In this document: in pieces, positions 1-64,000 of the stretch
Position numbering within the stretch: the stretch's first letter is position 1
How the letters are laid out: the number at the start of each line of letters is the position of its first letter
Assembly: GCA_002869165.1 (NCBI GenBank)
Contig: PKTK01000008.1
Location: 9,616-73,615, forward strand
Reading direction: 5' to 3'
DNA from: Candidatus Parcubacteria bacterium
GTDB lineage: Bacteria; Patescibacteriota; Patescibacteriia; Patescibacteriales; UBA12075
DNA: 64,000 bases
Made by a program: the position numbers and the translations under genes
The notes under the pieces: model-generated
Seen by the model: only the letters and a program-made list of their open reading frames with translations
What the model was told of the DNA's origin: nothing
Databases searched by the model: none

Positions 1-99
1 TCCAAAACAACAACTTCAGAGTCATTATTGTTCAAAAAAAGGAAAAATAAAATAATTATTACAACTATAGCTAATATTATTAACAGAAATTTATAAGAC

Positions 100-120
100 G
101 TAATTTGTAATTTGTAATTC
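100..120. repeat. 7-nt periodic A/T tract (gene-sense GAATTACAAATTACAAATTAC), 12 nt 3' of the permease stop codon
   Basis: Read directly: gtaatttgtaatttgtaattc. Related AATTACAA-type tracts follow two other stop codons (59349-59383, 60793-60819). Confidence 0.5.
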
Positions 121-131
121 ATATTTCCTTA

Positions 132-1349
132 TTAACCTCTAATAGCATCCAACGGATTTAAAGAACCTGCACGACTTGAAGGAAAAAGGCCTGTTAAGTA
201 TCCCATGACCATAGAAAAGAAAGCAATAAATAACAAAAAACCAATTGGAAAACGAAAAAGACTCATAGCTGCTCCGCCCATTTTAGTTGCTAAAAGACCA
301 AGTAAAAAATTTACCGACAATCCACCCCCAACTCCAATCACTATTCCCACCAAACCACCCAAAGAACCCATAATAACTGATTCAGTTAAAAACATAACTT
401 TAATTTTCGCAGGAGATCCACCAATAGTTCTCATAATACCAATTTCTTTAGTGCGCTCAAGCAAAGTAACTGTCATGGTATTAAACATGCCAATGGCAGA
501 TACGACTAAAGCAATTCCACCAAAAATCGCCAAAGTAACCTGGATACCTGTAAAAATTTTATTAGCCTGATCCACTGTTTTTGACAAAGCAGTGACTAAA
601 AATCCTTGATTGATTATTTCTTCCTCAGCTGAATCCAAAAAATCCTTGTTAACCACCTTAACTCTGGCTTTTTCATAATAAGGTATAGCAAACTTGCTTT
701 CAAATTCTTGGATATTCATGTAGGCAAACAAAGAAGTTTCATCCTCAATAACGCCAATAATTTTATAATCCTTATTCATAGGAAGCTCTTGTACATCTTC
801 ACTATCACCGTCAATCGGAATAAACACCTTGAAACTAACTTTTTGTCCTAAAACATCAGTATAAGACCCATCCTCTGATATTAGATTAAATAACTTCAAA
901 ACTGCCGAGGATAAAACCACAGAATCTCTATCATTTTCCCTAAACAAATCCCCTTCTTTTACAATAATACCAGCGTAATTAAAATATTTGGACTCAGCCC
1001 CATTCAAAGTGATGCTACTGGTCAAATCTCCATAACTAACTAACGAAGGAAAACTAGCCATAGCGGAAACATCCTCAACATTTTCAATATTATTAAAATT
1101 ATTAATTGCTTGCTCATCTATTACAATCACCCTGGAAGGAGGAGTTAAAACATTTAGAGAAAGCATAGCATCACCAAACACGATTTGCTCAAGCAAAACC
1201 CCTTGAAGACCGTAACCCAAGCCCACCAAAACCACCACTGCCGCAATACCAACACCGATACCTAGTATTGTTAACCAGGTACGAGCAGGCCGGGTCCTAA
1301 ACATCCTCGTGGCCAACTTCATATTATCTTGTATACGCATCATTGCCAT
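132..1349 (-). CDS. ABC transporter permease, FtsX/MacB type
   Basis: 405-aa ORF. N-terminal TM helix (WLTILGIGVGIAAVVVLVGLG), a large extracytoplasmic loop, and a C-terminal FtsX-type TM bundle with the ERTKEIGIMRTIGGS motif. SD-like AGAGGA lies 5 nt before the ATG. Same strand as the ABC ATPase and downstream of it. Confidence 0.8.
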   Translation of the reverse strand: MAMMRIQDNMKLATRMFRTRPARTWLTILGIGVGIAAVVVLVGLGYGLQGVLLEQIVFGDAMLSLNVLTPPSRVIVIDEQAINNFNNIENVEDVSAMASFPSLVSYGDLTSSITLNGAESKYFNYAGIIVKEGDLFRENDRDSVVLSSAVLKLFNLISEDGSYTDVLGQKVSFKVFIPIDGDSEDVQELPMNKDYKIIGVIEDETSLFAYMNIQEFESKFAIPYYEKARVKVVNKDFLDSAEEEIINQGFLVTALSKTVDQANKIFTGIQVTLAIFGGIALVVSAIGMFNTMTVTLLERTKEIGIMRTIGGSPAKIKVMFLTESVIMGSLGGLVGIVIGVGGGLSVNFLLGLLATKMGGAAMSLFRFPIGFLLFIAFFSMVMGYLTGLFPSSRAGSLNPLDAIRG

Positions 1350-1390
1350 AAATTTCCTCTTGTTTTCATTTTTTGTTATTCAATATTTAG

Positions 1391-1408
1391 TGTACATTAA
1401 AATGTACA
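1391..1408. promoter_or_regulatory. 18-bp perfect palindrome TGTACATTAAAATGTACA (candidate operator) overlapping a minus-strand TATAAT
   Basis: Read directly. 8-bp arms with a 2-nt centre, 42 nt upstream of the permease ATG. Minus-strand TATAAT at 1408-1413. Confidence 0.3.
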
Positions 1409-1426
1409 TTATAATATATACGCTTT

Positions 1427-1623
1427 CTTCAATTTCCAATTTCTAATTTTCAATTTCTAAAAAACTGTTAACTTCTCTTTTGTCATTCCCGGACGAAGCG
1501 AAGCGTAGTGGAAGGGAATCTCGTCAAGCATAATATTCACAAGATCCCCTTCCCTCGCTTACGCTCGCCGGGGATGACAAAAATGGAGCATTATTATTAA
1601 AAATTATAAATTGAAAATTGAAG
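1427..1623. repeat. Composite palindromic intergenic element: 7-nt-periodic outer arms bracketing a TGTCATTCCCGG...CCGGGGATGACA hairpin (1481-1579)
   Basis: Outer arms: cttcaatttccaatttctaattttcaatttct (1427-1458) against the reverse complement of aaattataaattgaaaattgaag (1601-1623). Inner imperfect ~40-nt inverted arms at 1481-1521 and 1542-1579. Same terminal motif as the element at 61983-62120. Confidence 0.7.
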
Positions 1624-1634
1624 CAATAGCGACC

Positions 1635-2960
1635 TTAGTGTCCGTGTAATTTTGTTTCATTGCCTTGAATAATAATATTCTCAAAATAAAAAGTCATTTG
1701 TCTGGCTGGTTTTGGACTAAAACCAACTCCACCTTCCTCAATTGGTGTACCTAAACTATCTTCAAATTCTTCTTTTCTAATAAGTCCGGCCATTCTATTA
1801 TACACTAATTCCTTAAGTCTTCTTTTTTGCGTTAAATTAAGTTCTCCCCTATGCTCCTCTATTAAATATTTTGTTAATCTATCAATAAGACGCTTCTCTT
1901 TGGAAAAAAAGTTATTAGCTGTAAATCTTCTTCTAAATCTTCTAGTGTCTTCAGCTTGGTGAAGAATCTTTTCTACTTTTTCGCTCATTACAGCTGCCAA
2001 ATTTGAACTCAAGCCAACTCCACCTTGTCTATATTCTCGAGAAAGACTCTTGGCAAATTCTTCTCTACTCATTTTCCTTTCAATTATCAGTCTTAAAAAA
2101 TCTTCTAAGCGAACCAATTGGTCAAAACTCATATCCTGAGTTAAATAATTGACCAAACTTTTTACTTTCAAAGTAACCGGGTTATCATATGGCCAAAGTT
2201 TGGATAATTGATCCATTTCAGTTACCAAGATTTTTTGTTTATCAATTTTGGCAATTTGTTTCTTATCAGGGTTTGGTACGGTTCTTTGCAATTTACCATC
2301 CCCCATATAAAATACCCGATGAGCATAGCTTAATTGAGCTGCGTTGTGAGTAATGATAATAACTGTTTTCTTGTCAACCATATTGATCTCTTCGAGAGCA
2401 TCCATAACTTGCTTGGTTGAAACTGAGTCAAGGTTACCAGTTGGCTCATCAGCCAATAGAATATCTGGATTATTTACCATTGCCCGAGATACAGACACAC
2501 GCTGATACTGTCCACCAGAAAGATTGTCTGGATATTTTTCAGAATGAATATCCATTTCAAATCTTTTTAAAATTTGCTTGCCCCATGGTTTACGTTTTCC
2601 TGGTGGTACACCGTGAAAAGTTTGAGTCAAAACCACATTATCAATCACAGAAATTGAATTAATAAGAAAAAAAGCCTGATAGATAATACCGATCGTGTTG
2701 GTTTGAAAATTCACCATTTCTTCTGGAGAAAAAGAATAAGGATTCTCGCCTTTCACATAAAGTTCACACCCCGAAGGAGGTAAAATCCCTAGAATAGAGT
2801 AAAACATGGTTGATTTACCACATCCAGAAGGACCAAAAAAGGCCACAAACTCACCAGGAAATATCTCCATTGAGACCCCCCTGGTAGCTTTAAACTCATT
2901 TACCTTTCCTAGATTATAGGTAATTTCCAAATCTTTAAGTTGTATTATTGGTTCTGGCAC
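1635..2960 (-). CDS. ABC transporter ATP-binding protein (MacB/LolD-like) with a ~210-aa C-terminal extension
   Basis: Walker A GPSGCGKST, signature LSGGQYQRVSVSRA, Walker B ILLADEPTGNLD, H-loop ITHN. The C-terminal half is not ABC-like and contains a duplicated EEF..SL....GGVG(L/F)S motif. Confidence 0.9.
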   Translation of the reverse strand: MPEPIIQLKDLEITYNLGKVNEFKATRGVSMEIFPGEFVAFFGPSGCGKSTMFYSILGILPPSGCELYVKGENPYSFSPEEMVNFQTNTIGIIYQAFFLINSISVIDNVVLTQTFHGVPPGKRKPWGKQILKRFEMDIHSEKYPDNLSGGQYQRVSVSRAMVNNPDILLADEPTGNLDSVSTKQVMDALEEINMVDKKTVIIITHNAAQLSYAHRVFYMGDGKLQRTVPNPDKKQIAKIDKQKILVTEMDQLSKLWPYDNPVTLKVKSLVNYLTQDMSFDQLVRLEDFLRLIIERKMSREEFAKSLSREYRQGGVGLSSNLAAVMSEKVEKILHQAEDTRRFRRRFTANNFFSKEKRLIDRLTKYLIEEHRGELNLTQKRRLKELVYNRMAGLIRKEEFEDSLGTPIEEGGVGFSPKPARQMTFYFENIIIQGNETKLHGH

Positions 2961-3017
2961 TGTTTAAAATTTAAAAATAAAAATGCAAAAATCAAAATGA
3001 CATATAAAAATGTAAAA

Positions 3018-3389
3018 TTATTTTTTATTTTTAAGTGTCAAAATGCTACTTGCTATGATATTTGCAATTTCAATTATTTCTTTTAAATTATTATCAATTA
3101 ATATTTTATTATTTTGATTTATTTCTTTTACTAACGCTAACCAGTACTTTGTTTCATTTGCGCTTTTCAAGGCTATTTCAAAATATTTTATATAATCTCT
3201 TTTTGAATGACTTGATTTTGCCTCCACAACATTTGCGCCAATTGAAGTGGACGATCTTATCAATTGATCAATGACGCTATAAAATACTTTTTCATCTCTT
3301 AATTTATCTGCCAATCTTATATTTTATATACTAAAACTAATCAAACGTGCAATAAATTCTTTTTTTAATTTTTCCTTGTCATTTTGCAT
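3018..3389 (-). pseudogene. Four-helix-bundle protein (23S rRNA intervening-sequence protein / Avd-like family) interrupted by an in-frame TAA
   Basis: The track ORF 3018-3314 starts at a TTG. The same frame continues upstream as MQNDKEKLKKEFIARLISFSI-TAA(3324-3326)-NIRLADKL... The joined length of 123 codons and the motifs QLIRSSTSIGANVVEA and ALKSANETKYWL fit the family. Confidence 0.7.
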
Positions 3390-3415
3390 TTTAATTTTTT
3401 ATATTTGATTTCTGA

Positions 3416-5032
3416 CTATATTCCCATCTTCTTAACCCAGCCGAAGCTTGATTCAAAATTCTTTAAAATTATATCAATAATTGATTCTTCTTGAGTTGGG
3501 GTAAGCATGGTGAAATCTTCTGATTTAGCCTGATTTTCTGCTTCATCTTCACATACAATCCAAAACTTATATACGGTTGATGGAATAAAGTTAGTAACTA
3601 CTTGAACGTGCTTAGTGGCCATGTCTTCTTCTTTTGTTAAACTTAAAGGTTCGTCATTTGAAAATAAGCCCTGCTGATAAAAAAACTGGCACAAGGCTGG
3701 CTCATCGGTTGACCAGGAGGCAATAGTTTGGATTTTATTATCCGAACCAGGATAAATCGTTGACTCAGTGCTTACCTTGGAAATCACCGGCGCATATTCA
3801 TCCCTGGTAGTGATAAAAGTGATTGGATCAGACTCGGCCTTTTCTCCATCCTCTGATTCCACTGAAATCATAGCAGAATAATAAGTATCAAAAATAAGGT
3901 TATCTAACTTCATAGAATGAACTGTGATAAAACTGGAATTACCTTCCAATTTCGTATCATTGTTGTTTAAATTGGTATACTCAATAATTGACGAACAGGG
4001 CACATTAGTAGACCACCTAATGGTTGCTGACTCCTCTTCTACTTTAGAAATTTGCAGATTATAAATTTCTGGTTTAACTGACTTAGTTTTAAAAGTCTTG
4101 TCTTCAGAATATCCCTTGAGTCCAATTTCTGACTCAGAAGATACTTGAAAATGGTAAACAGTTGACGGGTCTAGTCCATTTATTTCTACAATGTGCTCAA
4201 GTACATATTCATCCGGTTCACCTTCGTTCCAAACATAAGGATCATCACTATTTGCATCAAAATCATCATCAGAAACAAGTGACACCATAGAATTTGACTC
4301 TTTGTCAGTCATCCAAGTGATAATTGCATAATCTGTACCAACTTCTACATCAGCATAGTCAAGAATAATAGTAGGTGGAGCAACTACTTCTTCTGCTTTT
4401 TGTTGGACTTCTTCTACTATTTCCTCCAACACTTCTTCAACCTGCTCAGCTGAACCTTGTTGCGTTATCTGTTCAATAAACTCCATTACTTGATCAAGTG
4501 ACATAGTTTGTTCAACCACAGCATCTTTATCCCCTGACTCTCCCTCTTCAGCCACGTCTTCACTTAAGCCATCTTTTCCTTCATCGAGAACATCCTGTTT
4601 TTTGCCATCAAAATCTTCCTCTTCAGGAGTACGAAAACTATAGTCATTGGAAATGCCCTGATTACCCTCTTCATCAGATGAGGTCACCCGAAAATAATAA
4701 TCCATACCAGGTAACAGATCCTCAAGTAAAATCATATGCTCAAGTTTATCAAATCTAGGTTCTCTTAAAATGCCATAATTTTTATCAAGACCATAGTTTA
4801 TCAATGAATCAGCTAACTCATCTGTCTCCCAGGTAATATATGTAGAGGTAGCAGACACTTCTCCAATTTTAATATTGTAAAGCTGAGGAGGTGTAACATC
4901 ATCCTCTTCTTCTTGAGCATTCAAAGCGGTAATAGGTTCATAACCAATCACAAAAAGCCCGACAAAAAAGACGGTTAGCAATACAAATGTAAAAATTACC
5001 ATATTAAGGTAAAATTCGAAACCTAGTCGCAT
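3416..5032 (-). CDS. Membrane-anchored protein with four fibronectin-type-III-like repeats
   Basis: N-terminal TM helix (MVIFTFVLLTVFFVGLFVIGY). Four ~90-aa units share W.T(D/N)...H...L..L.P.T.Y.F.V.S.D. An acidic linker separates units 1 and 2. TAG stop. Lies directly downstream of the giant gene on the same strand. Confidence 0.7.
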   Translation of the reverse strand: MRLGFEFYLNMVIFTFVLLTVFFVGLFVIGYEPITALNAQEEEDDVTPPQLYNIKIGEVSATSTYITWETDELADSLINYGLDKNYGILREPRFDKLEHMILLEDLLPGMDYYFRVTSSDEEGNQGISNDYSFRTPEEEDFDGKKQDVLDEGKDGLSEDVAEEGESGDKDAVVEQTMSLDQVMEFIEQITQQGSAEQVEEVLEEIVEEVQQKAEEVVAPPTIILDYADVEVGTDYAIITWMTDKESNSMVSLVSDDDFDANSDDPYVWNEGEPDEYVLEHIVEINGLDPSTVYHFQVSSESEIGLKGYSEDKTFKTKSVKPEIYNLQISKVEEESATIRWSTNVPCSSIIEYTNLNNNDTKLEGNSSFITVHSMKLDNLIFDTYYSAMISVESEDGEKAESDPITFITTRDEYAPVISKVSTESTIYPGSDNKIQTIASWSTDEPALCQFFYQQGLFSNDEPLSLTKEEDMATKHVQVVTNFIPSTVYKFWIVCEDEAENQAKSEDFTMLTPTQEESIIDIILKNFESSFGWVKKMGI

Positions 5033-5099
5033 GAGGATTTACTATTTGAGATTTTATTATTTGTTTATTATTATAACACAAAATACTTTCTTTTGGCTA

Positions 5100-8000
5100 C
5101 TACCAACCATCACCATCTAAAATAACTGTAAAAGTATTATATCCATTGTATGTTGTAGCATCGGCACCAAAAGGTATTTCCATTCCCCAATATATCTCAT
5201 CTGAAGTTGTGGCTATACTAGTTGGTTTAGGGGCAATGATATCCACATTTACCCCACCTATCGTCAAATCCGTACCAGAATTATAGGTAAAGACCGAGGT
5301 GTTCCACTCAATATTATTAACAGTAATGGTATAGCCTGGACTATCCATATCCGTACCTGAAAGATTGGTATCAATTGGTGAATTTCCTGCATTAACTATT
5401 GTTGTGGTTGCATTATAATTCTCTGTATTTTCCCCAGCAAACATCTCACTGCCAAAATCTATTAAGTCTTCAAAAACATCCAAGGCAATATTTGTTTCCA
5501 CATCTACCTGATTAGATGTTGTGGCTGGAAAATTAGTTCCATAACTCAATTGCATATAGCCCTCCCAATATAATGAAGGATTATTTGAAAAAGAATCGGT
5601 CGGATTAATAAAATATCTAACGGTTGTTGTACAGATTACAGAAGCAGTTGAATCAGATGCATCAATACAATCATTTATACTACAATTATCAGTAGTTATT
5701 TGATAACAGGTATTATCATCTGGACTGCAGGAATGAGAACCGACTGCATTGGATATATACACTGAAGATACAGCGCTCGTAATATCTGTACATCCATTAA
5801 AATCCTGGACAGATCCATTGCTAACACTCACCACCTTATCAGACATTCCTCTAATATTGGGCTGAATGTTGGTTCCTCCATTCAAGACCAAGCTACCAAA
5901 TACAGGACTTACATTATTTATACTGTAAGAACTGGACAAGGAATTGTTACTAGCTGCTAAGCCATGATTATCAAATAAATAAGCATAATAAGTATTTGCT
6001 CCTGCAGGTGTCGGGGCTACGTCATCATAATCACATTTAGCATTTGGGGAACTGGTAGCGATTGCTGAACAAACCGTATCATCAACACCACCAGTACAAC
6101 CAGCAAAATTAGCGCTATCCGTATAACAAACATAAAGATAAAGGGTGTTAGTAGCATAAAAAGTATCTGTATCAGAGGATACGGTTGAAATAGTAAATCT
6201 ACTTCCAGGGTCTTGATTGTTAATCAAAGTGGAAACACTAGTAAAACTTGGTCGATGATTTATCACAAATGGAGAATCATTATAAATATTTCCCTCTCCT
6301 TGAGACATTGGCGAACATTGAGAAACACCAAAACCTGGTAACTTATCACAGGCAAAAGCATACCAAGGATTTTCTTCAGTTGCCGCGTTAGCAGTATATG
6401 AACAGCTTGCTTCGGTTGATGGTGTGGTAGAATCAGATATACACCAAGAGCCTCCATTGCAGGTTGGAGCTGTGTTATTACCTGGACTAATACTATTTGT
6501 CTGACAGACTGCCAAATAATAATCATTTCCATCATCATCTTGAGCTGTAGCGGTAAAAGTAATCTGAGAATCCTCATTGGTTGGCGAAGTTGAAGCTGAT
6601 CCACCATCTGAAGGATATACATTGAAATACGGAGCTGAATTATTACTTCCTGTGATAGTTAAAGCCGGATACAAACTATATTCATTTAGCAAAGTTCCTG
6701 AATCAGTTACTCTAAAACAATATGTTTCAGCGGCAATTGCGCTGTTTGTCACATAAAACATATACTCGATTTCCGTATAGAATCCTTCTGATAAGGTAAT
6801 ATCATCACTACTATTTGAAGTCTCCTCTACCATATCACCAGCTGTAAAACTGTAAGTCTCTGAATTATTCAACTGGGCAGTGGTAGGATCCCAATCGGCA
6901 AAATATGAACTTGTTGCCATTTCAAAATGTTCCGTAGTGGCTGTATTGGGCAAAGCAGTCCAAGCACCAAAGTCAGCCACACAAGCATCAGAACTGGTAG
7001 CATACTCTAATCTATAATTATAATTTGTTGCATCTCCACCACCAGTATTGGCAATCTCTATACGCATCCTAGTTGAACTTCCTCTTCCCAGAGCGTTGCC
7101 AGCAGTAGGATTACCAATATCTTCTAACTCTCTCCATGTAGCAGTAGTTTCTGTTCCATCATCTTCTCGCCATCTAAAGTGAATTTGCTCAGTATAAGGA
7201 ATAGGAGCAGAGAAATTAATATCAATATAATCGCTACGCAATGTATAAGAGCCTGTATCTTGATATACTCGCCAATAAATCCAATTACTAGCATCATAGT
7301 ACTCACTTAAATTAGAATTAACTTCTCCATAAAGATCAAAATCCGTGTTAGCTAAAACAGAAAATTCTGTATCAAGAGTCACCCAATCATTAGTTGAACC
7401 AAACCGATAAACTTGCAAAAATATATTTTTGGAAACAGTTGAAGTTGATGACTGTCCATTCCAGGTTGTACTAGCAGCATCAGTATTGTTTACATGTTTA
7501 GTAGCAAACACATATGCTCCATACCCTGAATCAACAATAAGCTCATCTCGATTTGTATCATCATCACTATTTATATCAGCATATCCTTCTGGATCAAAGT
7601 AATAACTTAGATCATCTTCTGAACTTGCTAAGCTTAATGTAGATTCTTTGGAATACCTTATAATATCACTTGAAATAGTGGAAATACTAGGATAAATTGT
7701 ATATTCATCAAAAAATCTATTATCTGTCTCATTATATAATCTCAATCTATAAGTCTTCCCTGTTAATGAATTACTTGTCTCTATAGCAAAGACAAATTCA
7801 GTGTAATAATTTTTTGGTAAAGAATAGGTTGTTGTTTGATAAACACCTTGATAAAAAGCTCCATCCTGCCAAGTATGCGTATTTGCAGATGCTTTAAAGC
7901 CAGTAATTGTATCTCCACTATCTCCTGACAATGCCCCAGAATAGCTTATTTCAGTGGCTGCTCCTACATCAGTCCAAACGCCAGGACTGTCGGTTTGGTT

Positions 8001-11000
8001 TTCAAATTGCAATTTATAAACTTTATCTATAGCGGAGTCTCCGCCAGTATTTTCTAATTGAATTCTAGCATTAATTCTCTCGCCAATATAGACATCACTC
8101 AAAGCTGTATCAGGAGAAGCTTCGGTAGAATTATCATTCACTGTTGCTCCATCATCGTTTTCAAGTAAAAATGATACTTGATCAAGGTAAGCTGGATTGT
8201 GTGTTGTAGTAGCAATTTCAACAGTTGCACTAGCTTTATTGCCTGCCAAATCATAAGCCCAAATATTGAACACATATTGAGTGGAGGAAGAAAGTCCAGA
8301 TACCTGCGTATCAATGGCTGTAGCATAATTTTGAGAACCTAAATTAACATCTATATGCTCGGTATCAAATTCAGTAACTCCTGAAGTACCTTCTTTGTAA
8401 AAAATCTTGTATGTATCAAAATTATCTTCCGTACTCTGCCCTCCAAAAACTAGATACAATGATTCAGAACTTACATTACTAACACTTAGGTTGCCAGGAG
8501 GAGTTGGCGGAGTAGTATCAACCTTAAAATTTGGTCCGCTTATGTTATACTTCACCCAGACAGAACAGGCTGACTCATCATCACAAGCAATCGTTTGCCA
8601 TTTATAACCAATTGAAGAATTTGAAATACCACTAATTGTAGCGGTAGCGGTAAAAGATTCGTAGCTAAAATCACCAGAACTTGAGGCTATAAACCAGATC
8701 TTGGAACTACAAGCAGAAAAATCTTCAGTAATATCACAACTTGAACTTAAACCATCAGTAGTGGTGGCAAAAGTATCAATATTAGCAATTAATTGCACAT
8801 ATAGAGAGACCTCTTCACTATTATCATAATCAATTGTTGAAGCCACTAAATTAACTGTGTCTTCATTCGTCCACTCACCATTACTAATTGTTGTAGACGC
8901 ATCTGTTTTATACTGCTCTAAACTGTAAGGAGGATTTGGAGATGAATTATATTTAGCAAAGGCATAACTAGCGTTCCTGTCATCTGCATCTTGAACTGTA
9001 TTGTTGGAAGCTAGTTCCAACCAAGCTTGATTACCTGAACTATAAAACTGATCATTGCCACCATCCCAAAATACTGCTGAAAAATCAACATCATCGTTTT
9101 GGTAAAGAGTTAACATCTCATCAATGTTAGGATCTTTATAAAACTTGGTCCTGGTCCAATTGTTCGCATCTGAACCTGGTACAGTAGAGGTTGAGGCATC
9201 TAAAGTATCTGTACTAGCTGTAAGTTTTAAATATACTGGTTGAGTATTGTTTGTATCAGCCCAGGTAACTACTACTTTGCTACTTTCATAAAATTCAATG
9301 GAAAATGGTTTTTGAGAATCGTTGGTTTCGCTATACAAAAGTGACTTTGATATATTATCTCCATTTGTTAGTGTTGACCAACTTATAGTCGGATTGGTTA
9401 CATCAACTTTATAAACATTCAACTCCCCACCCGTATCTCTACCCGCAAAATAAGCAATTCCCACTTGCCCAGGATCAGCTGCAAATACACCATGAACAAA
9501 ATTACTACCCCAATCATTTGGCGCTGTGGATGGAGAGCTTACCTGTCCACCATAATTTATTGAACTAGAATCACAAATAAAATATTTTGCATAAGTATAA
9601 CTATTGCTGTTGCTATTAGAAAAACTAATAGCTCCCCTAGTATTATTGCTAGTATCAAAGAAGGCTTGACCAACATAATTATCTAAGTCTTCTTCCTGAG
9701 AAGAGTGTTGAGTCCAGTTTGTCCAATTATCTACATAAGATGAACCACCAATATAATAAGAGCTACCTACATCAGAATCCTCATCAAAAGTAAGCAGTAA
9801 ATAATTGTCAGTACCTGGTCGATGCTCTAATTCACATCCATTCATTACTGCACCTGGGTCTGGGCCAGCTCCCTCGCTTGTCCAAGCATCAATCGGATTC
9901 CAGGAATGCACTCTAGTCCCGCTTGTACCATTATTGTTTTTAATCACTACAAACTCTCCGTCAGACAAATAGGCAATACAAGCAGTTAGCAATTGATTGT
10001 TATCAGTTGATGCATAAGAAGTATCTAGCTGAGTTGAGTCAACAAAATCATTAGCTGCAAAACGATAAACAGTTCCCCACCATTCTTGATTGGTGCCATC
10101 CCAGGTCTTAAAAACAATACCTACTTTTCCACCATCATTACTACGCAAGGCTTTAATATGTCTAATATTATCACCAGCTGCTGTTATATTACCACTTGAT
10201 TGTTCAGTTCCCCAGCTACTTCCTGTCCAAACTCGATAATAGATCGCACTGTCATTTTTGGTATAGAACATAGCTCCAGGTGTTGAAACTGCTGCATTAG
10301 TAGAGGCCGTAGACTGGGTTGAACTAGCCTTATTATCTACAACATCATAAGCCCAAATATTAAAATAATAAGTGGTTACCGGATCAAGCCCATAAACAGT
10401 AATTGTATTAGCGCTATTATAATCCTGATAATAAAGATTATTATCTGTACTTGAGCTTATTTCAATATCAGATTCACTTACTGAAGCCCCGCTTGTATTA
10501 TAAAAAATCTTATATTCCTTAAAATTATCTTCCGTAGAAGCTAAACCATATTGCAAGGTGATTGTATTGGATGTTTGAGAATACTCAAGCAATTGACCAG
10601 GAGGGCTTGGAGCGGTTGTGTCAATTTTAAAGTTAGGCGTAACGATATTAAAAGCATCCCAAGCGGAACAATCAGAATCATCATCACAGGCCATAACCTG
10701 CCACTTGTAGCCTTGTCCGTTGCTAGGATTATCAGGAATTGAAACTATCAAACTTGATTCATAATAAGATGTAACCGCATCAGAGCTGGTAATATTTACA
10801 AAATCATTCGCTGCACTTAGGTTGTTATATCTTGTCTTTACCCAGTTCTCTGTTCTGGCGGTACTAGAAATCTCAAATTGGTCGATCAAACCGTTTAAAT
10901 TTTCACCAATAATTAATGGGTCGTTGTTTGCAGTAATAAGGGTTGAATAATCGGCTGTGCCCACCTTAGTTCCATTGATAAATATCTTCATTTCTTCTGT

Positions 11001-14000
11001 TCCGCCAGCAGCTTGGTCATAAGTCAATACTATATAATTCCAGCCATTATCTATGGTAGCTGTAGCTACTTGATTATTTATGTATGCACTTAAATTTTTA
11101 TCGCTATCTAATTTTATTCGATAAGCATCGCTTCCCTTTTTAATGATATCAACTGGGACATTATATTTTATAAGCAAATAACCATCTCCGCCACTACTAC
11201 CTGCTAAAGTAGAATTTCCACCCGTTCCACCTGAGCCAATACCACTTACATAGTCTGAATCATCTGTATTAGCCGCAATATTTCCAGAACCTGATTCAGT
11301 CGAGCTTGAAATTGCCAGCAAAGACACATAGGTGGATCCGCCTCCACCACCGGCACCTGCTCCAGTAGCTCCAGCTGACGAACCGCCTCCACCACCGTAG
11401 TATCCGCTACCGCCACCGCCACCGCCAGCATTTCCTGGTCCCTGAACAGTAGCTCCGCCACCATCTCCACCATTAGTAACACCTCCGTTATTTTCTGATC
11501 CATCTGCACCTTCACCATTTCTGCCATCGGCACCAGCACCACCAGTAATACTAGCTCCATCCGAACCAGTATTGTTTCCACCTGTACCACCGGTACCACC
11601 AGCTGACAAAGTAGCTCCACCACCGCCACCGGCTGAACCAGAATCACTACCATCACTACCACTGATAGCGCCACCAGCGCCACCAGCGCCACCATCTGAA
11701 GCTGTATCATAACCGCCACCGCCACCGCCACCGGCTGCTACCACGATTAAAGTATTAGAATCCGATGCTCTGACAACTTCTGTACGGCCACCGCCACCGC
11801 CACCGCCACCAGCGGTTGAACCATCATAAGTTCCGCCGCCACCAGCGCCACCAACATGTACGTTTAAAGTCTCGCCTGGACTAACATTAAAAATTGCTTC
11901 CCCGTAAGCACCACCGCCGCCGATACCACCTTGACTAGCTCCGTTCGATCCTCCTGAACCACCACCGCCACCGGCTCCCCATGACTTTACAGTGATTTGT
12001 GTAACTCCATCAGGAACTACAAAATTATCACTACCAACCACAGAAAAAATAGTAGTCGAAGAATTCTCAGCCACAGAAGCATTCATCCAAAAACTCATAC
12101 TCATAGAACTTGTAAAATCTAAACTTGCGCTATCAGCAACACTAATATAATCATCAATACCATAAAATGACTGACCATTATATATCCAAGCGCCCAATTC
12201 ATTATTTCCGTACTGAGAACCATAATTTGAATTGCCACTGTAATCAAAATGGATATCTACTTGAGAACTGTCGTCAATCACATTTTCATCCAAATGCCAC
12301 ACGCCACTAAAATTATTCATACAAACACCTGTGCTTGTAGAAAGATCAGTTGACCAAGAAGAATTGCCATAATACATGTAAACAACCGTATCAGACAAAG
12401 AAGAAATATTTGTCTTGATCCAAGCTACTAGTTCCCCACTTGAGCTATCAAAATTCTCAAGCTCGAACATTAAAGTTGTGGTTCCGCTAGAATCCGTAAA
12501 TAATATATCCAAACCATCGCTTCTAGCGTACGCTGCTAAATCACTATCAGTTGTAGTGGCTAGTAATGGATAATCATTTTGATCAGCCAGGACCAAACCT
12601 GAATCAATTGTTAAAATTTTTCGATACAACCAATCAGCATCGTACCAATCAGCTGGTAAAGAATAAGTAGTAGTAGAAACCTCCCATATGTGAGAACTAC
12701 AAACACCATAGGAAGTACCCGAACTACAAACATTTACTGGAACTTGATTACTTGAACTAAAATTAGATTCAACTGGAATTAATTCATAATAGAAGGTTAC
12801 TAGGTCCCCTGAATCCTGATCATGAACAGAAGATCTTAAAATAACATTATTTTCGTTTATCCAAGTATTATTTGGAATCAAGGTTATCCCGTCATCACGA
12901 TACTGATTATCAGCAGAAATATTTGTAGGACTAGCGTTAGTTTTAAAATTAAGCTGTGTAGAGCTTGCTTTATTACCAAGATTATCATAAGCCCAAATAT
13001 TTATTGAATACCAAGTATTGGGTTCCAAGCCGCTAATAGTGGTGGTAGCTGCTTCACCATAATCAACATTATCTAGATTAGGGTCATCACTTAGATCAAA
13101 CACTGTATCGTCTTCACTTACAGTTGTCGTTCCAGTATGATAATAAATCTTGTATTGATCAAAGCGAGAATCAAAAGATTCTGCTCCAAAATTTAAAACC
13201 ACACTATCAAAATTCTTTTTATTAATTGTTAAAGCGCCTGGTGTGCTTGGAGCTAAATTATCTATCAATACTAGTTTTGTATGAGTTGCTACTTGATCGA
13301 ATAAACCATCATTTACAACCAACCCTAAACAGTATGTGGTATTTGCATTAGGCGCATTATATTTAGAAAGCCAATCAAAAAATACATAGTTTTGCCCAAG
13401 TGAGGAAATAATCCAACTTGTGCTTGTGCCAACTTGATAAAAAGAGTTATTATCAATATCAGGATCACCATAAGTAGCTGATATATTTTCATCAGTTTCA
13501 TCAAGAGTGTCCTTGGCTGGTGTACTAAAGTCACAATCAATTCCTTCATCAAACAAAATTCTAGCTCTCAAGGTGTTGTCATTGTAAGGGTCATCTACTA
13601 AGATAGCAATATCTATAGCCCCTGTACCATCATCTTTTTGGTTGGTTGCCACCAAGAATCCAGTTGGCTGGTTATACGAGCTAGCAGTCGTTCCCAAAGT
13701 TTCAACAGTAGCACTTGCCTTATTACCTGCTTCATCATAAGCCCAGATATTAAATACATAGGTTGTATTAGCAGACAAATTCGTTAAAGTAGTAGTGCCA
13801 TATCCATTATAATCAATATAACCTAAATTTAAATCTGTGTGTTCATCATCAGTCTCATCAACTCCAGAAGTGCCAACTTTATAAAAAATTCGATAAGTAT
13901 CAAAATTATCCTCAACGGTTTCGGAGCCAAAAGTCAAAGAAATGGCTGTTGGACTGGAAGAAGCAAACACCAAACTACCTGGAGGAGTTGGTGCAACTGT

Positions 14001-17000
14001 ATCAATATATAAATTCGGCTGACTACCATAGGTCACCCAAGATGTACATTCAGAGTCGTCATCACATGCCATAACTTGCCACTTATAACCAGTTGATGAA
14101 CTTATTATACCGGTTATTGTAGTAGTGGCAATAAATGGTGTATCAATAAAAGTTCCCAGACCCGAACTGACATACCAAATCTTTGAAGCACAAGACTCGT
14201 AAGCAGTTCCTGAGGAACATGCTCCAACTGGTTCGCTAGCCCCAGAACTAGGGGTTGAATTATTATCAATAAATTCAAAATATAGAGAAAGAGTCTCATT
14301 TATATTTGGATCAATTACGATTGCTGTAAGTTGAATGGTATCACTGGCATGCCAGCTTGAATTGATAATTCTACTTGTACCGTCACCAGAAAATTGACCC
14401 AAGCTTACTGGATTATTCGGTAAGGTATTAGATGGTGCAGTGGTCAATTTAGCATACGAAGAATTCAAATAAGTATCAAGACTAGAGCTATCCCCCTCAA
14501 CCATTCTAAAACAATAACCAACATCTGAAGAAGCTGAATTATTAACAATAACCCAATCCCACTCACCATATCCACCAATCGCAATACTTTTTGGATTACT
14601 GACACTTGGATTAACCTCTTCGTATGACTCAGACACAGTTGATGTAGCCAATAAATACGAATCTAAAGTAGTGCCATCAATTGGTGAAGGATTGTTATAA
14701 GCTCTCCAGTCACTGTCAGCAGCTAACCCCCCCACATCATACCAATCAGAAATTGTCGTACAATCTGTACTAGTTCCATATTGTAATTTGAAAGTTTGAG
14801 TGTTGGTAGCAAGAAGCGAGCCACTAATAGCGATATTCATTCTTAATCTCAAGACATCAGCCAGATTAACATTACTAATACTCTCGCCTTCATTAGCCAT
14901 AGCAGTCACAGGACTGATAGCGTCATTATTTTCATACCAACGATAACTATATTGAGTAAAATCAGATGGTGGAGCATCCCATTGATATGTATATAACCAA
15001 ATAGAGTTCATTTTGGCTCCAGCTGAATCATCGGTTGGATTATAATTTGAAATACATGTCTGATAAACCTGATTGTCAATCGAGGTCATAGCTCCTCTGA
15101 TATTAAAATAATACTCGGTAAAACTATTTACACTATCCGTATGACTATAAAAGGAATTGCTACAACTAGGACTACTAGCTGAAATATTCGAGCCCAATGA
15201 GAACCAAGCACTTGTAACATCATTGTCACTATCATTTATTAAATAAGAACTAAGTAGACTAGCTGAACGCAAAGTCTTATCACCTCTTAATTCTGGAAAT
15301 ACTGCTCTTAAAGACTCAGAGCTAAAATTATGAGAATTAGCGCTAACATTTGATTGCCCACCAAAAAGGTTTATGGATGATAAATAACCACTAGTTTCAC
15401 CTGTATAAGTATAGGTGATCATCAGCTCTGCTGAAACACCACCAATATTATTTGAATCGTTAGTAGCATAAACTGAAACATTCTTAGCTGAATTTGCATT
15501 AGCAAGTTCTAATTCTGAATAATTGGAGCTAGGAATAACATGAATAATATTAAAACTCGGCTTAACAACAGAAGTTCCAGTATCCAAACTATAAACGTAG
15601 TTACTTGATTTGGAATTATCTCCAACCTTACTGGAAACTGTAATTGTTCTAGCTGCACCATCATATGAATTACTCACAACTCTAAACCAAGCCTTTTTAA
15701 TATCAACAATTCCATAACCTGAACCATTCTCAGGAAAATAAACGCTTGCTGTTGCGCTGGCAGTAGAAAGTGACTGACCATTAGTTAAAACTCCCAAAGG
15801 AAAAGAAACTGTTCTAGTTTTAATTGGAGCAGATAAAGAAGCACTATAAGTTTCAAAAACCTCGCCTCCATCCAAATAATAAGTTGCTACCCCCGGACTT
15901 TCGGCATGCATCTCTAAAATCTGGGCCGTATTCTCAGAAAAACCAGGCATTGCATCAAAGATCATCAAGGGAAGGTTTGACTGATCAGAGCCATTAACAG
16001 CTTCATGGATAAAAATATCTGAATCAACATCAGACCCTTGAATATTAATGTCAACATTTACATCACTTGAACCATTGCCATCATTAACTGAATACATTTC
16101 AAACCATTGAGACAAAGCACTCGACATCTCAGGAACTGTAACATTGTAAGTAAAAAGAGGACAATCCGAATTTTTTGAACAATCATCAGCTTGAGAGGTC
16201 ATACGACTACCACTATCACCACTATTACTTGACTCAAGCGGATAAATAACTGTATTGGTATAATTATCTGAGTCATCGTTATTAAAGGCGTATGTTATAA
16301 TCAACTTGGCTTTGGCGCTAGCAATAGAGCTTGTGGCTGAACCAGTTTCCAAACGATAACCAATTTGCGCTTCCATGTTCGTAGCATCACCAACATAAGT
16401 AGCTAACTGAACCTCGTCTGTCACATCCATAAGTAGTCTAACTTGATTACTTCCGCTTTCTCCATAAACCAAAGTTGTGTTATCATCAAGCAAAACATTA
16501 CCAGTCCCCGAAAAAGCATCAGCGGTGCAAGACTCCTGACAAACATCAAAAGCTAGATTAAAACCAGTGTAATTTGACGCATTGCTATGATAAGCTTCAA
16601 ACTGAGATTCAAACAAAACATAAGCATTTCTGATCTCCACCTCTGTTTCTGCTAGGTTAAAATTAAAACTAGAAAAAGTATGATTGGTGTCACTAAGTTT
16701 TCCACTATTTCCGTTTGCCGAATAAGTCCCCCCAAGAAACATTACACTTCTAGCTCTAGCATGTGGAGCTTGTGATGTCGTAACACTCAACTCAGTGGCA
16801 CTGGTATAATTACCTGCCCCATCATAAGCATAGATATTTATCACATACTGAGTGTAAGCCTCTAAACCAGTAATCGTTGTGGTAGCCGCACCATTATAAT
16901 CAATATATGATAGATTAGAATCGCTGTGTTCAGTATCCGCGGGACTTACTCCTAAAATTCCTTTTTTGTAAAAAATCTTATAATGACTGAAATTATTATC

Positions 17001-20000
17001 ACTTGCCTCTGAACCAAAATTAAGTTCAATACTGGTTGGAGTTGTAGTTGCAAGACTTAAATCACCTGGCGCATTAGGAGCGGTAGTATCGATCTTGAAA
17101 TTTGGAATACTTGGATTAAAGTCATCCCAACTTGAACAAGCGTTACTAGCATTACAGCTCATCACTTGCCATTTGTAACCAACATCTGAATCTGTGCTAG
17201 TGCCTCTATCCGGCAAAGATGTAATATTTACAATACCATTTGCATTAGGTTCAGTCTCTTGACTCCCTATCGATATAAATGTATTTACATCTTTCTGGTT
17301 ATTGTATTGAGTTCTTAACCAATTAGAACTTCTAGCAGTATTTGAAACCCTGATTTCATCAAGCTTACCATCCCATTCATAATCCTCATCCCCTGCTCTT
17401 CTACCAATACTTACGCTAAAACCGTCATCCAAACTGCTCATAGTAAGAGCAGAAGCGCTCAAGCCTTGCTCTTCACCATCAATAAAAATTCGCCAATAAG
17501 CACCATCAATTACCCAAGCAACATGATGCCAAGTACTTGAATCAGGGGCTATACCAGTAGTAGCAAAGTCAGCATTTGAATTATTTAAATCATTATAGAT
17601 CCTGATACCATTGGTATTATCAGCTAAATACATCCAGGTTCTGTCATTACCTCGACTATAAAAACTAATAATCGATTGATTTGCCACTGCATTGTTGTCT
17701 GTGTTTATCCAAGCCTCAGCGGTCATATTATCCAAAGCATTAAAACTAGCAGAAGTATTCAAATCAATCTGATTCCCCGCAGCAGCTCCTCCAAATTCAT
17801 CAGCTCCATCGATCTGTCCACTAGCATCTTGATTCGTCACACTTACAGTAGCCGAATCATTGCTATTAAAAGTTGAATCATAATGTACTCCTGAACTTTC
17901 TTCGAGATGTTGAACCATTACGTAATTAGAATCCCAAACACCGGTAGTCGTGGAATAATCTTGATTTACACTAGAATTTCCATAATAAATATAAATGTCT
18001 TTATTTGTTGTAGAAGAAATGTCTGTTTTAACCCAAATAACCAATTCCCCTGTACTTGGGTCATAATACTCTCTTTCAAAATTGAGCAAAGTCTGAGCAT
18101 CCGAATCAGTTACAACAATATCAGCGCCCGTACTTGAAGCTACGTTTCCTCCATTAGAAATATGAGCCAGATTTGGATCGGTTGTCGTTGCTAAAACAGG
18201 AAAACCTAACTCAGTTGACTCGACATAAGTTGAGTTAATTGTAAGTTTTTTGCGGTAGATCCAATTATCGTCATACCAAGCTGATGATGAAGCAAAAACA
18301 GTCCAAATCTTACTTGAGCATGAACCAAAAGCTGTTCCAGAAACACAGGAACTTCCTGGAGGATTAGTATCGGCTATAAAAGAACCATCATCCTTGGCAA
18401 CTTGAAAATAAAAGTCAACCTCAGTTGTTGTTGCATTAACATCACTAGCCAAAGCTGATAGCACAACTTCAGATTCATTTGTATAAGCATTATTAGCAAT
18501 TTCTGTTAAGCCGTTGCTTTTATACTGTTTATAGGCAGTGACTGAAAGAGCTGTGGCTGTTGTGAGACTAATTTCAGTTGAACTAGCTTTTTTGCCTGAT
18601 AAATCATATGCCCATATGTTAAAAACATAAGTAAGTCCGGGACTAAGACCATTGATAGTAGTGGTTTGAGCACTATTATAGTCTTGATAATTTAAATTGG
18701 AATCTAAATGTTCAGTATCAGACTCAGTAACTCCTGAACTACCTTCTTTATAAAAGATCTTATAATGACTAAAAAAAGTCTCGGTGGTACTGGCGCCAAA
18801 ATTCAAAGCAATAGAGGTTCCCAAAGTTGAATTTTCTGTCAGAGCACCAGGTGGGGTTGGCGAGGCCGTGTCAACATAAAAATTTGGTACACTTTCATTG
18901 TAGACACCCCAAGACGATGAATTACCAACTTCTTCTATGGCAAATACCTGCCATTTATATCCGCTTAATTCTTCAGGAATACTTGTGATACTTACCGTTC
19001 CGGTAGCTATTGAACCAGAAGCGCTAGCTTGAACCGTCCAAATATTAGAAGCACAACTACTATAAGTCGTACCACTACTACATGCTCCACTTGGAGTTGA
19101 TGTTGAAGTAGTAAATGAGCTTGAGCTAGCAATAAGCTCAAAATACAAATCAACATAAGAGGAGCCACCATCAAGATCAGAAGCTTGAGCATATAAAACC
19201 ACTTCATCATCCGTCCATCCACCGTTTGCTATTGTGGTTGTGGCATCTGCCTCATATTGTTCTTGACCCAAAACATTTAAAACAGTGATTGGTTTCAATT
19301 CAAGAGAAAAAGCCACCATATTATGATCTTGGGCAATTGGATTTGGTACAGCATCAACAGTTTCCTGGAGATCAGCATCAATCGTATGACTACCTGTACT
19401 CATAGAAGAAACAAAGAAATTATGTATAGCATTATAATCAGTTGATCCAGCTGGAAGTTCTCTAGCAAAATCATCAAAACCCGTTGGCGTGGTTGTATTA
19501 TCTACCTGAACACGTGTATACAAAACCTTTCTATTTTCCCCCATATTCACAACTTCATTTGACCAAACAAAAGTATCAGCAGTCGATTCAACATTATAAG
19601 AAGCCATAGAATGAGCCTGCACCCAAGTGCTTTGTGGCGCAATAGCCACCAAGCCTGTTCCTGTAGCGATCTGATGATCTCTAAAAGCATTTATGTTCAA
19701 AGCGAAAATCTTTGAATCTGTCCAATCTTGAGTAGCGGCAGCGTCAGCTGCGTAAACTCGCCAAGTTTCTGTTACGCTTATTATATCTCCTGTCATAGCA
19801 ACAAGCGGTCGATAATCATCTACATCCTCGCCTTCATAAGTTAAACTGGAAAAAATATTAGAATCGGTGGTATTATTAATACGCATCTGCATATCTGCTG
19901 AGGTTGAATCTGATAAAAATTGCCCCATAGCCATAACCATCCATTCATTGTTGCCACCACTAATATCTATACTAGCGCCATCGGTTGACCAAGCTGAACT

Positions 20001-22814
20001 AAGATTTCCTGAATGAGTTGCTGTGTCATAATACCAGTCTGTGCTCTCAACTAAATATTCATCCAAATTCAAAACAAAAGCTTGGTAACCTTCAGAATAA
20101 ACATTACCTGTTCCCGAGTCAGAAATATCTACATAAACACTTTCTCCATCAACTGCTGTCCAAACTGTAAACCATTGATAACCATGACCAGTATAAGCAG
20201 AACCTGATCTTCTGGTTTCCCATCTAAAACCTGAATCGCTAAATACAGTTGAACCATGTCTTACCTGAGCCATGGCACTTTCACTAGTAGAATCAGAATT
20301 AAGAGAGAAATTTACCATGACTAAATACTGATCTCCGGCAGTGAAATTACTTGAATCAATCGTGTAATTAGATATTTCTGTCCATGCTCCAGCTGTTCCA
20401 ACACTTGTAGTAATTATAGTATCATAAGAAACAAAAGCGTGAGGATTCTCACCTACTGGTGCGTCATTCGCAATCTGCCAGTACCTTGCTTCTGTAAATT
20501 TTTCCGTCTCAGCTGGTCCCAATAAATAAAATTCAGGTGAAATATCTGGAGCATCAAAAGTGTAGAAAAATTCATAGGTTTTACCAGCTTGCAAATCAAC
20601 CTCCCAAATAAGTTCATAATAATTTTCCTTTTCTTCAATTTGATATTTATTTTTGTCAGCAAATTCAAAGCCTTTGGGAACTTTTTCCACAAAGACACCC
20701 TGATAATCCTCATCTGAAGTAACAACAAAATTCATTTTATAAAGAGCTTTTGGATAAACACGGGTTGGACCAATCCTCTCAATTTCCATTTGAATGTCTT
20801 TTTTAACTTCAATTGTTTCATTAATCTTAAACTCACCGTTTTCTCCTTGGGCAGTGAGTTTAAAATCATAATAACCCTCTTCTTTGAATTTGAAATAGGC
20901 ATAAAAATCAGGCTCATTTATCACGTTATTGGGTCCGCAAAGAGAATTGATTATTATATCTGTATTGAAAGTACTTAAATATTTATAAGTTCCGTCGGGC
21001 TGTCTCACTTCAAGTAATAAGTATTCTGGGTCACACACCGTGTCACCATTCTCATCCAAAACAGCCATTTGTATATAGGCACTTTCTCCTTTTTTATAAA
21101 CAGATTTGTTAAAGTTCATACCCAAAACTCCCCAATTAAAATCCTGAGAAGACTCATATATCTCGCCATTATCACTAATACTTATATACATGGTATATTT
21201 GCCTGGCTTAAAACGTCTTGGATCTTTTAATAAAAATATCTCAAACTCACCATCACCTACATACCTATAATCAAATTTCGGAGATTCTTCCTCATCAATA
21301 TTCAATCCTTGTACATCTACTGCAACCGCTATATCCTTATATTCGTCACTGAAAAGATTAACTATACCGTCAATAATTTTCTTTACTAACTTTTTATTCT
21401 TTTTAAATTTAAAATTAAACTCCGGTTTCTCACTAGTTTTAAATTCTGTTTTAGCAGATATCAAATCTAGTACAAAATCCTCGCCTTTCTTTTCCGTTAC
21501 TACTTTCTCTTGAATTTCTTCGTAATCATCTGTTGGCTCTCTACTACCATAATTAACTTCAAGCCACAACGAATCAAGGAATATAATTGGCAACTTCCCT
21601 ATATCAAAACCATTCTCATCACGAACAGAAAGTTTTATTTCTAAATTATCAATTTGCTCCCAAGAAACAGATTCAGGAATATCTAAAATAAAATAATCAT
21701 TATTTTCATAATTAGATATTATTTCATCAAGATAAAAAGAGTCCAAGACTCTCCAATCAATCACTTCTTCAGAATTATCCCTAAAAGAAATATCAATTAC
21801 TTCTCCGCCACTTGCTCCCTTGGCTGCCATTGATATAAAAAGTTTTAAAGAATAATCCTCAGGCTTATCTTCAGACAAAGGAACGCTGAAATTATTAAAA
21901 TAAACGTTCTTTTCCTTGCTTTTTGATCCTGAATCAAGGTCCTCCTCAATCATATTCTCGGAACCTGTAGCAAAAACTGTTTTACCAGCAAAATATTTAC
22001 TAATATTAAAGAAATGATTTATTTTATTGAGCCAAGAAACTTCTTTTTTTGAGTCTTCATCAGACTCATTAAATCCTACATCAGCAGAAGATTCCAAATC
22101 TTCGCTTGACTGGTTATCTGAATTATTATCTAATGATTCATTGACGCTGTCCTCCCAAGAAGAATTATCTTCCACGCTCTGCCCTGATTCCTGGGATTCA
22201 TTATATTCACTAGACTGATTTTCAGTCTCCTGCCCACTCGATTCATCCTCTCTAAGGTCAGCTTCTACTTTCTGGAAAATTTCTTCTTGGTTGTTTTTTG
22301 TCTCCGTGCTTTCTAAATCAACATCGTTCAGTTCATTTTCTAAGACTTGATTTACTTCATCATTACCTGAAACTGTCTCGACAGATCCATCGGAAGTATT
22401 TAAATCAATAATAATCTCTGAAGCCTTGTTTTGTTCTTGTCCAGTATCCAAAGCATCTAATTCAACCCGAGGAGTCCAAATGTCATTCTTAATTTCCAAA
22501 GATGGTTTTAGATATTCAATCTCTTCTAAAGAAAAATAAGCAGAATTAACTGGATTAAAATCATCAAAATTTGCCTGAGCTGATAAATCTTGATAAAAAA
22601 TATTATCAACTGCTTGCCACATAACAAATTCATCTTCATCAAAATAAAACGAACCTGGAATAACTTTGACTGTATCAGAATAAGCTTTTACAAAATCAAA
22701 ATGACCGCTTCCAAATGAAAAAACGGTCATTACAAAAATTAGTAAAAACAAAAATTTTACATAAAAATTTGAAAGTATTTTTCTAAATACTTTTTTTATC
22801 AGCATGGGGTGCAA
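5100..22814 (-). CDS. Giant (5,904 aa) modular cell-surface protein, putative adhesin
   Basis: Single uninterrupted 17,715-nt ORF. The track start is TTG at 22814; ATG at 22805 (MLIKKVF...) is more likely. Contains an N-terminal TM/signal anchor, an acidic Ser/Asn/Glu-rich tract, six FN3 modules, two DUF2341-like + LamG-like units, a glycine-rich domain, a propeller-like region, three YRW...YCFR beta-sandwich modules and a Cys-rich C-terminus. Confidence 0.85.
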   Translation of the reverse strand: MHPMLIKKVFRKILSNFYVKFLFLLIFVMTVFSFGSGHFDFVKAYSDTVKVIPGSFYFDEDEFVMWQAVDNIFYQDLSAQANFDDFNPVNSAYFSLEEIEYLKPSLEIKNDIWTPRVELDALDTGQEQNKASEIIIDLNTSDGSVETVSGNDEVNQVLENELNDVDLESTETKNNQEEIFQKVEADLREDESSGQETENQSSEYNESQESGQSVEDNSSWEDSVNESLDNNSDNQSSEDLESSADVGFNESDEDSKKEVSWLNKINHFFNISKYFAGKTVFATGSENMIEEDLDSGSKSKEKNVYFNNFSVPLSEDKPEDYSLKLFISMAAKGASGGEVIDISFRDNSEEVIDWRVLDSFYLDEIISNYENNDYFILDIPESVSWEQIDNLEIKLSVRDENGFDIGKLPIIFLDSLWLEVNYGSREPTDDYEEIQEKVVTEKKGEDFVLDLISAKTEFKTSEKPEFNFKFKKNKKLVKKIIDGIVNLFSDEYKDIAVAVDVQGLNIDEEESPKFDYRYVGDGEFEIFLLKDPRRFKPGKYTMYISISDNGEIYESSQDFNWGVLGMNFNKSVYKKGESAYIQMAVLDENGDTVCDPEYLLLEVRQPDGTYKYLSTFNTDIIINSLCGPNNVINEPDFYAYFKFKEEGYYDFKLTAQGENGEFKINETIEVKKDIQMEIERIGPTRVYPKALYKMNFVVTSDEDYQGVFVEKVPKGFEFADKNKYQIEEKENYYELIWEVDLQAGKTYEFFYTFDAPDISPEFYLLGPAETEKFTEARYWQIANDAPVGENPHAFVSYDTIITTSVGTAGAWTEISNYTIDSSNFTAGDQYLVMVNFSLNSDSTSESAMAQVRHGSTVFSDSGFRWETRRSGSAYTGHGYQWFTVWTAVDGESVYVDISDSGTGNVYSEGYQAFVLNLDEYLVESTDWYYDTATHSGNLSSAWSTDGASIDISGGNNEWMVMAMGQFLSDSTSADMQMRINNTTDSNIFSSLTYEGEDVDDYRPLVAMTGDIISVTETWRVYAADAAATQDWTDSKIFALNINAFRDHQIATGTGLVAIAPQSTWVQAHSMASYNVESTADTFVWSNEVVNMGENRKVLYTRVQVDNTTTPTGFDDFARELPAGSTDYNAIHNFFVSSMSTGSHTIDADLQETVDAVPNPIAQDHNMVAFSLELKPITVLNVLGQEQYEADATTTIANGGWTDDEVVLYAQASDLDGGSSYVDLYFELIASSSSFTTSTSTPSGACSSGTTYSSCASNIWTVQASASGSIATGTVSITSIPEELSGYKWQVFAIEEVGNSSSWGVYNESVPNFYVDTASPTPPGALTENSTLGTSIALNFGASTTETFFSHYKIFYKEGSSGVTESDTEHLDSNLNYQDYNSAQTTTINGLSPGLTYVFNIWAYDLSGKKASSTEISLTTATALSVTAYKQYKSNGLTEIANNAYTNESEVVLSALASDVNATTTEVDFYFQVAKDDGSFIADTNPPGSSCVSGTAFGSCSSKIWTVFASSSAWYDDNWIYRKKLTINSTYVESTELGFPVLATTTDPNLAHISNGGNVASSTGADIVVTDSDAQTLLNFEREYYDPSTGELVIWVKTDISSTTNKDIYIYYGNSSVNQDYSTTTGVWDSNYVMVQHLEESSGVHYDSTFNSNDSATVSVTNQDASGQIDGADEFGGAAAGNQIDLNTSASFNALDNMTAEAWINTDNNAVANQSIISFYSRGNDRTWMYLADNTNGIRIYNDLNNSNADFATTGIAPDSSTWHHVAWVIDGAYWRIFIDGEEQGLSASALTMSSLDDGFSVSIGRRAGDEDYEWDGKLDEIRVSNTARSSNWLRTQYNNQKDVNTFISIGSQETEPNANGIVNITSLPDRGTSTDSDVGYKWQVMSCNASNACSSWDDFNPSIPNFKIDTTAPNAPGDLSLATTTPTSIELNFGSEASDNNFSHYKIFYKKGILGVSPADTEHSDSNLSYIDYNGAATTTITGLEAYTQYVINIYAYDGAGNYTSATELSVTTSQAPHARARSVMFLGGTYSANGNSGKLSDTNHTFSSFNFNLAETEVEIRNAYVLFESQFEAYHSNASNYTGFNLAFDVCQESCTADAFSGTGNVLLDDNTTLVYGESGSNQVRLLMDVTDEVQLATYVGDATNMEAQIGYRLETGSATSSIASAKAKLIITYAFNNDDSDNYTNTVIYPLESSNSGDSGSRMTSQADDCSKNSDCPLFTYNVTVPEMSSALSQWFEMYSVNDGNGSSDVNVDINIQGSDVDSDIFIHEAVNGSDQSNLPLMIFDAMPGFSENTAQILEMHAESPGVATYYLDGGEVFETYSASLSAPIKTRTVSFPLGVLTNGQSLSTASATASVYFPENGSGYGIVDIKKAWFRVVSNSYDGAARTITVSSKVGDNSKSSNYVYSLDTGTSVVKPSFNIIHVIPSSNYSELELANANSAKNVSVYATNDSNNIGGVSAELMITYTYTGETSGYLSSINLFGGQSNVSANSHNFSSESLRAVFPELRGDKTLRSASLLSSYLINDSDNDVTSAWFSLGSNISASSPSCSNSFYSHTDSVNSFTEYYFNIRGAMTSIDNQVYQTCISNYNPTDDSAGAKMNSIWLYTYQWDAPPSDFTQYSYRWYENNDAISPVTAMANEGESISNVNLADVLRLRMNIAISGSLLATNTQTFKLQYGTSTDCTTISDWYDVGGLAADSDWRAYNNPSPIDGTTLDSYLLATSTVSESYEEVNPSVSNPKSIAIGGYGEWDWVIVNNSASSDVGYCFRMVEGDSSSLDTYLNSSYAKLTTAPSNTLPNNPVSLGQFSGDGTSRIINSSWHASDTIQLTAIVIDPNINETLSLYFEFIDNNSTPSSGASEPVGACSSGTAYESCASKIWYVSSGLGTFIDTPFIATTTITGIISSSTGYKWQVMACDDDSECTSWVTYGSQPNLYIDTVAPTPPGSLVFASSSPTAISLTFGSETVEDNFDTYRIFYKVGTSGVDETDDEHTDLNLGYIDYNGYGTTTLTNLSANTTYVFNIWAYDEAGNKASATVETLGTTASSYNQPTGFLVATNQKDDGTGAIDIAILVDDPYNDNTLRARILFDEGIDCDFSTPAKDTLDETDENISATYGDPDIDNNSFYQVGTSTSWIISSLGQNYVFFDWLSKYNAPNANTTYCLGLVVNDGLFDQVATHTKLVLIDNLAPSTPGALTINKKNFDSVVLNFGAESFDSRFDQYKIYYHTGTTTVSEDDTVFDLSDDPNLDNVDYGEAATTTISGLEPNTWYSINIWAYDNLGNKASSTQLNFKTNASPTNISADNQYRDDGITLIPNNTWINENNVILRSSVHDQDSGDLVTFYYELIPVESNFSSSNQVPVNVCSSGTSYGVCSSHIWEVSTTTYSLPADWYDADWLYRKILTIDSGLVLADQNDYPLLATTTDSDLAAYARSDGLDILFTDSSGTTTLMFELENFDSSSGELVAWIKTNISSLSDTVVYMYYGNSSWSTDLSTSTGVCMNNFSGVWHLDENVIDDSSQVDIHFDYSGNSNYGSQYGNNELGAWIYNGQSFYGIDDYISVADSASLDFTSSMSMSFWMNASVAENSSTTIFSVVGSDNFVVPDGVTQITVKSWGAGGGGGSGGSNGASQGGIGGGGAYGEAIFNVSPGETLNVHVGGAGGGGTYDGSTAGGGGGGGGRTEVVRASDSNTLIVVAAGGGGGGGYDTASDGGAGGAGGAISGSDGSDSGSAGGGGGATLSAGGTGGTGGNNTGSDGASITGGAGADGRNGEGADGSENNGGVTNGGDGGGATVQGPGNAGGGGGGSGYYGGGGGSSAGATGAGAGGGGGSTYVSLLAISSSTESGSGNIAANTDDSDYVSGIGSGGTGGNSTLAGSSGGDGYLLIKYNVPVDIIKKGSDAYRIKLDSDKNLSAYINNQVATATIDNGWNYIVLTYDQAAGGTEEMKIFINGTKVGTADYSTLITANNDPLIIGENLNGLIDQFEISSTARTENWVKTRYNNLSAANDFVNITSSDAVTSYYESSLIVSIPDNPSNGQGYKWQVMACDDDSDCSAWDAFNIVTPNFKIDTTAPSPPGQLLEYSQTSNTITLQYGLASTEDNFKEYKIFYNTSGASVSESDIEISSSTDNNLYYQDYNSANTITVYGLDPVTTYYFNIWAYDVVDNKASSTQSTASTNAAVSTPGAMFYTKNDSAIYYRVWTGSSWGTEQSSGNITAAGDNIRHIKALRSNDGGKVGIVFKTWDGTNQEWWGTVYRFAANDFVDSTQLDTSYASTDNNQLLTACIAYLSDGEFVVIKNNNGTSGTRVHSWNPIDAWTSEGAGPDPGAVMNGCELEHRPGTDNYLLLTFDEDSDVGSSYYIGGSSYVDNWTNWTQHSSQEEDLDNYVGQAFFDTSNNTRGAISFSNSNSNSYTYAKYFICDSSSINYGGQVSSPSTAPNDWGSNFVHGVFAADPGQVGIAYFAGRDTGGELNVYKVDVTNPTISWSTLTNGDNISKSLLYSETNDSQKPFSIEFYESSKVVVTWADTNNTQPVYLKLTASTDTLDASTSTVPGSDANNWTRTKFYKDPNIDEMLTLYQNDDVDFSAVFWDGGNDQFYSSGNQAWLELASNNTVQDADDRNASYAFAKYNSSPNPPYSLEQYKTDASTTISNGEWTNEDTVNLVASTIDYDNSEEVSLYVQLIANIDTFATTTDGLSSSCDITEDFSACSSKIWFIASSSGDFSYESFTATATISGISNSSIGYKWQTIACDDESACSVWVKYNISGPNFKVDTTPPTPPGNLSVSNVSSESLYLVFGGQSTEDNFDTYKIFYKEGTSGVTEFDTEHIDVNLGSQNYATAIDTQVSGLSSSTQYVFNIWAYDLAGNKASATVEIATTTHNPAYLDQVSFLLENDDGATVNDNSTEASPDTALSDVYIGERINARIQLENTGGDSAIDKVYKLQFENQTDSPGVWTDVGAATEISYSGALSGDSGDTITGFKASANTHTWQDGAFYQGVYQTTTYSLPKNYYTEFVFAIETSNSLTGKTYRLRLYNETDNRFFDEYTIYPSISTISSDIIRYSKESTLSLASSEDDLSYYFDPEGYADINSDDDTNRDELIVDSGYGAYVFATKHVNNTDAASTTWNGQSSTSTVSKNIFLQVYRFGSTNDWVTLDTEFSVLANTDFDLYGEVNSNLSEYYDASNWIYWRVYQDTGSYTLRSDYIDINFSAPIPYTEQIHFRWREDDGTETTATWRELEDIGNPTAGNALGRGSSTRMRIEIANTGGGDATNYNYRLEYATSSDACVADFGAWTALPNTATTEHFEMATSSYFADWDPTTAQLNNSETYSFTAGDMVEETSNSSDDITLSEGFYTEIEYMFYVTNSAIAAETYCFRVTDSGTLLNEYSLYPALTITGSNNSAPYFNVYPSDGGSASTSPTNEDSQITFTATAQDDDGNDYYLAVCQTNSISPGNNTAPTCNGGSWCISDSTTPSTEASCSYTANAATEENPWYAFACDKLPGFGVSQCSPMSQGEGNIYNDSPFVINHRPSFTSVSTLINNQDPGSRFTISTVSSDTDTFYATNTLYLYVCYTDSANFAGCTGGVDDTVCSAIATSSPNAKCDYDDVAPTPAGANTYYAYLFDNHGLAASNNSLSSSYSINNVSPVFGSLVLNGGTNIQPNIRGMSDKVVSVSNGSVQDFNGCTDITSAVSSVYISNAVGSHSCSPDDNTCYQITTDNCSINDCIDASDSTASVICTTTVRYFINPTDSFSNNPSLYWEGYMQLSYGTNFPATTSNQVDVETNIALDVFEDLIDFGSEMFAGENTENYNATTTIVNAGNSPIDTNLSGTDMDSPGYTITVNNIEWNTSVFTYNSGTDLTIGGVNVDIIAPKPTSIATTSDEIYWGMEIPFGADATTYNGYNTFTVILDGDGW
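11160..12023 (-). other. Glycine-rich domain coding segment nested inside the second LamG-like domain of the giant gene; local GC-rich island
   Basis: Encodes FVVPDGVTQITVKSWGAGGGGGSGG...GGDGYLLIKYN. The plus strand is runs of ccaccgccacc. The flanking sequence aligns with the uninterrupted LamG-like copy at 17265-18277. Confidence 0.6.
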
Positions 22815-23027
22815 TTTTATTTTATTTTTAGTAAATAAACTACAAAATCACACTAACTAAAAGCTAGTGTGGAAAATATTTTTTATTAACTTATTATACC
22901 ATATACGAGGCAATAAACGCAACAAGATAAACATATGACAAAAATTGCTTAACATAAAGAAAAAGAAAAAGAAAAAAATAATTAAAAAAATTTTCTAATT
23001 ACATCTTCAAAAATACCCAATTTTTTA

Positions 23028-23057
23028 TTGCTATAGAGTCATAAAATATGTTATAAT
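23028..23057 (+). promoter_or_regulatory. Candidate sigma70-type promoter of the che operon (TTGCTA-18 nt-TATAAT)
   Basis: ttgcta at 23028-23033 and tataat at 23052-23057, 37 nt upstream of the cheW ATG. Chance matches are common in AT-rich DNA. Confidence 0.3.
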
Positions 23058-23093
23058 TAATACATTATACACATATTTTAATTAAGAAAATAT

Positions 23094-23723
23094 ATGCAAA
23101 ACGAAACTGAAAAAATAATCCAAAATGTTGCCAGCCAAAGCAGCGACAGCGACAAAAACGCTGAAATAAAAGATCAAAAAATTCAGTTAGTTGTATTTGA
23201 ATTAGATAAGGAGGAATATGCAGTGGAAATCACTGATCTTCAGGAAATAAAAGAAGTACCTGAAGTTACTCCTATCCCAAATGCTCCTAACTTTATTAGT
23301 GGCATTTTTAACTTAAGAGGTAAGATTATTATTGTTGTTAATCTTGAAAAGAGATTCAATCTAGTTCGTGACCATGAACACACTGGATCAGAAAATATTA
23401 TTATAACTGAGGTAAGTCAAAACAGTTTCGGGATTCTAGTTGATCGAGTTAAAGAAATAATCAATATTCCTAAATCCACCATTCAATCAACCCCCTCTCT
23501 TGTTTCCACAAAAATTCATGCAAGTTATTTAAAAGGAGTTGTAGTAATGGCAAATGAAAAAAATCAAACAACAAATGCTGAAAACAAAACAAACAATGAA
23601 GAGAATATGGACTCTAGACTAATTATTCTTCTAGATTTACCTAAAATGCTTCAAGAAAAAGAACTTTTATCATTTTCTAGTTCAGTAAAAGACGTTGCTC
23701 AAAATACAGAAAACGATAATTAA
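23094..23723 (+). CDS. cheW: Chemotaxis coupling protein CheW
   Basis: CheW-like core: QLVVFELDKEEYAVEITDLQEIKEVPEVTPIPNAPNFISGIFNLRGKIIIVVNLEKRF. Has a low-complexity Asn-rich insertion near the C-terminus. Confidence 0.85.
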   Translation: MQNETEKIIQNVASQSSDSDKNAEIKDQKIQLVVFELDKEEYAVEITDLQEIKEVPEVTPIPNAPNFISGIFNLRGKIIIVVNLEKRFNLVRDHEHTGSENIIITEVSQNSFGILVDRVKEIINIPKSTIQSTPSLVSTKIHASYLKGVVVMANEKNQTTNAENKTNNEENMDSRLIILLDLPKMLQEKELLSFSSSVKDVAQNTENDN

Positions 23724-23751
23724 AATATAATTTATAAATTTAATAAAAACT

Positions 23752-24102
23752 ATGGCAAAAAAAATTTTAATCGCAGATTACAGTGCATTTATGAGAAAAA
23801 TGCTAATCGAAATTCTAAACGAAGGAGGTTACACCGAGATCATTGAAGCCGAAAACGGCAAAATAGCTCTTGAAAAAATTGAATCTGAAAATCCAGATTT
23901 GGTTCTTTTGGATATTATCATGCCAGAGGTTGATGGCGTTGAGGTAACCAAGCAAGCAGGTAAAAAAGTTAAAATCATTATTATCTCAGCTATTGGACAA
24001 GAAGGTGTTATTAAAGAGGCTCAAGATAATGGAGCTCTTGGATTTATTGTAAAACCATTTAAAAAAGAGCAGGTACTTGAAGAAGTAGGCAAACATGTCT
24101 AA
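23752..24102 (+). CDS. cheY: CheY-like single-domain response regulator (second acidic-pocket Asp replaced by Tyr)
   Basis: KILIADYSAFMRKML, phospho-acceptor context LVLLDIIMPEVDG, SAIG, and KPF near the C-terminus. Confidence 0.85.
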   Translation: MAKKILIADYSAFMRKMLIEILNEGGYTEIIEAENGKIALEKIESENPDLVLLDIIMPEVDGVEVTKQAGKKVKIIIISAIGQEGVIKEAQDNGALGFIVKPFKKEQVLEEVGKHV

Positions 24103-24105
24103 TCT

Positions 24106-25170
24106 ATGGCAAATGAAAAAATAAAACTTTTAATCGTAGATGATAGCGCTTTCATGCGCAATCTTGTTAGAGAACTATTAGCTGATGAAAAATACATTGA
24201 CATTGTTGATGAAGCCAAAAACGGTGAAGAGGCTATAAAAAAAGCAAAAGAATTAAAGCCAGCTGTAATCATAATGGATTATAAAATGCCAATAAAGAAT
24301 GGACTGGAAGCTACTGAAGAAATAATGAAAACCAAAGACTACTCCCCTGGCATTGTAATTTTTTCCGCGTATACCGAAGACGGCATAAAAGAAGGTTTTC
24401 ATAGTTTAAGGGTTGGAGCTATTGATTTCATTGCCAAACCAGATGGCTCAAAAGAATCTGAACTTAGAACAATCAAAGCAAAACTAATCCTAAAAATCAA
24501 AGTCGCAGCTAATGCTTTTATTCATGCTAAAACAAAAGATCTAACAAGCGACCCTTTACTTCCAAACGAGACAAAAATAAAAAACAATATTCAAGTCGTG
24601 GTTATTGGAGCTTCCACTGGAGGACCCCCAGTTGTTGAAAGAATAATCAAAGGAATAAACAGTAATTTTAAAGGAGTTTTGCTTGTAGTCCAACATATGC
24701 CGGAAAAATTCACCAGTATTTTTGCTGAATTAACTAATAAGGAATCAGAAATAGAAGTTAAACAAGCTGAAGAAAGCGAGGAATTAAAGCCTGGTACCTG
24801 CTACATAGCACCAAGTGGTCAGCACATGAAAATTGAAAAACAAGAAGATGATACAGGGGAAATAAAAAAAATAATTCATCTTACTAGAGAACCAAAAGTT
24901 TCTGGCTACAGACCGTCAATTGATGTATTGATGAACTCTGTAAGTAAAATTTACAAAGAGGAATCATTGGGAATAATCCTAACTGGTATGGGAAGCGATG
25001 GTTTAAAAGGTTCAATTAATATGCATGACAACGGAGCTTATATCATTGCTCAATCTCTTCAAACAGCAGTTATTGAATCTATGCCATCATCTATAATCAA
25101 TGCCGGAGTTGCTGATGAGGTGCTTTCTCCTCGTGAAATAAGCAACAGGATAAATTCCTTAAACAATTAA
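24106..25170 (+). CDS. cheB: Chemotaxis methylesterase CheB (receiver + esterase)
   Basis: Receiver motifs LLIVDDSAFMRNL and IIMDYKMP. Esterase triad contexts GASTGGP, VVQHMP, TGMGSDG. Confidence 0.9.
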   Translation: MANEKIKLLIVDDSAFMRNLVRELLADEKYIDIVDEAKNGEEAIKKAKELKPAVIIMDYKMPIKNGLEATEEIMKTKDYSPGIVIFSAYTEDGIKEGFHSLRVGAIDFIAKPDGSKESELRTIKAKLILKIKVAANAFIHAKTKDLTSDPLLPNETKIKNNIQVVVIGASTGGPPVVERIIKGINSNFKGVLLVVQHMPEKFTSIFAELTNKESEIEVKQAEESEELKPGTCYIAPSGQHMKIEKQEDDTGEIKKIIHLTREPKVSGYRPSIDVLMNSVSKIYKEESLGIILTGMGSDGLKGSINMHDNGAYIIAQSLQTAVIESMPSSIINAGVADEVLSPREISNRINSLNN

Positions 25171-25593
25171 ATGGATCTATCAAAATTCAAAGCAATATTT
25201 ATCTCAGAAGTAGAAGACCAGTTACAGAAACTTAACACTGGTGTTCTTTTACTAGAAAAATTAAATAATAAAGGCGAAATTGACACAAAGACTGTTAAAG
25301 ATACATATAATGAAATGATGAGAGCTAGTCATACCATCAAAGGTTCAAGCGCATCAATGGGTTTTGTAAAAATGGCTTTTTTAACTCACATCCTTGAGGA
25401 TGTTTTTGATGCTGCCAGAAATAATAGATTGAAGCTAAACGAAAAAATGGTTAATCTGGTCTTTAAGTCAATTGACAACATTGAAAATTCACTAAACAAC
25501 ATCAAAGAAAATGATGAAGAACTAGATTTTGATAATTTTTCTAAAAAATTAAAAAAGGAAACTGGTGTACAAACAGAAGGAATTGGAAAATAA
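25171..25593 (+). CDS. cheA: CheA P1 (Hpt) domain as a separate ORF
   Basis: Hpt motif MRASHTIKGSSASMGF. The ORF ends at TAA 25591-25593, in the same frame as the kinase-core ORF that starts 36 nt later. Confidence 0.8.
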   Translation: MDLSKFKAIFISEVEDQLQKLNTGVLLLEKLNNKGEIDTKTVKDTYNEMMRASHTIKGSSASMGFVKMAFLTHILEDVFDAARNNRLKLNEKMVNLVFKSIDNIENSLNNIKENDEELDFDNFSKKLKKETGVQTEGIGK

Positions 25594-25629
25594 AAAAGGA
25601 ATGAAGATGGCGGTCCTGTTGAATTAACT

Positions 25630-26958
25630 ATGCAAGAGCAACCAACTACTTCTGACATAAACCAAGAATCTGAGCTAGATAAAGAGCAGCAAACAGAATC
25701 TAATCTTGAAAAAATCGAAGAATCGGCTATCACAAAAATTGATTATATTAAAGTACCTGTAAAAAGACTGGACTCTCTACTTGATCTAGTTGAAGAACTT
25801 CTAATAAACAGAATGCATATTGAGGAGATCAGTCAAAGAAATCCAGAACTAAAAAATGTTTTTTCACACATGGATATGTTAATCTCAGGAATTCAATTCG
25901 AAGTTACTCAGTCAAGACTAGTTCCGGTAGAACAAGCCTTTGCTAGATTCCCAAGAATGATACGTGACTTATCTCAAAAAGAAAATAAAAAAATTAACTT
26001 TGAAGTCAGCGGTGGTGAAATTGAACTGGATAGATCGGTTGTCGATAAACTTGGCGAACCGCTAATCCATCTTCTAAGAAATGCTGTTGATCATGGCATA
26101 ACTGAAGAAGGTAAAATAAATCTATCAGCTATAAGAAAAAGTGAGAGAGTCCAATTTGTTGTTGAAAACATCGGTGAAAAAATAAATATTGAAAAAATCA
26201 AAAAAGTAGCCTTAAGCAAGGGCTTAGTAACCACGCAAACCATTTCAGAGATGAAAGAAAGCGCTATAATTGACTTCATCTTTCACCCAAACTTTTCAAC
26301 CAAAGATCATGTAACAGAAATATCTGGACGTGGAGTAGGATTAAATGTAGTAAAAAAGTTCGCCGATTCTTTCAATGGCAGAATTCTTGCTGAAAATACT
26401 GATAAAGGAGCTAGGTTTATTTTAGAACTTCCGCAGACTTTAGCAATAATAGAAACCTTATTGGTTGAGGTAAATAAATCAATATTTGCTATCCCTTTTA
26501 CTGATATTGAAAGATCAGTTAAGGTGTATAACACCGATATCAAAAGAATGGCTGACAGGGATATGGGAGTTATTGACGGCACAAATATTCCGCTAATTGA
26601 CCTTAGCGAATCATTTAAATACGTTGATGCCATCAAAAAAGTTGTCCATGTTAAAAATTCAGAAGGGAAAAAAATTAGTAATAGCGAATTAACAAACCCC
26701 GAAGAGCTAAAAACAACAGAAAACCAAGAAAAAGCAATCAAAAAAGACCATAAGTTAGTAGTTTTGGTTAAAAAAGAAGAGGGTATGGCTGGCATTGTGG
26801 TTGATTCCCTAATCACCGAACAAGAAGTTATAGTTAAACCATTTACGTCAATGCTACAAAATATAAAAGAATTTTCTGGTTCCACTATCTTAGGAGACGG
26901 TCGAGTGGTTTTAATTCTTGATGTTCTAAATATCATTAAAACATTAAATAAATTATAA
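25630..26958 (+). CDS. cheA: CheA kinase core (P3 dimerisation, P4 HATPase, P5 CheW-like), no P2
   Basis: N box HLLRNAVDHGI, F box FIFHPNFSTKD, G2 box ISGRGVGLNVVKK, C-terminal CheW-like domain. The G1 box is degenerate (VENIGEKIN instead of DxGxG). Confidence 0.85.
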   Translation: MQEQPTTSDINQESELDKEQQTESNLEKIEESAITKIDYIKVPVKRLDSLLDLVEELLINRMHIEEISQRNPELKNVFSHMDMLISGIQFEVTQSRLVPVEQAFARFPRMIRDLSQKENKKINFEVSGGEIELDRSVVDKLGEPLIHLLRNAVDHGITEEGKINLSAIRKSERVQFVVENIGEKINIEKIKKVALSKGLVTTQTISEMKESAIIDFIFHPNFSTKDHVTEISGRGVGLNVVKKFADSFNGRILAENTDKGARFILELPQTLAIIETLLVEVNKSIFAIPFTDIERSVKVYNTDIKRMADRDMGVIDGTNIPLIDLSESFKYVDAIKKVVHVKNSEGKKISNSELTNPEELKTTENQEKAIKKDHKLVVLVKKEEGMAGIVVDSLITEQEVIVKPFTSMLQNIKEFSGSTILGDGRVVLILDVLNIIKTLNKL

Positions 26959-26971
26959 TTAATAAAAAAAT

Positions 26972-27604
26972 ATGGAAAATAATGAAGTTATGTTCAACGA
27001 ATATGAATTAGACCAAATCAAAGAGGTCATTAATATTGGAGCCAGTCATTCATCAACTGCGCTATCTCAACTTGTAAATAAAAAAGTGATTATCTCTGTC
27101 CCCGAAATAACCATTGATAAAGTTGAAAATATCTCTAATATCATTGGTGATAACGAAAAAGTAGTTACTGCCATTCTACTTAACGTCTTAGGTGATGCCC
27201 CAGGAAATATTGTTTTCATGTTTACTCATGATGATGCTACCAGAAACTTTATTAAACTAATTTCCAACAAAGAAGAATCAAAAGCACAATACTTAGATGA
27301 ATTTGATTTATCTATCCTAAAAGAAACTGGAAATATTCTTGCTGGTGCTTCACTAAATGCTTTGTCAGTATTTCTAGGCGCATCGATAATTCAATCAGTA
27401 TCAGAATCTATCACTGACATGCTTGGTTCAATTGTAAATACAATCATGGGAGAAATTGGTCAAAGATCATCAACTGCTATAATTTGTAGAGTCACTTTTG
27501 AAATTGAAGGTGAAGATGTGAAGAATCCTGAATTATATTATTTTATCGACCCTAAGGCAACTGGAAAAATACTTGAAATGATCAAAAAGAAGCTTGGCGC
27601 TTAA
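26972..27604 (+). CDS. cheC: CheC-type CheY-P phosphatase
   Basis: The first site matches the CheC consensus D-x3-E-x2-N-x22-P exactly (DQIKEVIN...22 aa...P). The second site, SILKETGN, has Ser instead of the final Pro. Confidence 0.8.
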   Translation: MENNEVMFNEYELDQIKEVINIGASHSSTALSQLVNKKVIISVPEITIDKVENISNIIGDNEKVVTAILLNVLGDAPGNIVFMFTHDDATRNFIKLISNKEESKAQYLDEFDLSILKETGNILAGASLNALSVFLGASIIQSVSESITDMLGSIVNTIMGEIGQRSSTAIICRVTFEIEGEDVKNPELYYFIDPKATGKILEMIKKKLGA

Positions 27605-27630
27605 ATTTAATTACTACTTTAAAAAAATAA

Positions 27631-28128
27631 ATGACAAAAGACATAACATTAAAAGTCGGGGAGATGGTTGCTGTAAAAGGAAAATACCTTATCAAGTCAA
27701 TTGGAATTGGTTCTTGCGTTGTAGTTGTTATTTTTGACAAAGAAGAAAATATCGCAGCTATGTGCCACTCAATGCTCCCAAGCCCTTTAGAAGGAGACAA
27801 AAGTAAAGGACAGGGTCGTTTTGTTGATAATGTTCAGATATATGATGCAAAATATGTTGAATCAACCATTCCAAAAATGCTAGACCTGGTATTAAAACTA
27901 GGAGGAAGAAAAGACAAATTAAAAGCAAAAATTGTGGGAGGGGCTACCATGTTCAAGTCTTTTTCACCAGACAACTCATCAGTAGGAACAAACAACGTCA
28001 CTTTAACAAAAAAAATGCTCAATGATTTGAAGCTAACCATTAAATCTGAAAATACTGGTGGCAACCATGGCCGATCAGTTAGCTTTAATACTACAAATGC
28101 AGTAATGAGCGTCAATTCAAGAATCTAA
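27631..28128 (+). CDS. cheD: Chemoreceptor glutamine deamidase CheD
   Basis: GSCVVVVIFDKEENIAAMCHSMLPS (Cys/His catalytic context), AKIVGGATMF, ENTGGNHGRSVSF. Confidence 0.8.
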   Translation: MTKDITLKVGEMVAVKGKYLIKSIGIGSCVVVVIFDKEENIAAMCHSMLPSPLEGDKSKGQGRFVDNVQIYDAKYVESTIPKMLDLVLKLGGRKDKLKAKIVGGATMFKSFSPDNSSVGTNNVTLTKKMLNDLKLTIKSENTGGNHGRSVSFNTTNAVMSVNSRI

Positions 28129-28134
28129 ATTAAT

Positions 28135-28506
28135 ATGAAAGTATTAGTCATTGACGAAGACAAATTCGTTATAAATATTTATGAATCAGAATTCCACCAA
28201 CAAAATATAGAAGTAGTGGCTGCTTTTGATGGCGATGATGGCTGGGAAAAAGTAAAAGCAGAAAAACCAGATTTAATCATAATGGAACTTATACTATTCA
28301 AAATAAATGGTTTTGATCTAATAAAAAAAATAAAAAACGATAAAAAACTGAAAAATATCCCCATTGTAGTCTGTTCATCACTTAATCAACAGGATGATAT
28401 AGACGAATCCATGAAACTTGGAGCTTTAAAATATTTTTCAAAACAAACTTACTCTCTAAAACAAGTCACCAAAGAAGTTTTAGACATACTAATATCCCTA
28501 ATGTAA
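28135..28506 (+). CDS. Stand-alone receiver-domain protein with Glu at the phospho-acceptor position
   Basis: VLVIDEDKF, then DLIIMELILFKINGF where canonical receivers have D (GAA codon at 28285-28287), then IPIVVCSSL and LGALKYFSK. Ends 1 nt before pilB. Confidence 0.8.
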   Translation: MKVLVIDEDKFVINIYESEFHQQNIEVVAAFDGDDGWEKVKAEKPDLIIMELILFKINGFDLIKKIKNDKKLKNIPIVVCSSLNQQDDIDESMKLGALKYFSKQTYSLKQVTKEVLDILISLM

Positions 28507-28507
28507 G

Positions 28508-30202
28508 ATGAAACTATCTGACAGCCAATTAAAAATGCTTCTCTTGGGCTCCAGTTTAATTACCTATGACAAATTGAATATTGCTGAACACGAAGCAAAG
28601 GAAAAAAATATTTCCTTGCTAGAAACTCTTCCCATCTTAGGATTTATTTCTTCTGACAGACTTGGAAGAATAGTCGCTTCTGAACTCAAATATAACTACA
28701 TCAATCTCTCAAAAGAGGAAATAAACAAGGAGGCCCTATCATTAATTCCTGAAAAAGTTGCCAAACACAAAGGCATACTTGCTTTTGGTTATACAGATAG
28801 AGGAATCAAACTTGGTATGACTGATCCGGATGACATTGAGGCGATACAATTAGTTGAAAAAAAGACCCAAAAAAAAGTAATCCCCTTCTACATTACCAGG
28901 CAAGACCTTGAACAAACTCTTTCAAAACATAAAGGCAGTATTGAAAAAGAATTCAAACAACTTTTGAAAAAAATTCACGATGTTGAAAATAACATAGAAG
29001 AAAAAGACAGAATTGTAATTAAACTAGTAGATTCTTTACTCTATCTTAGTTACCAACAAAAAGTATCTGATATTCACCTTGAGCCACACGAAGATGAAGT
29101 TTTTGTTCGTTTTCGCATTGATGGTGTATTAAAAGATATTCTAAAAATGGAAAAAAGTACTTATGAACTAATGCTTGCCAGAATTAAAATTCTATCCAGA
29201 ATAAGAACCGATGATCACCTGAAGGCTCAAGACGGCAAATTAAAATTTGAAACTGATATTGAAGATATTGATATTCGTGTATCTGTACTACCTATCACCA
29301 ATGGAGAAAAAGTTGTTATGCGTATTCTGAGTTCACAAAGAACCAAATTTGGTTTAGCTGATCTTGGTTTGTCGGAAGAAAATTTAAAAATACTTTTAAA
29401 ATTAATAACCAATCCTCATGGCATGATATTGGTTACTGGGCCAACTGGGTCTGGTAAAACTACTTCAATTTATGGTGTTATGAAATTATTGAACAAACGT
29501 GAAGTAAATGTAGCAAGTATTGAAGATCCTGTAGAGTACAATATAGATGGTGTTAACCAAATACAAGTGAATGAAAAAGCTGGCCTTACTTTTGCTTCTG
29601 GTCTTAGATCGATTCTTCGTCAAGATCCAGACATTATAATGATTGGTGAAATTCGTGATGAAGAAACTGCTGACATTGCAGTAAATTCTGCTCTAACTGG
29701 TCACTTGGTGTTATCTACTCTACACACAAACAATGCTGCCACTACCCTACCCCGTTTACTTGATATGAACATTGAGCCATTTCTAGTCGCCTCAACTGTT
29801 AACGTTGCCATTGCTCAAAGATTAGTAAGGGCTAACTGTGTAAAATGCCGAACTTCATACAGACTGACTGAAGAAGAAATAAATATTATAAAAAGTGAAC
29901 CAAATATCATGAAGATTATTCAAGAAGAAGGCTTCAGCGAAGAATTAGAAAAAATAAGATTGTATAAAGGTGTTGGTTGTGATGCTTGCTCTCATACTGG
30001 TTTCAAAGGACGAATTGGAATTTTTGAGTTATTGGTTCTAGACGAAGAAATTAGAAGACTGATTGTCAATCGTGCATCTAGTGACGATCTGCAAGAAGCT
30101 GCGATCAAAGCAGGTATGACCTCTATGCTTCATGATGGAATTATTAAAGCCTTTAAAGGTACAACAACTCTAATGGAAGTATTTAGAGTTACAAGAGAAT
30201 AA
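28508..30202 (+). CDS. pilB: Type IV pilus assembly ATPase PilB/GspE family (copy 1)
   Basis: Walker A GPTGSGKTT, Walker B DPDIIMIGEIRD, His box TGHLVLSTLHTN, tetracysteine motif CVKCR...CDACSHTG. Confidence 0.9.
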   Translation: MKLSDSQLKMLLLGSSLITYDKLNIAEHEAKEKNISLLETLPILGFISSDRLGRIVASELKYNYINLSKEEINKEALSLIPEKVAKHKGILAFGYTDRGIKLGMTDPDDIEAIQLVEKKTQKKVIPFYITRQDLEQTLSKHKGSIEKEFKQLLKKIHDVENNIEEKDRIVIKLVDSLLYLSYQQKVSDIHLEPHEDEVFVRFRIDGVLKDILKMEKSTYELMLARIKILSRIRTDDHLKAQDGKLKFETDIEDIDIRVSVLPITNGEKVVMRILSSQRTKFGLADLGLSEENLKILLKLITNPHGMILVTGPTGSGKTTSIYGVMKLLNKREVNVASIEDPVEYNIDGVNQIQVNEKAGLTFASGLRSILRQDPDIIMIGEIRDEETADIAVNSALTGHLVLSTLHTNNAATTLPRLLDMNIEPFLVASTVNVAIAQRLVRANCVKCRTSYRLTEEEINIIKSEPNIMKIIQEEGFSEELEKIRLYKGVGCDACSHTGFKGRIGIFELLVLDEEIRRLIVNRASSDDLQEAAIKAGMTSMLHDGIIKAFKGTTTLMEVFRVTRE

Positions 30203-30204
30203 AT

Positions 30205-31287
30205 ATGAATGATGAAAACAAAAAAACTTTAGACAAAGATATTTACTTGGGTGGGGTTTCTTTTACCCAAAAACTCATTTTTGCTAGATATTTATCAATC
30301 ATGCTTAAATCCGGCCTTACTATCACTGAAGCGCTAGAAATTATTTATGACCAAGCTAGTGGTAAATTTAAAACAATTGTAAATAAAATATCCAAATCCG
30401 TTCAATCAGGTAACTCTCTTTCCGAATCAATAAAACAATTTCCCAACATCTTTTCTAATCTGATGATTAATTCAACTTACGCTGGAGAGGTTTCAGGAAC
30501 CTTAGAGGAAAACTTAAAAAGCATTGCTGAACAACTTGAAGAACAAAAAGAACTTCGAAGTAAAATTACAAGTGCGATGGTTTATCCTATAATCATCCTA
30601 GTTGCTACATTCTTTTTGGGAATGGCCATGGCATTTTTAGTTTTGCCAAAAATAACCCCTTTATTTGAGGGCATGAATATGGATCTGCCGGTAACCACCA
30701 GAGCTCTCATTGCTATGTCAAATTTAGTAGAAGCACATGGCGTTAGCTTGTTCCTATCTATAATTTTCAGCTTTTCATTTCTGATTTGGTTAGCAAGAAG
30801 AGATTTTTCAAGGCCTGTTATCCATTATCTGACACTTCATATTCCCTTGGTAAAAAAAATTACCAAAAATTACAACATGGCAAGTTTCTGTCTTACTTTT
30901 GGAACCATGCTTAAAAGTGGCATTAGCATTGATAAGGCTTTACAGATTGCTGCTAAGACTGTATCCAACTATTATTATAGAAAAAATTTAATCACAGTAG
31001 CCGAAAGGACCGCGCATGGCTCAAAACTGTCTGATAACCTCCAAGAATTTGATGCTTATTTCCCTAAGTTAATGATTAGCATGGTGAAGGTTGGAGAAAG
31101 ATCTGGAAATCTTGAAGAAACTATGTTTTATCTTTCTGATTTTTATAAAAAAGAAGTTGATTTTGCCACTAAATCACTATCAACAGCCATCGAGCCAATT
31201 ATGCTTATTGGTATTGGTATTGTTGTAGCAACCATGGCAATGTCTATTATTACCCCAATTTATCAAATAACAGGTAATGTTAGTTAA
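30205..31287 (+). CDS. pilC: Type IV pilus platform protein PilC/GspF family
   Basis: 360 aa. Duplicated GspF-type domains with three TM segments (VYPIIILVATFFLGMAMAFLVLP, VSLFLSIIFSFSFLIWL, IEPIMLIGIGIVVATMAMSII). Confidence 0.85.
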   Translation: MNDENKKTLDKDIYLGGVSFTQKLIFARYLSIMLKSGLTITEALEIIYDQASGKFKTIVNKISKSVQSGNSLSESIKQFPNIFSNLMINSTYAGEVSGTLEENLKSIAEQLEEQKELRSKITSAMVYPIIILVATFFLGMAMAFLVLPKITPLFEGMNMDLPVTTRALIAMSNLVEAHGVSLFLSIIFSFSFLIWLARRDFSRPVIHYLTLHIPLVKKITKNYNMASFCLTFGTMLKSGISIDKALQIAAKTVSNYYYRKNLITVAERTAHGSKLSDNLQEFDAYFPKLMISMVKVGERSGNLEETMFYLSDFYKKEVDFATKSLSTAIEPIMLIGIGIVVATMAMSIITPIYQITGNVS

Positions 31288-31756
31288 AATATTACAAAAA
31301 GAAAAAGGCTTTACATTAATTGAATTACTTATTGTTATTGCCATAATTATGATTGTGGCATCTTTTGCTTTTCCGGTTTTCTCGAATATTCAAAATTCAA
31401 CCCTATTAAAAGATGCCAGTGACCAATGTCTACAAGCAGCTAGACAAGCAAAAAATTCCTCATGTTCAGGTAAAGACAACAATGATCATGGTTTATATTT
31501 TCAACATAGCTCTGAGGCAAAAGACAAAATAGTAATTTTTACTGGTAAAACTTATTTATCCAGAGACACAAACAAAGATATTGAAATATCCTTTGAAAAA
31601 ACCATTAGTCTAAGCAACACCTTTACTGACAACCAAATTATTTTTTATCAAAATTCTTGCCTACCAGACCAAAACGGAATTATTAATATTTCTGCTAGCT
31701 CATTATCTAAAAATATCAATCTATCTATTAATTCCATAGGAATAATAAGCGAATAA
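31277..31756 (+). CDS. Prepilin-type N-terminal cleavage/methylation domain protein (minor pilin)
   Basis: KG|FTLIELLIVIAIIMIVAS class III signal peptide with Glu+5. Confidence 0.75.
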   Translation: MLVKILQKEKGFTLIELLIVIAIIMIVASFAFPVFSNIQNSTLLKDASDQCLQAARQAKNSSCSGKDNNDHGLYFQHSSEAKDKIVIFTGKTYLSRDTNKDIEISFEKTISLSNTFTDNQIIFYQNSCLPDQNGIINISASSLSKNINLSINSIGIISE

Positions 31757-31757
31757 A

Positions 31758-32723
31758 ATGAAGAAAGAAAATGGTAACTCTTTAATTGAAGTAATTATAG
31801 CTTTAGCAATCTTTAATTGGTTTGCTTCTTAACTTACCAGCTTGGCTCTAGGAAGCTTGGCTCTAGCTACTTCTACTTCCAAACACAGTAAAGCAGAATT
31901 CCTAGCTCAAGAAGGAATGGAAATTGTTAATGTAATCAAGTCTCGAGCTTGGAATGAACTAAATATTAATCAAAGTGGTTTACAAATTATAGACAATGAA
32001 TGGTATTTTGCTGGCGAAGGAACAAGCGAACAAATTGGAGAATATAGTCGTACGATTTTTTTAAGTGATGTCTTTAGAGATGAAAACTATAATATTGTTC
32101 CGTCCACCAGTCCGCAAATAATTCTAGATACCTTCAGTAAAAAGGTGAAAGCAAAGGTTACTTGGACCAGTGCTAGAAATGCACAAAACTATATCAGCTA
32201 TCAGAGTATTGTTAGTAACTGGGATTCATTAGATTGGACTCAAAATGACTGGTCTGGTGGAAACGGCCAAAGCATCTGGTCAATCACAGATAGATATGAT
32301 AGTCAAGACTCAAATATGGAAACCGGAGTAACTGGTCAATTAACTTTGGTTGATATTGGTAGTTCAACTTTAGCAAACATTGCCTATCTTGATTCATCAG
32401 CATTTGATATGGGTGAATACTCACAAGCCAATAGTATCTATTGGACAGGTAGTATTCCAAACGCTTGTAGTGTTTGCGAAATTCAAATCAGAATAAAAAC
32501 TGCACCTGACAATGCTGGCTCCCCTGGTACTTGGTCAAGTACCTGGTGTGGACCAAACGGAGAAAATGGAGATAGTCTTGATTATTATTCATCTTCAAGT
32601 ACCAAAGAACTCATTCACACTGATCACAATGAAGATAGATGGATAAAATACAGAATAACACTACTTGGAGATAGCATTGATACCCCCATTCTTGAATCAA
32701 TAACGATAAATTACAAACAATGA
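31758..32723 (+). pseudogene. Prepilin-like minor pilin interrupted by an in-frame TAA inside the N-terminal hydrophobic helix
   Basis: ATG 31758 encodes MKKENG|NSLIEVIIALAIFNWFAS, then TAA (31830-31832), then LTSLALGSLALATS... in the same frame (track ORF 31842-32723 starts at TTG). The TGA stop overlaps the next ATG (caATGAg). Confidence 0.6.
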
Positions 32724-33217
32724 GAAATAATAATGGTTTTACCTTAATCGAAACATTAATATATATATCAATTATCGGTGGTGTAATAATGAGTTTTACT
32801 TCTTTCAGTCTTTCAATATCATCACTTAGAAATAAAAATTTTTCCTCTCAAGAAACGATCACAAACTCAAGAATTGCAATGGGTGTTATTAGTGACTATA
32901 TTAAGCAAGCTGAATCAGTTATAAGCCCAGCCAAAGGAGAAACTTCTACTTTTCTTCTCCTGGACATGCCTGAATCTATTGACGATATTAGATTCGAGTT
33001 AAACGACGGAACAATATATTTAAAAGAAGGATCAGAAACCCCTCAAGCGCTTGTAAGTAATTATGTAAGTGTAAACACTTTAAATTTTTCTAATTATGGA
33101 GGAGATTTTTCAAATGATATAATAAAAGTAAGCCTAAACGCTAATTATAGATATAATTCAAGTATTGATTTTCAATATGAACAAAATTTAGAAACAAGCG
33201 TAAGTCTAAGAAATTAA
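32720..33217 (+). CDS. Prepilin-type N-terminal domain protein (minor pilin)
   Basis: MRNNNG|FTLIETLIYISIIGG with Glu+5. Confidence 0.75.
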   Translation: MRNNNGFTLIETLIYISIIGGVIMSFTSFSLSISSLRNKNFSSQETITNSRIAMGVISDYIKQAESVISPAKGETSTFLLLDMPESIDDIRFELNDGTIYLKEGSETPQALVSNYVSVNTLNFSNYGGDFSNDIIKVSLNANYRYNSSIDFQYEQNLETSVSLRN

Positions 33218-33221
33218 AACA

Positions 33222-33599
33222 ATGAATAAAAACGGTTTTTCAGTTTTAGTATTAGTTATAATAATTGGTGCCTCAGCACTTATAATGACAAAGGGGGCGG
33301 CATGGTTTAGCTTGCGAGGACTCGATATGAGCTTAGATTCAGACCAAGGGAGCAAGGCTAAGTATGTTGCAGAGGCTTGTATAAATGATGCTCTACTAAG
33401 ATTGCAGGCTGATAATAATTTTTCAACTAGCTCTCAGTCAATAAATATAAACGATTGTGAATGTACTTATAGTGTAATTTCAGACACCTTTGATAGAATA
33501 ATAAATTCTAGTGGCGCATGTGAAAATTTTAATATAGACCTAAAAACAACTGCTAATATACAAAATGGTCTAACAATTTCTAAATGGGAATACAACTAA
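33222..33599 (+). CDS. PilX/ComGG-like minor pilin candidate (no Glu+5)
   Basis: MNKNG|FSVLVLVIIIGASALIM N-terminal hydrophobic segment. Called from position within the pilin gene run. 125 aa. Confidence 0.5.
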   Translation: MNKNGFSVLVLVIIIGASALIMTKGAAWFSLRGLDMSLDSDQGSKAKYVAEACINDALLRLQADNNFSTSSQSININDCECTYSVISDTFDRIINSSGACENFNIDLKTTANIQNGLTISKWEYN

Positions 33600-33603
33600 A
33601 AAA

Positions 33604-35787
33604 ATGGCAAAAATAATCGGAATTGATATTTCTGACAAATCAATAAAAATAGTGGAAGCACGCACTAAAAAAAATGAAGTGCTTGTTTTGAATTATAATT
33701 ACACCAAACTAAAAAAAGATATAATCCAAAATGGTGAAATCAAAGATGAAAAATCACTTTCCTTAATCATTCACGATTTATTAGAGAAGGCTACTCCAGG
33801 ACCAATGAAATCAACAGATGTTTGCTTAGGTATACCTGATTATCTAATATTCAATTTGTTTGAACCAAAAGTTGAAGCAAAAGATGATTCCGGACAACTT
33901 GATGAAATAGTTTTTAATAATATCCCCATAGAATCAAACGACGTTTTTTATACAAATAAAAATGAAACTTTTTTTGGTAATAAATCTAAGAAAAAATACT
34001 ACAAGTATACAGTAGAGGCAACATACAAAAGCTTGATAATGAAATGGGGTAATTTTTTTAAAAAAAATAATTTGAATTTAGTTCAAATAATATCAAATAC
34101 TAGTGCTGCAAATTATGCAATAGATGAAATTAGTAAAAAACAAAGTGCTTGTATTGTTGACATAGGTGAAAAATATACAAATATTAATATCATTTCTGAA
34201 AATGATGTAGTGTATTCATATAGCTCAAATAATGCTGGTTTTCTAATCACAGAAGATATATCAAAAATTAAAATAAGCGCCGATGCTAAAACAATACCCT
34301 GGCCAGAAGCAGAAAAATTAAAAAAAGCTTTTAATCCAAATATAAATGACGAGAAAGGGGTAAATAATGTTGTAGGAAAATACATCAAAGAAATTTGTCA
34401 AAACATTCAATCAACTATAGAGCTTTGCGCAAAAAACAAAAATATTTGTGTAAATAATATTTATATAATTGGCGGTGGGGCTAAAATAAATAGCATAACT
34501 GCGCTTTTCCAAAAATATTTTGATTCTTCAAACATTAAGATAGAGTGTATAAAAAATAAAACTGTGATTGAAAAAGTAAGTGAAAAAGAAAAGAAGAAAC
34601 AAATTCTTGAAAAAACTCAGGTTGACAAAGTTTATGTTCGACATTCGACCTCAAGCATTCTCCAACAAAAAAACCTAGATCTATTGTTTCTTCAGGCCGT
34701 AGGAATATGTAATGCCTACATTAACACCGGTCCATTAATATTTTCAAAAAATAAAATAAAGAATATCCTCAAAAAAGAACAAGCTGATATTAAGCAAAGA
34801 ATAAACAAGGAAGAAAAAGAAGAAAAAGAAAAAAAGGGATCATGGGTAAAAGAAAACAAGAAATTAGTACAGCTTATTATCGTAATATTGCTAGGTGTAA
34901 TGTTATTGCCGCTAGCAATTTGGTACAGAAAAAATAATCAAAAAAAACAAGGTGAATTATATCAAAATGCAGAATATAGTGTAGAAAAAAAAATCACCAT
35001 AAAACCCCAGCTAATTTTTAACGAAACAGAATATCAACCAGGAGTATTAATGTCTAGGGTTGTTGAAGTAACAATTGAAGAGTCTGTAAAATATGACGAA
35101 GCTTTAGATTTAGCAATAGAAAAAGCAAATTCCCTAGTCAACAAAAATGAAAAGATTTGGCCTGAAATAATCAACGATATTGAGGAAGATAATGTTATAT
35201 TTCCTTTAAACTTTGAATTTATAAGTTACAATGAAAATGATGTTAGTGCATTAGCAATGAATGAAGGCAAAGAAAGATACGGCACAAATGAATTTATATT
35301 ATCTGGCTTGGAAATAATTTCTCTAGATAAAAAGTCTACAGACTATTTTCTAGAAATAGAAATAAATTATCTGGTCAACCCAGGAATAGAAGATAAAAAA
35401 GTGAGTGAAAATCTTGAGGATACTCAAGACCAAAACAATCCAGAAGAGAATACTGAAACAAATGAAGAAAAAGAAACATCTACAGATATGAACAAAGAAG
35501 AAGCTAATGAGAATATAGACGAAAATTTCAATGCAGATTTTTTGAAACAATTACTTGAACAAGCCAACCAAAATAAATTCGATAACTACATTACCATACT
35601 TGATACTGGAGTAGGTTATTTAAACGTCCGAACCGGTCCAGGAAAAGACTATGACTTAATAGAGCAAGTTTATCCTGGGGAAGTTTATGAACTTATAGAT
35701 GAAGAAAATAGCTGGTCAAAAATAAATATTAATGGCTTAGAAGAAGCCTGGGTAAATGATGATTATGTTGAAAAAACAAAAAAATAA
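33604..35787 (+). CDS. PilM-like actin-fold protein fused to a TM segment, an acidic linker and a C-terminal SH3b domain (copy 1)
   Basis: N-terminus AKIIGIDISDKSIKIVEA and IYIIGGGAKI (PilM/FtsA-like). TM helix LVQLIIVILLGVMLLPLAIW. C-terminus GYLNVRTGPGKDYDLIEQVYPGEVYELIDEENSWSKI (bacterial SH3-like). Confidence 0.7.
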   Translation: MAKIIGIDISDKSIKIVEARTKKNEVLVLNYNYTKLKKDIIQNGEIKDEKSLSLIIHDLLEKATPGPMKSTDVCLGIPDYLIFNLFEPKVEAKDDSGQLDEIVFNNIPIESNDVFYTNKNETFFGNKSKKKYYKYTVEATYKSLIMKWGNFFKKNNLNLVQIISNTSAANYAIDEISKKQSACIVDIGEKYTNINIISENDVVYSYSSNNAGFLITEDISKIKISADAKTIPWPEAEKLKKAFNPNINDEKGVNNVVGKYIKEICQNIQSTIELCAKNKNICVNNIYIIGGGAKINSITALFQKYFDSSNIKIECIKNKTVIEKVSEKEKKKQILEKTQVDKVYVRHSTSSILQQKNLDLLFLQAVGICNAYINTGPLIFSKNKIKNILKKEQADIKQRINKEEKEEKEKKGSWVKENKKLVQLIIVILLGVMLLPLAIWYRKNNQKKQGELYQNAEYSVEKKITIKPQLIFNETEYQPGVLMSRVVEVTIEESVKYDEALDLAIEKANSLVNKNEKIWPEIINDIEEDNVIFPLNFEFISYNENDVSALAMNEGKERYGTNEFILSGLEIISLDKKSTDYFLEIEINYLVNPGIEDKKVSENLEDTQDQNNPEENTETNEEKETSTDMNKEEANENIDENFNADFLKQLLEQANQNKFDNYITILDTGVGYLNVRTGPGKDYDLIEQVYPGEVYELIDEENSWSKININGLEEAWVNDDYVEKTKK

Positions 35788-36277
35788 AATAAATGGTTTT
35801 ACTTTTTTAGAAATACTTATAGCTGTTTCTTTAATAGCTATTCTTTCTTCTATTGTTTATATCAATATAAACCCTGAAGGAAGATTCAGAGAATCACGCA
35901 ACTCTCAAAGAGATGCAGATATTCATGAATTACTACAGGCTATTACATTGTATAAATCAGACAACAACAATCAATTACCCCAAAGTATCACTTCACTTAC
36001 GCGTGATTTATATTATCAAATTGGCACTGGCTCAGACTGCGATGATTTATGCGAAAATCCTATTATTAACTTAGAAAATACCTGCCTTGACCTTAGTTTT
36101 CTGAGTAACAATGGCTACACCACCGACATCCCAATTGATCCTGGAAATAACGGAGCATCTGCTTTAGAAACTCGATACTTTTTAAGCTTAAGCACTGAGG
36201 GACTTTTAACAATTGGTAACTGTTCTGAAGAAGCAGATATAAACAACATTACACCTCAAATACAAATAACAAAATAA
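35756..36277 (+). CDS. Type IV pilin (major pilin candidate, copy 1)
   Basis: KING|FTFLEILIAVSLIAILSS, RFRESRNSQRDADI, four conserved Cys. Clear paralogue of 39279-39797. Confidence 0.75.
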   Translation: MMIMLKKQKNKINGFTFLEILIAVSLIAILSSIVYININPEGRFRESRNSQRDADIHELLQAITLYKSDNNNQLPQSITSLTRDLYYQIGTGSDCDDLCENPIINLENTCLDLSFLSNNGYTTDIPIDPGNNGASALETRYFLSLSTEGLLTIGNCSEEADINNITPQIQITK

Positions 36278-36279
36278 TT

Positions 36280-36648
36280 ATGAAAAAAGTACTTATAATT
36301 GAAGATGAAGAAAATCTACAAAAACTTTATCAACTAAAAATTGAAATGGCTGATTTTGAAGTAGAATGTGCAAATAATGGCATCGAAGGTTATAATAAAT
36401 CAATAAATTTTAAACCGGATCTTATTCTATTGGACTTAATGATGCCCAAACAAAACGGTTTTGACACTCTAGAACAACTAAAAAAGAACAACAAAACCAA
36501 AAACATCCCTGTGATAATTCTTTCTAACCTTGGTCATGAAAATGATATTGAAATGGTTATGGAGCTTGGAGCAAAAGAACATCTCGTCAAATCACAAATT
36601 GAGTTAGACGAGTTAGTGAATAAGGTAAAATTATATACCAGCAAATAG
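36280..36648 (+). CDS. Stand-alone receiver-domain response regulator
   Basis: VLIIEDEEN, DLILLDLMMPKQNGF, IPVIILSNLGHENDIE, LVKS. Confidence 0.85.
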   Translation: MKKVLIIEDEENLQKLYQLKIEMADFEVECANNGIEGYNKSINFKPDLILLDLMMPKQNGFDTLEQLKKNNKTKNIPVIILSNLGHENDIEMVMELGAKEHLVKSQIELDELVNKVKLYTSK

Positions 36649-36837
36649 CAAACAAATCTACACACTTTTAGTTAATTTAGACATGTTATCAAAAATCCTA
36701 TAATTTATAATATTAAACGAAATAAAAAAGACTCACTTCATTTTTGTAAATATTAACTAATTCGATGACATTTTTTGACATTTCTACTCCCTTTTTGTAA
36801 TACCTACTTTTTTTTAACATTACTACTCACCCTTTTT

Positions 36838-36991
36838 TCTTTCCCGCGAAGACAGAAATCCAGAAAAAACACATACTGTTAATTAATTTATATACTTAAA
36901 CTAACTCAAATAAAGTTTATTAATATTTATTTTTAAGCCTGTAATCAAGGTTGTGCAATACCAACGTGGATTACTTCCTTCGCAGGAATGA
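36838..36991. repeat. Palindromic intergenic element, degenerate copy (arms TTCCCGCGAAGACAGAAATCC / GGATTACTTCCTTCGCAGGAA)
   Basis: 21-nt arms at 36841-36861 and 36968-36988, about 17/21 complementary, 106-nt spacer. TCATTCC...GAATC-type termini as in the other copies. Confidence 0.45.
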
Positions 36992-37082
36992 TAAAATATA
37001 AATTAAAACAAATAAGTTCCCTCTTTAATAGAAATTAGATCTTTGATGATTCATAATAAAAAGAAATAACCAATTTTTAAAT

Positions 37083-37118
37083 AAAAAAAGACCATTGCAT
37101 ATCTAATGGTCTTTTTTT
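37083..37118. terminator. Bidirectional rho-independent terminator between the convergent pilus arms
   Basis: aaaaaaagaccatt-gcatatct-aatggtcttttttt. Perfect stem flanked by an A-run and a T-run, 14 nt after the MCP stop codon. Confidence 0.7.
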
Positions 37119-37131
37119 ATTATTAAAGCTT

Positions 37132-39261
37132 TTAGTCTTCTACTTTGTCGTCATCAACTTTTTTGTCATTATTATTTTCTTCTTGAGTTTTTCCTAGATC
37201 AAAATTTGAAGAGTCACTAATCTTAAAAGCTGCTATCAAGCTTTTTAATTCCTCAGCTTGAACATTTAACTGTTGTGCTGTACTTGATACCTGTTGCATT
37301 GATGATGATACTTGTTGGACTGCTGATGATACTTCACCAGATCCAGCTGCATTTTGTTCAGTTACAGCTGATACATTTACCAATGTTTTATTAATATTAT
37401 TAATTGACTTAGGAATTTCGGCAAAGGCTTGTTGGGTTTTGGTAGCCGCAGCCATACCTTGACCCACATTTTTTATACTGTTTTCAAAATCAACAACAAA
37501 TGTTTCGATTGTTCTTTGTATGCCTTTAATTAAGGTATCGATATCAGAAGTTGCTTTTTGAGATTCTTCAGCTAATTTCCTAACTTCCTCTGCTACCACC
37601 GCAAATCCCCTTCCAGCATCTCCAGCTCGAGCTGCTTCAATAGCTGCATTCAAAGCAAGTAGGTTGGTTTGTGAAGAAATTGAATTAATAGTGTCAATAA
37701 TTGTACCAATTTTCTTTGGTTCTTCTGCTAATATCTTTAACTTTTGAGAAGTGTCTCTGGTTGAGTCTCTAAGTTTTTCCATTTTCTGCATCAAATCATG
37801 GGCTGAATCTGCTCCTAGTTGAGAACTTTTTTCAGTTTCTGATGCAGCTTTTCTTGAATCTGCCACTGACCTTGATACATCCTGAGCTCCAGCTGCAATC
37901 TGCTGAATAGTCGATGATATCTGTTGCATAGCTGCATTAACCTCTTCAGCTGAAGTAGATAATTGATCTGCTGAGACAGCAGTTGAAACAACGGAACTTT
38001 TTATATTAGAAATTAATTTCTTAATTTTATTAATCATTACCGAAAATGAATGGGATAATTTGTTTATCTCACCTGCGCCTTTTTTTTCATCAACTAATAT
38101 TTCAAGATTACCTTCGGATGCTTCTTCAGTTAATTGACTCAAACCCTTTACTGGATTAGCAATATAAGAAGCAAACAAATAAGAAATCACTAGACAAATT
38201 AAAATTGATACAATAAGCAAAGTCCAAATCTGCCTTTGGGCTGCAAATAAAGTTGTTTCAAAATCTTCGCTGTAAGAACTAGCAGCAATTGACCAATCCC
38301 ATTCAGGATAATAAAGCACTGAAGCAATTTTATTTCTAGCTTTTACCTCTCCTTCGTTTTTCCATGGATAATTATAAATAAATAGATCTTCCCCATTCAA
38401 AGCCTTGGCTCCATTAATCATTTCCTGAATAAACAATCTTCCGTCAGCATCTTTTGCTCCCCAAATATTTTCTCCATCCCTGGATCTATTCTTTGACAGT
38501 ACATAATTACCTTCACCGTCTATAATCCAAACATAACCACTTTTACCAATAACCGTTTCTGAAACAGAGTCTAGCAATTCTTTTTGAAAATCAACTTCAG
38601 GAATACCGTTATAAAACACACCAATAACGTTTCCAGAATTATCAAATATTGGTTGATACACTGTCATGTACCAGCCATTTACTACATAAGCCCTGCCTTT
38701 GAATGTCTCACCACTCATTATTGTTTTATAAACAGGGGAATCACTAGGAATATATGTACCTGTTGCTCTTTCATTTTCCAAAGTCATTACATTTGTTGTT
38801 ACCCTCAGTAGTCCATTAGGAATTACCTGAAATAAAGTAACAGTTCCACCAATAATATCACGAATTTCATCAACAATCCTATGATCAGTTATTTTCCTAC
38901 CTCCAATCAACATCTCAGGAATTGTAACTTTTGAAGAGTCTTTTGTTATTTGATTAACTGCGTCGAATGTCAAAGAACTACTAGTACTCAAAACCGCTGA
39001 ACCATAAGAGATGAACAAGTTATAACCATTTTCTGAATCCCCTATTACTTCTTTTTCTGCCATCCGATAAATTGATTGGATACTATTTCTAACTAATTCA
39101 GTCTCAGTAGTTAGCTGTTCTTCAACTTGCATATAGTTTTCTTCTGTCATTATGTTTATTCCGTAGATACCCACAATAGACAAGGGCACAGCGACCAACA
39201 AACTCGTGATAATCACTAATTGCCACTTAATGCTAAAATTCTTTAGAAAATTGTTTTTCAT
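37132..39261 (-). CDS. Methyl-accepting chemotaxis protein with periplasmic Cache-like domain and HAMP
   Basis: Two TM helices flank a ~300-aa sensor domain. HAMP ([20 protein letters not shown]...). Conserved signalling hairpin [35 protein letters not shown]. Confidence 0.9.
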
Positions 39262-39278
39262 ATATTTATATTATAAAA

Positions 39279-39797
39279 TTATCTGGTTGATGAAATACTG
39301 GGTGGTGTGGTTTGTGAGCCAGCTTCCTCAGAACAGGATCCAACAGTAATAGCGCCACTTGTATGTTTAACTAAATAATAATAAGAGTAGTTTGATCCAG
39401 CTCCAGTTTGTGACGGATCAAATGGAATTTCTTGTAAATATCCATCATCAAGTAATCCTTCTAGGTCAACACAATCAGCTTGCAAAACAACAGTTGGATT
39501 AGAGCAAGTTTTATTACAATCCCCTTCAGTTCCAATCATATAATAATAATCATTTGTTAAATCATTGATAGCATCCATATAAAGTCCTCCATTGTCTACT
39601 TGATCAAGTTTTACCGCTGACAAAACAGCATTCACGTCCGTCCATCTTTGAGCATTTCTAGAATCTTGAAAACGTGCTAATGGATCAAGGGCAACAAAGG
39701 CCAGTGACGCTAAAACAGCAATTACACCGATTACAATCAATAATTCAACTAAAGTAAAACCCCTCTTTTCAGTTTTTAAAAACAAGTTTTTAATCAT
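39279..39797 (-). CDS. Type IV pilin (major pilin candidate, copy 2)
   Basis: KRG|FTLVELLIVIGVIAVLAS, RFQDSRNAQRWTDV. Same four-Cys pattern and ...GSCSEEA C-terminal motif as 35756-36277. Confidence 0.8.
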   Translation of the reverse strand: MIKNLFLKTEKRGFTLVELLIVIGVIAVLASLAFVALDPLARFQDSRNAQRWTDVNAVLSAVKLDQVDNGGLYMDAINDLTNDYYYMIGTEGDCNKTCSNPTVVLQADCVDLEGLLDDGYLQEIPFDPSQTGAGSNYSYYYLVKHTSGAITVGSCSEEAGSQTTPPSISSTR

Positions 39798-39885
39798 ATA
39801 TTTATATTTTTCCTAATATTAAACAAAAATAATCAAAATGCAATAAAACAATCTCTACTGAGTTATACACATAGTATAGCATTTT

Positions 39886-41394
39886 TTAGTCATTTAGTAA
39901 AATGTTTTTAGTTGTTTTAGTAGCATAATTAGCGCTAACCCACCCCTCAAATTCTTCATTTAAAAGTATCTTAAACCATAAATCCTTCTCTTCTAAAAGT
40001 TCGTATTCAGACCCTGGTTCAATCTGACCTATTATCTCGCTGGATGTAGAATTACTTGCTCGTACATTCAACTTCATTCCTATCTCGTCTACTACAATAA
40101 ACATCTTGTCAGTATAAATCGGCGGCGCTTCTTCTACTACATTAATTTCTTCTACGGCATTCTCAATCTCACTCTCAGACACTTGACTATTTCTTATTAA
40201 TGATGTTTTAAACCACACCACTAAACTAGCTGTCAATATAAACGAAGCGAGCAAAACTACTTTGAATAGATTTTTATAATCAAAAAAACGACTGCTTACT
40301 TCTTTAATTTTTAAATATTCATTACCTACCACTCCTGAAATAAACATTGGATCTGTTTTGTCCCATTTGTGATAAAATTCTCTCATTGCTAAGCCAACAC
40401 ACCGGTAATATTTTTGCTCCAAATCATTAAAATCTTCAGATGACTTAAAACTAACCACATTAGAATTCCTTAAACTGCTCTTTAAAATATTAATAATTTT
40501 TTCCTGAAAATATTCACCATATAGAACTAACAATGATTCATCTGTAAATTGATCTTTGGAATTATTAACTATTCTAGAGTTGTAATATTCTATATGCTCC
40601 TTTATCTCCAGGCCCACTTCTTCAAAATAATTATTAATCAAGTTTCCTCCTTTCTCATCATTACTTTGATCGTCATGAAAAATATAAGTCATCGCTTCTG
40701 TTTCCCCAATATTCTTCATTTTCATTACTTCTTCCAGTAATTTATTAAACCCTGACATAATTGAATAATTATATCTAATACTGTTTTTTGTAAAAAAGGA
40801 TATTTGAATTATTTCTCTAGAAAAATCTACTAATAAAATATTCTTCCCCTGATATTCACTATGTAGTGTTCGATACAAAGATAAGCCCTCTGTATCAAAT
40901 AATTCAATTTCTTTGTTGATTTGTTCAAAAATATTTTGCCAATTCAGTATCGTCTTTTTTCTGGTAGCTACTACCACGACATTAAAACTGTTGCTGGAAT
41001 TTTTAGAGTCTTTTTCTATTGCTTTATATACAAAAATACCATCTTCTTCTGATATTGGAATATTATCTCTATATTCTTTTAGTGCTCTATTTTTTAATCC
41101 TCCTAAACCGCTGTCCAACTCAAATATATGAGTATAGACCCTTTCATCAGGAATCGAAAAATGCAGTCTAGTTCCCTTTATAGACTGAGGTTCTGCTTGA
41201 GCAAATGCTTTGTTTATTGATTTAACAAGCAGGTTAGAATTTTTTATCACCCCTCTTTCAATTATCCCTTTTTCTAAAACCAACTCGCTTTTTGCTGAAA
41301 CAGCTATTTTTTTTTCTTGTTTTTCTAATTCAACTACCCTGATACTATGATCATTAACCTCTATTCCGATACTTTTTTTTGATTTATTAAACAT
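39886..41394 (-). CDS. PilM-like protein with TM segment and C-terminal SH3b domain (copy 2)
   Basis: N-terminus KSIGIEVNDHSIRVVEL. TM helix VVLLASFILTASLVVWF. C-terminus KLNVRASNSTSSEIIGQIEPGSEYELLEEKDLWFKI. Confidence 0.7.
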   Translation of the reverse strand: MFNKSKKSIGIEVNDHSIRVVELEKQEKKIAVSAKSELVLEKGIIERGVIKNSNLLVKSINKAFAQAEPQSIKGTRLHFSIPDERVYTHIFELDSGLGGLKNRALKEYRDNIPISEEDGIFVYKAIEKDSKNSSNSFNVVVVATRKKTILNWQNIFEQINKEIELFDTEGLSLYRTLHSEYQGKNILLVDFSREIIQISFFTKNSIRYNYSIMSGFNKLLEEVMKMKNIGETEAMTYIFHDDQSNDEKGGNLINNYFEEVGLEIKEHIEYYNSRIVNNSKDQFTDESLLVLYGEYFQEKIINILKSSLRNSNVVSFKSSEDFNDLEQKYYRCVGLAMREFYHKWDKTDPMFISGVVGNEYLKIKEVSSRFFDYKNLFKVVLLASFILTASLVVWFKTSLIRNSQVSESEIENAVEEINVVEEAPPIYTDKMFIVVDEIGMKLNVRASNSTSSEIIGQIEPGSEYELLEEKDLWFKILLNEEFEGWVSANYATKTTKNILLND

Positions 41395-41395
41395 A

Positions 41396-43084
41396 TTATC
41401 CCATTGTTACTCTTATTACTTCCTCTAAAGTGGTTATACCATTGGCTGCCTTTTCTATTCCATCTTCAAGCATGGTTTTCATTCCTTCGTCTATAGCCTG
41501 ATCTTTTATTTCTAAATTCGTGGCTTCTTTAGTAATTAATTTTTTTATTTTTGGACTAACTTTCAAGATTTCATATATACCAGTCCTTCCACTATAGCCA
41601 GTACCTGAACATGCTTTACAGCCATCACCCTTGTACCATGTAATATCCTTTATATTTTTATTAAAACGTTTTTCAATCCTATTTTGCAAACCCTCTGTAA
41701 TTGCAATAAAACCTAAATCCACTTCTGTTAATCGATATGTGTAACGACATTTAGTACAAATCGTCCTGAGAAGTCTTTGAGCTATCACCACATTCACAGT
41801 AGAAGCAATTAAAAACGGCTCTATCTTCATCTCTAATAAACGTGGTAGTGCAGTTGCTGAATCAGTTGTATGCAAAGTAGATAAAACTAAATGGCCTGTC
41901 ATGCCAGCATTGACAGCGATTTCAGCAGTCTCCGAATCTCGAATTTCCCCCACCATAATAACATCAGGATCTTGTCTAACAATAGCCCTTAAACCGTTTG
42001 CAAAACTAAGTCCGGATTTATTATCTACTTGAATCTGACTAACTCCTTCAATATTATATTCAACTGGATCTTCAATGCTGGCTACATGCACTTTTTCGGT
42101 GTTTATTTTCTTGAGTAGTTCATACATGGTTGTAGTTTTTCCTGAACCAGTAGGACCAGTAACTAAAATCATGCCATGATGATTTAATATAAGCTTCTTG
42201 ATTTGTTTTAAATCCTCTTCACTAAAACCAATACTACTAAGGCTTAAATGCTTGTTTCTCTTTGTTAACAGTCTAAAAACTATATTTTCGCCACCCTTAA
42301 CGGGTAGTATTGAAACTCTAACATCAACATTTTCTCCACTAGCATTAAAAACAAACTTTCCATCTTGTGCACTGCGATGCTCGTCAATTCTAATTTTTGA
42401 TATAATTTTAATTCTGGTAATCAATTTTTCATACACTTCTTTTTGTAACTCTGCCACCCTACTCATCACACCATCAACTCTAAATCTGACACCAATAAAA
42501 TTTTCATAAGGCTCAATATGTACATCAGAGGCTTTTAGATTGTAAGAATGAATAAGAATAGTATCGAGTATCTTTACCATTAATTCATCTTTTTCTTGGC
42601 CAGGACTAGCTTTTAAATATTCCTCCTCTCTTTTTTTTAAATCCTCATATAAACCTGCCTGGTACTGCCAAAAAGTTCTTTCTAGATCTGTCTCTGTTGC
42701 AAAAAAAATTTTTATTTCTGCATCAAAATATTTTTCTAAAAAATCTATCAATTCTAAGTCACCTGGATCAGCCATAGCAATATTATATACATTGTTCTGA
42801 TGCGAAAAAACGATTATTTTCTTTGCCCTAGCCATACCCTCAGGCAAAAGACCCAATAAATCTTCACCGATCTTTTCGTGCTGCAAATCAATAAAAGGTT
42901 TTTTTATTTTTTGAGCAATTAATTGTCCAAATTCATTATCTGCCAAATAGCCCTTTTCAATAATTGCATCATATATAGTTATATTTTTTTCCGTAGCAAA
43001 AAACTTGGCCTGGTCATATTCTTGCTTTGTCAAATACCCTGGCTCAAGAACCAACTCTATTATTTCTTTTTCGGTTAAATTCAT
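41396..43084 (-). CDS. pilB: Type IV pilus assembly ATPase PilB/GspE family (copy 2)
   Basis: GPTGSGKTT, DPDVIMVGEIRD, TGHLVLSTLHTT, CTKCR...CKACSGTG. Confidence 0.9.
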   Translation of the reverse strand: MNLTEKEIIELVLEPGYLTKQEYDQAKFFATEKNITIYDAIIEKGYLADNEFGQLIAQKIKKPFIDLQHEKIGEDLLGLLPEGMARAKKIIVFSHQNNVYNIAMADPGDLELIDFLEKYFDAEIKIFFATETDLERTFWQYQAGLYEDLKKREEEYLKASPGQEKDELMVKILDTILIHSYNLKASDVHIEPYENFIGVRFRVDGVMSRVAELQKEVYEKLITRIKIISKIRIDEHRSAQDGKFVFNASGENVDVRVSILPVKGGENIVFRLLTKRNKHLSLSSIGFSEEDLKQIKKLILNHHGMILVTGPTGSGKTTTMYELLKKINTEKVHVASIEDPVEYNIEGVSQIQVDNKSGLSFANGLRAIVRQDPDVIMVGEIRDSETAEIAVNAGMTGHLVLSTLHTTDSATALPRLLEMKIEPFLIASTVNVVIAQRLLRTICTKCRYTYRLTEVDLGFIAITEGLQNRIEKRFNKNIKDITWYKGDGCKACSGTGYSGRTGIYEILKVSPKIKKLITKEATNLEIKDQAIDEGMKTMLEDGIEKAANGITTLEEVIRVTMG

Positions 43085-43086
43085 AT

Positions 43087-43464
43087 TTAGTCTAAATGTT
43101 CATTAATTTTCTTAACCACTTCAGCAACAGAAAAATTTGCCTTTATCAAATAATCAACTGCTCCCAATTGCTTCCCTTTTTCTATATCTGTTTCCTGTCC
43201 TAAATTCGATAAAACTATAATTGGAATATCTTTGTATTCTTCATTTAATTTAATTTCTTCTATTGTCTCAAAACCATTTTTATCTGTCATAATTACATCC
43301 ATCAAAATTATGTCTGGCTTGTTTTCTTTAAGAATTTCCATGACATGATTTCCATCAGATGCATGAAAAACCTCAAAACCAGCTCTTTGTAATCCACCTA
43401 AATAAGCTTTAGATATAAATTTATCATCTTCAGCTAAAATTACTTTTATTTTTTTATCAGTCAT
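43087..43464 (-). CDS. Stand-alone receiver-domain response regulator (canonical Asp)
   Basis: VILAEDDKF, DIILMDVIMTDKNGF, IPIIVLSNLGQETDIE, YLIKA. Ends 2 nt before pilB copy 2. Confidence 0.85.
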   Translation of the reverse strand: MTDKKIKVILAEDDKFISKAYLGGLQRAGFEVFHASDGNHVMEILKENKPDIILMDVIMTDKNGFETIEEIKLNEEYKDIPIIVLSNLGQETDIEKGKQLGAVDYLIKANFSVAEVVKKINEHLD

Positions 43465-43490
43465 AATACTTTTTTATATAATTATTTAAA

Positions 43491-45677
43491 TTATGAAATT
43501 GCTAATCCTCTTTCCCCCTCTCTCTTTAACATTCCAGTAAGTGGCATTTTTACATAAAAAACTGTTCCCTTGCCCTCATTCGAATCAAACCAAATCTTTC
43601 CTCCAGAACTATCCACTATCATTTTTGAAGCATACAAACCAAGGCCCGTTCCTTCAGTAACAGCCTGAATAGCATTATCAGCTCGATAAAATTTTTCAAA
43701 TATCCTTTCCTGCATCCCCTTCGGTATTCCTATACCATTATCACTTACACTAATTATATAGTATACATTGTCTTTTTCAACTTTAACCCCCACTTTACCG
43801 TTTTTTTGTTTTGAGTATCTAATTGCATTAGAAATTAAATTTTGAATAACTTGTCTAAATAAATTTTGATCAATCATTACCTTGGGCAATTTCACTTCTT
43901 TATATTCAATTTTCACATTACTAATTCTGGCTGAAGGTTTTGCCTCTGTAATCAGGTTCTTAATATATTCATTAATATCAGTTTCTCTAGGAGTAACCCT
44001 AAGGCGCCCCGACTCAATTCTAGTTACATTTAACAAATCATTAACTAATCTAATCATCCTAGTTGTTGATTTATGAATATTCTCCAAATGCTCCTTTTGT
44101 TCTTCGTTTATTTTTCCAATGTCCTCTTCAATCAAAGCCTCAGAAAAAAGTTTTACTGCAGTCAATGGTGTTCTTAGTTGATGACTCGCAACAGAAACAA
44201 ACTCAGTCTTCATTCGGTCTATTTCTTTTATATAAGTTATATCATGAATAATAATTGCCCCGCCCACAATTCCTCCATCATTATCTTTTACAGGTGAAAT
44301 TGTAATTTCATAAAATTTGTTAACAAATAACACTTCGTTTATATGTGACACCACCCCTCTTTCCAAAGCGCCATCAATCATCTTCTCAAGTTCAATCCCT
44401 GGAAATAATCTTATAAAATCATACAAATTTGCTGAAGAATAAAGTAAACCCGTATAAAAAGTAGCTTTTGAGTTAGTTAAAACAACATTTTTCTCAACTG
44501 TAAACATGATAACTCCGTCACTCAAACTTTTTACCAAAGACTCAGTTTTGGAATGCTGAGACTTATCCAATGCATGCAAATGTGCAATAGTTACAGACAA
44601 AGTTGCACCAATTGCCCGAGATAAATTGTCTTCAATATCAGAATACTCAACATGTTCACAATAAGACAAATGTATAATTCCAAAAAAATTTTCTCCTGTA
44701 GACAAAGGAATCAATAATGACTTTTTGGGTATTGCATCAATAGAATTATCAAGTTTCTCACCTCCCAAGCTTGGACATATCTTTTCTAAAATTTTATTAT
44801 TTACATTATTAAAAGTTTTTTTATTTTTTTTAATATACTCAATAATTTCGTCTTTAATAGAATCTATATAATTTTCACTTACATTTTCATTCAAATAAGA
44901 TTTAAAATATAAATCCCCTTCTTCAAACGGATTAGATACAAGCAATGTAATAACACTTGACTTAGAAGCTTGTTTTAAATGCTCATAAACAAAATTAACA
45001 GCCTCTCTAACATCAATTACATTTGTTAATTTATCTCCTAATGATTTTAAAATTTCTAATTGAAAATGTCTATTCTCTAAATCAATTTTTGAAGCTTCAA
45101 GTTCTTCTTGTGAATCTTGCACGTCTTCCAAAATATTCAATATCGCCGCTCTTTGCTTCTCAAGTTCTTTTTTGTCAATATGCATTTTATCCACTAATTT
45201 TTTGAGTTCAAGTGTTTTATTTTCTACAAGATTCTCCATTTCTTTTGACTGAATTTCAAGCTTTTGCTTATAGCTAAACAAAAAATCAAGTGTTTTGTTG
45301 AAAGCATTTGCCAATGAGCCAATCTCGTCATCACTATCAATTTCAATTTTTCTATCAAATTCTCCATTAGCAACTCGCAAAGAAGCTTCCTTTAATTTTT
45401 TAATAGGATTAATCAACCCTTTTGCAACAAAATATGATACTAGCAAAGAAACCAAAGAAAAAACAATTGTTGCCAGTGTGCCAGTCTTTATAAAACTATT
45501 TATTATATTGCTTGCCAAGTTCTCATCAATATTATATTCAATTAAAACATCTGTTAAAAAAACCTGAAAATAGTAGTTTATACTAATTCCCATGAATAAA
45601 ATAAATAAGAAAAAACTAATAAGTATCTTGTTTAAAATACTAGAACTTTCTTCTGCTTTATCTACTTCTTTCTTCAT
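43491..45677 (-). CDS. Sensor histidine kinase (TM-HAMP-coiled coil-GAF/PAS-like-HisKA-HATPase_c)
   Basis: HAMP NPIKKLKEASLRVANGEFDRKIEIDSDDEIGSLANAFN, H box FVSVASHQLRTPLT, G2 box TGLGLYASKMIV. Its ATG overlaps a TGA of the upstream reading frame (ATGA). Confidence 0.85.
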   Translation of the reverse strand: MKKEVDKAEESSSILNKILISFFLFILFMGISINYYFQVFLTDVLIEYNIDENLASNIINSFIKTGTLATIVFSLVSLLVSYFVAKGLINPIKKLKEASLRVANGEFDRKIEIDSDDEIGSLANAFNKTLDFLFSYKQKLEIQSKEMENLVENKTLELKKLVDKMHIDKKELEKQRAAILNILEDVQDSQEELEASKIDLENRHFQLEILKSLGDKLTNVIDVREAVNFVYEHLKQASKSSVITLLVSNPFEEGDLYFKSYLNENVSENYIDSIKDEIIEYIKKNKKTFNNVNNKILEKICPSLGGEKLDNSIDAIPKKSLLIPLSTGENFFGIIHLSYCEHVEYSDIEDNLSRAIGATLSVTIAHLHALDKSQHSKTESLVKSLSDGVIMFTVEKNVVLTNSKATFYTGLLYSSANLYDFIRLFPGIELEKMIDGALERGVVSHINEVLFVNKFYEITISPVKDNDGGIVGGAIIIHDITYIKEIDRMKTEFVSVASHQLRTPLTAVKLFSEALIEEDIGKINEEQKEHLENIHKSTTRMIRLVNDLLNVTRIESGRLRVTPRETDINEYIKNLITEAKPSARISNVKIEYKEVKLPKVMIDQNLFRQVIQNLISNAIRYSKQKNGKVGVKVEKDNVYYIISVSDNGIGIPKGMQERIFEKFYRADNAIQAVTEGTGLGLYASKMIVDSSGGKIWFDSNEGKGTVFYVKMPLTGMLKREGERGLAIS

Positions 45678-46699
45678 GTTAAAAATAATTTAAAACCTAT
45701 AAAAAATGCCCCAACAGCGCATAAAAAACTAAGATATGCCACAACGATTGCCTTAATCCCAGAATTACTAAAAAGCTTTTTGGTGTTCGCATTTAAACCA
45801 ATTGTTGCCAAGGCAATCTACCATAAAATATTATAAGTAGGCTTTATCAAATAGCTAATGTTGTCAATGTAAAATTGATTTTGATAATAAACAGACATAG
45901 TTCCCAATATCCCAGCCCCTAAAAAGGCCCCCAAATACCAAGGTAAAAATACTTTTCCCTTAATCAAGCTAGCAAAAAGCGGTATAGCAATCAAAAGGCC
46001 CAAATACCTAAAAGCTTTAATAGATAAAGCGAATTTCATAATTTCATCTGCGGGCAAAACACTTTCCAGAGGGGGCATTATATTTATTGAAGCTTTTACA
46101 AAGCCTGTGAATTGCATAACCGTGCCTGATAACAGCGCATACGCTTCATTACTAAAATTTGCTGACACGGCCAAAAGAGGCAATAAAATAAAAAGTCCAA
46201 ACACAGCAGCCAAAAAAACTGATATTAATGAAATAGAAATATCATCCGAATCAGCCTCAACCGCTGGAGCTGTAACTGTGATCGCCGATGCTCCACAAAT
46301 AGCGCCACCAGTTGCTGTCAAATAAGTAATTTCTTTTTTTAATCCTAAGATTCTTCCTAAAAAAATTGAACTAAAATAATAAGTTAACATTACAGCGATT
46401 AATAACACCACATAATATGGATTAATTTCTCTTACAGTTAAAAAATTTAAATTCCTAAGTCCATAAAACATAATACCAATAGAAATAAACAAAAAAGGTA
46501 GCTTTTCAATGCCTTGTTTTAAAAACCTCTTATTTGGAATAATAATATTTAATACTAATCCTATCACCAAAGATATTATTAAAGGATCTGCTATGCCAAC
46601 CACAACAAAAAAACTAAGAAAATAAGAACAAATACCAATCAATATAACAAGCAAAACAGCTAAATAATTATTTCTAATAATTTTTAAGTAATTAATCAT
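45674..46699 (-). pseudogene. YeiH/UPF0324-like polytopic membrane protein interrupted by an in-frame TAG
   Basis: Track ORF 45818-46699 (...TATGGAICGASAITVTAPAV...) ends at TAG 45818-45820. The same frame continues for 47 sense codons (IALATIGLNANTKKLFSNSGIKAIVVAYLSFLCAVGAFFIGFKLFLT) to a TGA that overlaps the kinase ATG. Joined length is 341 codons. Confidence 0.6.
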
Positions 46700-47046
46700 A
46701 TATCTGAATTTATTTTTTTAATTTTTCTTTTAAATCTATTATCTTCTGCCCTCGATTAAATGTTAATTTTTAAAATTTTTCAAGTTCTTCAATTTTTTCT
46801 TGAGACAAAATAACTTTATATTCAGCCTTTTCCATGGATTCACGTAACAATTCTGCTGAAAAACCAATCACTCCTCCCTCATTGGCCTATATTTAAAAAT
46901 TAGGAAAATTAATTTTTGCCACATATTTAAATACTTTTTTTCTGTTTGTCTTTCTATTTTATCGGCCAATAAAGAAATAGAAGTAAGCATGAAAACAAGA
47001 ACCAATAAGATGCTTAAAAAACTTTAAATTCCTCCTTTTTTATTTA

Positions 47047-48705
47047 TCATTTTTTTTCTGCTATTTTTTCTTTCAAGTCTTTATTCTCTCTTTTTAGTTC
47101 AATCATCTTTAATTCCCTTCCAACTGATAATTTATTAATTTTTTCTAATTCATTATTTCTTTCTATAATTTCTTTTTCTGCTTCTTTATTTTCAGTAATA
47201 TCTCTAGCAATATGAATATATTTAACGACATTCCCATTGTCAAACACCGGGGAAATAACAATTGATAACCATTTACCCAAGCCTTCTTCATAATATTCCA
47301 TTTGCTCTCTCTTCCTTGTTTCCTTAGAAACTGCCAGCGGACAATACTTTACAGGCTTATCTTCTTTATGAAAAACTGAAAAACATTTTTTACCAATCAT
47401 TTCCTCTTTTTTCATACGCAACAATTCACACGCTGCTTTGTTTACATTAAGAATAACAAAGTTTTTATCATGAATTGTTATACTATCAGACATTGAATCA
47501 AAAGTTTCAGACCATTCACTTACAAGCTCTTTCATCTCTTTTTCTTTGTTTTTTAATTCAGTTATATCAATACCAGAACTCAAACTTCCAATAACTTTTC
47601 CCTCTTTGTCATATAGTAAAGTATTGCGCCAGCTCACAAATCTTTTTTCTCCCTTTTTATTAATAATACCATTCTCAAAGACACTATAATCATTTTGCTG
47701 TTTCGTTAATCCTTGATGAACTTCTTTAATCAATGCCCTTTCTTCAGCTGGAATAAAATTTTCTAACCACTTTTTTCCAATGATATTATCTCTCTTATCA
47801 CCTAATATCTCACACCCCTGTTCATTGATTAAAGTCACAATACCCTTCTTATCCAAAGTCATGATAATCGACCCAGCAATATTTAAATACATTTCAGATT
47901 TCTCTTTTTCTATTTTTAATTTTTCAAAATCTTCTTTAGTTTTAGAAATATCTCGACTTACTACAAAAATCCTCTCTCCTACTACATCTGCCGTAGAGTC
48001 AATATAAGCATAGGAACCATCATTTCTTTTAAAACGATAGTCTATTTTTATTGAGGGTAAGATATCATTGCTAGTTTTATTTTTTTTCTCTACATCTTTT
48101 AAGGTAACAGATAACAAAGAAAATATTTTTGCCTGATCTTCAGGATGAATAAATTCCAAGATATTTTTACCTTTCAAATCTTCTGGGGTGTAGCCTAGAG
48201 TTCTATTATGAGCTTGATTTACATAAAGAAAATTTGGTTTTTGTTTTGCTTCAATAATTGCTATCAAATCATCTGTTCTATCAAGAAGTTGTTTATACTC
48301 ACCATCTTTTTCTTTAATCACTTTCTGTGATTTTTTAATATCTGAAATATCATCTATAATAACTGCAAAATAATTTTTTTCTGGTGAAAAAACATATATT
48401 CTATACCACCCTCCAAGGGCTTTGACATAATCTTCAAATCTATCCTCTCCTCCAAACAGAGCAATTTTACCAAACCTTCCTATCCAATCTGCCTCTTCTT
48501 TCTCAATACCAGGAATCACCTCTCTAACTGTTTTATTAATAATTTCTGTTTTTTTTAATCCGGTTAATTTTTCGTAAGCAGGATTTACATCAACAAACGA
48601 ATAATCAATTGGTTTATTATTTTCATCAACAATAACCTTGTGAAGTGCAAAACCATTAAACATTTTTGAAAATAATTCTTTGTATTTAAATTCTAATTTA
48701 TCCAT
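47047..48705 (-). CDS. Multi-PAS sensor protein with C-terminal coiled coil and no recognisable output domain
   Basis: At least three PAS-like units (e.g. NPAYEKLTGLKKTEIINKTVREV, VNQAHNRTLGYTPEDLKGKNILEFIHPED, VNKAACELLRMKKEEMIGKKCFSVFH). Ends VGRELKMIELKRENKDLKEKIAEKK. TGA stop. Confidence 0.75.
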   Translation of the reverse strand: MDKLEFKYKELFSKMFNGFALHKVIVDENNKPIDYSFVDVNPAYEKLTGLKKTEIINKTVREVIPGIEKEEADWIGRFGKIALFGGEDRFEDYVKALGGWYRIYVFSPEKNYFAVIIDDISDIKKSQKVIKEKDGEYKQLLDRTDDLIAIIEAKQKPNFLYVNQAHNRTLGYTPEDLKGKNILEFIHPEDQAKIFSLLSVTLKDVEKKNKTSNDILPSIKIDYRFKRNDGSYAYIDSTADVVGERIFVVSRDISKTKEDFEKLKIEKEKSEMYLNIAGSIIMTLDKKGIVTLINEQGCEILGDKRDNIIGKKWLENFIPAEERALIKEVHQGLTKQQNDYSVFENGIINKKGEKRFVSWRNTLLYDKEGKVIGSLSSGIDITELKNKEKEMKELVSEWSETFDSMSDSITIHDKNFVILNVNKAACELLRMKKEEMIGKKCFSVFHKEDKPVKYCPLAVSKETRKREQMEYYEEGLGKWLSIVISPVFDNGNVVKYIHIARDITENKEAEKEIIERNNELEKINKLSVGRELKMIELKRENKDLKEKIAEKK

Positions 48706-48720
48706 TCTTTTCTTTTATAA

Positions 48721-48749
48721 CAAAAAAAAACAAAACCACACAGGTTTTG
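48721..48749 (-). terminator. Rho-independent terminator-like hairpin downstream of the kinase HATPase ORF
   Basis: Minus strand reads caaaacc-tgtgt-ggttttg followed by T9. 100 nt after the stop at 48849 and only 16 nt upstream of the PAS gene ATG. Confidence 0.45.
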
Positions 48750-48848
48750 TTTATTCTGTTTTTTTCTTAAAAATTGCATGAGGATACAATTGTATTATTA
48801 TATTTTATAACAATAATTATACAATATTTTGAATTTTTTTTCAAATAT

Positions 48849-49274
48849 TTAAAAAGTTATTTTAAATTCTGTTCCTTTACCTTTTTTACTATGTACCTCT
48901 ATTGACCCATTGTGTGCCTCAACAATCTTTTTCACAATAACCAATCCCAAGCCAGTGCCCTGAACATTAACGCTCTTATCTTTTTCACCTCTAAAAAATC
49001 TTTCAAACAAATGTTTCTGATCATCTTCGGAAATTCCCAAACCAGTATCACTAACCAAAACTTCAACTTTATTTTTATTTTTACTTAAAATTAAACTTAT
49101 TATATTATCTTGGTTTGGTTTTTTATATTTAACACTATTACTAACTAAATTGGTTATTAATTCTTCTATTTCGCTAGAATTTCCAAATAAAAATATATTG
49201 TCTTCTATTTTACTTTTAATTTTTATGTTTTCTCCAGCTGTAATGATTTCATAGTTCTCAACCAATTCTGTCAT
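48849..49274 (-). CDS. HATPase_c domain ORF (3' part of a stop-split histidine kinase)
   Basis: N box ELITNLVSNSVKY, G1 box SDTGLGI, G2 box GTGLGLVIVKKIV. In frame with 49296-50966. Confidence 0.8.
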   Translation of the reverse strand: MTELVENYEIITAGENIKIKSKIEDNIFLFGNSSEIEELITNLVSNSVKYKKPNQDNIISLILSKNKNKVEVLVSDTGLGISEDDQKHLFERFFRGEKDKSVNVQGTGLGLVIVKKIVEAHNGSIEVHSKKGKGTEFKITF

Positions 49275-49295
49275 TAACTCACTAAAGTTAAATTT

Positions 49296-50966
49296 TTAAA
49301 AATCCTTCACCTCATTATTGTTTGCTTCCAATTTAGCCAATCTCAACATTTCATAAATAAGCTTTGAAACTCTATCAATTGACTTTTCGATTGAAACCAC
49401 CTTTTCTTTTGCTTCCTTATTCTCAGAAAGATCAGATAATTCTGTTTTTAAAATAGTCAATGGAGTCTGTAACCCATGGGCAATTTCATGCATCATCAAT
49501 CTTTGCTCTTCCTGCAAATTTTTTATTCTAGCCGTTCTTTCCTCTACCTTTTGTTCCAAATCTTCTGAATAATCCCTAACTTCTCTAAACAAACGGGCCT
49601 TCTCTATAGCAACTCCAGCCTGAAAAGAAAATGTTCTTAACAATTTATAATCTTCGCTATTATAAGAATCGCCAGATTTTTTAGCTCCCAAAAGAATAAA
49701 GGCTATTAGTTTATTTTCTAAATAAATAGGTACATACAAGTAAGCGCTTTTATCTTGAAAAAAATTCTCAAAGATTTTTTTGTTTTTCTTATATCTTTTT
49801 TTATCTTCCATTTTTAGTTCCTCAAGTCTCTCCAGTGCTTCCGTCTTGTTCATAATTGGAATGTACTCATCTTTTATACTTCCCAAAAGTTCTTCTGAGA
49901 GACTTATGGTTTCAAAATAAGTTTGGTGATTTATTTTTATATCTCGATTATCTATATATATAAATTTTACTTTATCAATCTTAAATATTATTTTTAGCTT
50001 TTGCATTATCTCATTGAACATATATTTAATATCAATATTTCGATTCAATGTTTGACTAAGAGAAAACAAGGTGTCTGAATAATTATATTTATCTTTAAAA
50101 AAAATTCTATCAGTTAACTTTCTGAAATATTTTTCAATAACTGGCACACCATATATGCCAGCTATAATTGTAATAAGCCCTGAAACAAATGATGATACTT
50201 TCTCAAAGGGCAAAACAGATTCAACTGATACCAAAACAATAATATAAAAAGCTGATATAATGCCAAACAACACAGAAAAAATAACACCTCTCTGAAAAAC
50301 CATAGCTACATCAAACATACGATGACGCAAACTAGCGTATGCAATAATTATCGGGAAAAGACCAACTAATATATTCAAATATGGATAAATAAAAATATCG
50401 TATACTGGCATAAAAGCAAACAGGCCACCAATATAGCCAGTATAAGTTGCCCACAAAAAAGAACGAAGCTGTTTTTTATAATAACCGTCACTCTCTTTCA
50501 TGATTTGTATCATTTTATAAATTGCATAAAGAACTGTAGAAAAGAAAATAATAACAAATAAATTATAAAAAATAGTTGGATTTGAAATATAATAAAATCC
50601 AGAAAAAACAAGTTCCAAATCTTTAATAAAATAATCTGTTAAATTAAGTATTTGAAAAAAAATAGTAACACTATACAAAAAAATCAACAATCTTTTTTTC
50701 TTGATATTCAAAAATTCAAAAATAAAATGGGTATACAATACCGTAATAAAAATTACTCCAAAATACCCCAGACGCCACCAAAAGATAGCCTTGGCATAGT
50801 CTGTTTCCATGCCAATTTTATATACTCCAATTCCCCATATCGCTACAGTCAAACAAAAAACTACCCAAATATTGTGCATTCTTCTCTTCCCTTTTACAAA
50901 TAAAAATAAGCTAAGAAGGGAATTGCTTACTACAATAATTAAACCTGTTAACGAAAAAATATTCAT
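49296..50966 (-). CDS. 7TM-GAF-like-HisKA ORF (5' part of a stop-split histidine kinase)
   Basis: About seven N-terminal TM helices (HisKA_7TM-like), then H box MHEIAHGLQTPLT. Ends ...EVKDF-TAA (49296-49298). Confidence 0.8.
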   Translation of the reverse strand: MNIFSLTGLIIVVSNSLLSLFLFVKGKRRMHNIWVVFCLTVAIWGIGVYKIGMETDYAKAIFWWRLGYFGVIFITVLYTHFIFEFLNIKKKRLLIFLYSVTIFFQILNLTDYFIKDLELVFSGFYYISNPTIFYNLFVIIFFSTVLYAIYKMIQIMKESDGYYKKQLRSFLWATYTGYIGGLFAFMPVYDIFIYPYLNILVGLFPIIIAYASLRHRMFDVAMVFQRGVIFSVLFGIISAFYIIVLVSVESVLPFEKVSSFVSGLITIIAGIYGVPVIEKYFRKLTDRIFFKDKYNYSDTLFSLSQTLNRNIDIKYMFNEIMQKLKIIFKIDKVKFIYIDNRDIKINHQTYFETISLSEELLGSIKDEYIPIMNKTEALERLEELKMEDKKRYKKNKKIFENFFQDKSAYLYVPIYLENKLIAFILLGAKKSGDSYNSEDYKLLRTFSFQAGVAIEKARLFREVRDYSEDLEQKVEERTARIKNLQEEQRLMMHEIAHGLQTPLTILKTELSDLSENKEAKEKVVSIEKSIDRVSKLIYEMLRLAKLEANNNEVKDF

Positions 50967-51013
50967 ATTTTTAAAAAAGCTCTATTCTTAATAAAAGAAC
51001 AGAGCTTGTTATA

Positions 51014-52072
51014 CTATAAAAAATCTTGTAAAACTTCAGCTCTTTTCTGAGCCTCAATTTTACTTAACTCCTCCTTTTTAATAATTATACTAGCTACCGG
51101 CATAATAGGCAAAGAAGCCCACCATCGTTCAGCTGTAAAATTAAATTGGATTTTTTTAAATCCGTAATACATATCTTTTTGTTTATCATGATAAGTAACA
51201 AAATTTATCAGATAAAAAAGCATTGTAGTGTCTCTCCAGCCCCATAGCCTTCCCAAAACTAGAGGCATAGTTATTTCTTCATACACCCTTTTCTCAAAAT
51301 AAGGCATTGAAAACCAAAAACCAAAAATACAAATTTCACCTGCAAGCTCCTTTATGGGTTTGTGCATATCATAAATATAATATAAGCCCCCTATTTTTAA
51401 TACCTTCAAAACTTCTTCAAGATTATTTATTGATTCCTTAATTCCACCAATCCCAAACACATTTGTAACAACATCTACTGATGACTCATCAATAGTAACA
51501 AAACCTTCTTTTTTTTGGGTTAGAGCAGTAGCGTCACCTCTTACAAACTTCGTTTGCACTGCTTGAGAATAAAATTTAGAATGTTTTTTCCGTGCTCTTG
51601 AGAGCATTGCTTCATTGTAATAAAGCCCAATCAAATTTACAGCCAATCCTTCAACCTTATTTAAATGAAAAATATTATCAATCTCTTTAGCTGTAAGACC
51701 TGTGCCTGTACAAAGATCAAGGCAAACGATTGAGTTTTGACTATTATTAAAACAATTTAAAACAAATTGTGCTGCACTTCTTCTCCATTTTAAATCCTGA
51801 CCGCGGGTGGTCATGTGGTGCTTCCAATCATAAAATCTTGCTTCCCGATTATAAACTCTTTCAACTTCTTTTTCGTCCAACTCACAAACTTTGTCTTTAC
51901 GGGGATTCAAAACAATCCAAATAAATGCTTGAATAATTTTTTTTAACACCCAAAATAACATCCGCTTAAAAATATTTATTTGAGAAAATTCATCAACAAA
52001 TAAATATTCTGGGAGAAATTTATTTCTTAATTGATTTTTTTCAAAAATCAAATCCTCCTTCTTATTTTCCAT
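51014..52072 (-). CDS. Class I SAM-dependent methyltransferase with N-terminal hydrophobic segment
   Basis: SAM motif I VCLDLCTGTGLTAKEI and post-I/II-like VRGDATAL...VVTNVFGIGG. Substrate unknown. Confidence 0.65.
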   Translation of the reverse strand: MENKKEDLIFEKNQLRNKFLPEYLFVDEFSQINIFKRMLFWVLKKIIQAFIWIVLNPRKDKVCELDEKEVERVYNREARFYDWKHHMTTRGQDLKWRRSAAQFVLNCFNNSQNSIVCLDLCTGTGLTAKEIDNIFHLNKVEGLAVNLIGLYYNEAMLSRARKKHSKFYSQAVQTKFVRGDATALTQKKEGFVTIDESSVDVVTNVFGIGGIKESINNLEEVLKVLKIGGLYYIYDMHKPIKELAGEICIFGFWFSMPYFEKRVYEEITMPLVLGRLWGWRDTTMLFYLINFVTYHDKQKDMYYGFKKIQFNFTAERWWASLPIMPVASIIIKKEELSKIEAQKRAEVLQDFL

Positions 52073-52094
52073 ATCCTCTTCCTCTTAAACAATG

Positions 52095-53207
52095 TTATAC
52101 CGAAAGTTCAAATTCATTCTCCACAGCGAACCCAAGCATTTTATCTATAAAAGGTTGGTTCACTTCTGGATGGCTTACAAAAGTGCCTCCACAAGCATCA
52201 ATCGTAGGACGAAGATCCCATTTGTAAGTCCAGGAAACATATGGCACATAATCCCTCATGGCCTTATGAAGCATTCTTTCAATTCTGTCCATTTTTTTAT
52301 CAGAATTTTTTTGCCTTTCATTGCCATCAAGATACTCAACACCAAAAATCTTTAAATAATTGAGTCCAAGTTGTAAAATATTTTTATACTCAGGCGCTCG
52401 ATTATTTACGATTGGGAAAACGCCCGTCTTCTCATTAGCACGTATCTTCATCATGAGATCAATGGCATAATCAACAGCAATTACATTTACTTCGGCTTTT
52501 TCGTGACCCAAAACATTAATCGGCATATTTATATCTTTGCCATTTGCTTCTTTAAGTACATTATTCCTAAAAAAATGAAAAGACTGCATGAAGCGATAAT
52601 AGCCAGAAAAATTAAAGGCTTTTCCAAGTTCAGTATCACCAACCACTATACTCGGCTTAAACACAGTTATCTGTGTTTGCGGATTTTCCAAACCCCAAGC
52701 AAGCAGCATTTCTTCTGAAAGCGTCTTAGTTTCTTCGTAAGGATTATTGAAACGGGGTAAATCAATCTGGAAATAAGTTTCTGCAACTTTGTTAGCATCA
52801 GCATAAGCTGTCCCTAAATAAAAAACTTTTTCAATTTCAATTTCATTCATAAAGGAAAGCAAATTTTTCATACCACCTACGTTAACTGCCTTGTTAATTT
52901 CTTCATCAACAAAATTAATTGAACCAGCACTATGCCACAACTCAGTAATCCCTCTCATCTTTATCCAAGATAATTCCTCTTGACTCAAACCAAGTAATGG
53001 CAAAGTCATATCACCTTTTAAAATATGTAGATTTATTGATTGCTCATTTATCTTATAACCTGTTAATTTGATAGCCCTAAAAACACGACTTTGATAGTCA
53101 AGTTCCTTGCTATCACGTGATATCACACACAAATCATGTCCCTCAGACAGTAAATAAGCAGCAATATTTGAACCAACAAACCCAGTCACTCCTGTTAAAA
53201 AAATCAT
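52095..53207 (-). CDS. NAD(P)-dependent SDR, thioester/acyl reductase-like (NAD_binding_4 type)
   Basis: Rossmann motif FLTGVTGFVGSNI. Catalytic YxxxK context NPYEETK. About 370 aa. Confidence 0.7.
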   Translation of the reverse strand: MIFLTGVTGFVGSNIAAYLLSEGHDLCVISRDSKELDYQSRVFRAIKLTGYKINEQSINLHILKGDMTLPLLGLSQEELSWIKMRGITELWHSAGSINFVDEEINKAVNVGGMKNLLSFMNEIEIEKVFYLGTAYADANKVAETYFQIDLPRFNNPYEETKTLSEEMLLAWGLENPQTQITVFKPSIVVGDTELGKAFNFSGYYRFMQSFHFFRNNVLKEANGKDINMPINVLGHEKAEVNVIAVDYAIDLMMKIRANEKTGVFPIVNNRAPEYKNILQLGLNYLKIFGVEYLDGNERQKNSDKKMDRIERMLHKAMRDYVPYVSWTYKWDLRPTIDACGGTFVSHPEVNQPFIDKMLGFAVENEFELSV

Positions 53208-53324
53208 ATCATTCTCCTTTAAATAAAATAACTATAATGTAAAGATCTGCCTATAATAAATTATACAAAAAATGTCATGAATTTTTTATAAAAAAATTCT
53301 AAAGAAAAGATAAAAAAATTTTAA

Positions 53325-53351
53325 CAAAAAAAGACTAATGTTAGTCTTTTT
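53325..53351. terminator. Hairpin terminator 18 nt downstream of the OmpR-type regulator gene
   Basis: aaaaaa-aagacta-atgt-tagtctt-ttt. Symmetrical A/T flanks. Confidence 0.55.
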
Positions 53352-53368
53352 ATTAATTTTCTGCCCTA

Positions 53369-54043
53369 TTATTCTTTTGTGTCAATCTTGTAACCTTTTC
53401 CCGGTAATGTATAAAGTAGCTTTTTTTTGCCATCCAAGTCTACTTTTTTTCTTAAACTCATTATATGAGACTCTATAGTATTAGAAAAAGGATCTGCACT
53501 CATATCCCAAACATGCTCCATAATCATAGCTCTACTCAAAGCAATACCCTTATTTCTCATCATATATTCAAGCAAAGTAAATTCTTTTCTTGTTAATTTA
53601 ATTTCCTCATCACCTCGACTTACTATATGCTTATTTATATCCATCTTCAAATCTGCCACTTTTAATATCTCTCCTTTTATATCTTTTGGTCTTCTCATCA
53701 AAGCCCTACTTCTTGCCATTAACTCATCTAAAGAAAAAGGTTTAGTAAGATAATCATCAGCCCCAGCATTAAGTAAATCTACTTTTGTGGTTGTCTCAGA
53801 CTTCACCGAAAGCATGAGAACTGGAATATGCTTTTTCTTTTTTCTAATTTGCTTCAATGCATCTAAACCATTCATTTTTGGCATTGAAAAATCCATAGTT
53901 ATAAGATCATAGTGATTACTCAAAACCATCTTAACTGCTTCGTCTCCATCTTGCGCTTCATCAACTACAAAACACTCAGCCTCTAAGCTTTTCTTCAAAT
54001 AATTTCGAATTTCTTTTTCATCTTCAACAACAAGTACTCTCAT
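53369..54043 (-). CDS. OmpR/PhoB-family response regulator (receiver + winged-helix)
   Basis: MRVLVVEDE, DLITMDFSMPKMNG, KPF, then the C-terminal trans_reg_C motif LTRKEFTLLEYMMRNKG...LRKKV. Confidence 0.9.
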   Translation of the reverse strand: MRVLVVEDEKEIRNYLKKSLEAECFVVDEAQDGDEAVKMVLSNHYDLITMDFSMPKMNGLDALKQIRKKKKHIPVLMLSVKSETTTKVDLLNAGADDYLTKPFSLDELMARSRALMRRPKDIKGEILKVADLKMDINKHIVSRGDEEIKLTRKEFTLLEYMMRNKGIALSRAMIMEHVWDMSADPFSNTIESHIMSLRKKVDLDGKKKLLYTLPGKGYKIDTKE

Positions 54044-54187
54044 AAATTATTATTTTTAATTAATTAGCAATGTTTTTATTATACTATCTTTTTAAAATCG
54101 GGTCAATTTCGGATAGAATTGTAAAAAATACGTATAATAAACACCAAATCCCTTGTTTCCTCTAAATAATTTTGTTATAATAAGCTT

Positions 54188-55213
54188 ATGTTAAGAATAA
54201 AAAAACTTGGCGTTATTTTAAGACCAACAAGGCTTGCTTTTGAAAGCAAGTGTGTTTTTAATCCAGGTATTTATCAAGACGGCAATACAGTCCACATGAT
54301 TTATCGAGCGCTTGATGATAATTACGTTTCAACTCTTGGTTATGCCAGATTTGAAGGACCAACCAAGCTGGTTGAAAGATTTTCCAAGCCTCTCTATACA
54401 CCAAAATTCAAATACGAATCACACGGCATGGAAGATCCTTGCATTGTAAAAATTGACGATACCATCTATATGACATATGTTGCTCACGATGGGGTTAACG
54501 CTTTAATTGCATATATGTATGGTGATGATATTTTAAATTTAAAAAGAGGAGGGATTATTAGCCCTCTTATTTCATATCACAAGGCTGCAAAACTATTTGA
54601 TGAAACCCAGCTAAAAGACGACTACTATATGTTTGGTGCTTATTATGAAAAATACGGTGACAAAAATATCTATGTATGGGAAAAAGACGGCGTACTATTT
54701 CCTGAAATGATCAACAAGCGCTATGCTCTACTTCACCGCATCCTACCAGATGTACAGCTCATCAAATTTGATGATTTCAAACAATTAAAAAATACAAAAT
54801 ACTGGGAAGAACATATTAGACACTTAGCTGATCATGTAGTTTTAGAAGGTGATTTTAATTTTCAAAACAGACATATTGGAGCAGGCGCCCCGCCAATCAA
54901 AACCAAAGACGGATGGATTCTTATCAATCATGCGGTACAGAAAAAAAACAGTGGTAGAATTTATCGCGCTACTGCCGCTCTTTTAGATTTGAATAACCCT
55001 CAAAAAGTTATTGCCAGACTCCCCTATCCTCTATTTTCCCCTGAAGAAGACTACGAACTGGAAGGACATGTGAACAATGTGGTATTCCCAACTGGTATTT
55101 CAATTTTTAACAATCAAGCATATATATATTACGGCACATCAGATAGCTACGTAGCTGTGACTTCAGTAGATATTGATGAGCTAAGAGAAGAACTACTAAA
55201 AAATAAAGTGTAA
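54188..55213 (+). CDS. GH130/DUF377-like beta-propeller glycosidase or phosphorylase
   Basis: CVFNPGIYQDG..VHMIYRA, GMEDPCIVKIDDTIYMTYVAHDG, YYGTSDSYVAV. Family-level call only. Confidence 0.65.
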   Translation: MLRIKKLGVILRPTRLAFESKCVFNPGIYQDGNTVHMIYRALDDNYVSTLGYARFEGPTKLVERFSKPLYTPKFKYESHGMEDPCIVKIDDTIYMTYVAHDGVNALIAYMYGDDILNLKRGGIISPLISYHKAAKLFDETQLKDDYYMFGAYYEKYGDKNIYVWEKDGVLFPEMINKRYALLHRILPDVQLIKFDDFKQLKNTKYWEEHIRHLADHVVLEGDFNFQNRHIGAGAPPIKTKDGWILINHAVQKKNSGRIYRATAALLDLNNPQKVIARLPYPLFSPEEDYELEGHVNNVVFPTGISIFNNQAYIYYGTSDSYVAVTSVDIDELREELLKNKV

Positions 55214-55267
55214 TTTTTGGCTTATTCTTTTTTCCTTATAAGCTAGACATTCTTGTTGCCAAAAAAT

Positions 55268-57493
55268 ATGTCTAAACCAAAAAATCCTTGTGTTTTGTAT
55301 GTCTCTAGTTTTCCTCCAAGAGAATGTGGCATTGCTACCTTCACAAGAAGACTTACAGACGCAATCGACAAAGAGATAGCACCAGATGTAAAAAGTAAAA
55401 TCTGTGCTATCAATTCCAATGGAACCTCTATCTACAATTATCCCCGCAAAGTTATAATGCAAATCAATGAAACTGAGATGGAGGACTATATAAAAAGGGC
55501 TTACGAGATCAACAAAAGACCAGACATAAAAATAGTCAGCATTCAACATGAATATGGCTTGTTTGGCGGTGAGCAAGGTGAATACCTAATGGCTTTTTTG
55601 GAGCTACTCAAAAAACCTTTTGTTATTACTATGCATACAGTCTTGCCTCATCCTGATGAAAAGATGCGCAAAGTTGGCAATATCATTTCAGAAAAAGCTG
55701 CTGGTGTTACCGTTATGAACAAAACCGCCAAAGAACTGCTTCACAAAGTTTACAAAATCAAGAAAAATAAGATTCATGTTATTCCACATGGAGTTTTTCA
55801 TGTTCCTTTTCCTTCAAAATATAATGCCAAGAAAAAATTAAATTTGAACGGTCGTTTTGTACTATCCACCTTTGGTATGATTAGTTGTGACAAAGGAATT
55901 GAGTATGCCATTGAAGCACTCCCTGATATTGTTGCTAAATATCCCAATATACTTTATCTGGTTATCGGGGCCACCCATCCGCAGGTTCTCAAAAACGAAG
56001 GAGAAAAATACCGCAACATGCTAAAAAAACTAATTGTTAAACACAAACTACAAAACAACGTAAAATTTTACAATAAATATATTGAAGAAAGAGAAATTCC
56101 AGATTTCCTACGGGCTACAGATGTCTATATTTATCCTATGCTTTCCAAAGAACAAGCTAGTTCAGGTTCTCTATCAGACGCCATGAGTTGTGCTTGTCCT
56201 GTTATTGCTACCAAGAGTCAGTATGCCCAAAGCGTAATCAACCGAGAACGAGGCTTTCTGGTAAATTTTCGCAATTCAAAACAAATCCGTGATGCTCTGT
56301 TTGATTTAATAGAAGACAAACAACTACGCAAAGAAATGACCAAAAATACATATTTCTATACTCGACATATGACTTGGCAAAACGTAGCGTATTCTAACTT
56401 CAATCTTTTTAATCATATAGCCAAAATAAGACCAAAAGACAAAAATACCTATCCGCCAATAAAGCTAGATTATATTAACTCATTAACAGATGATTTTGGC
56501 ATCATACAATTTGCCAACCATACCAAACCTGATATTCATTCTGGCTATTGTGTTGATGACAATGCTCGTGCTTTGATTGGTTGCGTTGATATGTTTCAAC
56601 AAAAGCGCTCTGCAAAAATTGCCAAAATGATGAATAACTATCTACATTTTTTGGACTTTACTCAAAAATCCAATGGTCGTTTTCATAATTTTGTCAGTTA
56701 TCAAAAAACTTGGAATGACATTCAAGAATCTGATGATTCCTTTGGTAGAGCTATTTGGGCCTTAGGAAAAACCATTAGCAGTAATTATCTTAACGAAGAA
56801 CAAAGAAAATTGGCTTTGAAAATATTTAATTCAGCCTATCACAACGTCCATAAACTTGAATCTTTACGTGCTATTGCCTTTGCAATCATTGGTTTATCTC
56901 ACTTGTATGATTCTCCATACAACCCGATAACAAATATAGAAAACGATATCAAAATCCTATCTGACAAACTAGTATTTAAATTTAATATTACAACTAGTGA
57001 ACAAAAAAATTCTTGGGACTGGTTTGAAAATTCTCTTACTTACTCGAATTATAAACTACCAGAAAGTTTATTAAGGGCATACGAAACAACTGGAAACAAA
57101 GAATATAAACAAGTAGCTGAAAAAGCTCTGAAATTTTTAATGGGTATAACTTTTGAAAAAAAAGAACATTTTTCTCCAATAGGCCAAGATGGCTGGTATT
57201 TCCGAGATGGCAAAAGAGCATACTTTGACCAGCAACCAGAAGACGCTGCTTCTGCAGTCGAAGCGTTGACAATCGCCTATCGAGCAACCAAAAAGAAAAC
57301 CTATAAAAATAAAGCTGAGTTAGCTTTCCAATGGTTCCTTGGTAAAAACCATCTCAAGCAAATGGTTTATGACGAGGCTACCGGAGGATGCTATGACGGT
57401 CTTGGTAAATACTCTCTCAATTTCAATCAAGGAGCTGAATCAACTCTATCATATTTTCTGGCTAGATTAGCTATTGAAAAAATAAGTAACTAA
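55268..57493 (+). CDS. Family-4-type glycosyltransferase fused to a ~350-aa C-terminal alpha/alpha-toroid-like domain
   Basis: The track start is TTG 55253; ATG 55268 (MSKPKNPCVLYVSSFPPRECGIATF) is more likely. GT-B C-terminal motif YPMLSKEQASSGSLSDAMSCACPVIAT. The C-terminal half has DDNARALIG...FGRAIWALG. Confidence 0.75.
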   Translation: MSKPKNPCVLYVSSFPPRECGIATFTRRLTDAIDKEIAPDVKSKICAINSNGTSIYNYPRKVIMQINETEMEDYIKRAYEINKRPDIKIVSIQHEYGLFGGEQGEYLMAFLELLKKPFVITMHTVLPHPDEKMRKVGNIISEKAAGVTVMNKTAKELLHKVYKIKKNKIHVIPHGVFHVPFPSKYNAKKKLNLNGRFVLSTFGMISCDKGIEYAIEALPDIVAKYPNILYLVIGATHPQVLKNEGEKYRNMLKKLIVKHKLQNNVKFYNKYIEEREIPDFLRATDVYIYPMLSKEQASSGSLSDAMSCACPVIATKSQYAQSVINRERGFLVNFRNSKQIRDALFDLIEDKQLRKEMTKNTYFYTRHMTWQNVAYSNFNLFNHIAKIRPKDKNTYPPIKLDYINSLTDDFGIIQFANHTKPDIHSGYCVDDNARALIGCVDMFQQKRSAKIAKMMNNYLHFLDFTQKSNGRFHNFVSYQKTWNDIQESDDSFGRAIWALGKTISSNYLNEEQRKLALKIFNSAYHNVHKLESLRAIAFAIIGLSHLYDSPYNPITNIENDIKILSDKLVFKFNITTSEQKNSWDWFENSLTYSNYKLPESLLRAYETTGNKEYKQVAEKALKFLMGITFEKKEHFSPIGQDGWYFRDGKRAYFDQQPEDAASAVEALTIAYRATKKKTYKNKAELAFQWFLGKNHLKQMVYDEATGGCYDGLGKYSLNFNQGAESTLSYFLARLAIEKISN

Positions 57494-57512
57494 AAAGGAG
57501 GCGGGATACACC

Positions 57513-58085
57513 ATGAAAATATTTAAACACCTTTACTATAAATTTTTTTGTAATAAAATAATTAAATATCACATTGACTATAAACGTGATAAATGTGATG
57601 ATCGAAATATATTGGAATCAGTTATATTTCCTTTTATTTTGGCTGAGTTCGATCCACAAAGTATTCTTGATATCGGTCGAGAAGGTTACCAGGAATTTTA
57701 TAATGACTTCTTTACTGGACGCGACTTATGGACACTTGATTATGAACCCAAACATGAAGAATTCGGTTCGCCTGACAAACATATTGTAGATTCTGTAGTT
57801 AATCTAAGTAAACATTTCAAAAAAAATCAATTTGATTTTATTCTTATGAACGGTGTTTTTGGTTGGGGACTTAATGATGAAAAAGATATTCAAAAAACTT
57901 TTAATGATATATTTGAAATACTTAAACCAGGAGGGATATTTGTACTCGGTTACAATGACGACATTGTGCCACTAGAAAAAATTACTGGACTTAAAAAACT
58001 CAGGGCTTACAAATTCAAACCACTAAAAACAAATGAATATGTTTGCAGTAATGGCAATCATACTTATAACTTTTACATAAAATAA
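57513..58085 (+). CDS. Small SAM-dependent methyltransferase-like protein
   Basis: SILDIGREGYQEF, ILKPGGIFVLGY. Weak family-level match. Confidence 0.55.
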   Translation: MKIFKHLYYKFFCNKIIKYHIDYKRDKCDDRNILESVIFPFILAEFDPQSILDIGREGYQEFYNDFFTGRDLWTLDYEPKHEEFGSPDKHIVDSVVNLSKHFKKNQFDFILMNGVFGWGLNDEKDIQKTFNDIFEILKPGGIFVLGYNDDIVPLEKITGLKKLRAYKFKPLKTNEYVCSNGNHTYNFYIK

Positions 58086-58096
58086 CTATTCTCTTT

Positions 58097-58185
58097 TCAT
58101 TCCTGCGGAGGCGAGAATCTCATGATTGTAGAAATAGTTAATATTCCTGCCTCCGTCCCGCAAAAAGACGTGACAAGCAGGAATA
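58097..58185. repeat. Palindromic intergenic element, short degenerate copy
   Basis: ttcattcctgcggaggcgagaatctc. attcctgc pairs with gcaggaat (58177-58184) and cggaggc pairs with gcctccg. The track ORF start at 58122 translates this element. Confidence 0.4.
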
Positions 58186-58193
58186 ACAAAAAC

Positions 58194-59348
58194 ATGGATT
58201 ATATTAAAAAAGCCTATACTGAAGCCCTAAAAACTCTAGATGCTTCAGCAAAAAAAACTGGTTTCTATGCTTCTGGACTTAAAGGAGGTTATGAAGCAAC
58301 TTGGGCTAGGGATTCTATGATTACCTCCCTTGGCGCTAGTCTGGTTGAAAATAAATACAAACATCCTTTTGCGAAATCACTAGAATTACTCGCTAGTAAT
58401 CAAAGTAGCAATGGACAAATTCCTAATTGCGTAGGTTCTTACAATACTGACAGAAGAAGCAATGCAACTTTCAATTCCATTGACTCAAGCCTCTGGTTTA
58501 TAATCGGCCATTACGCTTATGCCAGAGCTTACAATACTCACGGTTTACTAAATAAACATAAAAAACACATAGCCAAAGCTTTACTTTGGCTTCGCATGCA
58601 GGATCCAAACGAAGATGGACTTCTCTCTCAACAACCAACCATGGACTGGATGGATGCTTTTCCTCATAAATATGGTAATGTGATAAATACGCAAGCCATG
58701 TATTTCACCGTACTTAAACTTATAGGGGATAAAAAGAAAGCTATTCATTTTCGAAAAGTGGTTAACGGTGATGTTGATGCTTATTTAAAACTCTACGACA
58801 AAAAACTTGGATACTATTTACCCTGGAATTGGAAAAATCATGATGGAGATCGTGAACAGGAAGAATGGTTTGATTCACTAGGAAACTGCCTAGCCATTCT
58901 ATCAGGTTTAGCCAAAAGACCACAGGCCTTATCTATTCTTAAACACATTGAAAAAAATAAGATCAATCGCCCTCACCCACTAAAAGCTATCTGGCCTCCT
59001 ATCAAAGAAGGTGATAAAGAGTGGAAATCTTATTTTTCAAAATGTGATGCTCGTGAACCACTTAGCTACCTAAATGGTGGTATCTGGCCATTCATCGGAG
59101 GATTTTATGTAGCTAGTCTAGTTAAAATGAATAAGCTTAAACAGGCTAAAGAAGAACTTGAAATTCTAGCTAAAGGAAATTTGAAAGCAACTGAAATGAG
59201 AGAATTAAAAGGCAAGTATAATTTCAATGAATGGCTACATGGAAAAACTGGCAGTCCTGAAGGAGAAGCCTACCAAGCTTGGAGTGCTGGTATGTATATC
59301 TATGCTTATGAATGTGTAAAACAAAAACGAGCGATTTATTTTGAATAG
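58194..59348 (+). CDS. Amylo-alpha-1,6-glucosidase / GDE_C-like (alpha/alpha)6 glycoside hydrolase
   Basis: Track ORF 58122-59348, trimmed to the ATG at 58194 (MDYIKKAY...) because the first 24 codons are the palindromic repeat. Motifs YEATWARDSMIT, NGGIWPFIGGFY, QAWSAGMY. Confidence 0.7.
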   Translation: MDYIKKAYTEALKTLDASAKKTGFYASGLKGGYEATWARDSMITSLGASLVENKYKHPFAKSLELLASNQSSNGQIPNCVGSYNTDRRSNATFNSIDSSLWFIIGHYAYARAYNTHGLLNKHKKHIAKALLWLRMQDPNEDGLLSQQPTMDWMDAFPHKYGNVINTQAMYFTVLKLIGDKKKAIHFRKVVNGDVDAYLKLYDKKLGYYLPWNWKNHDGDREQEEWFDSLGNCLAILSGLAKRPQALSILKHIEKNKINRPHPLKAIWPPIKEGDKEWKSYFSKCDAREPLSYLNGGIWPFIGGFYVASLVKMNKLKQAKEELEILAKGNLKATEMRELKGKYNFNEWLHGKTGSPEGEAYQAWSAGMYIYAYECVKQKRAIYFE

Positions 59349-59383
59349 AAATTACAAAAAACACAAGATACAAGATACAAGCA
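59349..59383 (+). repeat. 7-nt periodic tract AAATTACAAAAAACACAAGATACAAGATACAAGC immediately after a stop codon
   Basis: Read directly. acaagat x2.5. Begins 1 nt after TAG 59346-59348. Confidence 0.5.
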
Positions 59384-59397
59384 AATCAAAAAAAAAT

Positions 59398-59435
59398 AAC
59401 CAAACATTAATATTGTTTGGTTGTTTTTATTTTTA
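59398..59435 (+). terminator. Rho-independent terminator
   Basis: aaccaaaca-ttaatat-tgtttggtt followed by gtttttattttt. Confidence 0.65.
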
Positions 59436-59631
59436 TTCAAACTATTTTTCCATAAAAGAAGAGCCCCTAAATAAAAAGTACAAATAATTAACTCTTTTTT
59501 TAAAAGAGCAGTACCCGAGCGAAGTATAAATAGTTAATTCTCACTTTTTTAAAGGGGAGAATTATTGATTTTGATTCGCTTGGTGCTCTAACTGAAAAAA
59601 AAGAGAAATAACATAAACATTATCCGCTTAA

Positions 59632-59734
59632 TAAATTCCCCTCTTTTTAAAGAGGGGTTGATGGTGTGAAATTTAAAATCCACGTAAATCAAACTAACAA
59701 AATTTGCTTTGGAATATGCTTAGCTAGGGGAGTT
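59632..59734. repeat. 103-bp direct repeat, copy 1 (3' of the DUF559 gene); contains the hairpin CCCCTCTTTTTAAAGAGGGG
   Basis: Aligned by eye to 60435-60537: 4 mismatches in 103 nt. Confidence 0.8.
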
Positions 59735-59754
59735 AAAAACGTAAATCAAAACAC

Positions 59755-60102
59755 CTACCTTTTACCTCTCTCCTCTTCAATAAAAATTTGAATAGCTCTA
59801 AGTACCCCATCTATATCTTTCTTAACTTGCGAGTCATTGAATCTCAAGATTCTATAACCTGCTTTTTCGAGTTGATCTTGTCTGATTTTATCTTTTTCTT
59901 CTTTCTCACCATGACTCGCGCCATCAATTTCAATAATTAATTTATATTCTGCACAATAAAAATCTACAATATAATTAAATATTTGCTTCTGGCGCAAAAA
60001 TCTTGGACCTAATTTTCTGGCTTTCAAATTATTCCACAATAAAACTTCTGACAAAGTTGAATTATTTCTTAGATTTCTAGCTAAATATTTTAAATTTTTC
60101 AT
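59755..60102 (-). CDS. DUF559 (Vsr-like endonuclease fold) domain protein
   Basis: LRNNSTLSEVLLWNNLKARKLGPRFLRQKQIFNYIVDFYCAEYKLIIEIDGASH...AGYRILRFNDSQV. Typical DUF559 core. Confidence 0.85.
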   Translation of the reverse strand: MKNLKYLARNLRNNSTLSEVLLWNNLKARKLGPRFLRQKQIFNYIVDFYCAEYKLIIEIDGASHGEKEEKDKIRQDQLEKAGYRILRFNDSQVKKDIDGVLRAIQIFIEEERGKR

Positions 60103-60143
60103 AATTATTATTATAAACCCCTCCCCGCTTCGCGGTACTCCCC

Positions 60144-60295
60144 TTTAAAAAAGGGAGAATTATTGATTGTGTTTCGTGGTGCTTTTCTTTAAAAAAAGGG
60201 AGAATTATTGATTGTGTTTCGCGGTGCTTTTCTTTAAAAAAAGGGAGAATTATTGATTGTGTTTCGCGATGCTTTTCTTTAAAAAAAGGGAGAAT
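60144..60295. repeat. Tandem array, 45-bp unit x ~3.4 (TTTAAAAAAAGGGAGAATTATTGATTGTGTTTCGCGGTGCTTTTC)
   Basis: Units at 60144-60187, 60188-60232, 60233-60277 and a partial unit at 60278-60295, with 1-2 substitutions per unit. Degenerate single units at about 59548-59590 and 60322-60368. Confidence 0.85.
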
Positions 60296-60434
60296 GTAAA
60301 AATTTAACTTCATTTAGGCGCCCCCTTGAAAAAGAAAAGAATTATTAATTGTACCTTGCTTGGAAGCTTGTTATTAAAAATAGGGGGTATTAAAAAATTT
60401 ATTTTATAATATTTTTCTTAAACAAGAGATATAT

Positions 60435-60537
60435 TAAATTCCCCTCTTTTTAAAGAGGGGTTGATGGTGTGAAATCTAAAATTCACGTAAATCAAACTAA
60501 CAAAATTTGCTTTGAAATATACTTAGCTAGGGGAGTT
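60435..60537. repeat. 103-bp direct repeat, copy 2 (3' of the AbrB-like gene)
   Basis: Same sequence as 59632-59734 apart from 4 mismatches. Its last base abuts/overlaps the TGA of the small ORF. Confidence 0.8.
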
Positions 60538-60698
60538 CAAGAACGCCAATCACGAATCTCAATCAGTCCTCTTCCCCTGTCTTTAACTACAAGCTTTTGT
60601 TTAGCCTTCCAGCCATACTTTTCAACTATTTCCTTAGGAATAGTTACCGTATAAGAATAGCATGATTTTTTTGTAAGTTTTTGAATATATTTTTTCAT
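60537..60698 (-). CDS. Small SpoVT/AbrB-fold DNA-binding protein (antitoxin-like); absent from the ORF track (53 aa)
   Basis: Hand translation: MKKYIQKLTKKSCYSYTVTIPKEIVEKYGWKAKQKLVVKDRGRGLIEIRDWRS-TGA. The TVTIPKEI...G..L.V motif is typical of the fold. Confidence 0.6.
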   Translation of the reverse strand: MKKYIQKLTKKSCYSYTVTIPKEIVEKYGWKAKQKLVVKDRGRGLIEIRDWRS

Positions 60699-60718
60699 AT
60701 TATTAATTATAACATATT

Positions 60719-60740
60719 AGGGGATTCTATAGAATCCCCT
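60719..60740. promoter_or_regulatory. 22-bp perfect palindrome AGGGGATTCTATAGAATCCCCT upstream of the AbrB-like ORF (candidate operator)
   Basis: Read directly. On the minus strand it is followed by aatatgtTATAATtaataatATG, so the -10-like box ends 7 nt before the ATG. Confidence 0.4.
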
Positions 60741-60760
60741 ATAGAGTCCTCTAAAATACA

Positions 60761-60791
60761 AAAAAAGAAGAATGTTGCACTCTTCTTTTTT
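60761..60791 (-). terminator. Rho-independent terminator after the glycosyltransferase gene
   Basis: aaaaaagaaga-atgttgcac-tcttctttttt. A-run and T-run flanks. 32 nt after the stop at 60823. Confidence 0.65.
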
Positions 60792-60792
60792 A

Positions 60793-60819
60793 TAATTTGT
60801 AATTGTAAATTCGTAATTA
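60793..60819. repeat. 7-nt periodic tract (gene-sense CTAATTACGAATTTACAATTACAAATTA) just 3' of a stop codon
   Basis: Read directly: taatttgtaattgtaaattcgtaattag, 3 nt from the stop at 60823-60825. Confidence 0.5.
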
Positions 60820-60822
60820 GCT

Positions 60823-61968
60823 CTACTCTTTCCCTAATTTCTCTTGCAATATCTTATAACATTTCTCTGCTACAGTTCTGTATTGATAGTTATTCATAGC
60901 ATGCTCATGAGCATTTTTACCCATTTCTTCGCATAATTTATCATCAGTTAAAAGGCGTAAAGTGTATTTAGCTAAGTCATCAATTGATGCTCGATAAGCA
61001 AATACTTTTGGTTCGTCAAATTTAATCTTGTGATCGGCTTCAAAACCCATTCCCTCATATGCCCATTCTTCAGTTAGCTCAACAGTTGATTCAACTTTGG
61101 CTAAAAAGCCAGTTTTTTCATGTACTATAGTATCGGCTGGTCCACCAACATTTATTGAAATTACCGGTTTGCCGCAAGCCTCTGCTTCCATCTGAATCAT
61201 GCCAAATCCTTCTAGTCTCGAAGGAGCTGCATATATATCACAAGCAGCAATCAACCAATTCATAAAATCATGTGAAAAAGCTCCGCTTAAATATTGAATC
61301 TTGCCTCTATCAAGACCAAGTCTATCAATTAAAGCATCTTCTTCTACACCATGCACCTCAGCTGATTCACAATCCCAATGTTTAAGCACATATTTCCAAT
61401 CTTTGAATTCCTTATCAACTCGAGCCAAAGCCTGAAGCATTTCCTGAGCTCCTTTGGAAGTCACATCTCCTCCCACAGTCAAAATCATTTTCTCATGCGG
61501 TTGAATACCTAACATTTCACGAAGTTTAGTTCGCATTGGATGATCCTTTTTCACTGGGAACATTTCCTTAGCATCAAAACCGATTGGCAGTGTTATAAAA
61601 TTCTTTGTATCCACACCGTCTCTTTTGTAGGTTTCTGTTACCCAATCTGAAGTTGTAAAAACTAGTGGGAGGTCTGAAATCATATCATGATAATTTGCCA
61701 CCCAACCATTAGCTACAAACCAAGGCACAGGGGTAATTCCATGATTTTGGGGTGAAATAATTATATCATTAGCATAGGTCCAACAACCAACTCCAATAGC
61801 TACATCTGGCTTAAAAGCATCATAAACCCATTGCTTCTGGAAGCTGGGAGAATAATGAGACGGCATCACATCCACTCCCATTTCCTTTAAACCATGATAA
61901 AGTAAATTTCCTTGTATACTTAGTCCATCCGGTTCTGGCGGATAAGCATGTAAAACTGCTATTTTCAT
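60823..61968 (-). CDS. Family-4-type glycosyltransferase
   Basis: The track start (61989) lies inside the palindromic element terminus tgtCATtccc. ATG 61968 (MKIAVLHAYPPEPDG) is more likely. C-terminal GT-B motif EGFGMIQMEAEACGKPVISINVGGPADTIVHEKTGFL. Confidence 0.8.
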   Translation of the reverse strand: MKIAVLHAYPPEPDGLSIQGNLLYHGLKEMGVDVMPSHYSPSFQKQWVYDAFKPDVAIGVGCWTYANDIIISPQNHGITPVPWFVANGWVANYHDMISDLPLVFTTSDWVTETYKRDGVDTKNFITLPIGFDAKEMFPVKKDHPMRTKLREMLGIQPHEKMILTVGGDVTSKGAQEMLQALARVDKEFKDWKYVLKHWDCESAEVHGVEEDALIDRLGLDRGKIQYLSGAFSHDFMNWLIAACDIYAAPSRLEGFGMIQMEAEACGKPVISINVGGPADTIVHEKTGFLAKVESTVELTEEWAYEGMGFEADHKIKFDEPKVFAYRASIDDLAKYTLRLLTDDKLCEEMGKNAHEHAMNNYQYRTVAEKCYKILQEKLGKE

Positions 61969-61982
61969 ATTTTTCCTACTTA

Positions 61983-62120
61983 TTGTCATTCCCGGCTGGA
62001 GAAATGAGCGATAGCGAATTTCGTAGGGGAAGGGAATCTACGTGTTACTAATCTTTTTTATGTAGATTCCCTTCCCCTCCATTGCTCGCTAATGCTTGCA
62101 ATTCCGGCCGGGAATGACAA
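61983..62120. repeat. Palindromic intergenic element, best copy (TTGTCATTCCCGGC...GCCGGGAATGACAA)
   Basis: ~59-nt inverted arms at 61983-62041 and 62062-62120. The terminal 14 nt and the inner GGGGAAGGGAATCTAC/GTAGATTCCCTTCCCC are perfectly complementary. 13 nt after the PIG-L gene stop. Confidence 0.75.
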
Positions 62121-62133
62121 TAATAAAACATTA

Positions 62134-62754
62134 TTAATTTTTAATTTGACTAAAAGCTTCGGGGTTCGTACAGTATCCCACATCAATTCCATCCATTGGA
62201 TAGCCATACATTTCCCCAACAATTCTTTTCTTCTTCTCATAAGTTTCCTTGTCTAAATCAACCATAAATTCTGCTTCATCACTTGCAACTGCCAAGGGCC
62301 GAGCATCCTGATCATCAACTTTTTTATAAGAAAAATAAAAAACCGCCTCCGGTTTTTTATTTTTATTTGTAATGAATTGTTTAACTGCTCGATTAACTAT
62401 TTTGTGTCTACTATGACCATATTCACCATTTTCTCCATGGCAAAATATATAATCAAAATCTTCAGTAATATTTTTATCTAGTAAATTTTTAGCCTCTTCA
62501 TGTAAAATCTCCTCGTTTAATTCGTTTCCGTCATCCAAATCACTAATAATCCCTCTAACTCCCAAATATTTACAAACTCTTCTAAATTTTGGTTCTCTGT
62601 CAGCATCGCTCTCCCTACACATAGAATAAACTGTCCAATTTACCTCGGGGTTATTCAAAATTGTTCCTCCCATCCATATCACTTCATCATCAGGGTGAGC
62701 AACAACTACAAGAGCTTGCTTATTTTTTTCCAAATTCAATTTTTTCATATTCAA
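62134..62754 (-). CDS. PIG-L/LmbE-family N-acetylglucosaminyl deacetylase
   Basis: VVVAHPDDEVIWMGG zinc-binding motif and HGENGEYGHSRH. Confidence 0.85.
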   Translation of the reverse strand: MNMKKLNLEKNKQALVVVAHPDDEVIWMGGTILNNPEVNWTVYSMCRESDADREPKFRRVCKYLGVRGIISDLDDGNELNEEILHEEAKNLLDKNITEDFDYIFCHGENGEYGHSRHKIVNRAVKQFITNKNKKPEAVFYFSYKKVDDQDARPLAVASDEAEFMVDLDKETYEKKKRIVGEMYGYPMDGIDVGYCTNPEAFSQIKN

Positions 62755-62763
62755 GAAAATTGT

Positions 62764-64000
62764 TTATTCTTTCTTCTTGGTTAATTTTATCTCTTTTTCA
62801 ATATCTTCAATCTCCTTGCCAATAAATTCTTCAGAAATATCTAAAGACTCTTGTAATTTTTCTTTTACCCTTCGTTCAGATTCAGAAAGTCCTGCCTTTT
62901 TGTCAGCCAGCTCGATCAACTCATCAACCTCTTCGTGTAAAGCATAGAAAATCTTACTCATCTTTACCTTAAGCTCGTCTGCTTCACGTTTGATTCGTAA
63001 CTTCTCGGCAATAAAGAACTTTCTCTGATAGAAAATGTAACCAACTAGTAATGCTATAGCTAATAATAACACTAATATTATCCAAAGTCCATAGCTACAG
63101 ATGATTGATGGGCTAACTACATTAAGCAAATGCTTAGTTGAGCTAAGCGACTGAGCACCACGACTATCTATGATAATGGCCGAAACATTGTAAGTGCCCT
63201 TATCTAAACCATCCTTGTATACAAAGGCCCAATTACCTGACTCATCAGTCTCTACTTCACCTTCAATTGTATCCTTACCTGTTCTTTCAATATAAACCTT
63301 GACTCGTACGTTTGAATAAAATGATGTTCCCTGTACCACAAGATCATCCTTTTTGCTTATAACATCCGGAACACTAGTAATTATTGGGGCTTTCAATGGA
63401 TCAATTACAAACATTACTGAGCTAGAAGCAGTATTACCAGCTTTATCAACTGCTACAACAGTTGCTGAATATTCACCTGGAGCTAATACAGGAGATTTAT
63501 ATGAACCTGTACTTACATTATCAGGTGTCACATCAAAACTCTCTGTACCAATAATAATATTATACTTTTCTATGCCTGATGTTTCATCAGTAGTTGAAAA
63601 AACTAGATTTGGTGTTGGATTGGTACTGTCCCCTTTATCATCAATTGCTAATTTAAAATCTTCAGGGGGAGTAGCGTCGATCATAACTTTGCGATGCGAT
63701 ACTTGTCCCCAACCATATTGATTTTGATATTTGATATGGAAATACTGCTCACCATCTTTTTGCTCCGTAAAAGTCTCTGTCTCAATAATGCCCTCATTTA
63801 CCACACCTGGGTCATCTTTTGGGTTGTCAGTAATCTTAAAGGCTACACCAGTTAAGTCAGCTAAAACCTTCCAATTAAACTCTGGTCTATTATTGCTATA
63901 CCAAGTATTTTCATCTGGATGAGTATCCGAGTCAATTTCTGGAATTGGAGGAAGAAGCCCTTTTGGCTTTTCTTCAACCTCCTCTTCTTCAGGCTCTTCT
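62764..64000 (-). CDS. Partial (5' end outside the window) surface protein: Ig-like ectodomains, one TM helix, cytoplasmic coiled-coil tail
   Basis: The track ORF starts at GTG 63804, but the frame stays open to 64000 (hand translation EEPEEEEVEEKPKGLLPPIPEIDSDTHPDENTWYSNNRPEFNWK...). TM helix LWIILVLLLAIALLVGYIF. The tail is Lys/Glu-rich heptad-like. Confidence 0.65.
   Translation of the reverse strand, partial: EEPEEEEVEEKPKGLLPPIPEIDSDTHPDENTWYSNNRPEFNWKVLADLTGVAFKITDNPKDDPGVVNEGIIETETFTEQKDGEQYFHIKYQNQYGWGQVSHRKVMIDATPPEDFKLAIDDKGDSTNPTPNLVFSTTDETSGIEKYNIIIGTESFDVTPDNVSTGSYKSPVLAPGEYSATVVAVDKAGNTASSSVMFVIDPLKAPIITSVPDVISKKDDLVVQGTSFYSNVRVKVYIERTGKDTIEGEVETDESGNWAFVYKDGLDKGTYNVSAIIIDSRGAQSLSSTKHLLNVVSPSIICSYGLWIILVLLLAIALLVGYIFYQRKFFIAEKLRIKREADELKVKMSKIFYALHEEVDELIELADKKAGLSESERRVKEKLQESLDISEEFIGKEIEDIEKEIKLTKKKE

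What the first reader, a model, noticed from the sequence alone, without database searches (positions are those of the whole stretch)
3324..49298. Pattern: five genes each carry one in-frame stop and none shows a frameshift
Seen in sequence: the four-helix-bundle gene (TAA 3324), cheA (TAA 25591), a minor pilin (TAA 31830), the YeiH-like gene (TAG 45818) and a histidine kinase (TAA 49296) are each interrupted by exactly one stop codon. In every case the frame, the downstream motifs and even the operon junctions are preserved. That is about 5 of 45 genes. I found no frameshifted gene except possibly the remnants at 46700-47046.

The expected residues differ by context (helix-interior hydrophobic, linker, charged). 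This argues against a simple codon reassignment, and TAA/TAG clearly terminate most genes here.

Possible explanations (inference):
- Recent nonsense mutations under AT-biased mutation pressure and relaxed selection.
- Tolerated low-level read-through, for example via a suppressor tRNA.
- Population-consensus or assembly artefacts.
Basis: partly seen in the sequence, partly recalled or inferred. Interest (0 to 1): 0.6.

Follow-up and report, generated by a model that had tools for sequence, protein, structure and literature searches.

The report
Oxidation-type C-to-A changes create stops
The stop codons are really in this sequence, but four of the five are C-to-A changes found only in this one assembly of the organism, so they look like DNA-damage or assembly errors, or a very recent mutation burst, and not like a special way of reading the genetic code.

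Summary
All five in-frame stops are present at the stated coordinates, and there is no frameshift. The window is part of an NCBI genome assembled from a metagenome (a MAG), named Candidatus Parcubacteria bacterium (locus tags C0583_).

Other public assemblies of the same population were compared: ENA ERZ794999, Logan SRR5894289, JGI 3300007102 and ENA ERZ794998. Wherever they cover the sites, they carry serine codons at four of the five stops, with one exception. These are TCA at the cheA, pilin and histidine-kinase sites and TCG at the YeiH-like site. The exception is the cheA stop, which the JGI contig shares.

These four stops belong to 41 single-base differences over 60.5 kb between the window and the ENA contig. 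All 41 are G:C>T:A transversions with the A or T in the window. There are no transitions and no small indels.

The effects of the 41 changes match random expectation (observed/expected):
- nonsense 4/5.0
- missense 32/30.3
- synonymous 3/3.7

So selection has not filtered them. One change destroys a conserved receiver-domain aspartate.

TAA ends 33 of 43 ORFs, so there is no recoding. No tRNA was found in about 80 kb.

The signature is that of oxidised guanine. I think library or assembly damage is most likely (about 0.6). A real mutator sub-lineage is the main rival (about 0.3).

The fifth stop, in the four-helix-bundle gene, is present in every assembly and is an ordinary fixed nonsense mutation.

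The parts
25591..25593 (+). TAA inside cheA (gene 25171-26958). The ancestral codon is TCA (Ser141), changed by C>A at 25592.
   Evidence: Translation. ENA ERZ794999 has an intact 595-aa CheA with Hpt, H-kinase_dim, HATPase_c and CheW domains. Base comparison. The JGI 3300007102 contig shares the A allele.
31830..31832 (+). TAA inside the pilin-like gene (31758-32723, N_methyl motif at the N-terminus). The ancestral codon is TCA (Ser25), changed by C>A at 31831. A second private change at 31816 turns ACT into AAT.
   Evidence: The gene is intact at 321 aa in both the ENA and JGI contigs. N_methyl match.
45818..45820 (-). TAG inside the YeiH-like Cons_hypoth698 gene (45674-46699). The ancestral codon is TCG (Ser294), changed by G>T at 45819 on the + strand.
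   Evidence: The gene is intact at 341 aa in ENA ERZ794999 and in the sister sample ERZ794998. Classification.
49296..49298 (-). TAA inside the histidine kinase gene (48849-50966; HisKA_7TM, GAF, HisKA, HATPase_c). The ancestral codon is TCA (Ser557), changed by G>T at 49297 on the + strand.
   Evidence: The gene is intact at 705 aa in the ENA and Logan contigs. Base comparison. Classification.
3324..3326 (-). TAA inside the four-helix-bundle (23S_rRNA_IVP / TIGR02436) gene (3018-3389). It is present in every assembly, so it is a fixed nonsense mutation of the population and a separate case from the other four.
   Evidence: The sequence is identical in the ENA999 and ENA998 contigs, there is no difference at this site in Logan, and the JGI contig shows no difference from ENA there. 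The TIGR02436 profile match runs across the stop: residues 15-120 against profile 4-109 at 79 bits, versus 75 bits for the 98-aa ORF.
1677..62781 (.). The set of 41 window-private single-base differences from the ENA contig. All are G:C>T:A (22 C>A and 19 G>T on the + strand). The four stops above are members of this set.
   Evidence: list and counts; coding effects; sequence context; strand blocks. Region 15033-18507 was not compared.
23779..23779 (+). An example of an unselected hit. GAC>TAC (D10Y) destroys the second Asp of the receiver-domain 'DD' acidic pocket in response regulator 23752-24102.
   Evidence...KILIADDSAF... in ENA against ...KILIADYSAF... in the window. The role of the DD pocket is from established knowledge of CheY-type receivers.

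Best explanation
Four of the five stops (cheA, pilin-like, YeiH-like, histidine kinase) are TCR(Ser)>TAR changes caused by C>A transversions. They are found only in this particular assembly, the NCBI Parcubacteria MAG with locus tags C0583_. The one exception is the cheA stop, which the JGI contig also carries.

They are 4 of 41 G:C>T:A-only differences from other assemblies of the same population. This is the signature of oxidised guanine (8-oxoG pairing with A). The changes fall on the sequence as random hits would.

The most likely mechanism (inferred): guanine oxidation outside the cell, during extraction, shearing or amplification, produced minority C>A/G>T reads. This MAG's assembly, and to a lesser degree the JGI assembly, carried them into the consensus. 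On this reading the genes are intact in the organism and nothing reads through the stops. No frameshifts appear because this process makes only substitutions.

The fifth stop (four-helix-bundle gene) is a real, population-wide nonsense mutation in a small accessory gene. That is an ordinary event.
For: Shown by tool results:

- Provenance. The window's variant proteins exist only as NCBI PLX270xx entries from an 89,055-bp MAG contig. For 10 of 10 tested, they never occur in Logan, ENA or JGI.
- Other assemblies. The ENA ERZ794999 contig (330 kb, coverage about 24) and the Logan SRR5894289 contig are identical to each other over 33.7 kb. They carry sense codons at the four sites. The low-coverage sister sample ERZ794998 has the ancestral base at all 10 variant sites it covers.
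- Spectrum. All 41 of 41 differences are G:C>T:A with the A/T in the window. There are no transitions and no small indels. JGI against ENA gives 6 of 6 G:C>T:A, 2 of them shared with the window.
- Control. JGI and ENA assemblies of another CPR (Candidate Phyla Radiation) population from another study differ by 2 transitions.
- No selection. Observed/expected counts are nonsense 4/4.96, missense 32/30.25, synonymous 3/3.67 and intergenic 2/2.1. The D10Y change hits a conserved receiver residue.
- Strand pattern. The variants form strand-coherent blocks that switch near 36-37 kb (p about 0.003). There is no matching switch in 4-fold-site GC skew. This fits a template-strand or assembly-path cause better than replication asymmetry.

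Literature: acoustic shearing produces exactly C>A/G>T artefacts (PMC3616734).
Against: - No reads were available, so allele fractions and read-orientation bias are untested.
- The published shearing artefacts sit at low allelic fraction (<20%) and favour CCG>CAG (PMC3616734). Here T[C>A]N is enriched (22 against 13.8 expected; TCA 11 against 5.3), and the errors reached a consensus at what is probably good coverage. That requires poor bubble resolution by the assembler or a low-complexity or amplified library, neither of which I could verify.
- Two variants (25592, 27224) are shared with the JGI contig. This is also what common descent of a real lineage would give.
- I could not establish that the MAG, the JGI assembly and the ENA/Logan assemblies come from the same reads.
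- I could not test whether other organisms' MAGs from the same study show the same signature.
Confidence: 0.6

Rival explanations
1. The changes are real in vivo mutations. A sub-lineage of this Parcubacteria population has lost 8-oxoG repair (a MutY/MutM-type defect) or was exposed to strong oxidants. It accumulated about 7 G:C>T:A changes per 10 kb, including four gene-killing nonsense mutations in dispensable sensing, motility and transport genes. The MAG captured that lineage, and the JGI contig captured a less-mutated relative.
For: - The spectrum is pure G:C>T:A, as in MutY-deficient E. coli lines (PMC10995721).
- The variants are nested like a tree: 2 shared between the window and JGI, 4 private to JGI, 39 private to the window.
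- The genes that are hit (chemotaxis, pilin, sensor kinase, YeiH-like) are plausibly dispensable.
- The context (TCA/TCC) differs from the CCG context of the shearing artefact (PMC3616734).
- The genome is AT-rich at about 33% GC, as long-term GC>AT pressure would produce.
Against: - There is no depletion at all of nonsense or radical missense changes (D10Y). Extrapolated genome-wide, about 10% of genes in a small genome would be truncated, which is hard to reconcile with viability.
- The variant alleles are absent from every Logan, ENA and JGI protein entry. So in no publicly assembled run are they the majority allele.
- The strand bias switches at about 37 kb with no origin- or terminus-like skew change.
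- There are zero 'normal' mutations (transitions) alongside the 41 transversions.
Confidence: 0.3
2. The stops are decoded. A suppressor tRNA, a stop-codon reassignment or programmed read-through lets TAA/TAG be read (for example as Ser), so the genes are functional as written.
For: The frames, downstream domains and operon junctions are preserved. All four private stops replace the same amino acid, Ser.
Against: - TAA terminates 33 and TAG 8 of 43 ORFs.
- The same population carries TCA/TCG at these sites in other assemblies.
- The stops are just 4 of 41 same-type changes, and the rest are ordinary missense, synonymous or intergenic hits at random proportions.
- No tRNA gene was found in the window or in about 20 kb of extra flanks.
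- Preserved frames are expected for any very recent substitution.
Confidence: 0.03
3. This is ordinary pseudogenisation in a reduced, AT-rich symbiont genome under general AT-biased mutation and relaxed selection.
For: The four-helix-bundle stop is fixed in all assemblies and fits this picture. The genome is AT-rich.
Against: For the other four stops, generic AT bias would be dominated by C>T/G>A transitions and accompanied by indels. None is seen among the 41 differences. The lesions are also not shared by the rest of the population.
Confidence: 0.05

Closest known systems
8-oxoguanine C>A/G>T sequencing-library artefact (oxidation during acoustic shearing; Costello et al. 2013, PMC3616734)
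   Same: Only C>A/G>T changes occur. They have no biological filtering and are absent from other data on the same material.
   Different: The published artefact sits at low allelic fraction and peaks at CCG>CAG. Here the changes are in an assembled consensus, T[C>A]N (TCA, TCC) is enriched, and the changes form strand-coherent blocks about 25 kb long.
MutY/MutM (GO-system) deficient bacterial mutators (spectrum summarised in PMC10995721)
   Same: The spectrum is almost purely G:C>T:A. Nonsense and missense changes accumulate without indels.
   Different: The repair genotype of this organism is unknown. There is no sign of any selection. The alleles were not found as the majority in any other public assembly.
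Stop-codon reassignment in CPR bacteria and phages (for example UGA=Gly in Gracilibacteria/Absconditabacteria, and TAG recoding in some phages). This comparison is from my own knowledge and was not looked up here.
   Same: There are in-frame stop codons in otherwise intact genes of a CPR-type genome.
   Different: Here the affected codons are the organism's normal terminators. They are not conserved even within the population. They arise from one mutational class that also produced 37 non-stop changes.

Membership tests
Alternative genetic code / stop-codon reassignment | The reassigned codon is not used, or is only rarely used, as a terminator. | tested here: not met
   TAA ends 33, TAG 8 and TGA 2 of 43 ORFs.
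Alternative genetic code / stop-codon reassignment | The in-frame stop positions are conserved in close relatives or other genomes of the lineage. | tested here: not met
   ENA, Logan and ENA-sister assemblies, and JGI for the pilin, have TCA/TCG at four of the five sites.
Alternative genetic code / stop-codon reassignment | A cognate suppressor tRNA (anticodon UUA/CUA) or an altered release factor is present. | not testable with these tools
   No tRNA was found in the window or in five flanking loci. The whole genome was not available.
8-oxoG library-damage artefact | The changes are exclusively C>A/G>T. | tested here: met
   41 of 41 for window against ENA. 6 of 6 for JGI against ENA.
8-oxoG library-damage artefact | The changes are not reproduced in independent data from the same material. 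| tested here: met
   They are absent from the ENA ERZ794999, Logan SRR5894289 and ENA ERZ794998 contigs. The variant proteins occur only in NCBI. Caveat: it is not proven that these assemblies come from the same material.
8-oxoG library-damage artefact | Low allelic fraction and read-orientation bias (G>T in read 1, C>A in read 2). | not testable with these tools
   No read data were accessible.
8-oxoG library-damage artefact | Preference for the CCG>CAG context. | tested here: inconclusive
   CCG is 2 observed against 0.89 expected. The main enrichment is TCA (11 against 5.3) and TCC (6 against 2.6). CCG is rare in this 33% GC genome.
MutY/MutM-deficient mutator lineage | The spectrum is dominated by G:C>T:A. 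| tested here: met
   Compare PMC10995721.
MutY/MutM-deficient mutator lineage | Loss or inactivation of mutY/mutM (fpg) in the genome. | not testable with these tools
   Only about 85 kb of the genome was readable, and no repair genes lie in it.
MutY/MutM-deficient mutator lineage | The variants are the fixed or majority allele in a real sample. | tested here: inconclusive
   Two variants recur in the JGI contig. But none of 10 variant proteins is present in any Logan, ENA or JGI entry.
Ordinary pseudogenes of a reduced genome | The lesions are shared by the population and are of mixed type (indels, transitions, nonsense). | tested here: not met
   This holds only for the four-helix-bundle stop. 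The other four are private to the MAG (the cheA stop is also in the JGI contig) and of a single type.

The most novel reading that the evidence does not exclude
The most novel reading not excluded: the MAG captures a genuine, natural hypermutator sub-lineage of a Parcubacteria (CPR) bacterium. Its mutations are purely G:C>T:A, from 8-oxoG repair failure or an oxidative burst, and it was caught while randomly destroying about 10% of its genes. The strand-coherent blocks, which switch at about 37 kb, would then record which parental DNA strand carried the lesions. That would be a lesion-segregation-like pattern, or a strong replication asymmetry. If so, it would be an in situ view of unfiltered mutation in an uncultivated symbiont.
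Probability: 0.27. Interest if true: 0.5.

Novelty: not a real feature. Interest (0 to 1): 0.15.

Why it matters
This matters mainly as a data-quality warning. A deposited MAG can carry oxidation-type C>A substitutions at about 7 per 10 kb. In an AT-rich genome about 12% of such hits make stop codons. They split genes without frameshifts and mimic recoding, read-through or pseudogenisation. In this window they turn cheA, a pilin, a transporter-like protein and a sensor kinase into apparent fragments.

Anyone inferring gene loss, genetic-code changes or dN/dS from such MAGs would be misled. Comparing alternative public assemblies of the same population is a quick way to detect the problem.

If the changes are instead real, the window documents a natural GO-repair-type mutator in the Candidate Phyla Radiation. 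That would be of moderate interest.

Tried and rejected
- Codon reassignment was rejected from stop-codon usage.
- Suppressor tRNA: ARAGORN found no tRNA in the window or in five flanking loci.
- Exact-pattern DNA scans of genome contigs (twice) and metagenome contigs for the pilin site found nothing. So the MAG is not a GTDB representative in that collection, and JGI sample 3300007102 is not in the scanned JGI collection.
- The NCBI contig itself is not in the gene-position index, so the 25 kb of the MAG contig outside the window could not be examined.
- Paper searches for SRR5894289, 3300007102 and C0583 found nothing useful. A guess from memory that the MAG comes from a perchlorate-enrichment study could not be verified and is not used.
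- I tried to test the same signature in another organism from the same libraries. The PilB homologue search gave no same-study hits. The one triple-sourced hit I looked up (P0030) came from a different study, so it served only as a control (2 transitions).
- Replication origin or terminus as the cause of the strand switch at about 37 kb: the 4-fold-site GC skew shows the same sign on both sides, so this is not supported.
- Transcription-strand asymmetry: the direction is opposite in the giant gene compared with the other genes, so this is not supported.
- A double-frameshift reading of the pilin N-terminus was considered and dropped. The ENA and JGI sequences show a simple substitution.
Full report
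**Observation.**
The five in-frame stops are in the sequence as described.
- cheA reads ...GIGK*KRNEDGG... at 25591-25593.
- The histidine kinase reads ...EVKDF*KFNFSEL... at 49298-49296 on the minus strand.
- The four-helix-bundle gene reads MQNDKEKLKKEFIARLISFSI*NIRL... with TAA at 3326-3324.
- The pilin-like gene reads MKKENGNSLIEVIIALAIFNWFAS*LTSL... with TAA at 31830-31832.
- The YeiH-like gene reads ...NILW*IALATIGL... with TAG at 45820-45818. It then runs on to a TGA that overlaps the next ATG.

The window is 30-37% GC.

**Not a code change.**
TAA terminates 33, TAG 8 and TGA 2 of 43 long ORFs. ARAGORN finds no tRNA in the window or in five flanking loci.

**Provenance and sister assemblies.**
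Exact-sequence look-ups show the same locus in several other public assemblies:
- an ENA assembly, ERZ794999 NODE_10 (330 kb, coverage 23.9);
- a Logan assembly of SRR5894289 (68 kb);
- a JGI contig, 3300007102 Ga0102541_1309770 (88 kb);
- two low-coverage contigs of the neighbouring ENA assembly ERZ794998.

The window itself is an NCBI MAG, 'Candidatus Parcubacteria bacterium', locus tags C0583_, proteins PLX27046-PLX27083, on a contig of 89,055 bp. Ten of ten proteins that carry window-specific residues exist only as those NCBI entries. The unmutated versions are the ones held by JGI, Logan and ENA.

In the ENA contig the genes are whole:
- CheA is 595 aa.
- The pilin-like gene is 321 aa.
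- The YeiH-like gene is 341 aa.
- The kinase is 705 aa.

**The differences.**
Over 60,525 compared bases (everything except 15033-18507), the window differs from the ENA contig at 41 single bases. All 41 are G:C>T:A transversions with the A or T in the window (22 C>A and 19 G>T on the + strand). There is no transition and no small indel. The only length difference is one 45-bp unit of a tandem repeat at 60129-60295.

ENA and Logan are identical over 33.7 kb. The ERZ794998 contigs carry the ancestral C/G at all ten variant sites they cover, including TCG at the YeiH site. So the window alleles are the derived ones.

The JGI contig differs from ENA at six sites in 41 kb, again all G:C>T:A. Two of these (25592, which is the cheA stop, and 27224) are shared with the window. 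The other four are private to JGI.

As a control, JGI and ENA assemblies of another CPR population from another study differ by two transitions in 10 kb.

**The stops are a by-product.**
Four of the five stops belong to this set and all replace serine codons: TCA>TAA at cheA, the pilin and the kinase, and TCG>TAG at the YeiH-like gene.

I mutated every G or C of the ancestral sequence in the same way to get the expectation. This gives 12.1% nonsense, 73.8% missense, 8.9% synonymous and 5.1% intergenic. For 41 hits the expected counts are 4.96, 30.25, 3.67 and 2.1. The observed counts are 4, 32, 3 and 2.

So there is no trace of purifying selection. One hit turns the receiver-domain 'DD' pocket of a CheY-like regulator into 'DY'. 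Frameshifts are absent simply because the process makes substitutions only.

**Context and strand.**
T[C>A]N contexts are enriched: 22 against 13.8 expected, with TCA at 11 against 5.3 (p = 0.02).

The variants are strand-coherent. On the + strand the ratio of C>A to G>T is 20:7 left of a switch between 35301 and 37276, and 2:12 right of it. This is against the local base composition (simulated p = 0.0026).

GC skew at 4-fold sites, separated into coding-strand and positional components, has the same sign on both sides of 37 kb. So a replication origin or terminus does not explain the switch. Transcription strand does not explain it either, because the giant gene behaves oppositely to the other genes.

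**The fifth stop.**
The TAA in the four-helix-bundle gene is identical in ENA999, Logan, JGI and ENA998. The TIGR02436 profile aligns across it: profile positions 4-109 at 79 bits, against 18-109 at 75 bits for the 98-aa downstream ORF. It is a nonsense mutation, or N-terminal truncation, fixed in the population. It is unrelated to the assembly-specific set.

**Interpretation.**
A pure G:C>T:A spectrum is the hallmark of 8-oxoguanine mispairing with A. Two sources are known.
- Oxidation of DNA during library preparation gives C>A/G>T artefacts (PMC3616734).
- Failure of MutY/MutM repair in vivo gives the same change (PMC10995721).

I favour the technical source, at about 0.6, for these reasons:
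- The hits are completely unfiltered by selection.
- They would truncate roughly a tenth of the genes of a small genome.
- They are not the majority allele in any other public assembly.
- The population is otherwise clonal, with no ordinary SNPs.
- The strand blocks fit a template-strand or assembly-path effect better than replication.

A rough consistency check supports this (it is inference). Suppose the assembler kept one orientation of each bubble. Then about 80 bubbles per 60 kb at 24x coverage imply a per-G error rate of about 0.4%. The sharing of 2 of 6 JGI variants with the window implies a candidate pool of similar size.

Several points count against the technical source:
- The published artefact is of low allelic fraction and CCG-biased.
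- Two variants are shared with the JGI contig in a tree-like way.
- I could not see reads, and I could not show that the assemblies share reads.

A real mutator sub-lineage therefore remains a serious rival, at about 0.3. Programmed read-through or recoding is essentially excluded.

**Verdict.**
But it is explained by a known substitution signature that is private to this assembly, plus one ordinary fixed nonsense mutation. Interest is low. The main value is as a caution for MAG-based inference of pseudogenes and code changes.

Noticed in passing
window 1677-62781, switch between 35301 and 37276: The 41 private G:C>T:A variants are strand-coherent. On the + strand, C>A to G>T is 20:7 on the left and 2:12 on the right (p about 0.003). 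There is no matching switch in 4-fold-site GC skew. The cause is unexplained. It could reflect a single template strand (amplification) or the direction of the assembler's path.
   Followed up: partly
window 60129-60295: A 45-bp tandem repeat with 3.7 copies lies next to a DUF559 gene (59755-60102). The ENA contig has one more copy, and the Logan contig ends just upstream at 59661. Related 121-bp segments about 93% identical lie at 59629-59748 and 60432-60552.
   Followed up: partly
window 5100-22814 (minus strand): A giant 5,904-aa ORF with DUF2341, Laminin_G_3 and fn3 domains. It stays open despite 13 of the private substitutions, 10 of which are coding-strand G>T. Its nonsense expectation is 12% per G hit.
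   Followed up: partly
window 23094-36648 (+) and 37132-45677 (-): A complete chemotaxis operon (CheW, response regulator, CheB, CheA, CheC, CheD, response regulator) is fused directly to a type IV pilus-like cluster (PilB-like ATPase, PilC-like protein, pilins, PilM-SH3). A second PilB/PilM/pilin/MCP cluster converges on it. This sits in a Parcubacteria-type genome, and the nearest PilB homologues outside this population are only 58% identical.
   Followed up: no
It is not part of the assembly-specific changes.
   Followed up: partly
L008 (window 39418-48100) and L009 (window 1833-8318): The low-coverage (about 3x) sister-sample contigs have 17 private differences from the ENA999 contig. Eight of these are G:C>T:A, and the rest are mixed and partly clustered (for example five within 47277-47339). 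This suggests elevated G:C>T:A noise or microdiversity at read level in this study.
   Followed up: partly
L004 and L006 (flanks outside the window): Cohesin- and dockerin-domain proteins and a MazE-like antitoxin flank the window in the 330-kb ENA contig.
   Followed up: no

Follow-up and report, generated by a model that had tools for sequence, protein, structure and literature searches.

An ultra-small, flagellum-less CPR bacterium (Candidatus Parcubacteria) probably carries a functional F1-like chemosensory pathway that acts on the type IV pilus machine encoded by the same operon. We give this reading, drawn from a 64-kb stretch of its DNA (the window), a probability of roughly 0.6. The coupling between che and pil genes is predicted from gene context. 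An earlier note on this DNA had proposed a CheC/CheD pathway transcriptionally coupled to pilus extension ATPases in a small-genome organism, and both synteny and the F1-like class of the components support a genetic coupling of such a pathway to pilus assembly genes. The note had also taken the system to be uncharacterised, and a full-text literature search indeed found no paper describing an F1-like che-pilus system in CPR bacteria. Reviews describe Patescibacteria as lacking both chemotaxis and motility (PMC7137472, PMC11974145), and a 2016 paper names che, twitching, and pilus genes of Peribacteria in one sentence (PMC4736985). In cultured CPR bacteria, type IV pili power twitching and host binding (PMC9894109, PMC11623550).

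Arrangement of the Locus

Gene content and order were established from ORF coordinates plus Pfam. The plus arm, 23094-36648 (+), begins with cheW-cheY-cheB-cheA-cheC-cheD and a receiver, continues through pilB-pilC and four prepilin-like genes, and closes with pilM(-TM-SH3), a pilin, and another receiver. Its junctions are gaps of 0-28 nt or overlaps, and from cheD onwards all are at most 6 nt or overlapping; cheD lies 6 nt from the receiver gene, which lies 1 nt from pilB1. The convergent arm, 45677-37132 (-), contains a sensor kinase, a receiver, pilB2, pilM2, a pilin, and an MCP gene. The features are as follows:

23094-23723 (+), cheW, coupling protein (Pfam CheW, 3.8e-32)
23752-24102 (+), cheY, canonical single-domain receiver with the phospho-acceptor Asp (Pfam Response_reg)
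24106-25170 (+), cheB, receiver plus methylesterase/deamidase (Pfam CheB_methylest, 3.6e-59; NCBIfam CheB above cut-off)
25171-26958 (+), cheA, P1-P3-P4-P5 (Pfam Hpt, H-kinase_dim, HATPase_c, CheW)
26972-27604 (+), cheC, CheY-P phosphatase (Pfam CheC; best NCBIfam model, Thermotogales CheC)
27631-28128 (+), cheD, receptor deamidase and CheC partner (Pfam CheD, 1.8e-23; best NCBIfam model, Thermotoga CheD)
28135-28506 (+), REC2, single-domain receiver between cheD and pilB1 (Pfam Response_reg)
28508-30202 (+), pilB1, MshEN plus T2SSE extension-type ATPase (Pfam T2SSE, 4.5e-124, and MshEN; NCBIfam PilB/GspE, ~508 bits)
30205-31287 (+), pilC, platform protein (Pfam T2SSF, two repeats)
31277-31756 (+), prepilin-like gene 1 (Pfam N_methyl, 2.3e-9)
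31758-32723 (+), prepilin-like gene 2 (prepilin-like N-terminus MKKENGNSLIEVIIALAIF; no Pfam match)
32720-33217 (+), prepilin-like gene 3 (Pfam N_methyl, 1.8e-5)
33222-33599 (+), prepilin-like gene 4 (N-terminus MNKNGFSVLVLVIIIG, lacking Glu5; one hydrophobic N-terminal segment; no Pfam match)
33604-35787 (+), pilM1 fusion of a cytoplasmic PilM/actin-like domain, a TM helix, and a C-terminal SH3 domain (Pfam PilM_2, SH3_3)
35756-36277 (+), pilin (Pfam N_methyl)
36280-36648 (+), REC3, single-domain receiver with Asp, final operon gene (Pfam Response_reg; alignment)
37083-37120 (no strand), palindromic hairpin with A-run/T-run flanks, AAAAAAAGACCATT-N8-AATGGTCTTTTTTT (17-nt arms, 100% complementary)
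37132-39261 (-), MCP with Cache3-Cache2 sensor, HAMP, and signalling domain (Pfam); 2 TM helices
39279-39797 (-), pilin of arm 2 (Pfam N_methyl)
39886-41394 (-), pilM2-TM-SH3 fusion (Pfam PilM_2, SH3_3; TM helix at residues 374-392)
41396-43084 (-), pilB2, extension-type ATPase (Pfam)
43087-43464 (-), REC4, single-domain receiver with Asp, between sensor kinase and pilB2 (Pfam; alignment)
43491-45677 (-), membrane sensor histidine kinase with 2 TM helices, HAMP, PAS, HisKA, and HATPase_c (Pfam; TM scan)

The order and tight spacing described in the earlier note were thus borne out, as was its observation that the sole MCP gene of the window (39261-37132) ends the convergent arm. Its statement that flagellar, motAB, and cheR genes are absent from the 64 kb also stands: flagellar, MotAB, CheR, PilT, and prepilin-peptidase families had no match among ORFs of at least 100 aa in the window. 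No pilD was seen there, nor any CheF or FliM homologue. A cheR gene was found neither in the window nor across ~230 kb of related loci, despite the presence of CheB, CheD, and methylation sites. A 5904-aa surface protein is encoded adjacent to the operon, and numerous single-domain receivers and kinases are dispersed across the window.

The 279-nt gap preceding cheW holds the best sigma-70-like promoter match, at 23028-23057 (+) (TTGCTA-18-TG-TATAAT); promoter-like sites in the region are as numerous as expected from shuffling, and the match is thus weak evidence. No plus-strand intergenic terminator was found between cheW and REC3. From the gaps of at most 6 nt, the terminator-free junctions, and their conservation, we infer that the che and pil genes are co-transcribed. 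The hairpin at 37083-37120 separates the convergent arms and resembles a bidirectional terminator.

Che Components and Their Class

The earlier note had called the pathway CheC/CheD-type, and NCBIfam models, PDB matches, CheA bit scores, and the MCP alignment agree in classing its components as F1-like, judged by sequence. CheA scores 243 bits against T. maritima CheA and 160 bits against E. coli CheA, its best NCBIfam model is haloarchaeal CheA, and Pfam detected neither a P2 domain nor a fused receiver in it. The nearest non-CPR CheA loci, from Firmicutes, Thermotogae, Actinomycetota, and archaea, include CheC and CheD. CheY, in which the Asp region reads LLDIIMP in the receiver alignment, matches archaeal CheY (6er7) best in the PDB, followed by T. 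maritima CheY. Catalytic and adaptation motifs are kept in CheC, CheD, and the MCP; in CheC, site 1 (D-x3-E-x2-N-x22-P) reads as intact and site 2 retains S-x3-E-x2-N. The MCP signalling domain is 44H-like, aligning to TM1143 (2ch7) across 269 residues with a net indel of 0, and carries 5 strict methylation-consensus sites vs 0.1 expected. Its Cache sensor is of a kind typical for small-molecule sensing.

In the window, an in-frame TAA at 25591-25593, in the P1-P3 linker, divides cheA into Hpt/P1 (25171-25593) and P3-P4-P5 (25630-26958), which the earlier note had given as a cheA split between P1 and P3-P5. The split is an artefact: relatives carry Ser at the position, and an independent 330-kb assembly (L158, ERZ794999) has TCA (Ser) there and encodes one intact 595-aa CheA. 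One C-to-A change turns this TCA into TAA. Two other features were likewise rejected as artefacts, namely the TAA at 31830-31832 truncating prepilin-like gene 2, which is absent from other assemblies (where the product has 321 aa), and a Tyr in the CheY acidic pocket, due to a T in place of G at 23779. Each of the 12 differences separating the window from the independent assembly is a C-to-A or a G-to-T change, as sequencing error or damage typically produces.

Receivers and the Two Pilus Arms

REC2, the receiver linking cheD to pilB1, is a stand-alone 123-aa protein. It retains the fold signature of receivers along with the conserved Lys and Ser, while alignments show that its phospho-acceptor Asp is replaced by Glu (PDLIIMELILF). 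Because of this replacement, the predicted REC2 of the present organism cannot be phosphorylated, by CheA included. The simple route from CheA through this receiver to PilB therefore fails here as written, and the most obvious signalling route is predicted to be removed. Glu is kept in most orthologues and in 4/5 clusters at 50% identity, a conservation which argues that it is under selection and not decaying. Asp is found in the Wolfebacteria orthologue and in P0130, P0133, P0134, and P0181; since Wolfebacteria retain it, we propose that REC2 was ancestrally switched by CheA. Outside the che context, receiver-PilB pairs turn up again in arm 2 and in L082, L090, and L091.

The PilM1 product has a single TM helix at residues 417-435, and the pilin at 35756-36277 is likely the major pilin of arm 1. 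Arm 2 shares 46% (PilB, BLASTP), 25% (PilM), and 40% (pilin) identity with arm 1, and pilC and minor pilins are missing from it. The earlier note had described a duplicated pilus locus; a paralogous arm does exist, and the term overstates the case, given the missing genes and 25-46% identity. On this divergence, arm 2 is an old, partial paralogue, and recent duplication is ruled out.

Conservation Across CPR Relatives

Synteny in relatives, which the earlier note had named as a check, gave a positive result. The order che, receiver(s), pilB, pilC occurs on one strand in 7/11 CPR relatives (L082, L083, L087, L088, L089, L156 from Wolfebacteria, and L157 from Gracilibacteria), with CheA identities of 43-58%, and the same minor-pilin order follows across distant CPR lineages. 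Because the adjacency recurs at such low CheA identity, it is not due to chance. In a rough NJ tree, the fused arrangement is spread over the CPR CheA clade. A receiver at the REC3 position is also present in L082 and L087, and L082 has a kinase-receiver-PilB-PilM module like arm 2 upstream of cheW. In L155 (Uhrbacteria), a convergent pilus cluster lies 3 kb from cheD, adjoined by a PilT-like ATPase. The adjacency is not obligatory, since three CPR relatives (L085, L009, L048) have stand-alone che operons, and pilus genes are absent within 10 kb of them.

Comparison with Known Systems

The closest precedent, which the earlier note had missed, is archaeal control of the archaellum, a type IV filament, by an F1-type Che system that includes CheC and CheD. 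Archaeal chemotaxis (CheY, CheF, ArlCDE) uses the same gene set, in several archaeal and actinobacterial loci in the same order CheW-CheY-CheB-CheA-CheC-CheD, and likewise places che beside a type IV-filament ATPase, with a filament machine rather than a flagellum as output. Unlike the archaeal loci, the present one has no CheF or ArlCDE adaptor and no cheR nearby, has extra single-domain receivers directly upstream of the ATPase genes, and is attached to a bacterial PilB/PilC/PilM pilus instead of a rotating archaellum.

The Pil-Chp system of Pseudomonas aeruginosa (Tfp class) is built around ChpA, a large hybrid kinase in which several Hpt domains are joined to a receiver; it has PilK (CheR) and ChpB, lacks CheC/CheD, and uses a receptor, PilJ, of a different length class. 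By contrast, CheA here is a plain P1-P3-P4-P5 protein accompanied by CheC and CheD. The likeness is that chemosensory genes lie beside pil genes and that Pil-Chp acts on type IV pili via the single-domain CheY-like proteins PilG and PilH (PMC12632253). In cyanobacteria, the CheY-like PixG and PixH bind PilB1 and PilC directly (10.1101/2021.06.11.447907, PMC11181946), the mechanism that we propose for the PilB-adjacent receivers here; Tax1/Pix differs in its PATAN-domain regulators, hybrid kinase PixL, light input, and lack of CheC/CheD.

The nearest component sequences, including the CheC phosphatase, CheD deamidase, and 44H-like receptor, are those of the Bacillus subtilis and Thermotoga maritima F1 systems, which act on the flagellar switch (FliM, FliY), whereas no flagellar genes were found in our window and CheA has no recognisable P2. 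REC2 resembles atypical or pseudo-receivers in keeping the receiver fold signature; Myxococcus FrzS is among the PDB matches of its profile, and Chlamydia ChxR is an atypical receiver with Glu at the phospho-site, like REC2. Unlike both, REC2 stands alone between cheD and pilB. Two paralogous pilus sets also occur in another CPR bacterium, the Saccharibacteria member Nanosynbacter lyticus TM7x, whose two machines (paralogous PilB, PilC, and PilM sets) serve twitching and host binding, respectively (PMC11623550); that paper reports no che genes or receivers with its pilus loci and does not mention chemotaxis, CheY, or response regulators.

Proposed Mechanism and Rival Explanations

In the mechanism we propose, an external ligand would be sensed by the Cache-type MCP, which would control CheA via CheW. 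CheA would phosphorylate CheY, CheB, and probably REC3, CheC would remove the phosphate from CheY, and CheD and CheB would adapt the receptor by deamidation or demethylation. A phosphorylated single-domain receiver would then act directly on PilB, PilC, or PilM, and the altered pilus extension would in turn bias twitching or contact with a host. The receivers adjoining each pilB may be PilB-binding adaptor subunits, with REC4 switched by the sensor kinase of its own arm and REC2 locked in one state by the Asp-to-Glu change in the present clade. Because REC2 is fixed in this way, the chemotactic signal would have to enter via CheY or REC3.

The best-surviving rival, which we consider possible but unlikely, is that Che controls the pilus not for directed motility but for attachment to a host, predatory contact, or DNA uptake, with host cues triggering deployment. 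It would fit a pilT found in neither arm, the small-molecule type of the Cache sensor, the adjoining surface protein, and the non-retractile pilus by which cultured Saccharibacteria bind their host (PMC11623550). Yet CheB, CheC, CheD, and multiple methylation sites are hallmarks of temporal gradient sensing, none of which an on/off trigger would need, and pilT may be elsewhere; L155 has its PilT-like ATPase beside the pilus cluster. With no pilT seen in the window, retraction-driven motility is at most a prediction.

That the Che output is unrelated to pili (gene expression, surface polysaccharide, or cell cycle) and the adjacency reflects operon packing in a compact genome seems to us improbable. 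Random packing would not keep a cheC/cheD-receiver(s)-pilB-pilC-minor-pilin junction across CPR classes at this CheA divergence, and the operon encodes no alternative candidate for the output, for instance a receiver protein with DNA-binding or enzymatic function; the stand-alone che operons, the non-phosphorylatable REC2, and the many scattered receivers and kinases speak for this rival. We find it very hard to credit that Che drives a motor, flagellar or other, encoded in another part of the genome, with the adjacent pil genes incidental. F1 systems do usually control flagella or archaella, and 64 kb were examined out of a ~1-Mb genome; against this, flagellar genes occur in neither the window nor any of the 11 related loci of 14-22 kb, and surveys and microscopy find Patescibacteria without flagella (PMC7137472, PMC8080830, PMC7143001). 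A decaying locus, as the altered receiver and the two stops (one in cheA, one in a minor pilin) could suggest, is next to inconceivable, as the assembly comparison refutes the decay reading of both stops and REC2 Glu is conserved among diverged orthologues.

For our preferred reading, an F1-like pathway acting on the pilus machine of its own operon, the conserved arrangement suggests that supposedly non-motile episymbionts may use chemical cues to steer or deploy their pili.

Chemosensory and pilus genes in one putative operon

ORF coordinates and Pfam scans confirmed every gene and position that the earlier note had named. The locus consists of two convergent arms, and the 483-nt gap between them (36649–37131) contains no ORF of at least 60 aa and no Rfam match.

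Features of the locus, from ORF coordinates and Pfam scans (arms) and from the gap between the arms (hairpins)
23094–36648, plus strand: plus arm, the putative che-pil operon
45677–37132, minus strand: minus arm, encoding a HAMP-PAS sensor kinase, the receiver REC4, PilB2, the PilM2 fusion, a pilin, and an MCP
37083–37120, unstranded: perfect palindrome with 17-nt arms, flanked by runs of A and T
36941–36974, unstranded: second, imperfect hairpin

Gene order in the plus arm is cheW, a CheY-type receiver gene, cheB, cheA, cheC, cheD, the gene for the receiver REC2, pilB1, and pilC; the arm then continues with four prepilin-like genes, the gene for a PilM fusion, a pilin gene, and the gene for the final receiver, REC3. 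Junctions measure 0 to 28 nt within the che part and are at most 6 nt or overlapping from cheD onward, with 6 nt between cheD and REC2 and 1 nt between REC2 and pilB1. There are no intergenic plus-strand terminators between cheW and REC3, and the palindrome in the gap between the arms is consistent with a bidirectional terminator. The top plus-strand promoter-like site lies directly 5′ of cheW, in a scan that lacks statistical power in this AT-rich DNA (77 sites against 74 expected). G+C content is approximately 30% to 37% across the window, which has no tRNA or Rfam matches. The window also forms part of a JGI metagenome contig, Ga0102541_1309770 (88 kb, sample 3300007102).

The genes for a type IVa-like pilus assembly set are present: a PilB-type ATPase, a PilC platform, PilM, and prepilins with the N-terminal methylation motif. 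PilB1 and PilB2 each score approximately 505 bits against both the PilB and GspE models, which is under the equivalog cut-offs. Both PilM proteins (33604–35787, plus strand; 39886–41394, minus strand) join a cytoplasmic PilM domain through a single transmembrane (TM) helix to a bacterial SH3 domain at the C terminus, an architecture common to all fused relatives in the CPR (Patescibacteria). They look like a wall-anchored alignment protein of the PilM/PilN type, and the fusion may stand in for separate PilN and PilO proteins and tie the machine to the cell wall.

As the earlier note had stated, Pfam detected no flagellar, MotAB, or CheR family among ORFs of at least 100 aa in the 64 kb; the PilT and prepilin peptidase (PilD) families were also absent from this set. 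Related loci likewise contained no flagellar genes, and archaellar genes were found neither in the window nor in those loci. The remaining ORFs of this size encode ABC transporter parts, glycosyltransferases, further two-component proteins, and a 5904-aa protein (5100–22814, minus strand) divergent from cheW. DUF2341, Laminin_G_3, and fibronectin-III repeats suggest that the latter is a giant protein of the surface or adhesin-like type; local G+C peaks at 0.44 in its region (10–12 kb). In L089, a related locus, the che cluster has a different giant ORF (>2700 aa, no Pfam match) on its upstream side. A DUF559 ORF with a Vsr-like endonuclease fold (59755–60102, minus strand) stands isolated amid the glycosyltransferase genes.

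The earlier description of a duplicated pilus locus overstates how closely the two arms correspond. Identities between the arms are 46% for PilB, 25% for the PilM fusions, and 40% for the pilins, which rules out recent duplication, and the minus arm lacks pilC and minor pilins. We therefore regard it as an old, partial paralogue. Its last gene is the sole MCP gene of the window. In the related locus L082, the corresponding kinase-receiver-PilB-PilM module immediately precedes cheW and has the same orientation, and thus the che-pil module and the arm-2-type module travel together.

Point errors in the assembly

In the window, CheA is interrupted by one in-frame TAA (25591–25593) within the P1–P3 linker, and its fragment is annotated at NCBI as a hypothetical protein from 'Candidatus Parcubacteria bacterium'. 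The earlier note recorded cheA as split (P1|P3-P5). The linker reads GIGK*KR in the window, against a consensus of GxGKSxR in 28 relatives. An independent ENA assembly of the same locus (ERZ794999 NODE_10, 330 kb) has TCA (Ser) at the stop and encodes a single 595-aa CheA. The split is therefore an artefact, and a deliberate division with P1 acting in trans, as in Rhodobacter, is ruled out by the intact gene.

The two assemblies differ at 12 positions over 20 kb (19754–37276; for example 23779, 25592, 28235, and 31831), and all differences are C-to-A or G-to-T. They create two false stops, the second at 31830–31832 in a prepilin-like gene, and several amino-acid changes, one of which replaces an Asp in the acidic pocket of CheY with Tyr. 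These differences look like sequencing or assembly noise rather than biology, and further odd or nonsense residues elsewhere in the window should be treated with suspicion.

A 7TM-GAF-HisKA kinase (50966–49296, minus strand) is similarly parted from a HATPase_c ORF (49274–48849, minus strand) by a single in-frame TAA (VKDF*KFNF). This split (48849–50966) is probably also artefactual, because GAA-to-TAA on the coding strand would be the same C-to-A type of error. Between this kinase and the pilus-arm kinase lies a 552-aa protein (47047–48705, minus strand) with three to four PAS domains and no recognizable output domain, making the neighborhood unusually signaling-rich for a CPR genome.

A chemotaxis system of F1-like composition

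CheA is nonhybrid, with a P1...P3-P4-P5 arrangement, one Hpt domain, and no fused receiver; Pfam detected no P2 domain. It scores 243 bits against Thermotoga maritima CheA and 160 bits against Escherichia coli CheA. Its top NCBIfam model is the haloarchaeal CheA, whereas those of CheC and CheD are from Thermotogales. The best solved relatives of CheY are the archaeal CheY 6er7 and then T. maritima CheY. CheC and CheD are encoded together with CheA, CheW, CheY, and CheB; CheC has its first active-site motif, and CheD has its Cys and His residues. Against the 44H receptor TM1143, the MCP signaling domain can be aligned across 269 residues without a net insertion or deletion in either arm, and the MCP carries five strict methylation-consensus sites (EE, QQ, EQ, QQ, QQ) against 0.1 expected by shuffling.

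Among the matches listed, the nearest non-CPR CheA loci come from Firmicutes, Thermotogae, Actinomycetota, and archaea. These loci include CheC and CheD, and the order CheW-CheY-CheB-CheA-CheC-CheD recurs in several of them. The CheA-alignment scan of genome contigs that supplied them returned mostly non-CPR F1 loci among the matches listed, which serve as outgroups rather than as a census of CPR; a single CheA query against the same kind of contigs gave no match. In a rough neighbor-joining (NJ) tree without support values, the CPR CheAs form one clade apart from other F1-like sequences. Taken together, these matches and the nearest non-CPR loci suggest that the system is F1-like in composition.

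In 11 related loci, too, Pfam listed no CheR. A distal cheR is likely because the MCP retains its methylation-consensus sites.

Two further observations concern other loci. In two distant CPR che operons (L085:7971–8552 and L157:7965–8546), cheW and cheY are separated by a conserved 193-aa ORF without a Pfam match; from its weak similarity to CheC (25%), it may be a divergent CheX/CheC-like phosphatase. In an Actinomycetes MAG (JALHJB010000014.1), the F1-type cluster MCP-CheW-CheY-CheB-CheA-CheC-CheD precedes a PilB/ArlI-like ATPase that shares 31% identity with PilB1; this may be another bacterial case of Che genes beside a type IV filament ATPase. At two archaeal loci, L006 and L061, che genes adjoin archaellum genes, as expected.

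Conservation of the che-pil linkage

The CheA search yielded more than 100 relatives at 40% to 73% identity among the matches listed, and all those named are Patescibacteria (Pacebacteria, Uhrbacteria, Wolfebacteria, Gracilibacteria, and Minisyncoccales). We compared the contigs of eleven independent relatives.

Arrangement of che and pilus genes in related loci
L082, L083, L087, L088, L089: che, at least one receiver, pilB, and pilC on one strand; CheA 46–58% identical
L156, Wolfebacteria: che, receiver(s), pilB, and pilC on one strand; CheA 44%, no CheD
L157, Gracilibacteria: che, receivers, pilB, and pilC on one strand; CheA 43%, three to four receivers before pilB
L155, Uhrbacteria: convergent pilus cluster with a PilT-like 329-aa ATPase, 3 kb from cheD
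L085; L009, Paceibacterota; L048, Lloydbacteria: che operon by itself

Adjacency is thus kept in 7 of the 11 loci, and loss of synteny in relatives, which the earlier note had named as evidence against its proposal, was not what we found. The one-strand loci usually continue with minor pilins, PilM-SH3, and pilin in that order. The fused arrangement is scattered over most of the CPR CheA clade in the rough NJ tree, which, lacking support values, is indicative at best. Corrections aside, the context of the genes supports the original interpretation of a CheC/CheD system coupled to a pilus.

In the Gracilibacteria locus (GCA_016763975.1), the three to four tandem receivers between cheD and pilB (12821–14518) all have Asp, and the minor pilins exceed 600 aa and contain fibronectin-III domains.

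Receivers paired with PilB

Alignments separate CheY from a paralogous group formed by REC2, REC3, and REC4, which share an insertion near K(N/D)IP. The phospho-acceptor Asp, equivalent to Asp57 of CheY, is kept in CheY, REC3, REC4, and the CheB receiver. REC2 (28135–28506) instead has Glu at this position (PDLIIMELILF) and so lacks the hallmark of a phosphorylatable receiver. Most orthologues carry Glu. So do four of the five REC2-like 50%-identity clusters that were readable in a search of 1.8 billion proteins, the results of which were dominated by multi-receiver proteins. The Wolfebacteria orthologue, at 52% identity, retains Asp, as do a few other sequences. Conservation of Glu over diverged clusters, together with Asp in some orthologues, indicates that the Glu form is a selected variant of a once-phosphorylatable receiver. 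In a scan of metagenome contigs with a REC2 alignment, the matches listed were all generic receivers and none exceeded 34% identity; the degenerate patterns of the scan also missed the window's own contig.

A receiver also stands directly upstream of pilB after an ordinary sensor kinase, in the minus arm and in the related loci L082, L090, and L091. This arrangement next to plain sensor kinases suggests that receiver-PilB pairing is general.

Proposed mechanism and alternatives

Two types of known system come closest to the locus in how they work. In archaea, a type IV filament motor is controlled by an adjoining Che system of the F1 type that includes CheC and CheD; unlike it, the locus lacks CheF and ArlCDE. 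In the bacterial Tfp class (Pil-Chp and Tax), PilB and PilC are the targets of CheY-like regulators. The locus shares with this class the adjacency to pil genes and the single-domain CheY-like outputs; it differs in having no hybrid CheA and in possessing CheC and CheD. It departs from the F1 class as well, as cheR was not found nearby and pilus genes occupy the operon in place of flagellar or archaellar ones. The locus belongs to neither system, and by its gene content it appears F1-like in composition with a non-F1 output.

We propose, with a probability of about 0.6, that the pilus machine is under Che control. CheA, its activity set by the Cache-type MCP together with CheW, would pass phosphate to CheY, CheB, and probably REC3. 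CheC would return phosphorylated CheY to its unphosphorylated form, and CheD, CheB, and a CheR encoded elsewhere would alter the receptor for adaptation. A phosphorylated single-domain receiver would then act on PilB, PilC, or PilM and change pilus extension; in cyanobacteria, CheY-like regulators bind PilB and PilC directly (10.1101/2021.06.11.447907, PMC11181946). The receivers beside each pilB would be adaptor subunits, with REC4 switched by its own sensor kinase and REC2 switched ancestrally by CheA and, in this clade, frozen by the Asp-to-Glu change. With that change fixed, chemotactic input in the window clade would have to enter through CheY or REC3. That REC2 serves as a specific adaptor is a possibility to which we give slightly less than even odds.

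More tentatively, CPR may hold a third independent wiring of che to a type IV filament, apart from Pil-Chp/Tax and archaeal CheF, in which an F1-type core would signal by way of small, free-standing receivers docked on the extension ATPase PilB. We would suggest with equal caution that, under such a wiring, the docked receiver in the window clade is the phosphorylation-independent Glu variant and phosphorylated CheY acts on another site of the pilus.

A variant of control by the Che pathway, in which it governs attachment or DNA uptake and not motility, fits the absence of pilT from the window and is harder to reconcile with the full adaptation machinery; we regard it as unlikely. Slightly more doubtful is an incidental adjacency in which the che genes serve an unrelated output, given that the junction is conserved in relatives. 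A flagellum encoded elsewhere in the genome is disfavored by the literature and by all loci viewed, and is very improbable. Decay of the locus is refuted by the independent assembly, from which the stops are absent.

Implications for Patescibacteria

Patescibacteria account for a large fraction of bacterial diversity. They have been described as nonmotile and as lacking chemotaxis and flagella (PMC7137472, PMC11974145). Type IV pili are the sole experimentally supported device for movement or host capture in CPR, and in cultured Saccharibacteria they drive twitching and host binding (PMC9894109, PMC11623550). For Peribacteria, one sentence of a genome paper names genes for chemotaxis, twitching, and pili side by side (PMC4736985). 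In the full-text literature, mainly open access, we located no account of an operon joining che and pilus genes in CPR, and an earlier mention is possible.

The putative operon, read from gene context, runs counter to what is commonly generalized about one of the major bacterial radiations. To chemotaxis research it would contribute a bacterial example in which an F1-type system with CheC and CheD drives a type IV filament, in parallel to archaea but with another adaptor, the PilB-paired receivers, and the Asp and Glu forms of REC2 offer a natural pair for studying pilus ATPase regulation. A conserved, adaptation-capable Che-pilus operon provides a concrete, testable hypothesis for how obligate episymbionts locate or engage their hosts. 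If it is true, ultra-small episymbionts thought to be nonmotile and nonchemotactic would reach their hosts by chemotactic pilus deployment.
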